This document shows, one piece after another, positions 1 to 64,000 of a DNA stretch of 64,000 nucleotides. Location of the stretch: contig OZ316894.1 in the NCBI GenBank assembly GCA_973895155.1, forward strand, positions 20,900,451 to 20,964,450, read 5' to 3'. Origin of the DNA: Marsupella aquatica. Taxonomy: Eukaryota > Plantae > Marchantiophyta. The stretch's first letter is position 1. The number at the start of each line of letters is the position of its first letter. The position numbers and the translations under genes were made by a program. Under the pieces are notes generated by a model. The model was not told the origin of the DNA. It searched no databases and saw nothing but the letters and a program-made list of their open reading frames with translations.

Positions 1-1685
<1,685 letters not shown>

Positions 1686-2659
1686 GTTATCAATCCTTAC
1701 CAACAACGAAGGGAGATGGATGGAGTATTTTGAATTGTAGATGGTGTATCAAATAGGAAAGGTGGGAAGGTTACCGGTAGTCTGTGAAGCAGTCACCAAT
1801 TAAGACACAACGCTCGCGGGTGGATTTGACTAATTCAATTTGTAGACACTTCCTGCTCTTCCATCAGTACTTGAATGAGCCAACTTGGACCTCGAGTATC
1901 ATTCTGTCAATTACTGACAATCGAGGAGGAACTGCCAATTGTACATATACATTGATTGCATAAACACGATTAAGTTACACTCGGGATTGAACTTCTATGC
2001 TCTCAAGAACGGGTAACGTGTTCGGATATGGGGAAAGGTACAGAGCATTAGGATTCTTTTGTAGCTGCAATGTTCAGAAAAGGTTGCTGTTTAGGAATGA
2101 TGTTCAAGAGAGGTTGCTGTTTTAGAAAGGTGTTTCAGATAGTCTTAGTTCAATTGTGAGCAAACAAATTACGTGACATCGACCAGCCAGAGAATCTGAA
2201 ACATGGCTGATGAAAGAGCAGTGTGCGGTTCGATTGCAAATATTAGAGCAAGTCGTCAAGTTGCAAGGGATGATACGTGCGGATTCGACTTGCGAGAATT
2301 GACATTTCGAATATTTTATAGGCCATCGACAAGCGCATCGGAAACCATTACAGATTGTCTAATTGCAGAGCCATATTTGTTCCAAATCGTTTGCGAGAAT
2401 CCAAACTTCTCTGACTTGTACCTCTCATGGATTGCTTTTAACCTGTTTGATCATCTGTAGGATCCAGAAGAGTGATCAGCAAGGGTGCATTAAAGGAACA
2501 TATATAAAACGTATCTGAACCGGTGGTTTTCCGAACCTACTGACAAGCCAATTACGCTCGGAGCTTGATCAGTACTGGAAGAGCTTGCTCGGAGTTTACT
2601 CGTGGAAAAAAAAGGAATAAGGTCCATCTCTGGTCCAGCAGCTCTCGCCTCATCATCAT

Positions 2660-2880
2660 CCACTTTGTATCAGTATTTCCGCCTCATCCTCTTTGTACTC
2701 CTTGTATGATTGCTTTCGCCTCCCCCCTCTTTGTACTCTTTGTTTGTTATTTCCAACTCACCCTTTTCCTACTCTTTCTAATACTGGTTTCGCCTGCCCC
2801 CTATTTTTACACTTTGTATTGATATTTCCACCTCACCCTCTTTCTACTCTTTCTATTATTGGTTTCGCCTCCCCCTCTGT
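2660..2880. repeat. Degenerate pyrimidine-rich direct repeats
   Basis: Repeated units of the form cctca(t/c)cctcttt(g/c)tactc and ggtttcgcct(c/g)cccc. Confidence 0.5.
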
Positions 2881-3221
2881 GGATGGATCTGCTTTCAAGG
2901 CAACAAAAAAAAATTGCCTTCTATCCAAGGCGTCATCACTACAATTGATTGACTGCAGATTAAAATCCGGGTTGCTTCTATTTATCACGGATTCTCCACA
3001 TATAAACACCATGGCCTCTCTCGGTTTTCTTCATTGAGTTCCTCAGTCGAAGTCCACTGAGTACCCCTGTAGCCAATTTTCTTTGCTTGGTTTTTTCGCT
3101 TGCCACTCAATTCCCCTCGTTTTTGTGGATCTTTCCTCTCAACAGAGCTCAGAGAATTTTCAGGTAGAGCATCAGATTCTATTGTTTTCGTGCCAGATCT
3201 TCTCAATTCACAGACTAGACA

Positions 3222-3604
3222 ATGAATCCCAAATCTCTCCTCGCCACCCTCTCAGTCCTCGTCTCGATGCTCATGCTCGCATCGACAGCTCACGGCTGTG
3301 TCAATTTCGGAGCATGCTTCTTTGTAGGTGACCCTGGCCACGCCTTTATGAATCTATATGACAACAATGCGAACACCCCAGTATGCGCGTGGACGGCTGG
3401 CCCAGCAGCGATGGCCTGTTCCACCTCAATTGCAGCCCCGGCGCTGCAGCGACCTGGGACCCCAACTCGTACGTCACCGTGTACACAACCGCAGCCGGCG
3501 CCACCTTGACGTTCCAGAACCCGCAGCCGGACTCGAATGGTTGCTCCGCTTCATGTCAATACGGGTGTTCGCCCTCGGACTGCTTCGTCCATTCTGAAGT
3601 ATGA
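3222..3604 (+). pseudogene. Small secreted cysteine-rich protein (~125 aa) with a single frameshift near 3385
   Basis: Signal peptide MNPKSLLATLSVLVSMLMLASTAHG/C. ORF 3222 joins ORF 3383-3604 (VDGWPSSDGLFHLNC...CSASCQYGCSPSDC) by a 1-nt shift. Intronless and GC-rich; TATA-like tataaa at ~3002. Confidence 0.7.
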
Positions 3605-4764
3605 GTTGAGAACTCAATGAGGCTGATCTAGCTGGGCGCAAGAACGACTTGAGAACTCAATCAGACTGTCTGGGCGCGAGCTCGGGCTGGAAGTCAGGCT
3701 TGGATGCAATTTAGCGTTATGAACTGGGCTTGCTTCGTTGCAAACTGGTCACATGAGCTGAATGTAACAGGCACATAAGCAACTTCAATTCCAACCGTAG
3801 GTTTAATTATTCTGTGTTGCCCTTTTGGCTGCGTGGTTAGAGCCCACCAGTCTGGAGTCTTACATATCTGTAGCTAGCGAGAGGATTGTGCCATTATAAT
3901 GGTAGATCTGGGTTTCTGTAGCATGTAGCTGTACCCTGCACATTCATGGAATACCGAGCTTCTGGTTAAAGAAAATTGTCACATTTGCCCAGAGGAAGTA
4001 AGTTCTAGTCCTTCTAGAACTTGGGGATATGAAATAGAATGAAACTGCAACCGGAACTTTGTAGTCGTGGGTGGAGATGGAGACCTTCGCATGTGACGTT
4101 ACTCAAGAAGTACCCAATCAACGAGTCTATCGTCGACGAAGAAAATGAATGCTTGAACAATGAAGTTAAGAACATCAAAAGTGTGGAAGAAACAACCATA
4201 AGCTGGGAGACAGGACGCATCTTGTTTTCATGAAGTAACTACTTCAACGAATGCCCCGCTTGCAAGTAGACTTGCCACTCTGCTACAAAAGCAGTCATTG
4301 TATGTAACGCCATCAGACTGCGTCTTAAAGATGAATCAGTGTAGGCAAAACATTTATGTAAGCTGTGAGTAAAACGGTAACTGGACATACACCACACCCA
4401 AGGAGAAATCAAAGCCTTGTGTCCACTGGTTTTGCACTGAGCTCAAGAGCTTCATCATATGATACGATTTCAAACTGCCATGAGCAAATTGGACTGATTG
4501 GTTTTCCAGCGTGGAAGGAGACAGCATCGAGGTCCACCAAATTTAAAGCAAAGAGCTCATGCAATTACTGGGTTCCGATAGTTCTCTGTTGAAAGCAGGC
4601 GTGTCTTTAAAAACCAATTTCAAGTGAGAAGGGTCAAAATTGTTATGCACGTTCCAATAAAATCCGCATACTATGGCCATCTTTACAAAGATGGCAGTGA
4701 AGAAACGTGCAACTGCATGGTCAGGGTCGGGACAGCCTGGCACATGTTCTGGACCAGAAAAGCT

Positions 4765-7700
4765 TCAATTTCGAGATCTCTTTCTAGCGGCTTTCATATC
4801 CAGCAGAAGAGCCTCAATTACTTTTCCAAAATATGCAACAGTCTCCTTCAAACTCGCCTTTCTGGATTCTTCAAAAAGCCACGCTACAGGAACGGGATAC
4901 CGGCCACTTCCATTGTACTCCTCAAGCTCCAGAAGAGCGGTTGTTACAGAACGATAGACTTCTCCACCGAGCTGTTTCTTCAAAGCGGATAATTGCTCAT
5001 TTTTGTGGTCAATTTCAGTCTGCATTCCAACCACATGTTGAACTTAACGACTCAAGAAATCCCTGGAGTAATCATGCGAAAAGAGTAAGCATGGTGAAAG
5101 AGGCACGAGGAAGACATGGAATGTTTTACCTTCCAATTATCGTCTCCAATATCCACCATTCGAAAAGGTCTGAATGCTGGGTTTCTTATAACTGCTTCCC
5201 ACTCTGAGAACAGCTGTTTCATCCTAATATCCCAATCACCATCATTTTTGTATTTTTTCTCAAAAGCACTTCCCCAAGAGCTCTCATCTATTGCACCAGC
5301 CATCTTCACTGCAACTCTTGCTTGCGGTTTTTTGGATGGCGCTTTTTTCTTTTCAAGCTGAAATTTCTTGTTGAGAGCAGCTTCGACGAGCTCCTTTCCC
5401 TCTTCGTTGAGAAGTTGCAGGACCTAATTTAAACAATCACTTCTATGAGAACGATGAAAGGAGATCTTCCCAACAGTGCAGCATCCCACAGAAAATATAA
5501 TAGTCGGAACTTGAAGAAAATGCTCAATAGATGCAGACGAAGATTCTAAAAACTAACTTGAATAGCACTTTGACGCGCTTCGACAATTTCGTCAGTGGCA
5601 ACTCTCTCCTTCACGATGAGGGCCTCCATAGTGTCTTGACAAAATTCCTGAGAGCTCTTGAGGTCGTCCAGTCTCTTCTTCAGTTCCTCCACCTTCTTGC
5701 TTTCATGTCCCGTGTCTTCGTTGTCGGTGGGGATGATGGTCAGCTTATCAAAAAGCTCTTCAAATTCAAGCATGTTGTGCAATTGTTGCTTCTCCATCTC
5801 GTCTTTTTGCCTGTTCGCAAGCTTGAGTGTTACCTTCTGTACTTCTTCAATGAACCTCCTTGTTTCCTTCTGCGAACATAGTCCTTCTCAGATGAAATGG
5901 AACAAGAAGTTCAATATCATGATGCCTTCTTTCTGGTCACAGTATCAAATACTAAGCAGCGGTTTCGTCCTGCGAGAAATTTGAAGTCATACAAAATTGA
6001 TCTTCTCCATCAAGAAACCTCCTTGAATCTCACCTCATGCTTTTGAAAGAGTTGTATCTTCTCTGTATTCTTCTGCTGTAGTAACCCTTGATGTTTGGAA
6101 AGCACTTCTCGTTTATGCAGATTCTGCACGATCACACTTGTGTACAAGAGTAAGCAGAGTGGCACCTAGTAGTGAAGAAAAGGAGCCGGCGATCAAGCCA
6201 ATACACTACACTGGTCATAGATTATACAATAGTCATTCACAATGCTGATGACCCTTAAACGCATGAAATCTCGTGATGAAGTTCGTTCTGATAGAAGAGT
6301 TGGTGAAGAGTTGGTGAGACTACCTCCCTCAATTGCTTTTGCAGTATGGATATCTCTGCAGCAGATGTCAGATGAGACTCTTTTTCTCGTAGCTCCTTTT
6401 CACGTTGACAGAGTTCGGCCTCCCTGTCCTCCAATGCCTGACGACTTTTTGATGTAGCTCGGTTATACTCTTCTTCAGAGTTCCGTGCCTTGATCTGAAC
6501 AGCTTCCAATTCTGGAAGTGAGGAGAGTAACGTCAGCGGCATGAACTAGAAGGAGGAGACGATGTGTTCTATAGGACCAACAGTAGATCACCTTTTCCAA
6601 TAGATCACGCTGCTGACAAAGAAATGTTGTTGACCACAGAGCTTCCTCCACAATACTTCTTTTGACACAAAACTAATTTCAGCTTAGGTAGAAGACTTGC
6701 CATCTAGTGCAAAGTAGAATCAATAGATAGTGTTACTGTGGCCTCTCCAAATTATGCTGGAAGAACAAGAAAATTCTGGAAATGGGTAAAGAGAGTTCAC
6801 TTTTTTTTATCTTGGCAGGTAGAATCAAAGTGCAAAAGAATCAACCACAAATCTCGTGTAGTCACAGCGAGATATTTACCGAATTTGTGAGACTCCACTA
6901 GTTGCTGTCTGTCAGCCTCAGCCGTTCGTCGAACAATCTCCATCTGAGTTTTCAAATGTTCAGATTCTTTGTTCTTCTCGGACACAGTTACAGCAAGTTG
7001 CCGGACCTGCTGCTCATGTATACGTTTCATTTCGTCTCCGACCATTCCGATGTCTTTTAGGTTGCCAACCTTCGTGAGGTACCTTCCAATCTCGTCACCT
7101 TGGCCTCCAAACCTTCCATTCAAGTCGTCTTCCCTTGCAAGCCACCCATAAAAGTTTTTTCCTAGATTTCCACAAGCTAAACGTCTCTCATAATCTCTAA
7201 GACCATGCTCCTTATCAAGGAAGGAATTCTCCAATGCTTGCGCATCTTTAAAACCTGACAGGTCTCTTGCGAAATGGAGGACACACATTCCGAGGTGACC
7301 TTGTGGACCCCACAAAACATGTACTTTATCAGGCTTGAAGTCTTTGAAATAAAGACTTAATTCACTCTTTCCAAGCCCAATTTGAGTTTCTACCTTTATG
7401 AGATCTCTTTGGCTGTTATCTATGTTGTAGACCACAATTGACCAAGGGGATACGAGCATGTCTACAGCGTATCGTCTACGAGGAAGTTCATCTCGCCGCA
7501 CTTTGAGAAGCCGTTCCGGTGCAGGGGTAGACCATGAAGACAAGTCGGACTCCAGGAACTTCTTGAGGGCACTGTGTTGTCCAGCTGGCTCAGGTCCTCG
7601 CTTCCCAGAGGCTACAGCTGTGGCGTGTTGAAGTAGGTCTTTGTATGCATATGCCTGCTTCTTCCTCGATGGGCTCAGTGGGCACCGCAGAGTTCCATCT

Positions 7701-7813
7701 TTGTTCTGTACTGTGAGTGCCTTGCCTCCTCTAAGTAAAGCCAGGGTGTTAGTCTCAGCCTCCAAAATCTCGGCGTTCTCATTTTCAAAATCCATGTCGT
7801 CGTCGGAATCCAT
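4765..7813 (-). CDS. IDN2/FDM-family zf-XS, XS, coiled-coil, XH dsRNA-binding protein (RdDM); approximate exons 7813-6880, 6511-6324, 6123-6034, 5869-5558, 5423-5130, 5019-4765
   Basis: zf-XS: TLRCPLSPSRKKQAYAYKDLLQHA. XS: VSPWSIVVYNI...GHLGMCVLHFARDLSGFKDA...YGWLAREDD. XH: NPAFRPF...ALLELEEYNGSGRYPVPVAW...RKASLKE. Canonical splice sites keep the frame. Confidence 0.9.
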
Positions 7814-10800
7814 TTTTTATCCTGGAAACCACATATGTAATCAAACACAGTCACGAGGACCCAAGGTTAGCAAGAGAGTGAGTTGAGCTTACTTCTCCTC
7901 TTTCGAGGGCACGTTGAAAAAGTTTAAAGCGTTGGTACAGTGCAGAAATCAACCCCCAGGAACACATTGAAACCGAGCAGTGCTAGCTAGGAGAGATGTG
8001 AATGCCTGCATGGTACAAATAGTACTCACCGCACAACAGTGCACCTGGGGAGTCAGAATGATGCCGCGTCAGAGACAAGAGTGACGCAAAGACCACTCTG
8101 CTGCTTTGGTTTTCCTGTAGTCCAGATTTCAAAGGGGCTGTTCTCAACCACAACTGTTCAAATATAGCGCAGGCAATAGCTAGCTGCATGAATGTTGGCA
8201 TCAGCAGCTTAGAATCTTGGTCCTTTAACTTGCAACACGTCGGGCATTCACCATGCTACTTCGTTTACTTTCCAAATGAGGTGACCTCCTTAGCTTGTTG
8301 TCGCTCTAGTTCTATGATTACAACTCCGCTCTCACTAACCAGAACCATGCATTTCATCTTTGTTTTCTCTCTTAGATTGCGATGGATCACTCTCCCTCCC
8401 AGTCAGACGTTCGTTCAGACAGAATCTCGAGTCCATCTCCGAGGACAGGGAAGGACCACCGGAGCAACAAGGAAGTAACTGGCGGGAAAGGACCCACAAA
8501 GCCAAGAAGAGAAGACACAGAGAGGTTTTGCCAGCAAACCGTTCAATTCCTTCACACCATCATGAACTGACCTTTCTTGTCCAAAGATTTGAAAACCCGT
8601 CTTTGCAACTCCAGCTCCCCTTCTGCAGATCGGTAATCGTGCAATCACAACGGGATTTTGGTAAGAACGTCTTGAGAAGAATAAGAAATTCTCTGGTACA
8701 ACAGAAGCAACTTGGTGCTCATGCTCAATAAACTAAAGGAGCTTGTTAAATTCAAATGAACGTGCCGAGCTGCTGCATACACTAGAATTCACGCAACTGG
8801 GAAAAAGAACAGTTGTGGGCTCCTCAGGACAAACCAAGTGGAAGTCAAGGCCTGTCGAAAGACGTCAAGATAAAAGCATTCCTCAACAGCGCACGACAAG
8901 CCGACAAGAGGAATCCCGAAATTTACAGATTGGGTTTGAGAAAGACAAACAATCAACTGGGGATAGTAACGCGTGAATGAGACGAGTAAGACGGATGCTC
9001 TGGAAGACAGAGAGACTAAAACTGCCTAAATCATACGAGCATTGGCTGGAAGATCGAATTCTGAAGAACCTCTACGAATAGACAAATATTTACTCTATCG
9101 CTCGCTCGGGAAGTCGACCTTGTATGCGTCGTACACACTTTCCAAAGGAGAGATTGCAGTCCTCAGAGTCTTGAATCTGTCCCAACAAAGCTCGCAAATA
9201 TCTTGATGCTTGCTCGGAGTCTTACATCTTCCCAAATACCTTGAGTTTTGCTCGTAGTCTTAAATCGTTTCCAGACTAGTTCACATTCCGAGTGCGACTC
9301 AAATGCAAACCAGCTTACTGCAGCCACTGCTGTAGATAAATGAAGTGAAATCATAAAACCCAACGGAATAGTTCCATACTACAGCATTTCCACAAGAGCA
9401 AGAACAGGAAACGATGGAAAAGCCCATCGAATTCGTACTAGAAATTATTCTGTTGCGAGTGCCGAACGGGAATGAAACAGAGCGTCAAAAGATTCTCCGA
9501 GGAATGACTTTTCGAGGGACACGCTCGGTCACAGTACAGTAATGATTACAGCCGTCAGCCCATTAACTCTATTAATTGAATCTGTAAGGATGTATTGCGA
9601 AATATCTAAATATCTAATTCACGGCTATTGTCAGTATGGACGCACATTAATGCATGGATCTTGAGAGGTTACACTACTAAGGCAAGGCTTTTATAGGGTC
9701 GCAGTCATTAGTGACCGTCTGCCGATTGATTCGGGCAGCATGACCTTTGCGCGGGGTGGGTTTGGGGAGGCAGTCCCGTCCGGGCTGTCCCTATTCTACT
9801 TCCCTGCCACCGGACCCAGGCCCACTATCACCTCACCTGCCAAGCCTTCGTGTGTCGGCCCGCCGAACCCCACCCCCCTAAACCCCGTCCCCCATCGAGT
9901 TTGCATACACATAGGATGCTATGTGCTACGTGTATACTGTATGTGAACAGTTTTGTGCATCTTTGCGTGTTGGGTAGCCCATTCAGTCCCATTGGCTGAA
10001 TGTACTCATTCCTGCCAGGCCTTTTCCTAACTTATTGCATACCCTGCCATTCTATACTTCAACAGTCGACATTCCGTTGCGAGGCACATGTCCAAAGCAT
10101 GGATTCAGCATCATTTTTGGTAAAATTTGCATTGTTTGAATGGAACATTTAGGTTGACCTTTAATTCATGCCTTTTTTTCAGAGAGCTTTTTTGCATTGG
10201 CTTACGCATTATTCTGCCTTTTTTGCAAAGAGCTTTAAGTTCAGCAAAGTCCGTTCTCAGTCCCATACGTTTGACAGCAGCCAGAGTAACTCCATATCGG
10301 TAAGGCAACATCAATGCTGATATCAACTCTGGTCGATGTGCAGAATGCCGTCATGATAGAGGAGACAGGGTATATCGGACCATGTACTGTTGTGGTATTC
10401 AATTTCATTGCTAGCAATCCCTTCCCAAAGAAATTTGTGTATCAAGGTTGTATAGAGGTTATCCACCGGGGCATGTGCATGATCTCAATCTAAGGCCCTA
10501 GAGGCACTCATTGCCAGCATGATGCCTTACAGAATGGACTTCAGAGTGAATTCTATCGTTTTGAGGTGTTGATGACCAATGCTACGTTGCAATCTAATGC
10601 CCATAAGTCCTCTTTGAGAGCTTGTATTTGGGATGCCGCGAGGGATTTAGTGGGAGTCTCTGCAAGGGCATTAGGTTGTATGGAGGCAATCGATCAGTTC
10701 CAAGTCATACATGATTCTCTCAAGCATGCGTTGCTCTGCAATGTGAGATTCTGGATTAATCGCAAAATCAGTCTATTCATGAGTTGGAGGTTGTTTCAAC

Positions 10801-11727
10801 AAACACTCAATTACCACAGTCACGTCTATGGACACAAACGCAAACTCCGCAACAACAAGGATCCCAACATCCTCAGCGGTCACCACGACTATGGGCTTCG
10901 AGTGAGGGAGGCACCCCATATATTTCAACCCAGTCAAATGTCATTCCAACCCCGTCTGCTTCTGCTATCATCCCCCGCCCCTATGTGCAATACACCATCC
11001 GCAAATCCAGTCCAATCACCAATAATTCAATCGTAGGGCTCTTGCACAATAGGTACATCAAGTGGAGTGCCAATATTGGACGTGCTCCAGGGTGAACAAC
11101 ATGTCCATGCCAACAAAAAAATCCAGGTGGGCATTTCCATGTCTTCCATTGTTCGACGCCTAACAAAAGTTTTCAGTGCCTCATTGGATGTCTACTTCGG
11201 GTGTGACAGATAGACAGTGTAGAATTCAATATAGTCAATTTAGCACTTGCAAGTACTGTGTGTTATCGTTCTGTGTTGCACCTTGTTGCAATACAGGAAA
11301 ATGTTGGATTCACTATGACTGTATGACAAAGTAAGGAAACTTTTTGTATTCATAGTGTTGTGTCATGCTTAACCTACACTCTTACTTGCCAACATCAATT
11401 TCCTTAAATATGTACTAAAGTATAGTGTGAATACTGTTGACTGCAATTGTCGTGCATTCCAAAAAAATTAAGTCCCAATGATTGGCATTGTCAATCCTTT
11501 GCATTCGCAGTCTCATTCATTCAGGCGTCATGTGTAATATGTATTGCAATGGTTGCTTCACTAAATGGATATGAAACGAATAAAATGCTACTTACGCTAC
11601 AAGTGAAGTCAGTAATGGAATGAATGATTCCCCTTATGTGATTAGTAATTGATTACTGAGTATTCATATATATTGCAGCCTGTGATTGATGGTGAGTATT
11701 CATATATATTGCAGGTGTGAAGATAGT

Positions 11728-13517
11728 ATGGCGCGAACCAAGAGCCAGGTACTTACAAATCATTGAAACCTGATTCGGTTTACTTAAACTGCCTTCCAGC
11801 TCATTAATTTAATTTAAGTTAGTTTGACATGTACACCATGTCACTCACTCATTGGGTTTTCATTTCAGGCCTCTAAGAAGAGGCTCGCTATGTGGGACAA
11901 TGCCCATTGCTTGCCCATTGTAGTAGACGTGGAACCAAGTGTGCATGGTGGTCCATTGTTGGAGGCAAACATGCTAGTGCTGCCCGCAATGCTGACAGCA
12001 ACACCTGCATCGAATGGTGGCCTCACTCAATTTCAATTTGTTCACTCACAAGGGCATCCTTCACTCACTCCGGTGCTAGCTCTACCAACACCATCTTGCA
12101 CGTTGTTGCCTCACTCATTGCCACCTACCCACAATGAGGTCATTGCAGTCACACTAACTGCCCCATCCAAACCAGTGCCAAGCACAATTGGAAAGAAAAG
12201 GAAATGTAATGTTTGTTCGGAGAACCCTATTCCATCCATCAGGTTCACTCCACGACAAGCTAAGGTTGGGGTTTAGTATAATGAACAGCCCCGATTGCCC
12301 AAAACAAAAGGCAAGGCACAGGTCAAATTTATAGACACATACACATCCAACACTGATGTGGAGGACTCTGATCCAGCCCCCAAAAGAGGGACCCGCATTG
12401 GCTGTCATCTTTCGGCAGACATACTGTCTCCAACGGGGAGGTTGGACTAGAAGCCTTCAGATGTGTGTGAATGTGTAGGAAGGCCCGAAGCATGTGCCAA
12501 CTGCAAATCTGTAAGAAGGGATCCACATGTCTTGTTTGTACATGAATTATCAATTATTTACGTGCCTTTCTACAATTGCGACTGTGTAGTGGCATTGATG
12601 ATTTCTGTCGTACACTTGTGAACAAGAATCAACAGTCATATGCAAGGCTAAAGAGGGAGTTCATTTCTCTCAATATTTTAATGGCGTTGTGTGTAAGACG
12701 TTGCCTTCTAAGAATTGTCTTTCAAGAACCTTTGCACATATGGTTGGCCTCATTCACAATTGGGTGTACCTCGCAGGAACCACTTTCAGGACTCAAAAAC
12801 ATGCTTTTTTAGTGAAAAATGATTTTCGTAACATGGAAAAAGGTTCATCATGATTTTATCTCAGGACATTTAAGTCTAATTTTTTTACAAGACTATTTTA
12901 CATGGTGTAACCTACCTCACCATGTAGATACATCAAGTTTTCAACTGTTTTAAGGGATCCTATTATTGATGGCCCTAAATAAGCCAAAATTACTGATTAT
13001 TTTTGTCCTGTACATAAAGGTTTAGTGTGTGTCACTATTTAAGTTTTGAAATATAAGATTATGCTATTAGTATGCATGCTTTGGTAAAATTTTATTGTCT
13101 AAAATGCATTTTTTAGAGTCCTTTTGAGTCCTGAAATGATGTGACCCGTTGCGTGACAAGTCATTTTATCAATCTTTGAAGGACATATAAGGAAAACTTC
13201 AAAGTCTCAAATGCTAGATAGTTTAATGAATGTTACCAACCTATAGGATGTTTATTAAGTATAGTACATCAAATTTTCTATATCATCTCATTACACCCTA
13301 AAAATGATATCCTAAAGCATAATAAACTATGGTCACTTTTGAGTGTGACGTTCCTTTTGGGTCCTCCAATTGTGAATGAGGCCGGTTGCCATGTTTTCAA
13401 GAAGCATGGTCTCATTAGTGAAGGGACCCCTCGATTATTGTATACTAAAGACGTTGTTGCACAGCAATAACGTGAGGCAAGGAATGTTGCACGGCAAAAG
13501 CAGCCAAGGGCTGAATA
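11728..13517 (+). pseudogene. Spliced orphan gene starting MARTKSQ|ASKKRLAMWD, later interrupted by a TIR element; 3' end approximate
   Basis: ATG at 11728; phase-0 intron 11749-11868 (GT..tttcag) joins ORF 11824-12276; downstream exons are degenerate. Confidence 0.45.
12746..13383. mobile_element. Non-autonomous TIR element (638 bp), 18-bp perfect TIR, 4-bp TSD GGTT
   Basis: ggtt|GGCCTCATTCACAATTGG ... CCAATTGTGAATGAGGCC|ggtt; AT-rich non-coding interior. Confidence 0.9.
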
Positions 13518-13884
13518 ACCCCAATTTAAGGAAAATCAAACTTTGGAAATTCTGAAAATACCTAAATATTATTATTTTAATATGACAGCAATTGCCTGTC
13601 AACGCTTCCGATTACCACGCTTAAAAAATGACAAGAAAAGGGGGCGACATGACGCGTCGTTGCGTGTGATACCCTGAAAATGACTGCAACATCACATTTT
13701 AACAACACTAAGATTTGACGCAATCCAACTTGACGGGACCAACAGACAACGAATAATAAAAATAGAGAAATAAATCTCTGAGATCCTTTATATATGATAA
13801 CCCATTTAGAGAGATTACAAATAGTTTCTAGCACAACAATACCAATGGGGAGTTTCTCCTACCGAATATTATTTCGGAAGCGTC

Positions 13885-14576
13885 CTAAGCTGGGCGTCTG
13901 TTAAACTGCTCTACTAGATATCTATCTCCATGCCTCTGAATCAAAGGGTCTTCCCATATAGTATGATTATAATCATAATCTCTAAAAAGAGATTTAACTG
14001 ACCAATCAGGATAACCTCTTCCATTGGCAACGAGAAGCAGCTCAAAAGATTTCGCGAGCTTGCTAAGATACGGAATCAACATGTTAGTCAGGAAACAGTC
14101 ATCGTCCGACCCAAAATATTTGGGCGGAAATAATGATCCAAAAACAGGATCTAAACAAGCATGAAATGCATCGGATTCGATAAGCATTATATTTTTCTGC
14201 AGATACGTCTCCGTATAACTTTCAACTTTATCAAAACACTTCAAAAATATCCGCTTATTTGAGGTCGCCCCATCGCATAAGTAACAATGAGACTCATCCC
14301 AAATATACTTAAATGAGGCCATTTCCATCACAATAAAAATAGACGCTAAAATCTGATCTAAAAGGTTCTTCTTAAGAGATGACGAGATCCCTACGTCGAA
14401 ATTCTCAAAACAGAATCTCACAAATTCGTGAAGATAAGGCCTTGGAAAAACGTATACATTCCCAATACAAATTCCAGTTGAGACCGCCATCAGTCGGGAA
14501 TGCGGTGTAGTGTAACAGAGTAGATGCTCCACATCTAAAACTATGAGCTGAGTTTCTCTGCTACAATGTATCTCCT
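13885..14576 (-). CDS. FCP1/SCP-like HAD phosphatase domain, copy 3 (degenerate motif I)
   Basis: LIVLDVEHLL...FPRPYLHEFVRFCFENFDVGISSS...YIWDESHC...FLKCFDKV; acceptor tctctacag at ~14576. Confidence 0.8.
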
Positions 14577-14667
14577 GTAGAGAAACACAATACAAGATAA
14601 ATGAGCCCGTGTGGATGTTGCCACGCGAATAGTCGCGTCACGGATTTACAGACAAATAACATATCCT

Positions 14668-15377
14668 CTACACTCTGGCCTTTGATAAGTGACGTATGTT
14701 GAAGTACTTCATAAGAACTTGATCAGCATGTCTCTGCATGTACAGATGCTCCCATATATCCTCATTCAAAGTCCAATCTAGATGTAGATTTATAATCGAC
14801 CAGATGGGATAATCCAACGTGTTAGCGAACGCAAGACAAAGCCCGGAATGTGATAGCTTCAGTAAATGTGGAATGAGAGTATCCCTCAAAAAGATATCAT
14901 CCAAGGATCCTTGAAACGTCTTTGTAAACAACAATCCACATACACCTGTCTGGCATGTATGGGATGGACAGGCATCAATCTGGATTATATTCTCTGGTCG
15001 ATAATCTTGAAACATATCACGTAGTCTGTCCATAGATTTGAAGACAACTCTCTTATAACATTTCTTCACATAACCAAGATGCCAGCAATGATCCTGGGTG
15101 AAAACATATCTCAGCTGCGACAGGTCCATGCTCGACAACATTTCTGAAAGTATCTGATAAACCAGTTTATCCTCGAGGGTAGACCAAACCATCACATCAA
15201 AATTATCATAACAGAATTTTAGAAAATCATGAAGATATGGACTCGGAACGACACATAGAGATCCGATACAAATTTCCGTAGTCCACTTGAGCTCAAGAGT
15301 ATATTTCTTAATATAGCATAGAAAGTTTTCCACTCCTAAAACTAGAAGTTGACGCGATCTGCTCCACTTAGTCTCCT
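14668..15377 (-). CDS. FCP1/SCP-like HAD phosphatase domain, copy 2 (degenerate)
   Basis: LLVLGVENFL...PSPYLHDFLKFCYDNFDVMVWST...YVFTQDHC...VVFKSMDRL...ENIIQIDA; acceptor gatttacag. Confidence 0.8.
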
Positions 15378-15649
15378 GTAAATCAACAATTTGATTCTCA
15401 TATTAACCCCTAAACATAACACACAAATTTTAAAAATATAAGTAAACAACAAATGTTTACACGCGCACGGTCGCGTGACTAATGTATCCATAGTTCAATT
15501 CTCATATTATGCAATCAATTCAACCACGCCACCCGAAACGATACTCACATAACAATATAAATAAATCCACACAGCGATGCGACCGGGCGCGTCACTCACA
15601 ACACAAAGTCAAAAGTATAAATAAGAATTATAAATAAATAAATGTTTAC

Positions 15650-16589
15650 TTTTCTTTGGCTTCCATTGCACGGTCTTTCCTATCTGATAATATTCTCATG
15701 AAATTGTCAAACTCTCGTAAATGGTCAGGATTACCCTGAGTACGAATGGTCACATTTTTCCTCCAAAGATTTGCCTTATCAATATAATCCTTCTGAAGAT
15801 TGTCTCAAGAAAACTATGGAATACCATATCCCCGAAGTCGCTCGTGGAATTTCAACTTCGGATTGAACATATCGCACAGATACGGATATAGTTTTTTTGA
15901 AAATGTGTGTCATCTTCTAGCCCAAAATACGCGTCGGGATACACAGACGAGTAGAAGCTATTTAAGCTCGTCTTATAAGCAGCATCATCCATAATAATCA
16001 CATTCTCCTTGTCGTAATCCTTAATATCGGTGGCAATGTCAGAGAGATATTTGACAAATAGGGGAATGTCATTATTACTCTTACCAATAGGTCGTGTTGA
16101 TTCTTGTCCCCAGATAAATTTAATACGGCTCAAAACCTCGGGTCGGAGAATCAGCCTTATACATGATAGAATATTTTGTTTCAACATACACGACCAGATG
16201 GCAATGTCGTAAAGTTCTGACACCTTCACAAGAAATGTCATTAAGTCAAGCCTTGGATAGAAAACCTTGTGCATGTGTTTGACACCCCTTGACCGAATGG
16301 GCATCCCAGGGCTGCTTTGCTCTGACTAGATAAGTACCCAATTTAGGTCAAAAATTACAAGTCTCTTCATTCGAATTACCGGACCTTTCTGTATCGGTGG
16401 CCCTCTGCGCCGATGGATTAGGCGTCGTCTGTACCTGTGATTTTTGTGCCAAAGGATTTGGAGCCCGTACTACCAAGGTCTTTCCCGCCTCCGGGAAATC
16501 AACGGACTTCAGGATTGGTGCCTTCTTTACTGGTGCCTTCTTTACTGGTGCCTTCTTTACTTGATCAGGGGGTTTCGGGCTAGGTTTCT
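15650..16589 (-). pseudogene. FCP1/SCP-like HAD phosphatase domain, copy 1, preceded by a (PVKKA)n linker; stop and frameshift
   Basis: MKRLVIFDLNWVLI*...YPRLDLMTFL...YDIAIWSC...FIWGQES...LFVKYLSDI...ENVIIMDDAAYK. Confidence 0.8.
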
Positions 16590-16673
16590 GTAAAACATTA
16601 GAAAATGAAAAATAAGTTTTATAACACGAACGGTCGCATGACTATAAAGAGAGACTAAAATGAAGTATAATAC

Positions 16674-17471
16674 CTACCCAAGAAGATGGTCGTTCAGCAA
16701 TTGAATTCCGCCGGCAATGTCAATCATAGCAGCACATATCCCGGTACCATGGTTGTCTCCGGATGCCGGCTTTCGGAAGTCCATGTCATATAACGACAAG
16801 ACAACTTCCCTACGGAATTTCTCAATGTCTGCAGCGGAGAAACTAATTTCGCTGCCTTGGCACAAACACTTGGCGTATTTCAACGTAAAAACACCACAAC
16901 TATACCCGTCACTTTGGTGTGGAATATCATTCCGATATATCCGTTCCCAACCTGATATATCCACCTTGACTCCATTTCTCCATAGAATTTCGTCGACGTA
17001 ATACTGCCCAACGATATCGAGCACCTTAGGATTTTGTCAATTTTGAACTAGAGAATCCAGGTACTCGAATCGTTTCTCCTTCGGATAGACAACTGCCAAT
17101 GACCAATGTTCTTTCCCAACAATGTGAACTGGAAAGACTAGTTTGTCGTATTCACTCATTCTTAACGGAAAGTCAACTGTCCAAGATGCTCGGTCCTCAT
17201 AAAAAATGGTAGGATCCATGGAGAGAAGCTCAAAATGGTGTGTTTGGAAGAATTTTACAACCTCTGATTTTCCAACTCTATTAAGAATCAGCTCGAGAAA
17301 GCTCAAATAAGCATTAATTATATCATCGGTAAGCAACTCGCGCGGTCTCAGACACATCATATGTTTCCTCTTGATCGAGTGGTGTAAAAACTTGGTCAAT
17401 ACCTCTTCCATATCCATAGAAGGATCGAGGCATTGATCTATTCGACTACCCAAATTTTCAAAAAATTGCAA
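16674..17471 (-). pseudogene. Ulp1/SENP (peptidase C48) SUMO-protease domain, one internal stop
   Basis: CLRPRELLTDDIINAYL...VFPVHIVGKEHWSLAVV...EYLDSL...PHQSDGYSCGVFTLKYA; the His-Asp-Gln-Cys catalytic set is intact. Confidence 0.9.
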
Positions 17472-17631
17472 AAAACAGAGAATTCAATACGCCTTCAAAT
17501 AACGTACTAAGGTTGTAGCCTACGAGTAAACAGAAACAACAATAAATCAATAATAAAATATAATGACAGGTCCAAAACCCTAACGACAAAGAAAATACTG
17601 GCTGCTAGACTAGAAACAAAATCCTTTCAAC

Positions 17632-19555
17632 TTATAGCTTGCGAATGATCTTTGGATTGGGTGGATCCGGCCTTTTTGCACCGGATTTCTTGGGTGCCTC
17701 CTTCGCAGCTATATCACTAGGAGCTCCCCGGGAGTGCAATGATCGATTCACCGGACCGGTTTGTGAAGGTTGGAGAGATGAGGCGGGAAGACCTTCGAAT
17801 GGTTGTGGTAGTTTATTTAGGTATTCGACCATCTGTGAGTCTAACAAATCAGGTTCCGCAATATCCGCTTTGCCAGTCTCCGGTTGGGCTTCCGAGTGTG
17901 TCGTCTCTGGGTTATATTGTGGCCGAGATCACAAACCCGGTCGCGTGAAGTCAGACTTTAGTCTCTTCATAGTTTGAGCGGATTTGGGAGCCAACTACGT
18001 TCCCAGTTCTTCCACTTGATTCTCGGAAAATCGTACATTATTGGTAATCGTCTCTAGTCTCGATTCACTTGCACTTGTCTCCTCTATAATCATAACACCC
18101 TTCCAGTAATGCACAGCCAAAACTGCCTGGACACGTAGCAGCTCGGGTGAATATTTATTCCAATCCTCCAAGGAGACTGTACCTAATGGTGGATCGTCAA
18201 ACTCAAAGTCCGGACGCAGAAAATAGTCTAATATTTTCTTCTTAATTCCAGCGGACGGCGACGAAGGCTTCCTCAAATTGAGCTTTATTTTAGGTAATCG
18301 GTTTGCCTCAGGAATAAGCGAAAGGTCCCTGGCCTTCTCGGTCTCCTAGCTTCTTCGCCTCCTCCTTCTCCGCCTGCTCCTCCTTCTCCGCCTGCTCCTC
18401 CTTCTTCTCGGCCTCCTCCTTCTCGGCCTCCTTCTTCTCAGCCTCTTTCTTCTCAGCCTTCTCTGCCTCCTTCTTCTCACCCTCCTTCTTCTCGGCCTCC
18501 TTCTTCTCAGCCTTCTCAGCCTCTTTCTTCTCAGCCTCCTTCTTCTCAGCCTTCTCAGCCTCCTTCTTCTCAGCCTCTTTCTTCTCAGCCTGCTCCTTCT
18601 TCTTGGCCTCCTTCTTCTCAGCCTCCTTCGTCTTCTCCTTTGTCTTCTCGGCCTCCTTCGTCTTCTCGGCCTTCTTTTTTTTGGCCTCTTTCTTTTTGAC
18701 CTCCTTCTTTTCGGCCTCCTTCTTTTTGGCCTCCATCCTTGCCTGCGCCCTCCTCGCTTCCGCCCTCTCCGCCTCCTCCCTCTCTGCCTTCAGATTCTGT
18801 GACTCTTCTCTCTCCTCCTCCTCGCTCTCGGCCTCCTTTCTTGTGGGTTCCTCCTCCTCGCTCTTGACCTCCTGTCTTGTCGGTTCCTCCTCCCCGCTCT
18901 CAGCCTCCTGTCTTGTCGGTTCCTTCTCCCCGCTCTCGGCCTCCTGTCTTGTCGGTTCCTCCTCCTTGCTCTCAGCCTCCGGAGGATCCTCTCTTGTCTG
19001 GCCCTGCCTCCTATCCTCATCCACCCTGTCGGCCACTTCTCTCTCTGCTTCAACCGCGGCTTGGACTCTCGCTACCTCTGCCAATGCCTCTGCCTGAAGT
19101 CTGGCTGTCTCAACTCTCTCCGCTTCAGCTCTTGACTTCCTCTTTGCGGAAGCTACCTTTCGAGCTGCCGCCTTCTGCTTCTTGGCTTCTACCTTTTGAG
19201 TCTCTTGTCGGGACGCTTCTAGTCTAAGCGCTTCTTCTCGGGCTTCTTCTCAGGCCTCCTCTTGTCTCACCACTTCTAGTCGGGCCGCCTCCTCCTGTCT
19301 GGCCTCATCATCCACATCCTCCATGTCTTCGTCGGACCCTGCTGTATCTTTGTCAGTCCCCTCATCAAATTTATCAACTTGCTGATTTTCATCAATTTCA
19401 CCGGCTTCCTCACCGTCACTCTCTTTTTTGATTTGGTCATCATCATCGACATCGTTCTGCGGCTCGGTCATCCAATCTAGATCTTGGTCGTCATTGACGT
19501 CCCCATGCCCGTTGTTCACTTTGTCCTCACCAGTAAAGCCACTTTGGACTTCATC
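17632..19555 (-). pseudogene. Acidic and E/K/A-rich coiled-coil linker exon (EKKEA repeats) upstream of Ulp1
   Basis: ORFs 19250-19615 and 18308-19084 are in frame across a TGA. A frameshift near 18345 continues into ORFs 17995-18276 and 17632-17847. Acceptor tttgtcag at ~19555. Confidence 0.7.
18350..18980. repeat. Coding minisatellites: (ttcttctcagcctcc)n and a 36-bp EAESGEEEPTRQ unit
   Basis: Tandem 15-bp and 36-bp units are directly visible. Confidence 0.85.
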
Positions 19556-19683
19556 TGACAAAAATAAAATATATAAATAAATATAATACACAGTAAAAAC
19601 AATGTTCACGCGCATGTTTGTGTGAAGCTCGACAATGTTTTGTTATGCAGAAGAAGCAATTGTAGGGTTTGATATAAATTTAC

Positions 19684-22600
19684 CTTGGATTGGCCCTCGA
19701 GGGTACTCTGTTGGCCGAATGTACATTCTATCTGAATCTTCTGAGAGGGAAGACTCTTGCAACAATTGATAACAAATATGATCAGGAATATGTTGTTCTT
19801 GGAGGACTTCCAAAACATCAGCCTTGAGAGCAGATACGGATGTACGGTACTTCATTAGTTTATCTATACATTTTTCTATACTAGCCCGTACTAGGTCAAT
19901 CAACAACAGCGTTGTATCATTCGTCGTAGTGGTGTGTTGTAGGAAACAAGACAATTCCCCGTGCGTTGTTACGGGGCAGTAATATTTTACATTGGATCCA
20001 GCATCCTGTAAAATAAGAAACATAAATTAGTTCGACCAATATAAATTGTAGTTCAAAATCCAAATCATCTAAAAAGCTAAACCCCACAATGTAAATCTAA
20101 GAACTTACCATTAGGCACTAGATCAAATTCTTTCCTTCACCGAAACATATAGCCCATTCCCCAGATTGGACGAATTGACTAACAATACTTTCAAAGAATG
20201 AAGGATCTTTTCTGGCAAAGTCGTCGCTATCTCGCCGCTCTCTTCAAAATCAGTTATTTTCTCAATCCGATATTTGGACAGCAATTGGAGCTCAAGGACA
20301 TCCGAGTCGCCCATTGTGCTGAAGGCCGAGCTGTGAAAGGCGTATGTTACAATAAGCTTCCTTTCCTTTTGCCGCTTTTGAATATAATTGCTATCCACAG
20401 CAATGTACTGTGTGTATTTCACTAATTCCCATTTGATTAAATAAGACTCAATGGGAGTGGCCACAATAATAACCACATGGTGTGGTTTAGCCCCTATTTT
20501 GCTAGTAGCACGGAATAACCCCTCATAGAATGCGCAATTTGACAAGTGCATCTCTCCCATTGATGAGGAATCAAAATAAATCAAGCTCGCAAGGTTCTTG
20601 TTGTCACGTATGATACAGTCTGCAAACCCAGCATTTTGTATATCCTGCAGGGATTGCAATTTCAGCCTCTCACCGACCGGTCGCACTAGTTGGTTTCCTT
20701 GACTATCAACTGATTTCTGTATTCCTTCCACTAACCTATAGAATATCGGGTCGATCTCTTTCAACAAATTATCATTACTAATATTTACATTTAAGCACTT
20801 CTTCAGATAATCACTCAGTGCATCTCTCAGCTGCTTCAGTACCATCTTGTTGAGCTTAAAGCGATCAATCATTCCTTGGATCCGCAATTTTTGGGCGGCG
20901 TCGGTAAGACTTTTCAGCTCGGCCTGGGTGCCTGTATCCCCGTTGAGTTTACTCAACAAAAGAATCTCAAACTCAACTTTTGTCTTCTTCTCTACATAGA
21001 ATTCCTCCAAACTCCTGCCGCTTGTTGACACCACTAGGGCTTCAGAGGACTTCCTAGCCTTCGCGGATTTCACTTTGATGCTTCTATTTTTGAGAATAGA
21101 CAATTTCTCACTCAACATGTATTCCGCTGCCTTTCGAAGAACTTTGTCTGAGCACCCTTGACAAGAACATAATGACTTCTTAAGAAGATGAAAAGCATTT
21201 GGATTCTCCCCAACCTTGAGGATCTTCTTCTGCAAAATTCCATTGTATATAACAAGCTCTCCTTTCCTTGAAAGTTCATAAACTTCCATCCACTTCTTGA
21301 ATGTTTCATCCTCCATGGTAAAGAGGAACGGAGCCAACTCTCCAAATTTCATTACCTTGTTTTTGCCCATTTGCACCCATGGGCAGACTAAACTTGTAGC
21401 CCTCATAAATACCTGGAAAATGAGATAACAAAGGAGCATAACAATTCTAAGATTGACACGCCCAGTCACGTGACAAAATTAACTTCATAAATCTGTAAGA
21501 AAATGTAATGCATATATCTGTAAGACAATGTAATGCATAAATCTGTAAGAATATAATCGACAAGGGTTTGGTCCATACCTTCCAATTAGGATGACGAGAA
21601 TGTGATCCAGGCCAACCAAATGAGTTCCATATATTACGACACTGTCTGACAATGGTGAAAAATTGCCCCTCTTCCATGGATGTTTGATGACAATGGTTTA
21701 GGGCCCTCGACAGTCCCATCAAATGGATATTATTCTCGTTATTGAACGTTGCCCAAAACATGACAGCTTCTACTATCCCGCATGCATCTCGAACATCTTG
21801 GCTGACATTAGTGTCGTCTTTCAGCAATTTGTAGGCCATGATTGTGTGTTGGCCTCCAAGTATCCAAAAATAACTTCTCTTAATGTCCTCCTCCATTGGC
21901 GCCGATTCGTAGGCCATTCCATTGTAGTCGGCAATTTTGTCGGCTTCGGACTGAACCCACTTTACAGGGACTAAGAAGCAGCATCTCTTCTCAAACTTTA
22001 TAGCCGAATGAGAAAGGAGTGAATTCTTTAGCCTCTCAGTGTAATCCTGATTCCACTCTCGGCATTTGATGTGATCCGGTGCAAGATGACAACGCGAAGT
22101 CTCAATAAAAAAGGACTTGCTGTTAAATATGTTCACAACACTATATTCCTTGAGGAAACTATCGAACAGAGCACCGACATTCTGTGCGGTGATAACTTTT
22201 GGAAGATTCTCCGCCGTGTATGTTTCAGCCTCGGTCACTGGAATGGGCTTTCCCAAGCGAAATTCCTTCTTGAAAGGAATTCTCTTGAACTCAAGGACGT
22301 CAATAATATATTGACAAATCAAATCACCAGTTAATCCCCGTGGATTGGAGGGGTATCCCACACTAGTAACCTTTTCCAAGGTGTGCCTAGCACCTAGAAG
22401 ATCATCGATTCTCCTCTGATTGAAGGTCACATATTGCGTGCGATCCAAACATATGCTGATGTTGTCATCTTGGTTATCGTCACTGACTAACAGAACCAAT
22501 CCCTCAGTACACTCTTGAACACTCAAGTTCTTCTCAAAGAAGCACCCAAGAATTTTTGAATTCTCCAAAATTGTAGCCTTCTCATTTTTTGCAACCACAA

Positions 22601-22817
22601 GACGGAGACTCCCATTCTGAACAATTATTCCAAGTTCGGTTATCTCTGTCAAGTCAAAGAGATGGAGTGTCTTTGTCTCTGTTGTTTCCTCCCTGATAGA
22701 TTTTCCTCGATAAGCAAGAATGGATGTCTCCGTGGGCATCACTCTGGTCTTGGCTTTCTTTTGAGCAACTGATTTAGAGGAGTCTCTTTTCCGCTTTGAT
22801 GTCACCATTGGATCCAT
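19684..22817 (-). CDS. ParB/Srx-like domain protein exons (22817-~21580, ~21412-~20110, ~20006-~19684)
   Basis: CREWNQDYTERLKNSL...FWILGGQHTIMAYKLL resembles the ParB/Srx N-domain GxxH/R motif. Donor (NWK|gtatgg) and acceptor (tttccag|VFMRAT) link the 456-aa and 448-aa ORFs. Confidence 0.6.
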
Positions 22818-23017
22818 TCTGAAAAATACAAATATTGAAAGTCAAACCTTTATTTCAGAATGACAATACGCGCATGGTCACGTTGCGTCGAATTACATTT
22901 TAGGAACTAATCAAACCGAATGGTTTCTTTCCTTGAGGTCAACTTGTCAAAATCCATATCTATAAATAACTATGCGACTGAAAAATTGAAGCACGCGCAT
23001 GGTCGCGTCGCCCCAAA

Positions 23018-24758
23018 TTACATTTTAGGAACGTATTTCTTGACCCAATCCTTTTGCTCCTCGTCATCTAACCAAATCCAATGGTTTCTAAACGTGTCAA
23101 GCTCGGTCCCATCAAAACCACCAAGAATGTCCAGAGGTGGAAGAATTTTGATAGATTCTCTATATCTGATTGCTACATTCCGTGCAGTCAAATGCCTTCC
23201 AAGCGATTCATATCCAGGTCTATCGGTGAAATCGTTTGCTACCAAGGTGACCGTCGCCCAAGTACTACTATAAGTAACTATGTGACGCCACTTCTTACTG
23301 ACTATTCGAATGGCGATCAAGTCCATGACCCGTTTTTTAATCGCATTATCTGACAAATTTCCAAGCAAATAGAAAAACACTTTGACTAAAGGCCAAATAT
23401 ATTTCTTGATAATATCGTCCGGGAGGCCAAGTATCAGTGATTTTGCATTACTCCATATCATGTTCAGATTTATAACCTTTGCACTTGCAATTTGATCCAT
23501 CATCATTTGACGATGAGATTTCCGATTCATGTCAAAGGACTGCAACATCATATGGAAAAGATTAAGAAAGGGACCCTGTCCATCAGGAACTAGAACCACC
23601 AAGATTCTGAGTAAATGTACCAAACTTTTCGACTAGAAGAAGTCGCTCTTCTTCATCTAAACAGTCATATCTGTCACTAAATAATAACACATTGCCGCAA
23701 CTAGTAGTCCCAAGAATGGGTATTTCTGGGAGCAGAGAGATATCCTGTCGAATAACTTGACAGACTGAGTCAAATTCCAAATCCTCAGTCCCGGGTATGT
23801 AGGAAAGTGCGTCATTTGCGTTGTCGACCATCCGGTTTGCTTGTTTTAGGCTAGCCCATAACTTGGTATTCGTAACTAGAAAGTCCCACTTCTTGCTACA
23901 CGCTCCAAGCCGGATAAGGTCTTGGACCCGAGCCACAACCAAATCGTTTTTGGTAAGTTGATATCTACTCAATCCTTGAATTGAAATAAAGTATTCGTAT
24001 AATATTGGCCATATTCTCGAAATGACCAAAACATCTGGTAATCCTCCTATGAGACGAGAGGAGGTTTTATCGAGCATGTCCCAGATATCTTTCTGTTCCC
24101 TTTCATGAGATGAAAGAAATCTTGAGCCAGATTGAGGAGTTCGCTCATCCTGTTGTTATCAAATCACAAAACATTGTTAGAAGTTGTCTCACGCGCCCGG
24201 TCGCGTATGTTAACAACTAGCATTCAGGTCATCCTCAAGGTACCCAACTTTGTGGCATCTTATTGTAAACTGCCATTTTTCAACTAGGTGAAGAGCATCA
24301 TAGGTCTTTGTAAATAGTTCTCTAAGAACGCTGGACATCGACCCCAGGAATTTAATTCTTGGGTATTTCTTAAAGAAACTTTGCACAGTCGATGAGAGAG
24401 ACTCATTTGGGATTGATTTAGCAGTATGTCTTGGGAAATCTAAATCTAATAAACTCAACTTGATTATACCCAATAGATAGGTATTACCAACAAGGTGGCA
24501 CCATCTGCGACACACCAAAGATAGTCCAATCAACTCATTCAATTCCTTTGTTGAGAAATTTCCTGCATTAGCCGAGCAATTAAAGGAATCCTTGATTCGA
24601 GGCCAAATCAATTCCGCGACAATGTTATCTGGAAGTCCAGGTAATAGTGTCTCAACAAAGACAGAATATCCCTCCATTAGGCCATCTTGGGTTCTGTCGG
24701 GAACGTCAAATATAGGGCAGAGATATTTGAAGCTCTCAAGACTAGGTTCCCCCATCAA
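23018..24758 (-). CDS. Three tandem F-box-like domains
   Basis: LLPGLPDNIVAELIWPRI..LSLVCRRW; LIGGLPDVLVISRIWPIL..LGACSKKW; LILGLPDDIIKKYIWPLV..IRIVSKKW; similar C-terminal halves. Confidence 0.75.
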
Positions 24759-25214
24759 TGAACCTCTATTTTGATTTGTAACGCGAGTGGTCGCGTCAAA
24801 TAATCAAAATGTTTCCTTCGATCACGGAACTAACTATAAGAGGTCTAACGAGCACGCGACTGGTCATGTTAACTGCACCTAACATGCGACTGGTCGCGTC
24901 ACCTAATCCTCGGAAATCTCTAAACCTCCCGTGTGGAGATCTACCTCACACTCGACTGGTCGCGTCAAAAGATAATCCAAAATTGATCGAACAACAAACC
25001 AGGAGTAGTCACAATACCTGTACGGACTGATAAATCCAAATGCGAACATGGAATTATTAAAGTGAGATACATGTCGTGCGCATACATATCGCTACACAAC
25101 ATACATCGCTTGTCCCATACATCCAGACATAGTCACACTGCCACATCACAAACACAAGAGAATGGAATACAAGTGGAACTCATGTCCACACATGTCCAAA
25201 ACCCACAATAAACA

Positions 25215-25398
25215 ACATTGAAGGGCCCTGGTATTCAAATTGAATTGGCTAGTGATGCGCCAATCTTTCGTAGACCATACCGTTATAGTGACATGGAGAG
25301 AGCTCTGATTCAAAGCAGAACTCAAGATTTGTTGGAGGCTGGATTGGTGGAGATTTCATATGGGGAGTATGCATCTGCCACAGTGATGCCAGCCAAGA
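25215..25398 (+). repeat. 184-bp inverted duplicate of 26538-26721 (RT N-terminal region)
   Basis: Reverse complement matches without visible mismatch; both encode KGPGIQIELASDAPIFRRPYRYSDMER...VMPAK. Confidence 0.95.
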
Positions 25399-25399
25399 T

Positions 25400-26880
25400 T
25401 GCGGCTTAATCCATCTGCATCCAAGTTCATTTTTCCAGGCCTATGCACCACCTGGAAATCATACTCCTGTAACAACAATGCCCATCGTGCAAGCTTCCCT
25501 GTAAGCTTGTCAGACTCCATTAACCACTTAAGAGGCTGATGATCAGTGATCAAGGTAAAGGGGTTACCAAACAAGTAGCAACGAAAGTGTGCAACAGCCC
25601 ACACTGCTGCCAAACACTCTCCCTCATAAGAGCTATACTTAGCCTTTGCTGCATTGTTTGATCTACTGGCATAAGCCACAACAAACTCATTCCCCTCATC
25701 ATCCTTCTGAGTCAGCACTGCTCCAAGTCCTACTCCACTCCAATCATTGTGTAGCTGAAATGGTCTGCCTGGAATGGGTCTTCTCAAAATAGGGGATGAT
25801 GCCAACCTTTGCTTCAACTCCTGAAAGGCATGCTCTTGGTCATCACCCCAAGTCCATTCCTGATCCAACTTAGTGAGTATGGTTAAAGGTTTAGCAAGCT
25901 GGCTAAATCCTTTAACATACCTCCTATAGTAGCTCGCCAATCCCAAGAATGCACGAACTTTGCTCACATCAGTAGGATGAGGAATCTGTGTAATGGCCTC
26001 CACTTTAGTCTGCTGTACACCCAATCCCCCTGGGTATATAGTGTGGCCCAAATACTCAATCTGGTCTTGGAAGAACTTACACTTGCCAGGATGGAGCTTC
26101 AACCCATGTGCTCTCAATCTCTCCAACACAATCTGCAAGTGTTGCTGATGTTCTTCCACAGTAAAAGAATAGACCAAAATATCATCAATATAACATCTGA
26201 CAAAATCCAAACCTGCAAAGATTTGATCCATGACTCTCTGGAACTCAGCTGGTGCATTCTTCAACCCAAATGGTAAGAATAACCACTGATACAAACGATC
26301 TTTGCCATAAGAATCAATCCCCCAAAATGTTGTCTTGGACCTGTCAGCATGCCTAATTGGAAGCTGATGGTACCCTCGTTGCCCTCAGATCCAATGAACT
26401 GAAAACCTTTGCATGCCCCACAACATCAAAGATCTCCTCAGGTATGGGCATGGCATATCGATCAGATTTTTTCTGGCGATTAATAGGTCTGTAATCACCA
26501 CACATGCGCCTATCTGTGTAATTGCCATGCACATCCTTCTTGGCTGGCATCACTGTGGCAGATGCATACTCCCCATATGAAATCTCCACCAATCCAGCCT
26601 CCAACAAATCTTGAGTTCTGCTTTGAATCAGAGCTCTCTCCATGTCACTATAACGGTATGGTCTACGAAAGATTGGCGCATCACTAGCCAATTCAATTTG
26701 AATACCAGGGCCCTTCAATGTCCCCAAATCCTTCATGCTGAATGCAAAACAATTCCAATAACTCTTCAGGAATCGATGCATGCGATGTCTCTCCTCCCCT
26801 GTTAACTTAGGGCCAAGTTGTGGTTCCCAACTCTCCACCAAATCCCTAATATCTCTTTGTAGGGTAAAAGAGATAGCCAA
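25400..26880 (-). pseudogene. Gypsy reverse transcriptase and RNase H
   Basis: RMCGDYRPIN, LPFGLKNAPAEFQ, CYIDDILVYS, VRAFLGLASYYRRY, DWSGVGLGAVLTQ, VAYASRS, TDHQPLKWL, ADGLSR; frameshift near 26380. Confidence 0.95.
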
Positions 26881-27813
26881 TGATTGCTATTTAGCAGTAG
26901 ATTGAGCAGTCCCTTCCTGCTCAACAATCTGTCCAGCCTTGGCCAATCCTGCCATAGGTCCATGGACTGTCTGCTCGCCCCCAGCTGTGGTCAATACTGT
27001 CTCAGTGGACCACAAGCTCACCAAGGGACAATCAGTAATTCTAGCAGAGCGCATCAGCAACTGTTCAGCTACTCCCAAGCTGATAATCCAAGTCAAACAA
27101 TTCAGGTCCATTGCTTGACCAAGAACCTGGCGCCGCAAACCCTCTGACACAAAGGCAACTGCAGTGGTGCCAGTCAAAAATCCCATAGCATGCTCTCTCT
27201 CGTCAGCAGTAGGTTCCACTAACTACTGGAGAGCTGTGTCCCACACAAGTCCAGGGCCACCTGCTCTGAATGCATATGAAGCAGAGTGGCTTACAAGAGT
27301 GGGTAATGCACAACGTGGGCGCCCAACTACATTGACCATTGCCAATGGAGGTCTATCAGGTTGGGTCACACCCTGTGCCCGACGCCCTGGATCCAAAATA
27401 TCATCCACCACTAAGGCTGGTGAGCGTGGAATGCTATCAAATGCGCGCTTCAGCACCTCACATGGGATCAAATTAGTCCACCACAAGCGTGGACGATGTG
27501 CACGAGAACCCACACGTGCAGCATCCAATAACACAGCAGGTCCAATCCAAGACCTCACCTGGTGAACACTAGCAATAATCCAACTACGATCATCACCTAA
27601 CAATGGCACATTCTCCAAAATGTATGCTGGAGATTATGTCTGATGTAGTTGGAGATGACGCAGCACCCGTAACATCTCCCAAAACAATGCAGAGCGTGGA
27701 TCATGAAGTCCATGCCCAACGCCAGCTCTAGATTGGCCCTAACATGGCCAACCAACAATCACCAAATCAATGGGGCCAACACGATGTAGATGATCCGCCC
27801 CCAACAATAAAAT

Positions 27814-30800
27814 TGTGATGCCTAGACAGGAATCACTCGGCCAGTTAAGTGGGTAAAGCAGGAAGGCACCCTAGAAACACCTTAGTATAGGGACAAAACA
27901 AGGAAAATATAAACAATTAGGGGCGACCATGGAACCCGGGCCGAGGACGGAGGTAAGGACGCTGGGGGTGAAAACTCGATTAGGGTTAGGGCGCGTTAAG
28001 CGTTGGCGGCTAGGAAGGATCAACGGGAAGAAGGACCGGCATAGGAGAGGGGTAAAGAGTGCTTGCAGGAGATGGTGGCTCATTTGCGAGCATGAACTAG
28101 GCAGACGACTACGGGAGGCCAACTACTGTCAGCTGCTTAGGCAAGCACTCGGGGAGAGAGTAGATACCGACAATCGACCTAAGGAGGGTATGAGCAACGT
28201 CAATCAAGCGACACATTTTTGGGGATGCCTGTTCGAACGGGCAACTGAGTACATCAAGACTTACGAGGACAAGGAATCAGAAAGGGCAGCTCGAGAACGG
28301 CAGGAGCTCGCTCGATTGTGGGAGCTGCAGAAGATGGCTTTCTTAGGAGGCGAACTCATCAAAGACGAGTTCTTGTGGACTCCTACTTCCAATCAGCTCG
28401 ACGATCTTCTGTTTTGCAAAGACAGCGTCGTCGGCATCCGAGAGGCCATCAAGAACTGCAACGACATACACTGGGAATTGAAGGGTAGCACGGAAAGGTG
28501 GACCCAGGCAACAGTGCTAGGAGAAACCTCCACGGCAGCAGAGATGAAGAGGAAGGGAGCCGTCAACGATGAAGCCACCCCGGCAAAAAGAACGAGGTCG
28601 GCGGCACCAAAGAAGCCAGCCGAGCAGCAGAGCAGGAGGCAGGGAGAAGCCGAAGAGGAGGAGGTCGATCCCATCAAGGCCATTCCAACCAGGGATGACA
28701 CGTGGAAGGGCTGGGCGGCAACCCTACCGGTAGAGGTGCAACTACATTTTGCACGGGAGGAGGATGCCTGCTTTACGGCCATGCAGACCAAGAAGTACCA
28801 AGGCTTCATGGCCGGATCCGGCTTAGAGGCCTTTGTAAGATTACCATGGCTGAAGCCGGAGGTACCGGAGTCAGACCTATTAGAATTCGTGGGGTCATGG
28901 GAACCCAAGACCAATTGCACGAGGATATATGGGAAGGATTTCTATCTTACTCCCAAAGTGATTGCCGAAGTGTTTGGCTTGCCAATAGGCAATAAGACCA
29001 AAGTTGATACCAGGAAGACCTTGCCTGACAAGGAGTTCCGGTCGTTCCCCGGACCATCAACGAAGAATGGCTTCTTCCGGAACACCTGCACCAACCCGCA
29101 CATAGGAGAGATGATCGACTTCTTGCGGGTGACCATGCATTGTCACTTGCCGAGGGCGGAGATCGGCAAGGCACAGGTCTATCTGGCAGAGAGGCTAGAC
29201 CCAAGCCGGGACTACAACGGGTACCTTCTCAACCAATTGAAGAAGATCTTAAAGGAGGAGCAGCAGGTAATCGGCATGGGGAGCGTGTCGCGGCTTGGCT
29301 ATCACATGCCGCTGTTGTGCCGGTATGCCAGAGGTCAGACTTTTGCCCCAGTACTTCCCCTGTAGGTAAGGGCACCCGAGGAAGCTCCAGCGCCGAGGCC
29401 GTTAGCAGAGAAGCCTCAACCACCTGTTAGCCCTACGATCGAGCAGGTGTTTAGGCCCAGGAAGGAGGACTTGCCGATGCAGCAACCAGGCATGCAGAGT
29501 CTGCTGAAACTACTGGAGAAAGAAAAGAGATCGGCAATGACAACGGCAACGGCAACAATGCAGAACACTACTCCAGAGGTAGGCCTACACCGGCTCACAA
29601 GAGAAAACCCCTTTGCTGGAGACGAGGAGAGAATCAGGCCGGAATCCAAGCCAGGTGTTCGAATGTATGTGGGAGTCTCAAGCTCTGAATCTGAGGCAGA
29701 ATTGCCTGAAGCTCCTACCGACGAAGAGGAGAGGGAGAAGCCGGACGTCCAAGAAATAGAGGAGGCAGTGGAGGACTGCAGCCATGATAACTCCGGCTAT
29801 GGGTCGGACCATCACGTTCCAGGAGTAAGGATCATGGCCGGTTTGTCCCCACACTTCCAAGGGTAGTACGAGGGGACCCCAACCAGCAGAGTAGCCCTGA
29901 GTCTCCCCCACCAGATGTTGCTCCCCCGAGCTTTGACGGCATAAAACAGATGGCGCAAGAATTTCAGGAGCGAAGGCAGGAAGATGAGGTAGCCCTAGCT
30001 AGGGAGAAGGATTTTCCAGGAGGAGATTGGCCGGAGGACATCAGGCGGCTAGCCAAAAAAGGAAGCAAACCTCTAGCCACGATTGAAGAGATCCGCAAGA
30101 CGGCTTGGGAGCAGAGGCCGCGATGGGCGATGCCGATCACTTCTACTTACTCCACCTATGCTAAGAATAGAGCCATGGAGTATGGTGAGATGTGTGGGGA
30201 ACTTGCGCTCGGCATCTTTGGGAGGAGTTGGAGGAAATCACGAGGAAGATGGAGAACCTCCAGCGGCGGGCCGACAACCAAACAGAGCGGCTGAAGAAAC
30301 AAGCCGCAGTATTTAAGTGCTTGTCTTCATCAGGCCCAACTCCAATTGGGGCAACCAAGTTACCAGGAGTGGTACTGGCCGAAGAAAAAGCCGCGCCACC
30401 TGCACCAATGCCGGAAGTAAGTGGGAAGGGGAAGGGACCAGCTGCCGAACCAGAAAAGAAGAAGAAGCGGAAACCTTCAGGGTCAAGGAGTAATCCGACT
30501 CCACAAGCCGTGGTGACCAAGGAGGTAGATCCAGCACCATCCTCTGGCATGAATACGGCAATAGATCCCGCTATCATCACAGGTGGGGGTGGTGCGGCCC
30601 AAGCCGAACTACTCAGTAATGAGGCCGGTATCCCAGATCCGCCTCTTGAGCAGGCCGGGGAGACCATAGCCAAGGCTGAGGCCATAGCCGAGAATGATTC
30701 CCGAGCCGATGCCGACGCCGATGGTGGACCCAGTCAGGCCGATGGAGAGTTGACTCAGTCAAGGGCAGGTAATCTGTCAAAAAACGAACCTACGGCAGTG

Positions 30801-31768
30801 GCTGAGGAGGAAGCGTTGGGGGCGTCCATTGAGGATCCACCACCGGTGTCGTGACGGTGCAAGGGCGCCGTTCCTTTTAGGAAGGGCTGACGTGGAGGGA
30901 GGAGGCGTGAGTGGGCAGGGCGGGCGCTGATCTCCAAGTTTAGGATTAGGATCAGGACCAGGAGCGGCCCTGACACTTAGCTTAGTGGGATTGCGGTTCC
31001 ACTGGTAGGAGCAACACTTGTGCTCCTGCCTTGCTGTACATAGGTAGATCCGGGCAAGTAGATTACTGTTAGGTAGATTAGGCTTACGCTGCAAAGAATT
31101 AGGCGGATCCACTACCAGGATGAGTACCTGGGCAGCGGGGAGCTCAGGGCCTCTTCTTTAGCAAGTTTTTAGTTTGCACCAGCCGGGCTGGGATCAAGTA
31201 GTACGAGAAGCTCTCGGTTAGTCATACAGTGACCCTTGTGTATATTCATGTTTCCTCATGCCTAAGAGCTGAATAGAGTTGGCCTCACGGCTTAGTTCGC
31301 AGAGCTTGTGTATGAGATGTACTGTTTGTATGGCAAGTGCATGGTATGACTCAGTCAGAATGAGTCATTTTGCTATTTGTGTGTCGCATTAACTTGTGTG
31401 AAGAGTGCCCACATCAACCAGAAGGAAGGAAAGTAAGCAGGGGAGTGAGAGTTGGATGTGTCGAGCTGAGAGAGGTCTTAGCGGCTTAACCAAGCCTATT
31501 GGGGATCATTTCGGCGGCAGAATCCAAACATACCTAACAAGACGGAGGGGAAGACGAGGGAAGGCCTAGATTAGGCCGGCTACGTATCTCATGACCCGAT
31601 GAAGGATCTGTCCAGTATATGTGTGTAAAATGTTAATAGTAATAGTAGAAGGTTAGCAGCATCCCATGCCGCTAAGCCGCGGAAACGGCCTCGCCAAGCG
31701 TGAAACCTGCGGGAATCGGCTTGAGCTGGGGGGTTTCTTGGGTTTAGGGAGCCATGGGACGCACCACA
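27814..31768 (+). mobile_element. 3955-bp TG..CA insert (solo-LTR-like) carrying an accessory ORF
   Basis: TGTGATGC...GCACCACA termini; 5-bp TSD aaaat/gaaat; no internal direct repeat seen. Confidence 0.8.
27929..30854 (+). pseudogene. Retrotransposon accessory protein (plant mobile domain / putative plant transposon protein-like), broken into 478, 139, 114 and 220 aa pieces
   Basis: GLEAFVRLPW...LLEFVGSW...IYGKDFYLTPKVIAEVFGLPIG, followed by coiled-coil and SGKGKGPA low-complexity tracts. Confidence 0.55.
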
Positions 31769-32136
31769 GAAATATCAGCAGGTAGTGCATGCTGATAACC
31801 ACGAACAGCATCCACTGGCAGCAACTGTGGATATCTATCCACCAACATAGCCACATGTCGCAATGAGACCCTCCGTGCTGTCTCATCTGTCTCCATATAC
31901 AAATAACGACGCACAGGAATTCTTGCCTGAAGAACAGCAGCCAATCCAGTGCTAATCCCACCAAAAAGATCCAACAAACAAATACCCTCCGGTGGATATT
32001 GCCAAACAATAGGAGTGGTATCCAATGGTGAAAGAGTCACAGGTCCATCTGCAAGAGACTGCTCTGCTCCTGACTGTGGTGTAAAAGCATGACGCCATGC
32101 ATCATGTACCAATCGTGCTGCTGCCTGTGGCAAGGC

Positions 32137-33129
32137 CTATGCAGTGCCCCACACTGGTGGCACAACACTGCCAACAGGTAATCCTCGCATGATGTGCTCC
32201 TCATGAGACTCCTCCAATGGTGGAACATCGGCTGCATGCACATTACCCTCAATCAAATCATCAGGTCCAGCAATTACACCACTGAATGCTGCCAAAGACA
32301 ATGGTGTGGATTTAGGGCCTCCCACAGGTCCACTAAATCTCACTGGCAATTTGCTCAATCGAGCATCTCCTGACTGCCAATCAGGTCTATATGACATTGA
32401 TTCCTCCCAAAAATCAAGAATAAATCCCATGGGGTAGAGCACTGTACATCCCACCAACACATCATATGACTCTGCCTTAGTCAGAATAGCTCGCGCCTGT
32501 ATCTGTGAGCTATCTGTGGTATGACCTTCCTGAATCCTCAAATCAAGTGGTCTCCTGGTGATATGTTGTGTAGGTGTAGGTCCCCCCAATGAAGTCTGAA
32601 TGGGAAAGGGACAATCCTCCAAATCCTCTGGACGCAATCCCAATCCACGTAGGGCAGACTTCCCCAACATCAAGGGCTGAGCACCAGTATCTAGTAACAC
32701 TCTCTCTGGCTGGTATACTGCTCCAAAAGGCCCAACTAATCGGAAGATACCACTCCGATTATCCAATGATACAACACTAGGTTTAAACCTAGTCCTCTCA
32801 AATGCAGGGCGTGCTGGTAAATCCACCAACCTTGCTGCTGTTGCATGCCATGTCTCACTAATAGCAGTAGGTGGTATGGTCTTCACTGCTTCAACACTGC
32901 AAGCTGCTTCTGCATGGGAAGCAACAACTGGAGTGTCCTCATAGAGTGTAGCTGCCAATCTGAACACTTGTGCAGGACCAACTCCCAAGTTCAGCATGTC
33001 TCTCGCTGAAAATAATGGGGCGCGTACCATGGCAGTAGTCGCCCCCAGCAAGGTACCTGTCATCCCTGCTGCATCACTACCTGATTCTGCCAACTTACCC
33101 ACATCAGGGTTTGTCTGAACCGGGTTCAT
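32137..33129 (-). pseudogene. Retroviral-type aspartic protease region
   Basis: RVLLDTGAQPLMLG ... YDVLVGCTVLY. Confidence 0.8.
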
Positions 33130-34529
33130 AGAGGCAGTCTGAACTGTCTCTTACAATGTAAAAGACTGAGGAAGCTTTGTCTGCCGACGTGCATCCCCCC
33201 TTTGTGGATCTAACTCCACTATTGCTCCTCGGGGCTCAAGAGCTTTGGCTGCCCCACGTGTCAAAGCTGCTGATGCATCAATATGTGCAGTGCCACACAT
33301 GAATCCCATGGTGGCAAGGTCTCCATCAGCTCCATAAGATGTGGAAGGACCATGGGATGTGGAAGGTCCATAGGATGTTGATGCCCCATCACCAGAAGTA
33401 GGTCTCACCTGGGAACTAGCCATGGCAGCTAGCTGTTGCTCCAATTGAGCAATCTTAGCATCCTTTGGATCTATGGTTACAGCAGGGGCAGCGTCACCTC
33501 CCTGTCTCCCTGCATGTGGTATGCCACGACCACGTCCACCGCCTCTACCTCCTCCTCCTTTTCCTTGATCATGTGTACGGGATCCTCCTCTCCGTAACTC
33601 AGGATGAAGTGAGAAACACCTATCCTTGGTGTGTCCAGGAGCTCCACAATGATCACACTATCGCTGATCAGGTGCTGCTGCTCCTCCTGATCCTCTGTGA
33701 TCTGGGCAATATCTCTGTGCATGATCCCCACCACAGGTCCAACATCCTGACTGCTGTCTAACATAAGAGGGCACAGGTCTCTGGCTGGTAGACTCTCGTG
33801 CAGTAGGCTTCTCCCTCTGGCTCTTTCGTGCAGTAGGCTGTGGTGTAGATGTAGATGTAGCCTTTGGTGCTTCCTTGGCAAATCCGGAAGTCACCACCTT
33901 CTCATTCACCATATTGAGCTCAATGCGCTCAGAAAGTGTAAAAACAACTGCTAATGTGGGATCTGCATCCCTAAGTAGAGTGACATCTCTTACTCTACGT
34001 TGCAATTCTCTGTCCAAAATTGCATACCAAAACTAGACTGCCTGAGCCTCTGTCACTCCCTTGGTGACAATGATCAATCTGCGCATACAAGTATATACCT
34101 TACGTAGACTCTCTCCAGTCTTGCGCTGGAACTCCTGAAGACCCTTCAACTTATCAGTTCTTACACCCTGATAGTTCTGCTTCAGTACCTCAAAGAATTC
34201 CACCACAGGGTTAAATGATGGCGCAACTTCAGTTCCTGTCACAATCACACGGGCAGGAGTAGCGGTGGATGCTGCTGGAGTGCTGCTGGTGGATGGTGTG
34301 CCACTCTGGCTAGTGCTGCTAGAAGAGGCAGCAGCTGTGGCAATGGGTTGGGCAGACGCACTAGTGCCATAGGTGATGGACACGTAATTAGGTGACCAAT
34401 GCTGCCTCCATGCCTCAATCTCAACCAAATGAGCCTTCCAAAACTCATGGTAGTCATCCATGGGTGGCCCCTCCAAATGCTGAAATAATCCCTTCCATGC
34501 CATGAAAGGGGTAAACAACGTGGCGTTAC

Positions 34530-36479
34530 AGTCGCGAATACAACTTTCACCTACTCGTAATTGCTCCGGCGTTGCCTAACTCCAGCGTTGAGCCCCTCTT
34601 AGATTTGCTACCATCATGGCCATTAGGGATGCGACTAACAAAGAGGAGGCTAGTAAGAGCAAGGACAAGACTTGAGAAAAGCGCGCTCCAATTAACTTTA
34701 TTGGGCCCATTGCCGATCACGGAAATATGAACTATTTTTCTGACGGATCACCATAGGGGCCCGAGAAACCCCACATGAGCCCGATCAGGGGGCCGCATAT
34801 TTCTCGACCAACGGACCCAGGGGCCAAAAGTTATGGCCGACTCAAGCCGCATGCTTGTAGTTTGGGCCCGTTGCCGATCATGGAAAAATGAACTATTTTT
34901 CAAACGGATCACCATAGGGGCCCAAGAAGCCCCACATGAGCCCAATCATGGGGCCGCATATTTCTCGGCCAACGGACCTAGGGGCCAAAAGTTATGGCCG
35001 ACTCAAGCCGCATGCTTGTAGTTTGGGCCCGTTGCCGATCATGGAAAATGAACTATTTTTCCAACGGATCACCATAGGGGCCTGAGAAGCCCTACATGAG
35101 CCCGATCATGGGGCCGCATATTTCTTGGCCAACGGACCCAAGGGCCAAAAGTTATTGTCGACTCAAACCGCATACTTGTAGTTTGGGCCCGTTGCCGATC
35201 ACGGAAAAATGAACTATTTTTCCAACGGATCACCATAGGGGCCTGAGAAGCCCCACATGAGCCCGATCATGGGGCCGCATATTTTTTGGCCAACGGACCT
35301 AGGGGCCAAAAGTTATGGCCGATTTAGACTCGATTAGAGTCGCCGCGCATCGATGGACCAAGAGGGGGTTGCCTGGACCAGGGGGGGTTGCCTGGACCAG
35401 AGCGGGGTTAGGGCCGTAACTTTTAGCCCCTTATGCCACAATTCGCGCTCGAGGCCAAGTTACGAAAGGTTTTCGATTATCTTCGTTTCGAGCTAAGTGG
35501 CGGGGCCCACGGACCCTCAGGTAGGGGGCCAAAGATAGGGGACCAAAGCTGGTCCGGGGGTGGCAGGTCCCTAGAAGCATATATGAGGGGAGTGGTCCTC
35601 TCAAGTTTGAGCTCGAGCTGATCGCGATCGACGAAGATACGTCGTTTCAAGTTTTGAAGCAAAAACAAACATAACTTGACGACCGGATCTCCGTTGGGGG
35701 AGTTTTTGGGCTCGTTGGAAAGCTAATGAAGAAAGCTACCTCATGGTGCTCTCTGATTGTACATTGGATGATTTTGGTTTTGAGGCTTGCAATGGGGGGA
35801 GTCCCTCTTGCCGATCCGAAGTCGAACAGTGACCAAACCGCATTTGGTTCCCACGGGGACCTGATGTTGGAGAGGTAGAACCAAGTAGACTCTGGGGGCT
35901 ACCATTGAGATCTGGTCCCGATGCATGGTGAGAGGTTGAGTGGAACCCGGTTTCGCAGAGAGGTGGCTAAGATCTAGAAACTGAATGGTCCCGGCGTGTT
36001 ACTACTAGTTTGTGACAAACTGAGTTTGGGCCATGGGCATGTCCTGGAGGCAGGACGGTCAGCCATTGACGGGTAGAAAGTGGGGAAGCTTGGGCGACAT
36101 CCGGTAGATAGACTATTCTGGACGAACAGTGATGTCGACCTTAGTTTCAGCTTATGGCAAGGCCATGCGGGCCTGGAAGGCTCTATCCGCTGACCTACTT
36201 ACTAACGACTGTTGAGCTTGAGGCAAGACAATGGTCTTGGGAGTTCCAAGATCAAGACAAGTTCTTACCGGTTGGTTGGTTGCTTGTGCAGATAGCAAAG
36301 ACCGTTGAGCGACGGTTGTGCTGACGAGGGCAAGTGCGGCTTCGTATGGGAGGGGTCGCTAACGACAAGGAGTATAGTCGGGGAGAAATTGCCCCAACAT
36401 TCCGTGTTAGTGCAAGGTTCGATTTGTTTCAAGGCTGAGAAACGAGTTTGGACGGGCACGTGGTGGGAGGGCCACCACT
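34530..36479. mobile_element. 1950-bp non-coding insert in gag (AGT..ACT ends with GTTAC TSD, or CAGT..ACTG ends with TTA TSD)
   Basis: gttac|agtcgcg...caccact|gttac; removal restores the gag frame. Confidence 0.85.
34700..35322. repeat. ~158-bp tandem repeat x4
   Basis: Unit ttgggcccgttgccgatca(c/t)ggaaaaatgaactatttt...ggggccaaaagttatggccga. Confidence 0.9.
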
Positions 36480-36864
36480 GTTACGCAATGTCTGCATATC
36501 GCACCACGTATCAAACTCCTGGATGAAGTCATCTAGATCAATTGTGCCAACTGCACCAGAGTATCGTCATGGGCCCTTTGTAGCCCCGTACATCTCGTCC
36601 ATATCCCACAACAAAGGTGCAACCACCTGATGATGAGGAGAACTGGTCACTGAGTCCTCATCAGAATCACTGTCTGAAGCTGCACTGCTGACTGCTACCA
36701 ATGCCACTGGCCGAAACTGTGCCCCACTCCGAGTGAAACCGGTCCGTCGTCCATTGGGTAATCCAGCAGCACCAGAAGAATCCGTGGTGACCAACCCTAA
36801 CCTAATCTATGTGCTAACCCTAAGGGCAATTTGTCCCTGTCAGCACCACAAGCACTCACCATGG

Positions 36865-39514
36865 TGTGTTGGGCATCACTCCAACATCACCAAGAGAGAA
36901 ATACACAGCACACTAGAATGTCCGGTTGTGTGGTATGGGTGTCCCTGCAATTTTTTCTGGAAACTTGTTTATTTTTAGCATATCACAAGATTTACTTACA
37001 CTTTAGACACCTTCCGGCCAACATTTACTTGTTCTGGACACTTATAGAAATATTTGACATCTCCGGCTTTCCTGACGATTCCTAGTGTACTTTGCCCGAC
37101 GCTGTGACCAGCGCCCGTTTCTTTTACTCAAGACGCTGCGGAAGCGTCCAACCTCCTCATGACGCTTTTGGCAGTGCCCGACCGCCACCAAGACTCTATG
37201 AGGATTTCGACCGACGCTGTGGAAAGCGTCAGCTTCAACACACGACGCTGTGAGCAGCGTCCACCCTAGTATTGACGCTGTGAGCAGTGTGAGCAGCGTC
37301 CGTTGGTTTTACTTAAGACGCTTCTAGCAGCGTCCAGATTCTCCCGACGCTTCTAGCAGCGTCCGCTCAACACTTAGTTTTTGAAGTAGATTACTAGTAA
37401 AGTAGTATTCTACCACCCTTGTTGAAGTACTTATGCTGTGCTTCTCCCTTGTTTAGTTTTAAGCTTGGAAAGGCACGACTGTTCTTACCTCCTCCATTTT
37501 AGGATTCCAGCACTTATAAGACAGAGTAGAATGCTCATTTGAAGTAGAGAGAAATAGAGTTAATACTGTATTCAGAATTGAGTCTTCTGAATAGTTTTCT
37601 CCTCCTTCCATTGTAACAAGGCATGCTGTGAGTGTTTTGTATGGAAGTAAAGCTATATTGATTGAAGTTAAGATTGAATTCAAGAGATTCCTGTGGTGAT
37701 TGAATTCAGTTGCAGATTTCTGAAACTCGTATTGAATTCACTGCTAGGCTTGCTTGCAGAGTCGGGATTCGCTAGCCAATTCAAGAATAGTTAATGATAA
37801 ATGAGAAGTAAATTCTGATTCTCAGAGTAGTTAGTACTGTTGCTTTGATTCTGGAATATGGTTTAGAGTTTGACTGAATTGCGTATCGCTGATGTCAAAC
37901 CATGTTGACGGCATTTTAAATCATATCATTCATTTGCAATCAGAAAGCTTCTGCTTCATCAGATTGAGAATTCCATTATCATTAACCTTTGTGTTTTGAA
38001 GAGTGAGATGGATGAATTATGAGATAGATTTCATGTCTATACTGAGCCCAAATCCTTTCTGAAGGAGTGGCAGTAGCAGCTTGTAGTCTCTAAATCCTTA
38101 CTCATTTCTTCTCTAATTCATAAATCAGAAGTTCAGTTACTTTGTTGTTTGTTTATTCGATTTTTTTTATTGAGAAGTGAAGTCAACATAGAGCTCAAGA
38201 CTCTAAATCACTCGGAGTGATAAAAGTTATACAATTCATTCTGAAATCTGTTCTTAAAGGGATCGAAACCCTGGTTTTAGGTGAGGAGAGTCACTTTTGA
38301 TACTTAGCACTATACGACAGGTTGCAAACCCGGATCACTCCTATGGAATCAAGCGCCCATACCGAACCAACATGGCGCATAAACAAGAAACAAGTATGGA
38401 GAGGATCCAATCAACAAGAATAGTCAAACATTAACTCTCCACACCAAGAGTGATCACACATTGATCAAACAAATATTCATAATGTTCAATGAAAGACCTT
38501 CGTAATAGGCTTCATGATGTCCCAATGTTATAGATGAAAAACCATGCAGAATTGGTTCAATCTGTGTATTTAGATGAACTCAAAGCTATCAAAAACCTCT
38601 AAAGAGCCTTTGATTTGGCCCGAAACAAGGCTCTAAGCAAACCGGAAAGTGTACAAAGCCCCCTGGCGTTTAAATCTAAACAACAAGTTGTGAAAACTTG
38701 TGTGTACACAAGGTGGGATGAGAACTTGCCAGTTAAGCGCTTGCGGCTGGGAATAGCCCTGGAATGGGTGATCTCTTCACGCTCGATCTCGTGCCTCCCC
38801 TCGCGCTCGCGACCTGGAATAGCCCCGGGATGGGTGACCTCGACCTCGCGCCTGCTTGCGCTCGTGACGGCTGACTTTGCGCTTGCGGTTGGGAGCACTT
38901 TCGGGATGGGTGACCTCACGCGTCGCCTTATGCGTGCACAGTTGTGTGTGTACACCAAACAGAAGTCGTCGGGCTCAGAAATGGCAACATTTGCCACTCG
39001 AAAGCAGCGATTTCCTTCACAAAAATGGCAACGTCGATGGCTCTCGACCTCTGCAAACCTGTCGCGCACGGTTCTGGGACATTTCGCAAGCGTCCCTTGA
39101 CAATAAAACGCTACGAGCACTCAAAATTCCAACAGATCCGTCTACAAAACAGCAGTGCGATACAAGCAGCAACCTTCGGCCATCTCTTTCCAGATCCAGA
39201 TCTGGACTCCGACTCAATCCAGATCTAGACCAGATCCAGATCCAACAACGTTCAAGCTTGGCCAGAACCAGATCGAATAGCAACAAAGTACTCAAACAAT
39301 AGAACCAACGATTCAAGAAACATGAATCCACGTCAAACACAAATCCAATTGATTCGAGCTACCACGAACCGTCACCGTCAACGACAAACTCAGACTGAGC
39401 TTCTATCCACACAACAGAGTTTGAAGCTCATGATCTTTCAATATAATCTCCATACAATTGGCACAACGATCCCGGTCAACAATACCCCATCGATCCCGCA
39501 CCGATCCGATCACA
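36865..39514. mobile_element. Possible older solo-LTR-like insert in the 5' region of the gypsy element
   Basis: TGTGTTGG...CCGATCACA ends with an imperfect duplication catgg/cacgt; non-coding interior. Confidence 0.35.
36929..38319. mobile_element. Solo LTR (1391 bp)
   Basis: ggttg|TGTGGTAT...ATACGACA|ggttg: 5-bp TSD and 7/8 terminal inverted match; internal gacgct..agcgtc repeats at 37098-37363. Confidence 0.85.
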
Positions 39515-40599
39515 CACGTATGTCAAGCCAACGCACCTTGCACTACTCAAGGAATCCACGTTACACAAGCGGAGCTCACAGCCACCATAGCCACTCAAGC
39601 TCCTCTCTCTCCAAGGCTCAACATTGAAAGATGACCTTTCAATGCCTCACAAGTGAGAAGTACCCTCTCACACAAACCTGACGGAACCTTATCGGCTCCA
39701 ATAGCACTCATACCAAATGTACATACTCTAATAGCACGATATACTACTACACTACTCAGAATGGTGTGACATACATTCATGCAAAGATATATTTATTAAT
39801 TGGATTCAGGCAGACCAGTATTGAGTGTATTCATTTAGATAACAGGCGATCAATGGGATTCATTCATAATTATAAGCAATCACAATATTCATGAAGTTTC
39901 CAATATTACTATTCAAATGTTAGCGCGCTGTGATTGTGAAACAATCATATGTCAGAAGTTTTCATATTGCAAAGAATTCAGTTTAGCATGATTCACAAAG
40001 CATCGGTCAGTTAAAATTATTAAATTGTACAAGCTACTGCTGGTTGTTGAGTCGATTGATATGATTCAATGTAATATAATAAGATGAGTCAATTGCACAG
40101 CCTGGAAGTTGTATGACATTGTTAATATGATCAGGTTATATTTGAGTTAGCTTGTATGATTCGGTCATATTTGAGTTTACAAACACAAACTGCATCAAAC
40201 TCAGCTTAATGATCTGTAGAATGATCTCAGGAAAAGTACCTGAATTCTGACAAATTGATCGATGTAATCGTCTGAGAGATAGAAATCAATTTCCACTTAA
40301 AGACCTTGCTGCGGCATTCTAGAAAGAACGTATAAGATTGAAATCCCAGATTGATGTATTAAAGATAGAAGCTAAGCGAATATCTCGAGGTAAACAGTTC
40401 TTCCACTGAAATTGCAATCAAGGCGGCAAGGAACTCACTATCTCGAGGTAAACAACCACTTCTAGAGATAGAATCATACGCTATTGGTAGAATGCTAAGA
40501 ATGAATTAAAGCATAAACCTGATCAATGAAAGAGCTGAAACAAACTTGATGATTGAAACGATCTGAGGCAGGCTGCCAAAAATGAGTTTGAGCTGCTAG

Positions 40600-40920
40600 A
40601 ACAAGCTGAAATTCGCTAGTATGAGCTGATACGAGCTGGTACGAGCTGATATGAGCTGATACAAGCTGAACACGAGCTGAAACCCTCGCAACTTCAGAGC
40701 TCCAAACGAACAAGCTGTGACGAACCCAAGAAGCCATTCAAACAAACCAGAAGCCCTTCAATCAAGCAAACAAGAAGTGAATACAAGATGTGAGATCGAG
40801 TTGAAGCGCGCCAACCACCTCCGGACCACAATGAACGAGAGCTCCTGACCACAATCAACCATCAAGCTCCGGACCACAATGAATGAACGATCGAGCTCCT
40901 GACCACAATGAACGAGCTGC
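40600..40920. repeat. Short tandem motifs (gagctgata)n and (ctcc(g/t)gaccacaat)x4 in a promoter/5'UTR-like region
   Basis: Directly visible repeats. Confidence 0.6.
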
Positions 40921-43325
40921 AACAAACAAAATGGGGCGGACGAGAGCAGGCGCGTGAAGGTCCTATGGAGCTGGCGCGGGAGACAACAACAATGAACGAG
41001 AGAACTGACAAGAAGTGAACAACAATGAACTCAAGACCGTGTGCGCCGTCACTAAGTAATGCGAATTAGGGTAACCATTTTAACGTAACCCTAATAAGCC
41101 TACGCATCCTACGGATCAGAAGGTTCTGGATGATCTCCGTACACGTTCCTAAGACTCAATCAGTACGAAGTAGGCAATTGTGAAAAGAAGATTACCGGAA
41201 TCTTCTTGATTGGCCGTACTCAACGAGATTTTAGTTGGATCGCCAATTTGAAATTTAAACCGGTAATTATGTAGTTGCGATAGATTTTGGTAGTGGAGAC
41301 CCCCGGATCCGGATCCGTATCTCCACTCTCTACATCGTGCCAATTCAAATTTGAGTATCGAGCCAATTGAAATCCAAACTCCTGGGTAACGTAAAAAGAT
41401 TCTCACGATCGAAGTGAACCGATATTCAAAGTCAATCCATTTTGGAAGTGGACAATACCAGATCCGTATGTCCACTTGCACGTTGAATAGCAACTCAATT
41501 CAAAACTCAAGAAAGTATCGTGCCAAATCCTAATTCCTGAACAACGTACAATGATTCTCACGACTGGAGATTGAATCAATTTTCAAAATCAAAACCGATC
41601 CAGATGAACACATCCTTCATGGAGTCAGACTACTCTCATCGTTCACGGATCATTCTTCATTTTCAGTTTCTCCTGACTAGCGGAACTCTCAGCGGACGCT
41701 GATCCAAGGAAAATTTGAGGCGGAGCTCATTGGATCATTCGACCATTCCAGGCGGGGCTCATGCAAGCAACTCAGGCGTAGTTCATTGTATGACATTCTA
41801 GGGAAGGGCTCAACCGACCCCAGCGTAGGAGTTCTAGCGGAAGTGAGACGATGAAGTTATAGGATCTCTATAGTCATCCTCGCTTATTCGGAGCATTCTA
41901 GTGGACCAACAAAGAGCAACTAGTTAGAAGGCACTTTCTGTTCGAGGATTTTGATCTCGATACGATCAAGAAGCTTTCATTTTCTGGTTGAGGCATTCGG
42001 TCTGGATACAATCAAGATACTCAAGGCAATTGGAGTCCGACGAAAGGTTTGCGAGGAGCAGGAGGCTTGGCTGGGAGGAGGGTGTTTGCCATAATTGCTG
42101 ACGGAGACAACACGCAACTGAACATCTTGTAAGTACGCAATTCCGCAATCAATGACGAGATTAATTGCCTTCAATCACGCATTCAATTCATGATTTGTCT
42201 CCATGAAGTTATGATCGAATTCAATCACTCCTCAATCAAGTCCAATCCGGAAGAAATCTATCACCATGAATTCCTTCTATGAAGTACTACGGTAGTCGTC
42301 AATCAAAATGAAATCTTCACAGTCCAAACTAGTGTGTCTTCCAATTTTACATGGCCGTACATATGGGTATTTTAACATACAATCGACTCTAGCAAATTAG
42401 CCATAATTTACTTTTATATCTAAAGTCTTTGTTTCATCACGCGCCTAGTCGCGTATTGTTTTAGAGGAGAGGATATACTCTCCACTCTTAAATCTAATCG
42501 CACTCCATTTCTGAGATCCGATTAATCTCTATTTATTAGTTACTTTACTTAGTCATTGAGTAGAACTCCACGCGCACAGTCGCGTGACATAATTGACCTC
42601 AGGTCAGATTCTCTCAAGAATCGAAGCCAATATCTATTCGTTTACCGCCCCTGGTTGCCTTGTTTGGGGATGACGGGCACGTTCCCCATTCTGGTTGACT
42701 TACCACGCGCACAGTCGCGTCATTCTTCCTGCTGTATTCTAAGGTAATATAGATGTAGTATAGTATCACTCAAGCCTATGTTATTTTGATCATTAGAAAA
42801 AGACTCTCAGCCCTAGGTGGTCTAAACTGACTTCATTCAGATGAACCTAATTATTCCAGACACCGGTAAACATGCAAGGCATTCCAAACATACATACATG
42901 GAGCACTATTTGCGGATTTAATACCCAATCTTGTTCACAGTGCACGCGCACAGTCGCGTCAAAATTATTGTTGTCTTCTAAGGTAATTTAGATATAGGAT
43001 CGAATCACTCCAGTCTTAGCGGTTCTCGTTGTTGACTAAGAAGCCATCTTGAGAATCATTTCAACAAGAATTCACTTCATTCAAATGACTTGAATTATAG
43101 TAGAAGCTAGAAAACATAAATGACCATTCTAGAATATTTTTTCGTCGATTACCAAAAAAGACTACATCCATCCCGAAGGACTTCAAATGTGGAATCCATT
43201 TCCATTGAATTGATTCCGTTAAAATATATCCCTACGGGATGAAATCTAGCTACATCGTATCCCTACCGAGTTCTAACTTGGACTACGTTTTACTCAAATT
43301 CAATAAGCTCTAGCCTTACATCGAG

Positions 43326-43829
43326 TCAATCATTCCACGAAGATGGCATCCACTCATCCGTGTCTGGCGTGGATTCGCCAAAATCCAAGAATGCCTTCTT
43401 TGCCCAAGCTCTATGGTCCATAAATTTGTGTGCGTTGCTCGGCTTCCTCCTTCTGTAATACAGTTCACAATCTTCCTTCATCTCTAATTTCCTTTTTGTA
43501 GTTGCGTCCACGTTCTTGGCCTCCTTCTTGACTTTCTTAGCCTCAGCTGCTGCCTTGACCATAATAGAATTGATGCGTACTTTGGCCTTCAACTTTTCCC
43601 CGGATTCCATCTTTGGATTCGACACGGTTGGATTGCTCTCCATCTTATCTTCCGTCGTCAAATGTGGCAAACAGTGGGTTCTCTCACAAAACATTTGACC
43701 TCTAGATGTAGTCACCGCAAACATGATATCACATCGCTTACACAATCTGAAAGGAGTACCACGATAGATAGAATCTTCTGCATTGTCTGTTGGAACATCC
43801 ACATTCTTCAAGCTCATCGGCTTAGCCAT
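43326..43829 (-). CDS. Orphan 167-aa basic protein with a Cys/His cluster
   Basis: Intact ATG ORF; CKRC...CERTHC; Lys-rich C-terminal half. Confidence 0.5.
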   Translation of the reverse strand: MAKPMSLKNVDVPTDNAEDSIYRGTPFRLCKRCDIMFAVTTSRGQMFCERTHCLPHLTTEDKMESNPTVSNPKMESGEKLKAKVRINSIMVKAAAEAKKVKKEAKNVDATTKRKLEMKEDCELYYRRRKPSNAHKFMDHRAWAKKAFLDFGESTPDTDEWMPSSWND

Positions 43830-44025
43830 CGCCCTTCAAGCAAGAGATGCGGACCGAGACTAAGAATTTGGAGTGAAAGGAAAGACTCTTCTATTGGGAG
43901 CAAAGGAAGGGAGAGCTGATGTGCGATTACATTATCCAGTAACCAGAATGTTCAATGCATGGAGAATGGGCAGTTTAGACATCATCTCAATGCTTTATAG
44001 TCTTTACTCTTCACTACTGTGGATA

Positions 44026-44220
44026 TTGTCAATTAAGTGGCACAAATGTAGGGCGGAATCTAGGTTGGTTTCTAGAAGAGAGTAATCGTCTGTCAATTCA
44101 GTGGCACAGATGTAGCGCGGCATGTAGGATGGTTCTACAACAGAATAACCGTGTGTCAATTAAATGGCACGAATGTAGGGCGGAATCTAGGGTGGTTTCT
44201 CGAAGAGAGTAATCGTCAGA
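44026..44220. repeat. ~64-bp tandem repeat x3
   Basis: tgtcaatt(a/c)a(g/a)tggcac..atgtag.gcgg.at.tagg units. Confidence 0.7.
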
Positions 44221-45189
44221 CTGGCACGGAATAGAATTGGCTGCAAGCTGAATTGTCGTATAATTATGGCTTTAATTTCACTGTCGACGACTGGCCCGAA
44301 ACGTACTGATTGTTAGTGATGTACTGGAATGATTATGAGGTCCTCAGTAGATACTGACTGTCCAGTGTCCACTCAGTGGTGTATCTTATTATTAAATCGC
44401 AATTGTATCTTACTTATGAATCGCCAACTACAAGCTAGAGTTTGGGTCTAGGCTTCTAGCTTCTAGGTTTTAGACCCTATGGGAAATAGGAATCTATAAT
44501 GTTGAATTGGTCATGGGCTAGCCTAAGGGTCTCCCGCACATTTTCAGGCCGTGTCCACCCGAACCTAACTCGGGCAACTGCAAAACTCTCCCGGCCTGAT
44601 ATTTGAGTCCCCCAGTAGGAAAACCACTTCACGCATAGCGCCGCGACACAACTCATTGCTAACTACCCCAGCAAATATTGGCCTGAGTATACCTAGTTTT
44701 GGTCCGCCTGACAGCTTTGCGGGCTGCCCATAAGGTCAGATTTTTCCCCATATCTAAGACGCCCTAATAATGCTTGTGAAGAGGTCAGTCGTGTCATTGA
44801 GGGTCTCCCCCGTGTCTTTGGCAAGGGCCTCCCACTCCCGTGCCTTCATTATGGACCCCCCCTCGGGATATCATTTTTGAGCGATGCGTCGCCCTCCCCT
44901 CGGTCCCGATGCGCTCGCTCCTTCCTCTCGCCCTCCGCTCCATAAATGCCCTGGCCCGACTCCTTATGGGCCGGCCCTCCTTGCGCCCTGCAACGCACGG
45001 GTATAGGGCTCGTTCCACAATAGAATGTTACGGAAGAAGCATGACGCAACTGGTCGCGTAATGGATTGGCTAAACTAAGCCCTCAAGAAGCATCACACGA
45101 CAGGTCGTGTGCAGTATTTTGTCCTTACTTTGGTAGTTGACGGCCATGACAGGACAACACGCTTATAGTCATATTCGCTATTGTGCAGG

Positions 45190-48100
45190 ATCATAATTAG
45201 TACATGGTGACATCGACAGTCTGGATCAGGGAAGGCGGACAAGTTATTATAGGCATCCGTGACAAACAGGTTGGAAAAGGTCGTGTGATAAGTCTTGATC
45301 CTTCCAGGGTTTGTCACAATGTTACTCTTGGGGCGGATAGAGTTCTTCTTCTATTGGAGGAAGTTTTTGACGAGACTAATTCAATGCGGAGATGGCAAAC
45401 TTTTGAAGGACATGATTGGGGGCTACCTTGTATGGGAAAGGAATCAACTTTTTCAAGCTCCCGTGGAATTGGAGGATTTGTTTGGCGAGGTTGGTGATGA
45501 TCAAGATCCAATTGAGCAAAATTCTGTTGGGAACCACCATAATGAGAGTCAGTTTCGTATGGAAATAGTTTTACCAAAGGCCTTGTGGATGGGCATGCCT
45601 GTAAAGGTGGTGGATGAGAACAAGTTGATTTTTGCAGTGACAACTATACATGTTCTAGATCCTATAGTCAAGCTTGGGGATGTCACCCTTGGGAATACAC
45701 ATGTGGGAATTCTGATCAACAATTTTGTTGAGGGAGCTACGGTTGACCATCTGAAGCATAGAGATTGCTTAAAAGCTTGGTCGATGGACCAACTCATTGC
45801 CAAGGATGGCAACTTGTTGTCTTTCCACAACATTAGGCAAGAAGTGGGAGGGAACACATCTCCTACAAGTGGAAAGCGGTCCTACGTCCATAAAACTAGA
45901 AAAAGAAAGAGTCCATCTTCCTAGACATCTAGAAGAGACACATCTCTGGCACGTCAAGATGTGTTGTTGATAAACACCAAGGACTATTGTAGTGAACATT
46001 GTTGCCAATATTTGGACCGCAACTTGGCTATGGCAATTAGGCAAAAGTGGTGGTCAAAATCTTTTGCGGAGCGCAAGGAGGAGGAAATCAAGGCTATAAA
46101 AAATACAATACACTTGGGTACAGGCGAAAGGATTCTAGTAGTGGAGGGCAAAGTATTGTGCTTGGAGGCATGGAGAATCATTCATTCAAGAGGAAAGACT
46201 CAATTTTATGCCTTGAAGAAGACTGTGATGGCTGGAATGAACATAGGTACCCATGGTAATGCTGGAAAAAGGCGTATGTCTGAGAAAGTATCTCAAGCAT
46301 TCATGTTAATGAAAGAGATTATTGAGGAGGCAGCTGATCATCATCCAGCCAAGTTGAGAACCATGGCAGATAATTCAAGGGTGGTTTTGAGGGAATTTCC
46401 AACCAATCTTACTTGGGAGAATATTAGAAACAGGGTTAATGTTGTCAACAAGGAGGCTGGTCTTCCTCCAATTTCCCAACCCACCTTGAGTCATCTACAT
46501 CAGATGTATTTCAGGGAGTTCTCGCGTCACAAAAAGGGCAACAACTTTTCAAAGTGTACAACTTGTAGTGAGTTGCTTCAACGGAAAGCAAACCTTACAG
46601 GAGCTAAGGAAGAGTTAGAGGGCCTAAGGCGTGACGAGGAGGAACATCACCAAGACCACACACAACAAAGAACCTGGAGATATGAGTCCCTCGAGGGGTT
46701 GACTATAAAAAATCTTAGGAACCACGTGCGATCCAAAATAGGTATTTTGGATCGCACTTAACTAAATTTTTAAAAAGTGTAGGAGGCAAAAGAAGGTATT
46801 ATAAACTCATGTTTATAGAATATTCGTTAATATATACAGTTTATAAAGTAAAATAGGTCATTAATATTAAAAATAGAGAATATTCTTAGAATATTTTCTT
46901 TATAAAATAGGTCTATTTATATTAGGTTAGGATCGCACGTGGTACCCCAAAATATACACTTAGTTAACCCCCCGAGATGAGTCCATCCATCGTCCAAAGG
47001 AAGTGTTATGCCTTATTCATGATAAGATGGATCATTCAAAGACAGCTCTCCCAAGAATGCCCTTCAATCCTAAGCATGTGGATGGTGCCCAAAAGTTCCC
47101 AATTACTGTCACTGGTATCCTTACTCATGGTCATGGTCCCAAGGCCATAGCCCAATATCATGTTGGAGTGTGACCAGGTGATGTCAACGTCACTATTGGG
47201 TCAATTGATTCAATACTAAGGATGTTGGAAAACCCAAATCCAATGATCAAATCTCTTGTGGAGGGGCCAGACTCGACAAGTCTTTTTAAAGACCTCCTTT
47301 TTGGGAGAAAAAAAGATATCTTGGAGGCAAGTGTCCTTAGAGCATTTGAGGATGACATTGCCTACATCTCAAGCCTAGGTACTTTACTCACAATCCTTTT
47401 ATTATTAATAATATAAGCTCACACACACTAACACTCTACTTTGTGTAGTTGTTGCTCCTCTAGCCAAGGTTTCATTAATAGGGTTTAAACCCTAAACCCT
47501 AAATTGGGGTTTAGGGTCTGACTAGGGTTTTATTTAAAAGCATTTTGAGATTGTTACATTGTGATGCAGCACCTGAGGCACCAAAGTTCAGGCCCCTTCC
47601 ACGAGTATTGAAGCTACAACTGGATAATTGTGCCTCAGACAACAAGAACAGATATATGATGGCTTATTTGTCATTGTTGACGGCAAGGGAGGTGTTTGAA
47701 GAGGTTCATCTTGGTTTTATGGTGGTTGGGCATACTCATGAGGACGTTGACGGTATGTTTGGGCATTTTTCAGAGTCTATGATGCATAACCCTACATACT
47801 CATTGCCTAAGTTAATGTCCTTGTTCATGAGAGCAAGGACACCCAATGCAGTCCCACATTTTCTACAGGAGGTCCCAGATTTCAAAAACTACTTAGCTCC
47901 ATTCATGTTGAAGGGCCGTGAGGCATTGGTAGGGCATTTAAAACCCAGGCTGTTTAGGTTCTATGTTCGTCATGATAGTATGCCATGCTTCCAATACAAA
48001 ATGAAGTCAACTGATCAGGGATGGTTACCCAAGGAAGGTATTTAAATGTGGTCATGGAAAGATGACAAAAGTCATCACATCCCAATTGGGGTGCCCAAAC

Positions 48101-48857
48101 GGCTGCCAATGATGGAGTTGAAAATGCTTCCTGAAGTGCTGACAGGGTTGAAGAAGCATATGTCATTCTTTGAGTTTATTCTAAAGCGAACAAAAGAGGA
48201 AGAACCAAAGCGACGTTGGACAATTCTCATCAATTATTGGAATGACATTGTAGTACTCTATAGGGTGAGCAGGTGCAATATGAACCTAAAGATGCACACA
48301 ACTTGGAATACGGGTTTTGGCCTTTATCAATATGGAGAGAGCACGTTCCACCAGAATATCAAAATGTGGCATGTGAGTTGGAGGCAACAGTGGATTATGT
48401 GGGACCAGCAAAAGATAAACCTCCTGAGAGTTTTAACCCTAGGGTTGATGTTGTGAAGGGCTGTTATGTGTTGGTACGGCCGGACGACTTAGACCTGGAT
48501 GTTTATCCCGTCCATATGGGGTTAGTTGTTACAGATGTGGTAGAAGGACCAGTGAATGAACAAAACCTTCTTACTCATGTATGTGGCGTTGAGTGGTTTA
48601 GACCATTTATGGCAAAGAAGCAACGTGGTCAATCAGACTGGCAGCCAAGAGAGCGGTGGGCAGATTCTTGGGATAAGAAATGGGAATGTGATCCAACTCC
48701 AATATACAAGGAAGCTGAGACAATAGATGTTTCCTCTGCCTTGTGGTGTTTCAAAGCACGCAAAGGACCAGTGACAGGGCTGGTAGGAATTCCAAAGAAT
48801 GTTGCTGCCAAGGCAAGAGACTATCTCTTGACATGCATAGCAAGTGACAAATCCTAG
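45190..48857 (+). pseudogene. Sola-like (DUF7869-type) RNase H-fold transposase with two N-terminal En/Spm TnpA-like modules and a C-terminal BAH/Tudor-like domain; stops, frameshifts and a MITE insertion
   Basis: FSKCTTC; LIHDKMDHSKTALP (after MITE removal); LQLDNCASDNKNRY; FMVVGHTHEDVDGMFG. N-terminal VGKGRVISLDP..HNVTLG and IHVLDP..GDVTLG. C-terminal YVLVRP..MGLV..VEWFRP. Superfamily assignment is from memory of motifs. Confidence 0.8.
46690..46976. mobile_element. MITE (287 bp), 16-bp TIR CTCG(A/G)GGGGTT(G/A)ACTA, 8-bp TSD ATGAGTCC
   Basis: TSD at 46682-46689 and 46977-46984; subterminal inverted repeat accacgtgcgatcc/ggatcgcacgtggt; removal restores WRYESIHRPKE. Confidence 0.93.
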
Positions 48858-48949
48858 ACAGTAATGAAGCATGTAGTTTAGCATACAGTTTAAAAGACAA
48901 CTCATAATAGTAGTAGCCAGAGAACTCAAGTTTAGACAAGTCTTATCGT

Positions 48950-49480
48950 CTAAGTTAGTTAGTTGGTTAGTTTATTTAAGATATAATATTAGTTAGTGGG
49001 GCCTTAGTTTGGTGATATTAAGGCATGATATTATTGACATTCAAATGAATCTCCAGTAGACATTGTAATATACAACAATCCTATTAATAAATAATAATTA
49101 TAGTTACACCTTCAAGTGAACTCAACTTTCAATGATTTTTGATTTTATATGGTCCCATGCCTGATTGAGTCAAAGCAATAGAAACTAACTAATAAAGGGT
49201 GATACTATGATTTTAGGTCACGCACCCTGGTGCGTGTCAATCTTTTTTGTATTCAACCCTATAGTAATTAAATAGACAAGTTAGTTAGTTGGTTAGTTTA
49301 TTTAAGATATAATATTAGTTAGACAGTGGGGCCTTAGTTTGGTGATATTAAGGCATGATATTATTGACATTCAAATGAATGTCCAGTAGACATTGTAATA
49401 TACAACAATCCTATTAATTGTTGTAAAGGGTGGTCAATCTTTTTTGTATTCAACCCTATAGTAATTAAATAGACAATTGA
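48950..49480. repeat. Local direct duplications downstream of the transposase
   Basis: 48951-49088 recurs at 49278-49418; 49236-49279 recurs at 49434-49476. Confidence 0.8.
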
Positions 49481-51268
49481 AATAATGAATGACAGTTTAA
49501 TTAAGGATTTGTGCATGGATCAAGAGGTACTTAATTGATGTCATTTAGTGATGCATTGCTATAAAGATCTTGCAACAAAACATTTGAAGTTTTTGACTAT
49601 CCCACCAAATGTTAAAGAGGTTGATCATTCATTAACTTATAATATTTAGATAAAATTGGAATTAATCTAATACTTTAGTATTCCTTAAATTGGGGTTGAA
49701 TGCTTGCCCAATTACTACAACGTAAGAGCCCAGACATTGAGACAACGTTGCAGCATGGCCAAAAGAAGGTCAAGTATGTGCCTACGTTCAAGGCTCCAGT
49801 CACTAGGGTCACTATCTTCTTCAAAAATAATGTTTCCCATCCAGTATCTCACCATGCATTGTGGCTTACTATACGTCAGTGGGTATGTTTGTTTTGCAGG
49901 GCAACGAGTGACTCAAAGCAAGTTTGTAATCCGGTTTGAACAAAACCTCTTACAGAACCCGCCACCAACAGTTCCGTCTCAAAACATGTTCTTAATTAAT
50001 TTTCTTTGAGTTTATGATGCCCGGGATGATGCCCAAACTTGACTTCCACTTGTGGGATAGTCTCACCAATGTCGTGATTGAGCTCGCTTGCAGGCCTTGG
50101 TTTTGCAATGCCCAAATTCATCGTATGTATTTGGGTGGACCAGTAGAGCTTTGTTTGATATTGAAGATAGTGCATTTGCAAAATTAGATGAGTTTCAAAG
50201 TGGAAGACTCATCCAAAGTGCTAGAGTAGTCATAAACTAGTTGATGCATCAATCGAGTCGTTTGAAATCCATGATGACATGGCATTGCAACGGGCAAAGC
50301 TGTGTCATGATGCTTTGAACTCGATGTGTACAAAGTATCAAAGTCTACTATGGGAAGAGGAGCATGGTTGGCCACGATATCAGACTATGGGTGAGAATGA
50401 GTATGCGCTTTGGAAGGCACATCGTAAGCCCAAGGCAGTTCAAACTTACATACCCAACATTGTGGCCATGTCCCGGGCCATGTATAAGAAGCTCAACTCC
50501 TGTATTCATGATGTTGCAATGAAGAAGGTAATTTGATCCTACACGTACCACAACTAACATCATATGGTCATGCATTACCACGACATTCGTTGTATTGTAA
50601 TTTGTTCAAACATAGACCTCTTCAGTGTCAATGTCTTTCATGTGTGAAATTGGCCATTGTCCTATAGGTTGAAGTGGAGGCGGAGTGGACTGACACCTCA
50701 CATGAGGAGCCCATTGAGGAGTCTGACGTTGAACAGAAGGATGAAGCTCATTTTCTGGATGAAGATGTTGCTGAATTGTTCCCAGATTTGGCACGTGAGA
50801 TGCTTGCCAGCGAGTCCCAAATTAATTTTAGGTGGGTCACCAACGATGACCTTGCATCACATGATGCATTCCCGGAGGCCCCCCCTACAACAAATAATGT
50901 GGATCCGTTGCTACAGGTCTCTTCATCCAATGCTGGAAGTCCATCACACCATGCCAATATACATGTTCCACCTGCCAAGGCGGAACCCAAACATATACAT
51001 CACAGTCTACTATTCACTATATTGGGAAGTTAGATGGTAGTAGGGCACATTTGTGCATGGACCTAAACACTACCTTGAATGAGTTCAAATTGTTACAAAG
51101 TGGATGTTGTATTCCATCCAATGAGGAGTGAAGCCTTTTATTTGCAATTGTTAGGTCTGAGTACGCCTTCCATGGTGCATGTGCTGTATGATTATTAAAG
51201 TGTTGAATATGGCATGCTTTTTTCCATTTAGTCCCGACTGTCTTTGTAAAGTTCAAGTGAAACAAATT

Positions 51269-52370
51269 TTTTTCCAAGTGTGAAATCTGAATACAACGTC
51301 CAAAGTGTATACATGAAAAAGGTATTTCTATGTTGAAACTCCATAGGTTTTGTCCATTTGGGCAGGCTTCGGTGGAGGCAGTGTTTGTAAAGTCGGAGGG
51401 GAGGGACAATTGTTTTTCCAAGTGTGAAATCGGAATACAACGTCCACATTGTATACATGAAAAAGGGTTTTCTGTGTTCAAATTCCGTAGGTTTTGTCCA
51501 TTTGGGCAGGCTTCGGCGGAGGCCGTGTTTGTAAAGTCGGAGGGGAGGGACAATTGTTTTTCCAAGTGTGAAATTGGAATACAACGTCCACATTGTATAC
51601 ATGAAAAAGGGTTTTCTGTGTTCAAATTCCGTAGGTTTTGTCCATTTGGGCAGGCTTCGACGAAGGCAGTGTTCGCAAAGTCAGAGGGGAGGGACAATTG
51701 TTTTTCCAAGTGTGAAATCGGAATACAACGTCCACATTGTATACATGAAAAAGGGTTTTCTGTGTTCAAATTCCGTAGGTTTTGTCCATTTGGGCAGGCT
51801 TCGGCGGAGGCCGTGTTTGTAAAGTTGGAGGGGAGGGACAATTGTTTTTTCAAGTGTGAAATCGGAATACAACGTCCACATTGTATACATGAAAAAGGGT
51901 TTTATGTGTTCAAATTCCGTAGGTTTTGTCCATTTGGGCAGGTTTCAGCGGAGGCCGTGTTCGTAAAGTCGGAGGGGAGGGACAATTTTTTTTGCAAGTG
52001 TGAAATCTGAATACAACGTCCAAAGTGTATACATGAAAAAGGTATTTCTATGTTGAAACTCCATAGGTTTTGTCCATTTGGGCAGGTTTGGCGGAGGGCG
52101 TGTTCGTAAAGTCGGAGGGACAATTTTTTTCCAAGTGTGAAATCTGAATACAACGTCCAAAGTGTATACATGAAAAAGGTATTTCTATGTTGAAACTCCA
52201 TAGGTTTTGTCCATTTGGGCAGGCTTCGGCGGAGGGCGTGTTCGTAAAGTCGGAGGGACAATTTTTTTTCCAAGTGTGAAATCTGAATACAACGTCCAAA
52301 TCGTATACATGAAAAAGGGTTTTATGTGTTCAAATTTCGTAGGTTTTGTCCATTTGGGCAGGCTTAGGCA
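51269..52370. repeat. 144-bp tandem satellite, ~7.7 copies (last units 138-139 bp)
   Basis: Unit ttttccaagtgtgaaatcggaatacaacgtcc...gggcaggcttcggcggaggccgtgtttgtaaagtcggaggggagggacaat. Confidence 0.95.
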
Positions 52371-55300
52371 GGGGCGTCTTCGTCAGTGGGAAGGATTCGA
52401 CAGTGGGGCGTCTTCGTCGTAAAGTCAGAGAAAATGTGAATACAGCATACATATTGTATCCCAGACACAGATCTACTATGACCATTTTTGGAACAGATCA
52501 TGTTATATAGTCGTCAAAGAGAGCAAGAAATGCAAGAACATTTCATATTTATTATCATGAACACATTGGTGACAAAATAGGGCTAGGTACCCTAGAGTAT
52601 CCCTCGGATATTGCTAATTGTACCCTAAACTTCATCCACATTACTAATCATTTTATCGATTGCCATGTGAAAAGAGGTAACATCAGCCTGGCTACAGTCT
52701 TGGAGAATTTGTGATGCGTGCAAGGAATCCAAAATATCATCCTCCTGCACAGTGACCTCTTGTGGTACAGACCCCAGGATTACAAATTCACTTTGCGCCT
52801 TGCCCAGTGGCCCACGAACTGTCAATTTTCTCTGACATCTACTTGCATATGGGTCTGGTTGCACATCAGGTGGTTTCTGGTACTCCTGCAAATTCACATA
52901 TGAAAGCAATCAGCAAAGAAACACATCTTACCAATCAATCATGCCACCAAAGTCAATTACAGAAGGTGTGCTCCCTACCGGTGCAGTCACCTCTCCTGAT
53001 GGGATTGCAGACACATTCGGTGGAAGGGCAGTACCCTGAGCTTCAATAGTGTTGCCTCCCTCTGGTGCTGGTGGTGCATTGACATCCTGGACTTGTTTAG
53101 ATGAATCCTACAATTGTAAGGCTGAAATAAGTATCAAGCAAATCATGTGTTTAGTCCCTATACAATATGGCCACATAGTACACAATAATTTGTACTTACC
53201 TTGGTTTTAGTTCTGGTCTTTTTTTTGTTTGGGCAATTTTCTCTTCGGTGGGAGCAGTTGTTTGCTTCCTCTTTGAACATCTAGGTTCACTTTTTTCTGT
53301 CTCTGGGGGTGCCGTTGCTTGCTCTCCTTCCTTTGGTCCCTGTCATTGCAAACTAAGGTGATTGCATGTTTAAATCAAGTAAGTACACATAGAATACATT
53401 TTTACCACTGTCTACCCTGGAATGTTCCTCCTTGGCCTATTGAAAACACGCTTACCTCAGGCGCGGGCTTCTGTGGTTGTACAGATTTCTTGGTTCTCTT
53501 TGATTTCCTCTTAGATTGTTCGGGTGTAGGTCCTTCATGGGATTCAGGAACCTAAAATGCAGTACTCGAAGTACAGGCACATTCAAACAGTAAGTATACA
53601 TTAACATCATGGTATACAACATAACATTGGTGTCCTACTCTTGAACTTGCAATGTTGATAAAACAGGAAACATTCTCCACACTATTTACAGATGTTGCAA
53701 AGAACTTTCATCTGTAAACGTTACCTGGTCAGCTTGCTGAGAATCTACGGGAAGGGTGGTGTTTCCGTTTGGTGGTGGCTCTACAGATTGTTTGGGTGTA
53801 GGTCCTTCATGGGATTCAGGAACCTAAAATGCAGTACTCGAGGTACAGGCGCATTCAAACAGTGAGTATACATTAACATCATGGTATTCAACATAATGTC
53901 CTACTCTTGAATTTGCAGTGTTGATAAAATAGGAAACGTTCTCCACATTGTTTACAGATGTTGCAAAGAACTTTCATCTATAAACGTTACCTGGTCAGCT
54001 TGCTGAGAATCTACGGGAAGGGTGGTGTTGCCGTTTGGTGGTGGCTCTACAAATTTCTTGGTTCTAAGTTTTTTTCCGCTTTGATTGGTTGGCTTCGGCT
54101 CCTTTGTTGGGAGGAACCTGAAAAAGCAATACTCGGGCTAAGAACACTAAACCATCGTGCATACACTCGTGCATACATTGATATCACGGTATACAAATGG
54201 GATACTTACATTGGAAGTGCAAATTTTACCTCATCGGCTTCCTGAGTGTCAACAAGAGGCATAATTTTCTGTGGAGGCTGCTTCTTGGGTTCGTTTGGCT
54301 TCCTGCGTGGCTTTCCTTTCTTCCCTGATTCTTTGGCTTCAGCTTCGTCATTCAAAGGAACCTGAAGTTTCGTCGACATTCCGGTCAATGTTGTCAAACT
54401 CTACAGATTCAAAACAAGTCATTGGCAGAAGGGGAAGAGGAACTATACCTCTGCTGCATCTTCTTCATCAGAGGACTCATGATAATCTAATCCCCACTTA
54501 TCGGGGGTGGGCTCGTACCCCTCCTCATCTGAGGTATCAACCCACACTTCGTGAACTCCAGCCTGCAATATGAAAATTGGTGTAAACATTGTGCGCGAAG
54601 TATACACAACAATGCAAAAGCAAGTAAAATGATTGTGTTACGTACCGCTGCCTCTGCTTCTTCTTGTGACATGCCATCACCTGTGTAATCTTTCACACAA
54701 TTCCGACCTGCTGTGGCAATTGACAGATGCTTATGCTCCTTTTTCCACTTCACATAGTCTGGATAGGCATGGTCAAAATCGATTTCTTTTGCTCCAACTT
54801 TCCACAACAGACTTTCCCTTTTCTTCCTCAAAAACTCCAAGGCGTCTGCAACAATGAGTTCTCTACTCTCCTCACCTGCTGAAGGTTGGACAGACTGGGC
54901 AGGGACATCTCTCAGTGGAAAAAGTACCTGTAATAGTTGACAATCAACCTGCAAAGCATGCAACTTTCGATCCACAGGCAACTGAGCAGGCAATTGCTGC
55001 ACATGCTCGGCCCAGTGATACATAGCATTGGTGATAGGAGCAGAGCTGACATGCTCATGCAACATCTCAAAGAAACTATCGTCTACCAAGCAGCCCCAAC
55101 CACTCTTCTCCTTTGGACGAATGTGGTAGACCTTAATGAGACGAACAAGCATCGATTTCGATGGAACCGATGGCTCCCTATTCCCCAGAACTGAAACGCA
55201 ATAGTCCACCTTCAGGATGAACGGAGCTGAGGAGAGCTGGGATTGCGAAACTTTGTCGTTTCTCTTTTCTCTCTCACTTTCTGTTTCCAAATTGTCATGT

Positions 55301-55536
55301 TGAGCTTCACTAAATCGTCTATTTGAAAGGCCAACGGGAGATTTGGAAAGCTCTGCCTCTTGCCTTTCGAATGAAATGCGTATCACCAACTTTTGACTAT
55401 TTAGACATAGTTTCGACTCGCATAAAGTTTTTTTTGAACTCTGCTAGTTCTTCTATTGAAATTGGACAGATTCGGCTGAATTTTTGAGCGAGGGATTGCT
55501 TAATCCCTGGTGTTGCAACAAAGCTCGATGGATTCA

Positions 55537-58074
55537 AATGCGCACTCCGGATTTGGGCAATCGTTTCGCTCCACTGGTGGCAGAGGACCAAATTGCTACC
55601 CATATGCCTTTTCTGGCCGAGGAAACGGGAGGGGACCTTCTGATGCCTCTTGGCGACGCGATGGTGCGCCCCTCTCTCCAGGGCGACGCCCTTGGAGCGG
55701 TGAGGCACATGTGAATTCCCTACCGGAGAAAGATTCCAATAGATTTTCTATCCAAGATGCACGTGGTGGTCCAAAAACAGCACCTTATGATCTGTTTGAT
55801 AACTCTTGGGCGCAGAGGGAAAGAACTCCCCCGGAACGGCTCAACGCAGTGGGCGTTTCATCCCCCAACATGGCACCTCGTGGGCTGACCAAATGGATGA
55901 AGAAACAATGGCACGAGATAATGCTACTCTGGCCCCGCCCCTGCCCGGAGGGAAATATGCAAAAATTGCTCCCGAATCAGCTCCAAGCAATCCACCCTCA
56001 AGGGAATACAATGACGCACATGACCGGAACGGAGGTGAGCATAGTGACCATCTTGATACCTCACAGGATCACTCGATGGACTACAACCTTCCACACGATG
56101 GGCAATGCAGTAGAGAGGAACTTTCAGAGATTTCACAGGATGCCTGCCTGGATATCTTAAGGACTATTGCCTTGAATTCCATAGAGGATTGGCCGGACCA
56201 ACTTCACACTACCATCCAGTGGTCGATTGAGGAAGCTACTCTCTCTGTCCAAGAACTCTACAGTTGCACTATGATGTGCTTCTTCACTGACCGTGCCCCT
56301 CTCCTCCCTTCATTTCGTGATTGGGTGGAAGGAGTCTTCATTAGGGATTTGGGCTGGCCGGTTACACAGACCAAGTATGTTGGAAATAATTTTTTCATGA
56401 TCTCTTTCGAATACCCGAGACACAAAGATGCAGCGTTGGAACTCTCCCCTCTCTTCTTGGATCAAAAAATTGTACATACGTTCCCTTGGGAACCTTCATT
56501 TGATGTGAGGAATGATTCTTATACCAAGCTGCCAGTCTGGATTGAGATACCCTTTCAAGCTCTTGTTCTTGAAGGTTGCCGTAAGAGGATTGCGGAATCT
56601 TCAGGTAAACTTCTTTACTACATTCAAGGTGATGTTCGCAGCTCTTTTCCCCATGATCGCGCTTGCATTCTTTGGGATACTAGCCGCGAAATTCCTCGTA
56701 GTGTCGGAGTTGAGATTATAGAGGATCTCGGGGGTCTCACTATATGGGGACCTCCCCATCGCCTGCGACGTTTTTAGGCCTCGGACCCCCTAAAATGTAA
56801 GAAAAAAATTTATTTTTTAACCCCTATAAAGTTGGAATATTCTTGGAATATTCTAAAATTTGGATTAAAAAGACCCTTATATTCTTATAAGTCTCAAAAT
56901 TGAATTTAAAAGACCCTATTGTTCTTCTACAAAAATTCTTAAGTCTTCCCTTAGAACCAATAAAATGACCCTATCCTTCGTCGCACGTGATATGCCATTT
57001 TTGTGGAAGTGAGACCCCCGAGTAGAGGATATCACTATTTGGCAGCCGGTCAGATTCAAAAACATTCCTTATCACTGCTTTCGATGCAACAAGAAGGGAC
57101 ACCTTGCCAGAGAATGCAGAACTTTGGAAGAAAATGCCACCACAACTAAAGATACTGAGGTGACTAAAGCGAACAAAGTAGACGCAGGGGCTATGCAACA
57201 CGACAATGATAGCGGTAACGGTGCTACTAAATGACACGTGGACTCCGAGTTTGACAGACAAACTCAACAACCACCTGACGCTAACACGGTGATTGAATCA
57301 ACGACGGTGGACGCAGCACTGGATGTCTCCCCTCCTGGTGCGAATCTTATGATTGCTGCTAACACATTAGCTGCTAAACCAAGTGGTGGGCCATCTGTCT
57401 CTACTGACTTTCTTGTTGGTAGGTCCTCTCAACCCCTTCATGTGAATGCGCGTTGTCATACTCAAGCAGTCACACTACCACACATTGACGAGCCTCACAA
57501 CATTGACCACCAGACTGTTGAAGCCATAGCATCCCCATCTCCAACTTGCTCTCCTCACCATGTTGCAAGCAACGCAAATGAATTCTGTCTCCCCTTACTC
57601 AGAGACAACGCTCTTTTTCAAGCACTGCCAAGCTTAGAAGACGGCCTAGCTGAACATAGGCTTGATCAGGATCCGACTGTCCCTTCGGGGTCTGATAAAT
57701 TAGCAGTCCAGATTGAGCATCCTTTGGATCCCCCTTCCACCTCGAACGATGATATGTGCCTACCTATCATTGGAATTGACACGACTGACCAGCAGTTACC
57801 TAATGTGGCCAGCGGTGATGAGATAGTATAAGTTCTGGGTGGTTCGGATATAGAAATGTCTGAATATGAGGAATACATTTTGAAAAGTCAGCTCAAGAAG
57901 GATCGTGCCAGGAAACTAGAACTCCAAACTCCTCCGTCTGACCAGAAGAAGAAGAAAGACAAAAAAGCCAATACAAAGAAAGGTCGCGTGATACAATTCT
58001 CGTCTCACGATACTCAGACTTCTAGCTCTCAGACCCGAACGAGATCCAATTCGAATCGCAATCCGATGGCGTAG
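55537..58074 (+). pseudogene. LINE ORF1 (DUF4283/RRM-like plus CCHC knuckle), interrupted by a MITE
   Basis: YVGNNFFMISFE...FPWEPSF...LPVWIEIP; CFRCNKKGHLAREC at ~57075 after MITE removal. Confidence 0.85.
56727..57022. mobile_element. MITE (296 bp), 15-bp perfect TIR CTCGGGGGTCTCACT, 8-bp TSD TAGAGGAT
   Basis: TSD at 56719-56726 and 57023-57030; removal restores GVEIIEDITIWQPVRF. Confidence 0.95.
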
Positions 58075-58213
58075 GCTGCGTTGGCTCTAATATGGATCGG
58101 GCGGACCTTAGGGAATGCATTTTTGATGGTAGCGCTTCCCTTTGGAAATTTTTGCACTAGAACTAGGAAGCCTCAATCTTTTTCCTCTTTTTGCGTCACG
58201 AGGATTCAGGAAC

Positions 58214-61200
58214 ATGGACACTCGTCTCTTTATTGGTTCATGGAATGTCTGTGGCTTATGTGAAGCCAATCGAAAACACATTGTGAAAAACTGGATTACA
58301 TCGCTCAAAACTCCATTGATAGCTCTAGCACTACAAGAGGTTAAAGCAGATAAATTTTGTCTAGACTTAGCTTTACATACTATTCTACCTTCCTATCAAC
58401 ATCTTTCTACTGAGTCTGATGAGGGCAAGGGCGGCACTTCCCTGTTGGTGCATCCTTCGTTTCAAATCACTCAATCTGGTTTCATTGACAAGGGCAGAGC
58501 AGTCTGGGTCAAAGGCAAACTTGCAGAAGGACATTTTGGGATTGTGAGTATCTATGCTCCTAATACCCCTAGAGAGCGAGCTATTCTGTGGCACGACTTA
58601 AAAATCACTTTACCTCAGGATAACTAGATCGTCTGCGGAGATTTCAACATGGTCGAAAGAAGTTCAGACTCCACCGGTTCTTCACCACTACTCAAAGGAA
58701 GAGAAGCGGAATTTTGGAGGTTTTTCAAAATGAGATTCAACTTAGAAGATGCTGCCAATGTCACACAAGCATTTCGGGGTGCGGAATTTACTTGGCGGCG
58801 TATCATCAATTGCAAACTAGTGCAATCTAGACTAGACAGGTTCTACTTGAGTGGAAAAAGCTTGTGGACGGGAGCGGTGATCGACTTGCTACATGAAGGT
58901 GGAACGGCTCTATCTGATCATGACCCTGTTATTCTATGTTTCAGTCTCTCTCCTCCGGTTCTAGAAAGAAATGTGGCACACAAATCCTCTTTCTTCAAGG
59001 CTAACGTCGGGCTTCTCAAATTGAAAGGATTTATTGACAAACTTGTTGTGGCCTGGACTTCGAGTGAAGTCACGGTTTCAGACCCTCACCTACGCTTCTA
59101 TCAAGCGAATCTACGTTTAAAAGACACATACAAGGAAGTTCAATACACCTCGGGGGATCGAGAGAGGGATGTTTCCCTCCTGCGAGGAAAAATTTGAGTC
59201 TTGAAAGCTGCTCTTACAAACACTTTAACTGATTTGGAACTCAATGACTATTCTACCATTGAGGACCAGGTCCGTGCAGCGGAACACGAAGATGCGCAAC
59301 TAGGCAGAAGACTCTCACGGATCAGCTGGCTGGGGCAAGGTGATGAACCTTCAAAATTTTACTTCGCCACCATTAAGGCTAAAAGGTCTAGAGAATCGAT
59401 GCCTTCTCTTCTGTTAGATAATGGGAACACTATCACTCAGGATGTGTTGATCTTACAAGAAGTAGAGAAGCAGTGCGCTCTTTTGTATGAAGCTCCTGAG
59501 GATTTATGTAACAGTGAATCAAGGGAGGTCCGTAATGCTCGGTGCAAGCTTTTTGCGAATACCCGCAAGTCCCTTACAGCAAAAAAAATCAGGAAACTGG
59601 AATCTCCGCCAACATTGGAGGAAATCCGTTGCACTCTTTGGCTTCTTCCAGCGGACAAAGCTCCTGGCCTCGATGGCATCACTGTTGAGATTTACAGATC
59701 TTGCTGGCATTTTATGAAGAATGATCTGCACGACATGATTCTCGACTTTTGGAGAACAGGCACACTCTCAGCTAATCTGAAGGAAGGCGTGATTAAGTTG
59801 ATTCCTAAGAAACCTGACAAGCGGAGATTGAAGGATTGGCATCCTCTAACAATGCTCAACACAGTTTATAAAATTGTAGCGAAGCTTCTGGCCTTTAGAC
59901 TTAAACCGCTCCTCAATAAGCTCATAAGCCCTCAGCAAACCGGCTTTATTCCGGGTCGTCACATATTAGAAAATATCTCTATTGCTTGGATGACTGTCGA
60001 TTGGGTCTGTTCCCAGAAGACGAGTGCACTTTTCCTGCTTCTTGATTTTGAAAAAGCATTTGATAGAGTATGCCACTTCTATATGTGGGAAGCTATGCAT
60101 TTACTTGGTTTGGGTAGCCATTTCATTAGCCTGGTTAGATCCCTGCTAATTGGAGCCTATTCCAAAGTTCACGTCAACGGTATGTTCTCTCAGGACATCC
60201 AGATGCTTAGAGGGGTTCGCCAAGGGTGCCCTCTTTCCCCCCTCCTCTTCGTTATAGCCACTCAGCCGTTGATGGATTATCTGGACCATGAGATCAGCCA
60301 GGGCAGTTTTAGAGGCATTCAGATTTCTGAATCTCTCTTGATCTCTTACAGATTATTTGCAGACGACTTGGGAATGGTTATACCAGCTACCGAAGAGGAT
60401 TTCAAGGGAGCAGCTGAGGCATTAGCTTGCTACGAACTGGCCTCTGTTGCCAAACTCAATCTTCGCAAATCGACGGTGATTCCCCTGACTTCAGAAAATA
60501 TTCCAGAATGGCTTACGAACACTGGATGCAAAATTAGCCTTCCTGGCAAAATTCAGCGTTATTTGGGTGCACCTCTTGGATGGGGCTTAATAGCCTCCCG
60601 TCTTCACAAATTCTGTCTTGACAAGCTCAGTGCTAGACTTTCTAGTTGGGCCACTCAATTTCTATCATTTACAGGACGCACTATTCTCATTAAGCATGTG
60701 CTACAAGCGATACCCGTTTATCACATGATGTTTTTGCGCAGCCCCAGCTCACTAGCCAAATTGATGGTTGCCTTATGTCGAGACTTCCTCTGGGGCTACA
60801 ATGCTGCTGGCGGCAGAAAGATTCCTCTGGTTGCCTGGCAAACGATGGCCAGACCCAAAATTGATGGCGGTCTCAGCTTCAAAGATTTTAGAAGCCATTT
60901 AGATGCGCTTCTATGCCAATGGTTTACTCGAGCGCTGGATACGAAGTAGTTTGAATGGTCTTCCCTATTTGAAGCGAATCTACGTTTGGCAAAATGGAGG
61001 AATCAGAAACACATTTGGCAAAACAATTACTCTCTTTCCGATCTTTTATTACTCAGTTATCCTCTTTCCTTTGGCCGTCTTCACTACACAGGAGGTCTGT
61101 GGAAGGCTTGGGAATCACTGCGTTCTCATCTTATTTTCTCCCCGGAAGCATCTAGTGTCGCCAGCTGGTGGAGCATTGAGGACGTACTTAGATGTTTTGA

Positions 61201-62134
61201 AAGCTTTCAGCAGCTGGATGATCCTTCTCTCTGTTCTATGATTAAGCTATTGGGGAGAATAGGTATCAGGAAAATAGCAGATCTTCGGGGTGAACATCTC
61301 GTGGTCTTACATTACTACACAGGCAAACTATCACGTATAAGAGGTTTTGAGTGGAGGATTCGGGAGCTGTCTGCTTTTCATCCGGAAAATCCAGGGCATT
61401 TCAGATGTTCGAGGCCCTCTCAGGTCTAGAGCCACACAATGGCGCTGGTCGGACAAGGAGGAGCGGATGGAAAAATTCTATCTGCCCAATGCACGGATGT
61501 ACCATCTATTGAGACCTACAGGCTTAGACTTTATCAGGCTCAACGGAATTTGGGGCCATTCACGCTCTGAATGGCAATGGAACACGCTCTGGATCTCTCT
61601 ATGGTCAACCGATCTTCCTCTCAAAGCTCGCACCTTTCTCTGGAGAATAATAGCACAAGGTCTTTTCACCAGAGTCAAAGCTGCGAGGATCGGGAAAGGA
61701 GACGGCCACTGTTTGCTTTGCTCCAATGTTTTGGAGACGATCCCACATCTTTTTCTTTCCTGCTCTTTTGCTCAACGCTGCTGGTCTTTGGTTGGCCAAA
61801 CGTTACAGGCACTCTCAACTCGCAACAAGCTGATCTTTTTGCCACTCTGGTACTACGAGGTCACCAGGGAGCCCATAAATCCCTCAAAATCTTCATGATT
61901 TCCCACACAATGTGGACTTTATGGCTGGCTAGAAACGAACAAGTTTTCAACTCTAGACAGACTCGTATCTTCAACATGAACCTGGTCTTGTCTGAACTTC
62001 TGGATTCTCTTCATGGTATTTGTGAGGCCTCCGGCCCTAGCAGAAAACATACTAGAATTCTCAGGATTAAAGAATTAGTAGGTATGGAAAAGTTGAGATG
62101 GATCACGCGCTCAGATGCTAGGCTCTATAGTTAA
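58214..62134 (+). pseudogene. LINE ORF2: APE endonuclease, RT and zf-RVT; several stops and frameshifts
   Basis: SWNVCGL, LQEVK, GDFN, SRLDRFY, SDHDP, KAPGLDG, LDFEKAFDRV, RQGCPLSP, LFADD, CLLCSNVLETIPHLFLSC. Confidence 0.95.
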
Positions 62135-62834
62135 ACACTTATCTTAGGTCGCTTGGCAGCGGTCTGATACTTTTTTTGGAGTGGTCCTCTTTGACCTGGA
62201 GTTTTGGAAGAAACTGGCCCTCCATTTTTTTGTTCTTTTCTGGCTTTGTTCTTTGCCTTGTATGGCTTTTGGCCCCCCTTCCCGTGGGTTTTTGCGGGTT
62301 TTATTTAAAAAATTTTAAAAATTTTAAAAATTTTAAAAATAGTCCACCTTCAGTTGATTCTTTTTGCGTTGCTTCATCATATGCCATCTTAGCTTGGTAG
62401 TCGACCACAATCGAATCCATGATGCACCTTCCGTCTTCTTACCACTGCTGCTGCTGCATTTCCATGGTTTCTTGGCGAGACGAGAGGTGTTGAGTTTTGA
62501 ACTCAACCAAGGCAGGCCTGGCTCCAACAAATCAATAGGGAGTTTTCGGCCATGCTTGGTGCTCAAGTGAGTCTGAAAATGACTTGAACGAAGAGAAACC
62601 GCGAGGAGCATGACCGGCGCATATACACTTGAATACGTGGTTCCCCTGCTCGCCTACACGGTATCAAAAATGCTGTCCCTCCTTTGCCAATGTTAGTTTC
62701 TTGGCATGGGGCACCATGACTACCTTGGTTGGGTTCAAAACCCAACCGACCTGCCCAATGTTCACTCCTTGATCTCCCTGAATTGCTTGACACTCACTCC
62801 AATCACCCGATAGGCAATCTCAAGTGATTTCACA

Positions 62835-63120
62835 GTCCCCCTTCACTAGCTCCAGCTCCCTGAATTGCTCTATACTCACTCACTCCTAATCGCACGCTCC
62901 CTTCACCAGCTCCCAATCGATCGCTCCCAATCGCTTCCAATCGCTTGCAATCCCCCTTCACCAGCTCCCAATCGCGCGCCCGACAAGCAATCCCCCTTCA
63001 CCAGCTCCCTAAATTGATCGCTCCCAATCGCTCCAAATCGCCCGCAATCCCCCTTCACGAGCTCCCAATTGCGCGCCCGACAGGCAATCCCCCTTCACCA
63101 GCTCCCTAAATTGATCGATT
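62835..63120. repeat. Degenerate tandem repeats (cccccttcaccagctccc..aatcgc) upstream of the zinc-finger gene
   Basis: About 6 visible units. Confidence 0.75.
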
Positions 63121-63639
63121 GATTTGTGAGCTCCAGTAGTGGAATCCCTCCTTAAAACAATCCTCCTCTCTCATCGGCCGCCATCTCTCTAAAATCCTAA
63201 ACCCTCGCCAAAGATAAGGCATACGTGCAACTGATCATGCACCCTAAACCCTAGCAATGAAGTAGCAAAGCAGACGCAACGTAGTCGTGTTACATGAAAT
63301 AGAATTCAAAGAATACATAAACCATGTAGTATTCTGTGTTGTATTCTCAACATACAAAAGAATGTTGCAACGTGTTACATAACAGATAGATCAAAGAATA
63401 CATAAACAATGTTGTATTCTATTCATAACGCAAGAGAAAATACCCATTACACAATACAGGTTTTCAAAATTATGCAACTGAAGGGATCCCCCAATACTCA
63501 TCTGAAATGCGAATTGTTCATCATTGAAGCTATGGAGAATGCTAAATGACACTAAATCATCTTACCAAACCACCAATCTCTTCAAGAAATAACAAGAATA
63601 CAACAACCAAAACGTATTCTGCATGACACAACATCCCTA

Positions 63640-64000
63640 TCATTTGCCTTTCAAGTCTTCGGCGGATTTGATGGTGGACAAACAAAACTTTGAAATCATT
63701 GCTGCAGTCACCTCCAATTGCTGCATAAGGACATCAGCATCCACAAGATTGCTTCTGCTGATCACTTTCTCAACTCTTGTTCTCACAGGGGCACGACTAG
63801 GAGGGCATCGCCACATCTCAACAACGAGCTTATTCACAATAGCAGAGTGTCGTCCTGCCTTAATCCACACTAGACAGTATGGGATCTGAGAAATTTGCTG
63901 GTGCATTGTTTCTAGTTGGCGAATGGTACCATACTCTGCAAATTTGTCAGCAGTCATGTCCACAAGCTCTCGTGCAGCTTGAAAGATAGTGGCCTTGAAT
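63640..64000 (-). CDS. C-terminal fragment of an unknown protein running off the window
   Basis: Open frame to the window end, followed by an AT-rich 3'UTR-like tract. Confidence 0.35.
   Translation of the reverse strand, partial: FKATIFQAARELVDMTADKFAEYGTIRQLETMHQQISQIPYCLVWIKAGRHSAIVNKLVVEMWRCPPSRAPVRTRVEKVISRSNLVDADVLMQQLEVTAAMISKFCLSTIKSAEDLKGK

Follow-up and report, generated by a model that had tools for sequence, protein, structure and literature searches.

A family-specific CpG palindrome in the non-coding DNA of a giant Sola-like transposon from a liverwort, a candidate operator of an element-encoded ParB-like protein

Described relatives and the host element

ParB-like accessory genes of transposons have already been published for brown and red algae, and the two algal genome papers, in the portions available, propose that through the proteins of such genes a transposon binds and modifies its own DNA (PMC12477816; 10.1101/2025.02.11.637652). 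In Ectocarpus, Sola1-1_Ec32 is a giant Sola-type element of 21.5 kb with an accessory gene, ParB-like plus N4/N6 methyltransferase, lying opposite the transposase; binding of the element by its accessory protein is a proposal there (PMC12477816). Red-algal Plavaka (EnSpm) elements carry the ParB-like accessory genes PAG2/PAG3 beside inverted repeats, a pairing described across families, and self-binding was again proposed (10.1101/2025.02.11.637652). VANDAL elements are named in one of these two papers as the only proven case (PMC12477816; 10.1101/2025.02.11.637652). In these Mutator-like elements of Arabidopsis, family-specific short motifs have built up in non-coding DNA, whether intronic, intergenic or terminal; each motif evolves together with its VANC protein, binding and hypomethylation are proven, and VANC21 lowers methylation around its sites on silent copies while transcription is unchanged, according to the available part of that work (PMC5735166). 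From chlorophytes and chytrids, adenine methyltransferases fused to a ParB HTH have been traced to phage ParB-terminase loci (PMC4738411).

The window analysed here, a 64,000-nt stretch of the Marsupella aquatica genome, contains a Sola-like DNA transposon spanning 13517–49697, or 20.6 kb once nested insertions are subtracted. It is bounded by identical 4-bp GAAT target-site duplications (13513–13516 and 49698–49701) and by terminal inverted repeats, the left at 13517–13577 on the plus strand and the right from 49634 to 49697 on the minus strand; the repeats are perfect over 17 bp and imperfect to ~60 bp, within the 11–1124 bp given for Sola elements, and the left one resembles the end of a related transposase contig, L029. 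The transposase, a DUF7869 type (45200–48857, plus strand; PF25273, E 1e-37), contains no strong palindrome site and is broken in this copy by stops, frameshifts and a 304-bp insertion at 46673–46976. Beside the DUF7869 match lie three candidate Asp motifs, HDKMDH, QLDN and GHTHEDVD, which may be the DDD motifs of the Sola clade. The 4-bp duplication is a published Sola criterion, Mutator duplications being 7–12 bp (PMC10741241); together with the transposase type it rules out a CACTA or Mutator identity. Contig depths in run X4 were ~400–530 for collapsed element pieces and ~700–730 for the transposase against 19.9 for unique flank, showing that the element is repeated, although these depths are not copy numbers and none of the contigs spans the whole element.

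All cargo was found on the minus strand. Three NIF/CTD-phosphatase-like segments (13885–16325; PF03031, E 1e-13, 6e-8 and 4e-7), of which NIF2 and NIF3 join in frame and NIF1 is frameshifted, are followed by a Ulp1/C48 protease segment that an in-frame stop interrupts (16674–17519; PF02902, E 4e-11 and 2e-9), by the ParB-like gene, and by three F-box-like segments (23018–24803; PF00646/PF12937, E 1.5e-4 to 7e-3). Mutator-like elements, too, can carry Ulp1 genes as cargo. A small ORF at 43326–43835 shows a possible Cys/His zinc-binding pattern with no family match in Pfam, and its product stays among the candidate readers of the palindrome. Two nested insertions, an LTR-retrotransposon block (25072–39771; TG...CA ends, TACA duplication) and a solo-LTR-like insertion (44404–45017; CAAT duplication), are palindrome-free. 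A TnpA-like protein, supposed in the preliminary description of this DNA, dropped out, as a Pfam scan of the ORFs found no such gene inside the element ends; nor did any window ORF match a VANC-like gene in Pfam.

The ParB-like gene and the plus-strand transposase lie between one pair of ends. Going by its published description, Sola1-1_Ec32 is like this element in size (21.5 versus 20.6 kb), in the accessory gene opposite the transposase and, probably, in the domain pair. The window element differs in sitting in a land plant rather than a brown alga, in a methyltransferase-like domain that looks inactive, and in the extra Ulp1, three NIF and three F-box-like segments; a binding motif is not described in the portion of the Ectocarpus paper available (PMC12477816). 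In the Plavaka elements, as far as that preprint's available text goes, tandem arrays adjoin PAG3, ParB is fused to a 2OG oxygenase, the methylase is a separate gene and the transposase belongs to another superfamily, whereas here single sites are scattered through introns and spacers, and the word changes by lineage. VANDAL elements resemble it in having family-specific motifs in non-coding parts, but VANC motifs are 8–9 nt, non-palindromic and tandemly repeated, in the part of that literature available. The window locus and its relatives extend the gene class to land plants. A literature search found nothing on these palindromes, on their co-variation with the protein or on land-plant members; Supplemental Fig. 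13 and Table 6 of the Bostrychia preprint may list per-family repeats.

Number, form and placement of the palindrome

Across the whole window, 15 sites match ACGCGAC-NN-GTCGCGT at ≤2 mismatches; 100 dinucleotide shuffles averaged 0.03 such sites and never had more than 1. Allowing ≤3 mismatches gives 21 matches, every one within 13139–24950 or 40940–45095, the weak 3-mismatch site at 13139 falling outside the left end of the element. The preliminary description had claimed about 19 copies, which these counts bear out. Its ideal palindrome is equalled by no copy: 18 seed sites give the consensus ACGCGACYRKKCGCGT, slightly asymmetric (ACGCGAC-YR-KK-CGCGT), which is matched exactly by 8 of the same 18 sites from which it was built. 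All but one of these seed sites (17/18) share one orientation, 15577 being the sole reversed one, a bias that a symmetric reader leaves unexplained. At ≤2 mismatches the asymmetric consensus has 0 matches in 1–13000, in the nest (25071–39800) and in 45201–64000, and the reported lack of copies in the host genes, the gypsy nest and the LINE was thereby reproduced; the motif is specific to the element. Most departures from consensus (12 of 15) are CpG transitions, as the earlier reading of the variants as CpG to TpG/CpA changes had it. The sites are 77% identical to one another and their flanks 27–28%; such unrelated flanks, seen in the window and in relatives alike, rule out a remnant of duplicated introns as the origin of the motif.

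Near the left end lies a weak plus-strand site (13642–13667; 13642 at 3 mismatches, 13652 with a matrix score of 16.7), followed by an exact consensus in the NIF2/NIF3 gap (14623–14638, minus) and two sites, 15461 and the reversed 15577, in the NIF1/NIF2 gap (15461–15592). A minus-strand site with two CpG transitions (16624–16639) falls in the intron predicted to follow the Ulp1 exon, and a half site with its first half intact lies between two ORFs (17931–17946, minus; score 20.3). Within and around the ParB-like gene are a weak site at 19608, a site with two CpG transitions in the conserved intron that follows the ParB-like exon (21456–21471, minus), and two sites, 22868 and 22993, directly upstream of the ATG (22868–23008, minus). 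A further site, 24191, falls between the first two F-box-like segments, and four minus-strand sites cluster upstream of the cargo exons (24781–24965), resembling nine-site upstream clusters of two relatives, L002 and L003. Beyond the nest, a weak plus-strand site (40940–40955, score 16.6) occupies a putative cargo promoter or leader, so placed by likeness to the L002 and L003 leaders. Then come four exact minus-strand sites (42439–42959), among which 42705 and 42944 sit within one 93-nt local duplication, two minus-strand sites upstream of the transposase (45044–45110), and a divergent palindrome-like plus-strand site between transposase and right end (49220–49235, score 15.2). Both clusters and the pair at 45044/45095 had been reported and were found again. 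Placement in most putative introns, also claimed, was borne out in part: of 12 gaps between 14 coding segments, which are predictions with outside support for the intron 21413–21578 only, six hold a strong site, two have just the half site 17931 or the weak site 19608, and four have none.

The ParB-like gene and its relatives

The first exon of the ParB-like gene (21579–22817, minus) encodes an N-terminal domain and a ParB/Srx-fold domain, predicted with pLDDT 82.8; the second (20123–21412, minus) encodes a helical region and a methyltransferase-like domain of N4/N6 type; the third and an acidic, charged low-complexity exon follow (18308–20005, minus), with the weak site 19608 in the intron between them. 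This last exon order is repeated in L002, L004, L010 and L011, and in the predicted models the exons join in frame. The best structural matches of the exon 1 model are Noc, PadC, ParB and KorB. The eight best in a structure comparison all have the ParB/Srx fold (Z 8.4–5.1; PadC 8.4, KorB 8.3), and the ten best in Foldseek are ParB, Noc or PadC, with a best E of 0.006 and none at E ≤ 0.001. No PDB sequence match to the ParB-like domain was found. On the strength of the model and its Z of 8.4 to PadC, the ParB-like protein claimed for the element holds.

The canonical CTP-binding motif of ParB is GxxR. Its arginine is missing in 18/18 family members, which have G-Q/M-H-T/S instead, with an Arg upstream and an Asn downstream invariant in all 18; among the 18 distant members G-Q-H is found in 17, and one Arg, one Ser and one Asn are conserved. 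No HTH family match was found in the protein, although a helical region follows the ParB fold, and no ParA ATPase among the 46 ORFs scanned in the window. Bacterial ParB, Noc and KorB act at parS, NBS or operator palindromes. They (structures 7ol9, 6ryk and 8qa8) share with the present system the fold, palindromes of 16–23 bp and several copies near the gene; unlike them, the window protein has G-Q-H-T/S for GxxR, no detected HTH and no ParA, and its gene is eukaryotic, contains introns and adds a methyltransferase-like C-terminal domain.

The only named close relative comes from another liverwort, Calypogeia fissa, to whose protein CAM6103508.1 exon 2 is 30% identical (E 2e-50); the window exon also matches a profile of its relatives' exon 2 (E 2.3e-5). 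Its own predicted structure has pLDDT 35, and the C-terminal half of L002 finds N6_N4_Mtase look-alikes at 0.91 with 148–155 shared features, under the usual same-family mark; no Pfam or PDB sequence match to the methyltransferase-like domain was found. The catalytic motif of N4/N6 DNA methyltransferases is (D/N/S)PP(Y/F) and the cofactor loop FxGxG. Neither is intact in six aligned sequences, where the catalytic strand reads DFRNIP, DFRGIP, DLRDVP or YFDSSS and the cofactor loop is altered; judged from these residues, the domain is likely catalytically inactive. Methyltransferase targets are also usually shorter than the 16–23 bp of these sites. It is therefore very improbable that an active N4-cytosine or N6-adenine methyltransferase domain recognises the palindrome and writes a protective mark on the element's own DNA, an idea to which the look-alikes and the CpG present in every family motif would lend themselves, and which was proposed for the Ectocarpus protein (PMC12477816). 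The chlorophyte and chytrid fusions likewise unite a ParB-related part with a prokaryote-type DNA methyltransferase in eukaryotes, but by the available account they are Dam-type with the ParB HTH only (PMC4738411), as opposed to the full ParB/Srx fold and PF01555-like domain here.

Eleven distant loci of the ParB-like gene (L001–L011) fall into five lineages, A–E, each with one CpG palindrome of its own. These five differ from the window motif, do not cross-match, and occupy in each lineage the same intron of the gene, equivalent to the one holding site 21456. Because every locus but L029 was found with the ParB exon, the presence of that exon beside the motifs is by construction. Family site counts of 13, 10, 3 and 8 compare with ≤1 for the best family in 30 shuffles each, and in the seven loci with exon models 56/57 sites are non-coding. 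Sites occur in every intron of the gene, often directly after the donor site, and downstream of it; L002 and L003 each have nine clustered upstream of the ATG. All 16 copies of motif E lie on two gene-bearing contigs of one 4.8-Mb assembly. Lineage D is represented by one site on a 1.9-kb fragment, which did not stand out in a blind search. The three lineages whose motifs share a TCGA-N-TCGA core group together in a single clade with support of 97/97, and related ParB-like proteins have related palindromes. Co-variation of motif and protein across subfamilies, which had been suggested as a check, was thus observed; through shared descent, however, every element gene co-varies with the motif, the transposase included. 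Cargo on L001–L011 (contigs of 1–7 kb) was limited to NIF on L011, with no match to transposase, Ulp1, F-box or zinc-finger. A metagenome scan with close relatives of the window gave 0/179 candidates. Viral contigs gave 0/66 and no copy of motif A or B, leaving a viral origin without support.

Arms in the relatives are 88–99% identical and flanks 25–30%. A host CGCG-box site, or else a neutral leftover from local duplication or from some tiny mobile element, has accordingly little probability: plant factors such as CAMTA bind CGCG boxes, and some neighbouring sites do share flanks (the 93-nt duplication; the L002 and L003 clusters), but flanks are unrelated overall, host genes and other elements lack the site, and different words stand at the same positions in six other lineages. 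This reading is largely refuted. Intronic RNA hairpins steering the splicing of a multi-exon cargo transcript are given the least credence. Intronic placement next to donor sites, the common orientation in the window and the motif E variants that change both arms together would suit them; against them stand a sequence fixed within each family, spacers that at 1–2 nt leave no room for a loop, and further sites lying between divergent genes or beyond the transposase.

On L029 a sixth palindrome flanks the related transposase on both sides, with 7/7 copies non-coding and four ≤0.75 kb from the L029 end; read as protein, it gives SLARLELN, the intron read-through tail of the ParB-like protein P0038. 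Like the subterminal repeats of CACTA elements, the sites, which flank the transposase here and on L029, might bind the Sola-like transposase and help bring together ends that lie so far apart, and a transposase would co-vary with the family; yet window sites are internal and intronic, the left end having no strong one within 1.1 kb and the right end none within 4.5 kb. Inverted repeats also accompany the ParB genes of EnSpm/Plavaka elements, whose transposase is a different one, in the available text (10.1101/2025.02.11.637652), and because these genes ride another superfamily, the repeats appear tied more to the ParB gene than to the transposase. Transposase binding is thus improbable.

Proposed function of the sites and CpG retention

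On balance it is probable that the palindrome is a dispersed, family-specific motif and candidate operator of an element-encoded homodimer, most likely the ParB-fold/methyltransferase-like protein, that would keep the cargo unsilenced. The motif is confined to non-coding gaps of the element, with clusters ahead of the ParB-like gene and within it, and with lineage versions in the same places. Fixed arms, a free 1–2-nt spacer (partly free here) and unrelated flanks very probably mean a two-fold symmetric DNA-binding protein, and, because the palindrome changes from family to family, one encoded by the element. Given such a reader, it would likely be the ParB-like protein, DNA binding falling to the helical region that follows the ParB fold, the conserved nucleotide pocket acting as switch or enzyme site, and the methyltransferase-like domain, its catalytic motif lost, serving as a binding module. 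Whether the effect would be local, VANC-style anti-silencing without spreading over the whole element we regard as evenly balanced. Short local duplications would create new sites, and older ones would decay at their CpGs.

Synonymous CpG is retained in cargo exons (NCG share 0.35, against 0.45 in host genes) but depleted in the transposase (0.05) and gypsy pol (0.06); the cargo–transposase difference is significant (Fisher p 3e-9). The LINE keeps CpGs without any palindrome site (NCG share 0.45), CpG odds are 0.40 for the ParB exons alone and 0.61 for the rest of the cargo, and recent capture of the cargo may explain its retention. The sites themselves are not fully spared, as 12 CpG transitions lie inside them. 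Transposase exons begin ~0.1 kb from two sites and are CpG-depleted like gypsy pol, which is weak evidence against long spreading. The load-and-spread reading first proposed was weakened on three counts: the GxxR arginine absent in 18/18, no HTH detected, and the adjoining transposase CpG-depleted.

Alternatively, the sites could be operators by which the ParB-like protein, like the plasmid repressor KorB, controls how its own cassette is transcribed or spliced and leaves DNA methylation untouched. KorB is among the top fold matches, and sites are most densely clustered ahead of the gene's ATG (nine in each of L002 and L003, four in the window) and ahead of the transposase. Sites in every intron and downstream of the gene, though, exceed what a promoter operator needs, and the cargo keeps its CpGs, so that regulation alone is unlikely.

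If anti-silencing by the ParB-like protein is correct, it would be the second sequence-specific system known to counter silencing, unrelated to the first, and would give eukaryotes their first ParB-type protein whose DNA site is known, possibly offering orthogonal 16–23-bp targeting modules for plant epigenome work. The lineage-specific candidate sites supply what testing of the self-binding idea has lacked until now, and six gene-plus-palindrome sets known as DNA (the window and A–E) make cognate versus non-cognate comparison possible. A bolder and more doubtful version is that a radiation of giant transposons in early-diverging land plants employs a ParB-type nucleotide switch of prokaryotic descent, which loads at family-specific CpG palindromes in the elements' introns: a eukaryotic parS–ParB code with at least seven natural protein–site variants, which would mark self DNA and protect it against host methylation.

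Confinement and non-coding placement of the palindrome

The CpG-rich 16-bp palindrome is a real feature of the window: at ≤2 mismatches, 15 matches were found against a shuffle mean of 0.03, bearing out the placement given in the preliminary description. Relaxing the threshold to ≤3 mismatches gave 21 matches, 20 of them inside the ends of the Sola-like transposon (13517–49697). As also claimed, there was no match at ≤2 mismatches in 1–13000, 25071–39800 or 45201–64000. The consensus built from 18 seed sites, ACGCGACYRKKCGCGT, is matched exactly by eight of them; 17 share one orientation, and information drops to background no more than 1–2 bases past the motif ends. CpG transitions account for 12 of 15 departures from consensus, as anticipated from the TpG/CpA variants first noticed.

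The element is bounded by a 17-bp perfect inverted repeat (13517 and 49681–49697), imperfect to ~60 bp, with GAAT on both sides. Such inverted ends and a duplication of 4 bp are in keeping with Sola elements, a group reported from moss (PMC10741241). Its length is 20,555 bp after removal of a nested LTR block (25072–39771, TACA duplication), a solo-LTR-like insertion (44404–45017, CAAT duplication) and a 304-bp insertion. A broken DUF7869 transposase lies on the plus strand; the minus strand carries the cargo, namely three F-box-like segments, a two-domain gene, an acidic exon, a Ulp1 protease and three NIF segments.

All 14 cargo sites tested, strong and weak, lie outside predicted exons. Non-coding DNA makes up only 12.6% of the span from first to last cargo exon and holds all eight strong sites of that span (p ~6e-8, given the predicted exon borders). 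The earlier statement that sites occupy most putative introns holds in part: of 12 cargo gaps, six contain a strong site and two only a weak one, and four have none. The intron at 21413–21578 is supported by a Calypogeia protein spanning it and by the in-frame join of its exons. Several cargo segments (window 13885–16325 and 23018–24803; L010 5726 and L011 4389 in two distant relatives) run to a stop, a site-bearing gap and then a new splice acceptor, an order which suggests that alternative splice forms share one leader.

Distant relatives with palindromes of their own

Of the candidates raised by distant-alignment scans for the ParB-like gene, 9 of 131 held up in metagenomes and 2 of 49 in genomes, the latter two being intron-containing contigs inside a cyanobacterial bin. 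The window motif was found in none of these 11 loci (L001–L011). Because L001/L002 and L003/L004 are near-identical pairs, the independent lineages number five (A–E), each with its own palindrome: A, GTTTGGGTCG-NN-CGACCCAAAC (3 and 13 sites, L001/L002); B, TTTACGAACG-NN-CGTTCGTAAA (11, 10, 3, 2 and 3 sites, L003–L007); C, TTATCCTCGA-N-TCGAGGATAA (3 sites, or 4 at a looser cut, L008); D, TATCGTCGA-N-TCGACGATA (1 site, L009); and E, ATTCAGCTCGA-N-TCGAGCTGAAT (8 and 8 sites, L010/L011). No cross-hits appeared in the motif-by-locus table for A–E. In a blind palindrome search A, B and E ranked as top family and C second, and D was not recovered; across 30 Markov shuffles per locus, no palindrome family exceeded one copy.

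The intron following the ParB exon holds a site in all 11 loci, just where the window has one. Seven loci have exon models, and 56 of their 57 sites are non-coding. The sole exonic site, a B site at L004 4227, is in frame with one mismatch. The exon order ParB, methyltransferase-like, acidic recurs in the relatives, followed in L011 by a NIF exon. Lineages C, D and E, whose palindromes have TCGA-N-TCGA in common, group together with 97/97 support in a tree of 21 ParB domains, to the exclusion of A, B and the window; together with the separate words of the five lineages, this is the motif–protein co-variation that had been proposed as a check.

Mean pairwise identity among window sites is 77% in the motif and 27–28% in the flanks; in the relatives, arms are 88–99% identical and flanks 25–30%. 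These flank values rule out a remnant of duplicated intron sequence with equally conserved flanks, the alternative raised at the outset.

Within the 4.8-Mb bin, all 16 E sites fall on the two gene-bearing contigs. The same bin holds L029, with an open 963-codon transposase 27–50% identical to the window's and an end resembling the window element's inverted repeat. L029 also bears a sixth motif, TTTAGCTCGA-N-TCGAGCTAAA, in seven copies, all non-coding (null 0–1). One reading frame of the motif encodes SLARLELN, a peptide identical to the tail that intron read-through adds to P0038, a ParB-like sister of the E proteins; on this peptide evidence, a ParB-like gene, a palindrome and a Sola-like transposase apparently go together in one more family. 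L010, L011 and L029 (contigs C269, C243 and C71 of G001) are eukaryotic intron-containing transposon contigs in a cyanobacterial assembly, and are contamination of that record.

A candidate reader and its possible role

The palindrome has fixed arms around a short, free spacer, lies in non-coding DNA between flanks that are unrelated, and changes its word with the lineage; on these grounds it would be the operator of a symmetric protein encoded by the element. Its most likely reader is the ParB-like protein, judging from sites that crowd around and inside the gene for that protein, away from the element ends, and from the inverted repeats found with ParB genes in a separate, unrelated superfamily of transposons. 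Co-variation with the motif cannot separate it from the transposase.

The ParB-like exon (22817–21579), folded with 39 relatives, gave a model of pLDDT 82.8 whose best eight structural matches were all ParB/Srx-fold proteins, with PadC at the top (Z 8.4, rmsd 3.1, 98 residues) and KorB at Z 8.3. Foldseek ranked Noc, PadC and ParB first, none of them reaching E 0.001. Over 18 distant members an Arg, G-Q-H (17/18), a Ser and an Asn are conserved; the Arg of the GxxR motif, a canonical ParB feature, occurs in none of the 18. Exon 2 of the window gene matches its counterpart in the metagenome relatives (E 2.3e-5). The C-terminal half in those relatives shows look-alikes of N6_N4_Mtase at 0.91, a lead-level match; the methyltransferase catalytic motif was intact in none of six aligned sequences. 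A search for an HTH in the gene gave no family match. The host is a plant, and the named close relative of the gene comes from the liverwort Calypogeia fissa. At 20199 the high-depth subfamily has an extra base relative to the copy in the window, a difference that would account for the window copy's early stop at the end of exon 2. P0034, another relative, is a 2264-residue single ORF joining ParB-like and methyltransferase-like regions without introns.

By likeness to VANC, anti-silencing would be the likeliest purpose of such a reader–site system, followed by self-regulation of expression. As a footprint of methylation, the NCG share of NCG+NCA codons was taken in coding exons: 0.35 in the cargo, 0.45 in host genes and 0.48–0.50 in the relatives' genes, against 0.05 in the window transposase (p 3e-9 versus cargo) and 0.06 in gypsy pol. 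CpG retention in the cargo fits local protection, but the LINE retains 0.45 without any site and the sites themselves decay at CpG, and cargo and transposase may have had different histories. The window transposase begins ~0.1 kb from two sites yet is CpG-depleted, which speaks against element-wide spreading. In L029, where sites lie on either side of the transposase, that gene keeps a share of 0.47, but the host there is a different one.

VANC reduces methylation and binds 8–9-nt motifs located in the non-coding DNA of VANDAL elements, introns included (PMC5735166), and the window palindrome might work like a VANC motif or a ParB operator; the system belongs neither to VANDAL/VANC nor to ParABS. 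In Ectocarpus, Sola1-1_Ec32 (21.5 kb) carries a ParB and N4/N6-methyltransferase gene opposite the transposase, and the product of that gene is proposed to bind and modify its own element's DNA (PMC12477816). In Bostrychia Plavaka elements, ParB-like PAG3 adjoins tandem inverted repeats, self-DNA binding or modification being likewise a proposal (10.1101/2025.02.11.637652), and ParB-HTH methyltransferase fusions are reported from green algae and chytrids (PMC4738411). A literature search returned no land-plant member of the ParB-methyltransferase class and no description of lineage-specific intronic palindromes. The palindrome and ParB-like gene are a variant of a kind so far only proposed.

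Copies and surroundings of the element

In public contigs from four to five runs, element depth is many times that of unique flank, and one collapsed subfamily was traced from 13.6 to 49.4 kb; depth shows that the element is repeated and does not give an exact copy number. The 304-bp insertion (46673–46976), itself of very high depth, breaks the transposase and is missing in other copies. A 184-nt, 100% inverted repeat (25215–25398/26538–26721) surrounds an inverted piece of gypsy pol, and stems either from a local inversion of very recent date or from a fold-back in the assembly. The element sits inside another, lower-copy repeat (9711–13512, 49702–55450 and 62300–64000), which begins near 9711, the unique contig stopping at 9740, and which contains degenerate ORFs, a LINE insertion and a 144-bp tandem array with Cys-rich reading frames (51118–52400). 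The host gene adjoining the insertion (6797–7816, minus strand) is an SGS3-like XS/zf-XS RNA-silencing gene.

Follow-up and report, generated by a model that had tools for sequence, protein, structure and literature searches.

A conserved stop codon between a DNMT3-like methyltransferase and reverse transcriptase in a bryophyte family of Ty3/gypsy retrotransposons

The window analysed here, the whole stretch of 64,000 nucleotides from the liverwort Marsupella aquatica (contig OZ316894.1, positions 20,900,451 to 20,964,450), carries on its minus strand a decayed Ty3/gypsy element that encodes Gag, protease, a DNMT3-like C5 methyltransferase (DNMT), reverse transcriptase (RT) and RNase H. What is new is that the in-frame stop at the junction of DNMT and RT (26887-26889) is a conserved feature rather than decay. 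Gypsy elements with a DNMT3-like domain are already known (KnitGypsy-Dnmt3), and the bryophyte family is a variant of them. Taken as a whole, we consider it likely that this element is a dead member of a bryophyte gypsy family in which a leaky stop would keep the DNMT at Gag level, and in which the enzyme would be packaged and would methylate the element's own cDNA.

Structure of the element in the window

Gag with its two zinc knuckles, the protease and DNMT motif I lie in a single minus-strand frame, and the second half of the DNMT runs in frame on into RT. The features, in the order of the element, are:

36480..36602, minus strand: 5' part of gag, starting MDEMYGATKG; one stop; cut off from the remaining gag by insertion 2
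34525..36479, no strand assigned: insertion 2 in gag, about 1955 bp; 5-bp direct repeat at its flanks; 161-bp tandem repeat inside (34701-35322)
33151..34524, minus strand: gag body; zinc knuckles 33744-33721 and 33657-33631; in-frame stops 34035, 33660 and 33153
32140..33150, minus strand: spacer and aspartyl protease; LLDTGAQ 32697-32677; in-frame stop 32139
31769..32010, minus strand: N-terminal half of the DNMT; motif I LDLFGGISTG 31974-31945; motif II 31905-31885
27814..31768, no strand assigned: insertion 1, 3955 bp, splitting the DNMT; TG...CA ends TGTGATGC...GCACCACA
27070..27808, minus strand: C-terminal half of the DNMT with motifs IV, VI, VIII, IX and X; decay stops 27741 (catalytic loop), 27636 and 27225
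26881..26889, minus strand: junction stop (26887-26889) and context; UAG-CAA-UCA, fitting UAG-CAR-YYA
26779..26880, minus strand: predicted RNA stem 3' of the junction stop; arms about 26880-26857 and 26802-26779
26030..26832, minus strand: reverse transcriptase; YIDD 26192-26181; 4-nt frameshift near 26376-26390
25399..25862, minus strand: RNase H; the final DADGLSR (25421-25401) is the point where the element breaks off
25215..25398, plus strand: inverted duplicate of 184 bp, 100% identical to 26538-26721, standing in place of the integrase end

The 5' part of gag matches the gag start of Marchantia P0127. Pfam profiles place RVT_1 (E=4.7e-27) and RT_RNaseH (E=6.4e-36) in the RT-RNase H region, and the protease matches only Asp_protease_2 at E=0.0034, below cut-off. 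Frames, motifs and profiles bear out the domain order Gag-PR-DNMT-RT-RNaseH given in an earlier note on this DNA. The range stated there, 26887..33129, does contain the DNMT, but the larger part of Gag (33151-36602) and the whole of RT-RNase H (25399-26886) lie outside it. The copy is dead. Of its eight in-frame stops, one is a family feature and not damage. The earlier note had ascribed this death to a change of PCQ to PC* plus an insertion, which holds for the stop after motif IV and the insertion in the DNMT, but not every stop is decay, that at 26887-26889 being the exception.

Insertion 1 is flanked by a 5-bp target duplication with one mismatch (27809-27813, 31769-31773), holds a plus-strand frame of 496 aa and resembles an LTR element of a different family, either solo or deleted; an Atlas search gave weak leads for it (Transposase_32 and ATHILA ORFs, 0.85). 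Contigs from sequencing runs X1 and X2 skip it and it is nearly uncovered in X11, while insertion 2 is skipped by contigs in all four runs. Contig depth is even across DNMT and RT, depth not being equal to copy number, and in one contig from X1 the DNMT is left out (26957 joined to 32208, with 22 nt on the shorter side). Since the 184-bp inverted duplicate, the product of either a rearrangement or an assembly error, cuts the element after RNase H, the window contains neither integrase nor 3' end; in contigs from the sequencing runs, other copies continue beyond this point.

The methyltransferase domain

The DNMT of the window matches Pfam DNA_methylase (PF00145) at E=1.8e-8, above the curated cut-off, and has motifs I to X in unrearranged order; the numerals follow what we take to be the usual convention, checked against DNMT3A alignments only. 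Landmarks of the second half are motif IV (27771-27742, directly followed by a stop), YILENV (27624-27607), HRPRLWWTNL (27498-27469), EREHAMGF (27201-27178) and RRQVLGQAM (27135-27109). The closest solved relatives are DNMT3A/B/C (E=2.4e-6 with the single sequence), and a family profile gave 4.4e-29 for DNMT3A/B/C against 1.1e-13 for DRM2 and 4.4e-10 for M.HhaI. DNMT3A is also the top match (E=5.8e-19) of the structure predicted for the relative P0008 (pLDDT 92). By sequence and fold the domain therefore stands closest to DNMT3, ahead of DRM, DNMT2 and bacterial enzymes, as a similarity ranking and not a rooted tree; PF00145, this ranking and the P0008 fold agree with the DNMT3 likeness and the motifs I, IV, VI, VIII, IX and X recognised earlier. 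The Atlas search contributed nothing beyond the name of the DNMT family.

The domain is under purifying selection. Between the window and loci L002 and L017, dN is 0.24-0.26 and dS 1.6-1.9, a ratio of about 0.14, and the catalytic Cys is retained in 70 of 72 loci and the Glu in 70 of 76.

Distribution and phylogeny of the family

Relatives of the window element were drawn from public contigs with the DNMT as query, so that copies lacking it are under-sampled. RT lies downstream of the DNMT in 61/64 loci with room for it, integrase in 33/36 and a PHD finger in 20/28; a protease lies upstream in 45/58. The order PR-RT-RH-IN with a DDE (rve) integrase is present in L041, L044 and L081, the last of which was recovered by RT query and also has the DNMT. 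Named homologues were found in Sphagnum (70% identity), Marchantia polymorpha (68%), M. paleacea (67%), Calypogeia (66%) and Riccia (64%), and more distant ones in Closterium (44%), Scenedesmus (43%) and Klebsormidium (40%). Homologues in named bryophyte genomes support the earlier proposal that DNMT-bearing elements exist in embryophytes, through persistence or re-entry. L083 and L084, with 31-32% RT identity and no DNMT, were treated as unrelated elements. Neither the DNMT nor the RT query matched viral contigs.

The same sequences group together in the RT and DNMT trees, from which L070 was excluded because its RT is short. Elements of the order PR-DNMT-RT form one RT clade (95); the K. nitens record is without RT, and the trees are without a host DNMT3 outgroup. 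The Klebsormidium DNMT groups with Closterium, outside the bryophyte clade. As to the link to Klebsormidium suspected earlier, the K. nitens transposon DNMT is homologous and holds the same position after the protease: GAQ93235 shares the order zinc knuckle-protease-DNMT with the bryophyte family and is 40% identical.

These data show the DNMT to be a fixed feature of the family and not a chance insert. The earlier note had named a host fragment landed by chance as what would undo its reading, and had proposed searching other copies for the DNMT and for intact elements and comparing DNMT and RT phylogenies. That a piece of host DNMT3 fell into a single retrotransposon copy is now barely conceivable: the only point for it is that bryophytes have host DNMT3 genes (PMC5890265), in a comparison made without host DNMT3 sequence, and against it the domain occupies the same position in 61/64 loci and in five named bryophyte species, is intronless, yields a tree congruent with that of RT, and is accompanied by a host accessory domain in 0 of 16 long DNMT-only hits scanned. 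L041 and L081 are intact apart from the junction stop.

A conserved stop between DNMT and RT

Of 80 loci, 18 lacked junction coverage; among the 62 that covered it, 12 near-identical ones were merged, leaving 50 after dereplication at 97%, which comprise 41 close relatives and nine distant loci counted apart. All 41 close loci carry an in-frame stop at the junction (31 TAG, 10 TAA), followed by CAR in 38 and by TAR in three; 37 of the 41 share one spacing and nearly all of these belong to one Sphagnum-like subfamily, so the count represents only about six independent lineages. In the background there are 35 stops among 3858 codons, and three of the 35 are followed by CAR. Spacing from the stop to RT varies (16, 19, 20 and 23 codons) and the signal is kept throughout. 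It is the only stop in L041 (frames of 1369 and 1047 aa) and in L081 (1162 aa, open at the contig start, and 1047 aa). Five of the nine distant loci have no stop and four have a stop but no CAR; P0170/P0209 is open at the junction though inside the same RT clade, and the DNMT-RT frame is open in Closterium P0228 and in P0158, P0209 and P0216. The context of the window's stop is invariant in the four runs, but so is 26890-26896 (5% threshold), which makes this weak evidence on its own.

The stop at 26887-26889 is thus a family feature and not decay, and the DNMT, described earlier as embedded in Pol, instead closes a Gag-PR-DNMT frame. UAG-CAR-YYA is the readthrough motif of tobacco mosaic virus (TMV), and 3' stems stimulate readthrough (PMC3159437). 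The family shares with TMV and the benyviruses a single in-frame UAG followed by CAR-YY, with a 3' stem predicted a short distance downstream (PMC3159437, PMC2754532). The full motif occurs in the window, L041, L043, L044, L017 and L081, strict YYA being found in 6/41; in contrast to the TMV motif, most Sphagnum-like copies have CAA-CCC in place of YYA. Pairing of each stem arm with its own partner sums to -119.3 against a mean of -89.4, with 8 of 5040 permutations as good, for arms picked after the folds had been seen; z-scores of single-sequence folds fall below -2 in only 2/8, and the fold of L060 has no stem. On these sequence patterns the stop is probably one of TMV-type readthrough, and the 3' stem is somewhat likely to stimulate it.

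An improbable alternative keeps the same element and stop but lets RT-RH-IN arise from RNA in which the stop is spliced out, from ribosomes that reinitiate, or from a transcript of its own; the DNMT would still lie in the abundant first frame. Reinitiation is possible in the Sphagnum-like copies, most of which read CAR-CCC: CCC occurs in 34/41 loci and is nearly always followed by ATG, a conserved start directly after the signal. Such an ATG is, however, absent nearby in L017, L041, L044 and L081, and the first Met of the second frame of L081 stands at about residue 115, within RT. The Marchantia gene models P0132 and P0133 do link DNMT to RT through predicted introns, but at different places, as ab initio models built around a stop might, and splicing would need neither exact frame conservation nor the CAR codon. 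PMC2194720 describes it as unclear how Candida Tca2 gets past an in-frame stop of this kind.

Because the stop fits TMV-type readthrough, the DNMT would belong to the abundant Gag-PR frame and not to Pol. The family architecture would then be Gag-protease-DNMT3, one in-frame UAG and RT-RNase H-integrase-PHD, with a minority of ribosomes reading through and RT and integrase being rationed. The DNMT would be made in bulk, at Gag level, and packaged in the particle.

Candidate substrates of the methyltransferase

A packaged DNMT would likely act on the element's own new cDNA; by analogy, the case for catalytic activity, a CG preference and cDNA as substrate is about evenly balanced. The DIRS DNMT3 domains of Symbiodinium (SymbioDIRS-Dnmt3) methylate CG de novo in yeast (PMC5890265), which speaks for this substrate, as do the retained catalytic Cys and Glu and the fusion of the DNMT behind Gag and protease, which points to packaging. 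It is possible, if rather unlikely, that an active DNMT has another target (RNA, other transposons or the host DNA around insertions), or that its main part is to bind DNA and coat the cDNA. Consistent with this, the Klebsormidium homologue had no activity in yeast, a result its authors call inconclusive (PMC5890265), and Gag-level amounts would exceed the need of one 9-kb cDNA. CpG depletion gave no consistent sign of self-methylation across the window copy (observed/expected 0.29), intact relatives (0.55-0.78) and an unrelated transposon region of the window (0.34). The PHD finger, also by analogy, is inferred to guide integrase to chromatin.

Permuted ends, priming and integration

All four distinct insertions with both ends resolved, each in a relative, show A...B-A-B or A...B ends and a 4-bp duplication; L001, L039 and L075, whose ends were unresolved, were left out. 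A-coding-B-A-B is complete in L050 and L061/L065, and B-A-B right ends also occur in L006, L016, L057 and L067/L068. TG...CA ends with a short target-site duplication occur in relatives and are not visible in the window. The two ends do not carry identical LTRs: the left end is A and the right B or B-A-B, so the family is gypsy by its proteins, while its ends depart from those of a canonical LTR element. An interpretation of the 340-bp repeats as plain LTRs was dropped since the same sequence came after the right-hand copy at different loci, and a DIRS identity (tyrosine recombinase) was ruled out by the rve integrase and the 4-bp duplications.

No tRNA primer site was seen in the relatives, and the window contains no tRNA gene; the bases directly following the 5' repeat are complementary to a segment that lies about 30 nt beyond a TATA-like box, a match present in 5/16 regions. 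In the window, a search for the 5' repeat and the self-priming site found neither. Priming is likely Tf1-like, by the element itself.

The B|A border reads CA-2 nt-TG, and the palindrome GACA-GC-TGTC (up to two changes) is found there in 12/22 loci against 205/1100 shuffles. Integration may, with roughly balanced support, proceed from circular cDNA cut at this palindrome, shifting repeat part B to the right end. Ends formed without a circle, for example A-coding-B-A-B through one more strand transfer on linear cDNA and A-coding-B by B-B recombination, are a lesser but real possibility: the A-B-A left end that a two-unit circle should give when cut at its other palindrome is absent from the repeat survey, and B-repeat recombination yields an identical A...B product. 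Yet the A|B junction joins an end defined by the primer site to a start defined by the G-rich tract, like the junction of a two-unit circle, and the border resembles an uncut integrase site in subfamilies whose proteins are only about 50% alike.

Discussion

The nearest known system is KnitGypsy-Dnmt3 of Klebsormidium nitens (de Mendoza et al. 2018, PMC5890265), with which the family shares gypsy identity, an intronless, unrearranged DNMT3-like domain, purifying selection and a DIRS-like A-coding-B-A-B layout, stated there for KnitGypsy and seen here in relatives. It differs in its hosts, which are liverworts and mosses, and in that the paper puts the DNMT in the Pol ORF whereas here a conserved stop closes the Gag-PR-DNMT frame; the integrase PHD, self-priming and palindromic end site find no mention in the portions of PMC5890265 available to us. 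SymbioDIRS-Dnmt3 (PMC5890265) shares a retrotransposon-borne C5 methyltransferase but has a DIRS tyrosine recombinase, and the EpiLTRs of Cymbomonas and Euglena share it with DNMTs reported as sister to DNMT4 and with DAM and chromodomains (bioRxiv 10.64898/2026.05.21.726589). In MuLV, SIRE1, Tca2 (PMC2194720) and Tj1 (PMC4600332) the in-frame stop follows Gag or precedes env, while here it follows protease and DNMT. Probable self-priming is shared with Tf1/Sushi/Tcn1 (PMC4600332, PMC6317226), from which the family differs by an integrase with PHD instead of chromodomain, permuted terminal repeats and the DNMT.

A joint reading, which we offer only tentatively, is that a green-lineage gypsy clade primes itself and circularises its cDNA, and that its DDE integrase cuts an internal palindrome and not the cDNA ends; a leaky stop would load the particle with Gag-level DNMT3, and copies would arrive methylated. 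The DNMT would have been captured once, before the chlorophyte/streptophyte split, and now occupy two positions: after PR in streptophytes, and between RNase H and integrase in chlorophytes.

Standard tools for LTR detection would overlook elements with such permuted ends or place their borders wrongly, and the ends suggest an integration route unexpected for a DDE integrase. What transposon-borne DNMTs do has been an open question since 2018, and to our knowledge examples so far come only from algae, which are hard to manipulate. The family is present among many genes annotated as 'hypothetical' in Marchantia polymorpha (e.g. Mp4g09160, Mp8g17980 and Mp5g06330), which brings the role of the DNMT within reach of experiments in a genetic model for which methylation mutants exist. 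The conserved stop may be the first clue to its use: selection would hold the DNMT with the structural proteins and ration RT and integrase. If the joint reading is true, Marchantia polymorpha would hold many unrecognised de novo methyltransferase genes.

Layout and decay of the window copy

The Ty3/gypsy element bearing a DNMT that the earlier note described in the window stands: on the minus strand, translation gives a single frame that starts in gag, takes in two zinc knuckles and the protease, and enters a C5 cytosine methyltransferase as far as its first motifs. This domain is split by a foreign 3955-bp insertion (ends TG...CA, 5-bp target duplication), past which the other methyltransferase motifs stay in frame up to the start of the reverse transcriptase (RT). 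Gag is the site of a second insertion, the RT carries a 4-nt frameshift, and the element is cut after a complete RNase H by a perfect inverted duplicate of 184 bp. In contigs of related public runs neither insertion nor the frameshift is present, the catalytic-loop stop is mostly missing, and the sequence extends beyond RNase H; since they differ at these points, the lesions are damage to this copy, which is dead, as had been claimed.

A DNMT3-type domain in a bryophyte family

The proposed likeness to DNMT3 was borne out by the Pfam match of the methyltransferase domain (E = 1.8e-8), a single-sequence search in which DNMT3A/B/C were the best solved relatives, a family-profile search (DNMT3A/B/C best, 4.4e-29 vs. 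1.1e-13 for DRM2) and a fold comparison (DNMT3A/B/C best, Foldseek E = 5.8e-19) using a predicted model not of the window copy but of P0008, a 71% identical relative (pLDDT 92). Judged by these searches and the model, this is a genuine DNMT3-type C5 methyltransferase. The catalytic Cys is retained in 70 of 72 loci; between subfamilies, DNMT dN is 0.24–0.26 at dS 1.6–1.9, with conservation above that of Gag and protease and below that of RT. For the decayed Sphagnum-like subfamily taken alone, the DNMT ratio is 0.49, similar to its other domains.

Searching with the DNMT half returned 249 proteins about as long as the query, 49 that are longer, and 1811 representatives of clusters. Named among the matches listed at 64–70% identity are Marchantia polymorpha (15 of the 18 members of one protein cluster), M. 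paleacea, Riccia sorocarpa, Calypogeia fissa and Sphagnum. The named matches at greater distance are Klebsormidium nitens (zinc knuckle-protease-DNMT, 40%), Closterium (DNMT-RT-RH-IN, 44%) and Scenedesmus (RT-RH-DNMT-IN-PHD, 43%); among the best matches with a named source there was no vascular plant.

Across 80 loci the order is Gag-PR-DNMT-RT-RH-IN-PHD, with integrase in 33 of 36 loci with room, PHD in 20 of 28 and protease in 45 of 58. It had been asked whether other copies lack the DNMT: RT lies downstream of it in 61 of the 64 loci with room, a sample in which DNMT-less copies are under-represented because the loci were found with DNMT as query. L081, the sole close RT-found locus reaching upstream, carries the DNMT; in X1, a related public sequencing run, it is skipped by one short contig joint. 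On these comparisons, the DNMT marks a genuine family that occurs widely among bryophytes and is a relative of KnitGypsy-Dnmt3 of K. nitens.

A second architecture, RT-RH-DNMT-IN-PHD, was seen in the protein P0257 and about 50 long proteins, one from Scenedesmus sp. PABB004; their DNMTs, placed after RNase H and before integrase, make up a separate clade (95/89), and the papers compared gave no description of it. In P0320, a family DNMT of the Closterium-like clade follows a Gag of copia type (Retrotran_gag_2, E = 1.6e-17), which may represent another kind of element hosting the domain. L081, L082, P0041 and P0535 come from genome bins labelled as bacterial (Synechococcales, Obscuribacterales, Leptolyngbya); most likely they are stray eukaryote contigs, and such members of a plant retrotransposon family could pass for bacterial methyltransferases.

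A conserved stop between DNMT and RT

The closest protein (82%) and those of Marchantia and Calypogeia terminate shortly past the DNMT, the closest exactly where the window has its in-frame stop (26887–26889, UAG-CAA-UCA, RT in the same frame). This context fits the plant-virus readthrough motif UAG-CAR-YYA (PMC3159437). The junction is covered in 62 of the 80 loci, or 50 after merging near-identical copies, 41 being close relatives. Every one of these 41 carries a stop at this point, followed by CAR in 38 and TAR in 3, as against 35 stops in 3858 nearby RT codons, 3 of them followed by CAR. Speaking against readthrough, strict YYA occurs in 6 of the 41, most Sphagnum-like copies have CCC-ATG after the signal, and nine distant loci have no stop-CAR signal. 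Two intact relatives, L041 and L081, each have two long open frames with the junction stop as the only stop; the second frame of L081 has no Met ahead of RT.

Readthrough of leaky stops is known to be stimulated by 3′ stems (PMC3159437), and in TMV it reaches about 10% in vivo (PMC2754532). Here a predicted stem starts 12–18 nt 3′ of the stop in six of seven lineages, the lineages behind this count and that of the stop being few and related. Its arms, picked after the folds were viewed, covary (8 of 5040 permutations equally good), and the later-found L081 pairs at −30.6 kcal/mol; against the stem, folding z-scores fall below −2 in only two of eight sequences. From its conservation, the junction stop is a family feature and not damage; a DNMT embedded in Pol, as first proposed, was not upheld, as this leaky-type stop places the methyltransferase with Gag.

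Ends and integration

Relatives start with a 340-bp repeat A and end in B-A-B or B alone (B about 113 bp), the A-coding-B-A-B form being the DIRS-like layout stated for KnitGypsy-Dnmt3 (PMC5890265); here the layout goes with an rve integrase, and 4-bp target duplications flank all four distinct insertions for which both ends could be resolved. B meets A at a palindrome, GACA-GC-TGTC, exact in three subfamilies; allowing up to two changes, 12 of 22 loci have it, compared with 205 of 1100 shuffles. A G-rich tract lies ahead of B. In 5 of 16 regions the bases directly after A are complementary over 11–17 nt to sequence that lies about 30 nt beyond a TATA-like box, resembling the self-priming elements Tf1 and Tj1 (PMC4600332); the bases involved differ between subfamilies. 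Ordinary reverse transcription between this putative self-priming site and the G-rich tract would leave B-A at both ends, and we infer that circularisation and cutting at one of the palindromes could then give exactly A...B-A-B or A...B. No A-B-A left end was seen among the relatives, and none of the repeats, target duplication, palindrome or self-priming site is visible in the window copy.

Descent and relation to described elements

RT and DNMT trees recovered the same groups; being unrooted without a host DNMT3 outgroup, they do not separate vertical descent from algal elements from re-entry. Synonymous sites are saturated, which makes a recent transfer between the compared subfamilies unlikely. 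Full-text literature outside subscription journals yielded no description of PR-DNMT-RT elements in land plants, of the junction stop or of the end mechanism; the comparison covered parts of PMC5890265, PMC12344493 (a term search of one supplement gave no matches), bioRxiv 10.1101/363937, PMC2194720, PMC6317226, PMC9985172 and PMC13398078. Papers of 2025 and 2026 (the latter bioRxiv 10.64898/2026.05.21.726589) mention "streptophyte" Gypsy-DNMT3, citing the 2018 work, and their trees and supplements may include bryophyte copies.

Other features of the window

1–1682, plus strand: beta-amylase gene with introns
6800–7816, minus strand: zf-XS + XS domain gene, presumably of the SGS3/IDN2-like RNA silencing family
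13888–16325, minus strand: NIF/FCP1-like phosphatase frames, three in tandem, Pfam confirming two of them
18311–19249, minus strand: Lys/Glu/Ala-rich frame of 15-bp and 36-bp repeats
23018–24803: three tandem short F-box frames, following the phosphatase frames
45292–48854, plus strand: decayed DNA transposon-like region (DUF7869, E = 1.1e-37), CpG depleted (0.34)
51118–52396: 144-bp tandem array, its minus strand reading a Cys-rich repeated peptide (CIQCGRCIP)
55803–62131, plus strand: nearly complete LINE with few stops (DUF4283 ORF1, endonuclease-like frame, RT E = 6.2e-27)

In a tree of 34 rows the beta-amylase exon falls with Marchantia paleacea and Riccia fluitans (98/90) at about 54% identity, so the host is likely a liverwort, though one distant from those two species; long-branch effects are possible. 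Repeated ACGCG(A/C)(C/T)GGTCGCGT motifs accompany the phosphatase and F-box frames, which may be cargo carried by a large DNA transposon.

Proposed working of the element

The bryophyte family is related to KnitGypsy-Dnmt3 and set apart by the conserved leaky-type stop that groups the methyltransferase with Gag. Most likely, one transcript would be translated by most ribosomes into Gag-PR-DNMT, terminating at the junction stop, while a minority would read on and add RT, RNase H and integrase-PHD. CpG observed/expected is 0.29 in the window copy but 0.55–0.78 in intact relatives, an inconsistent sign of depletion, and no activity was seen for the Klebsormidium homologue in yeast (PMC5890265). 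The protease would free the DNMT within the particle, where new cDNA would be the DNA at hand; its putative methylation could shield the new copy or pre-set its chromatin, as proposed for DIRS elements by de Mendoza et al. (PMC5890265).
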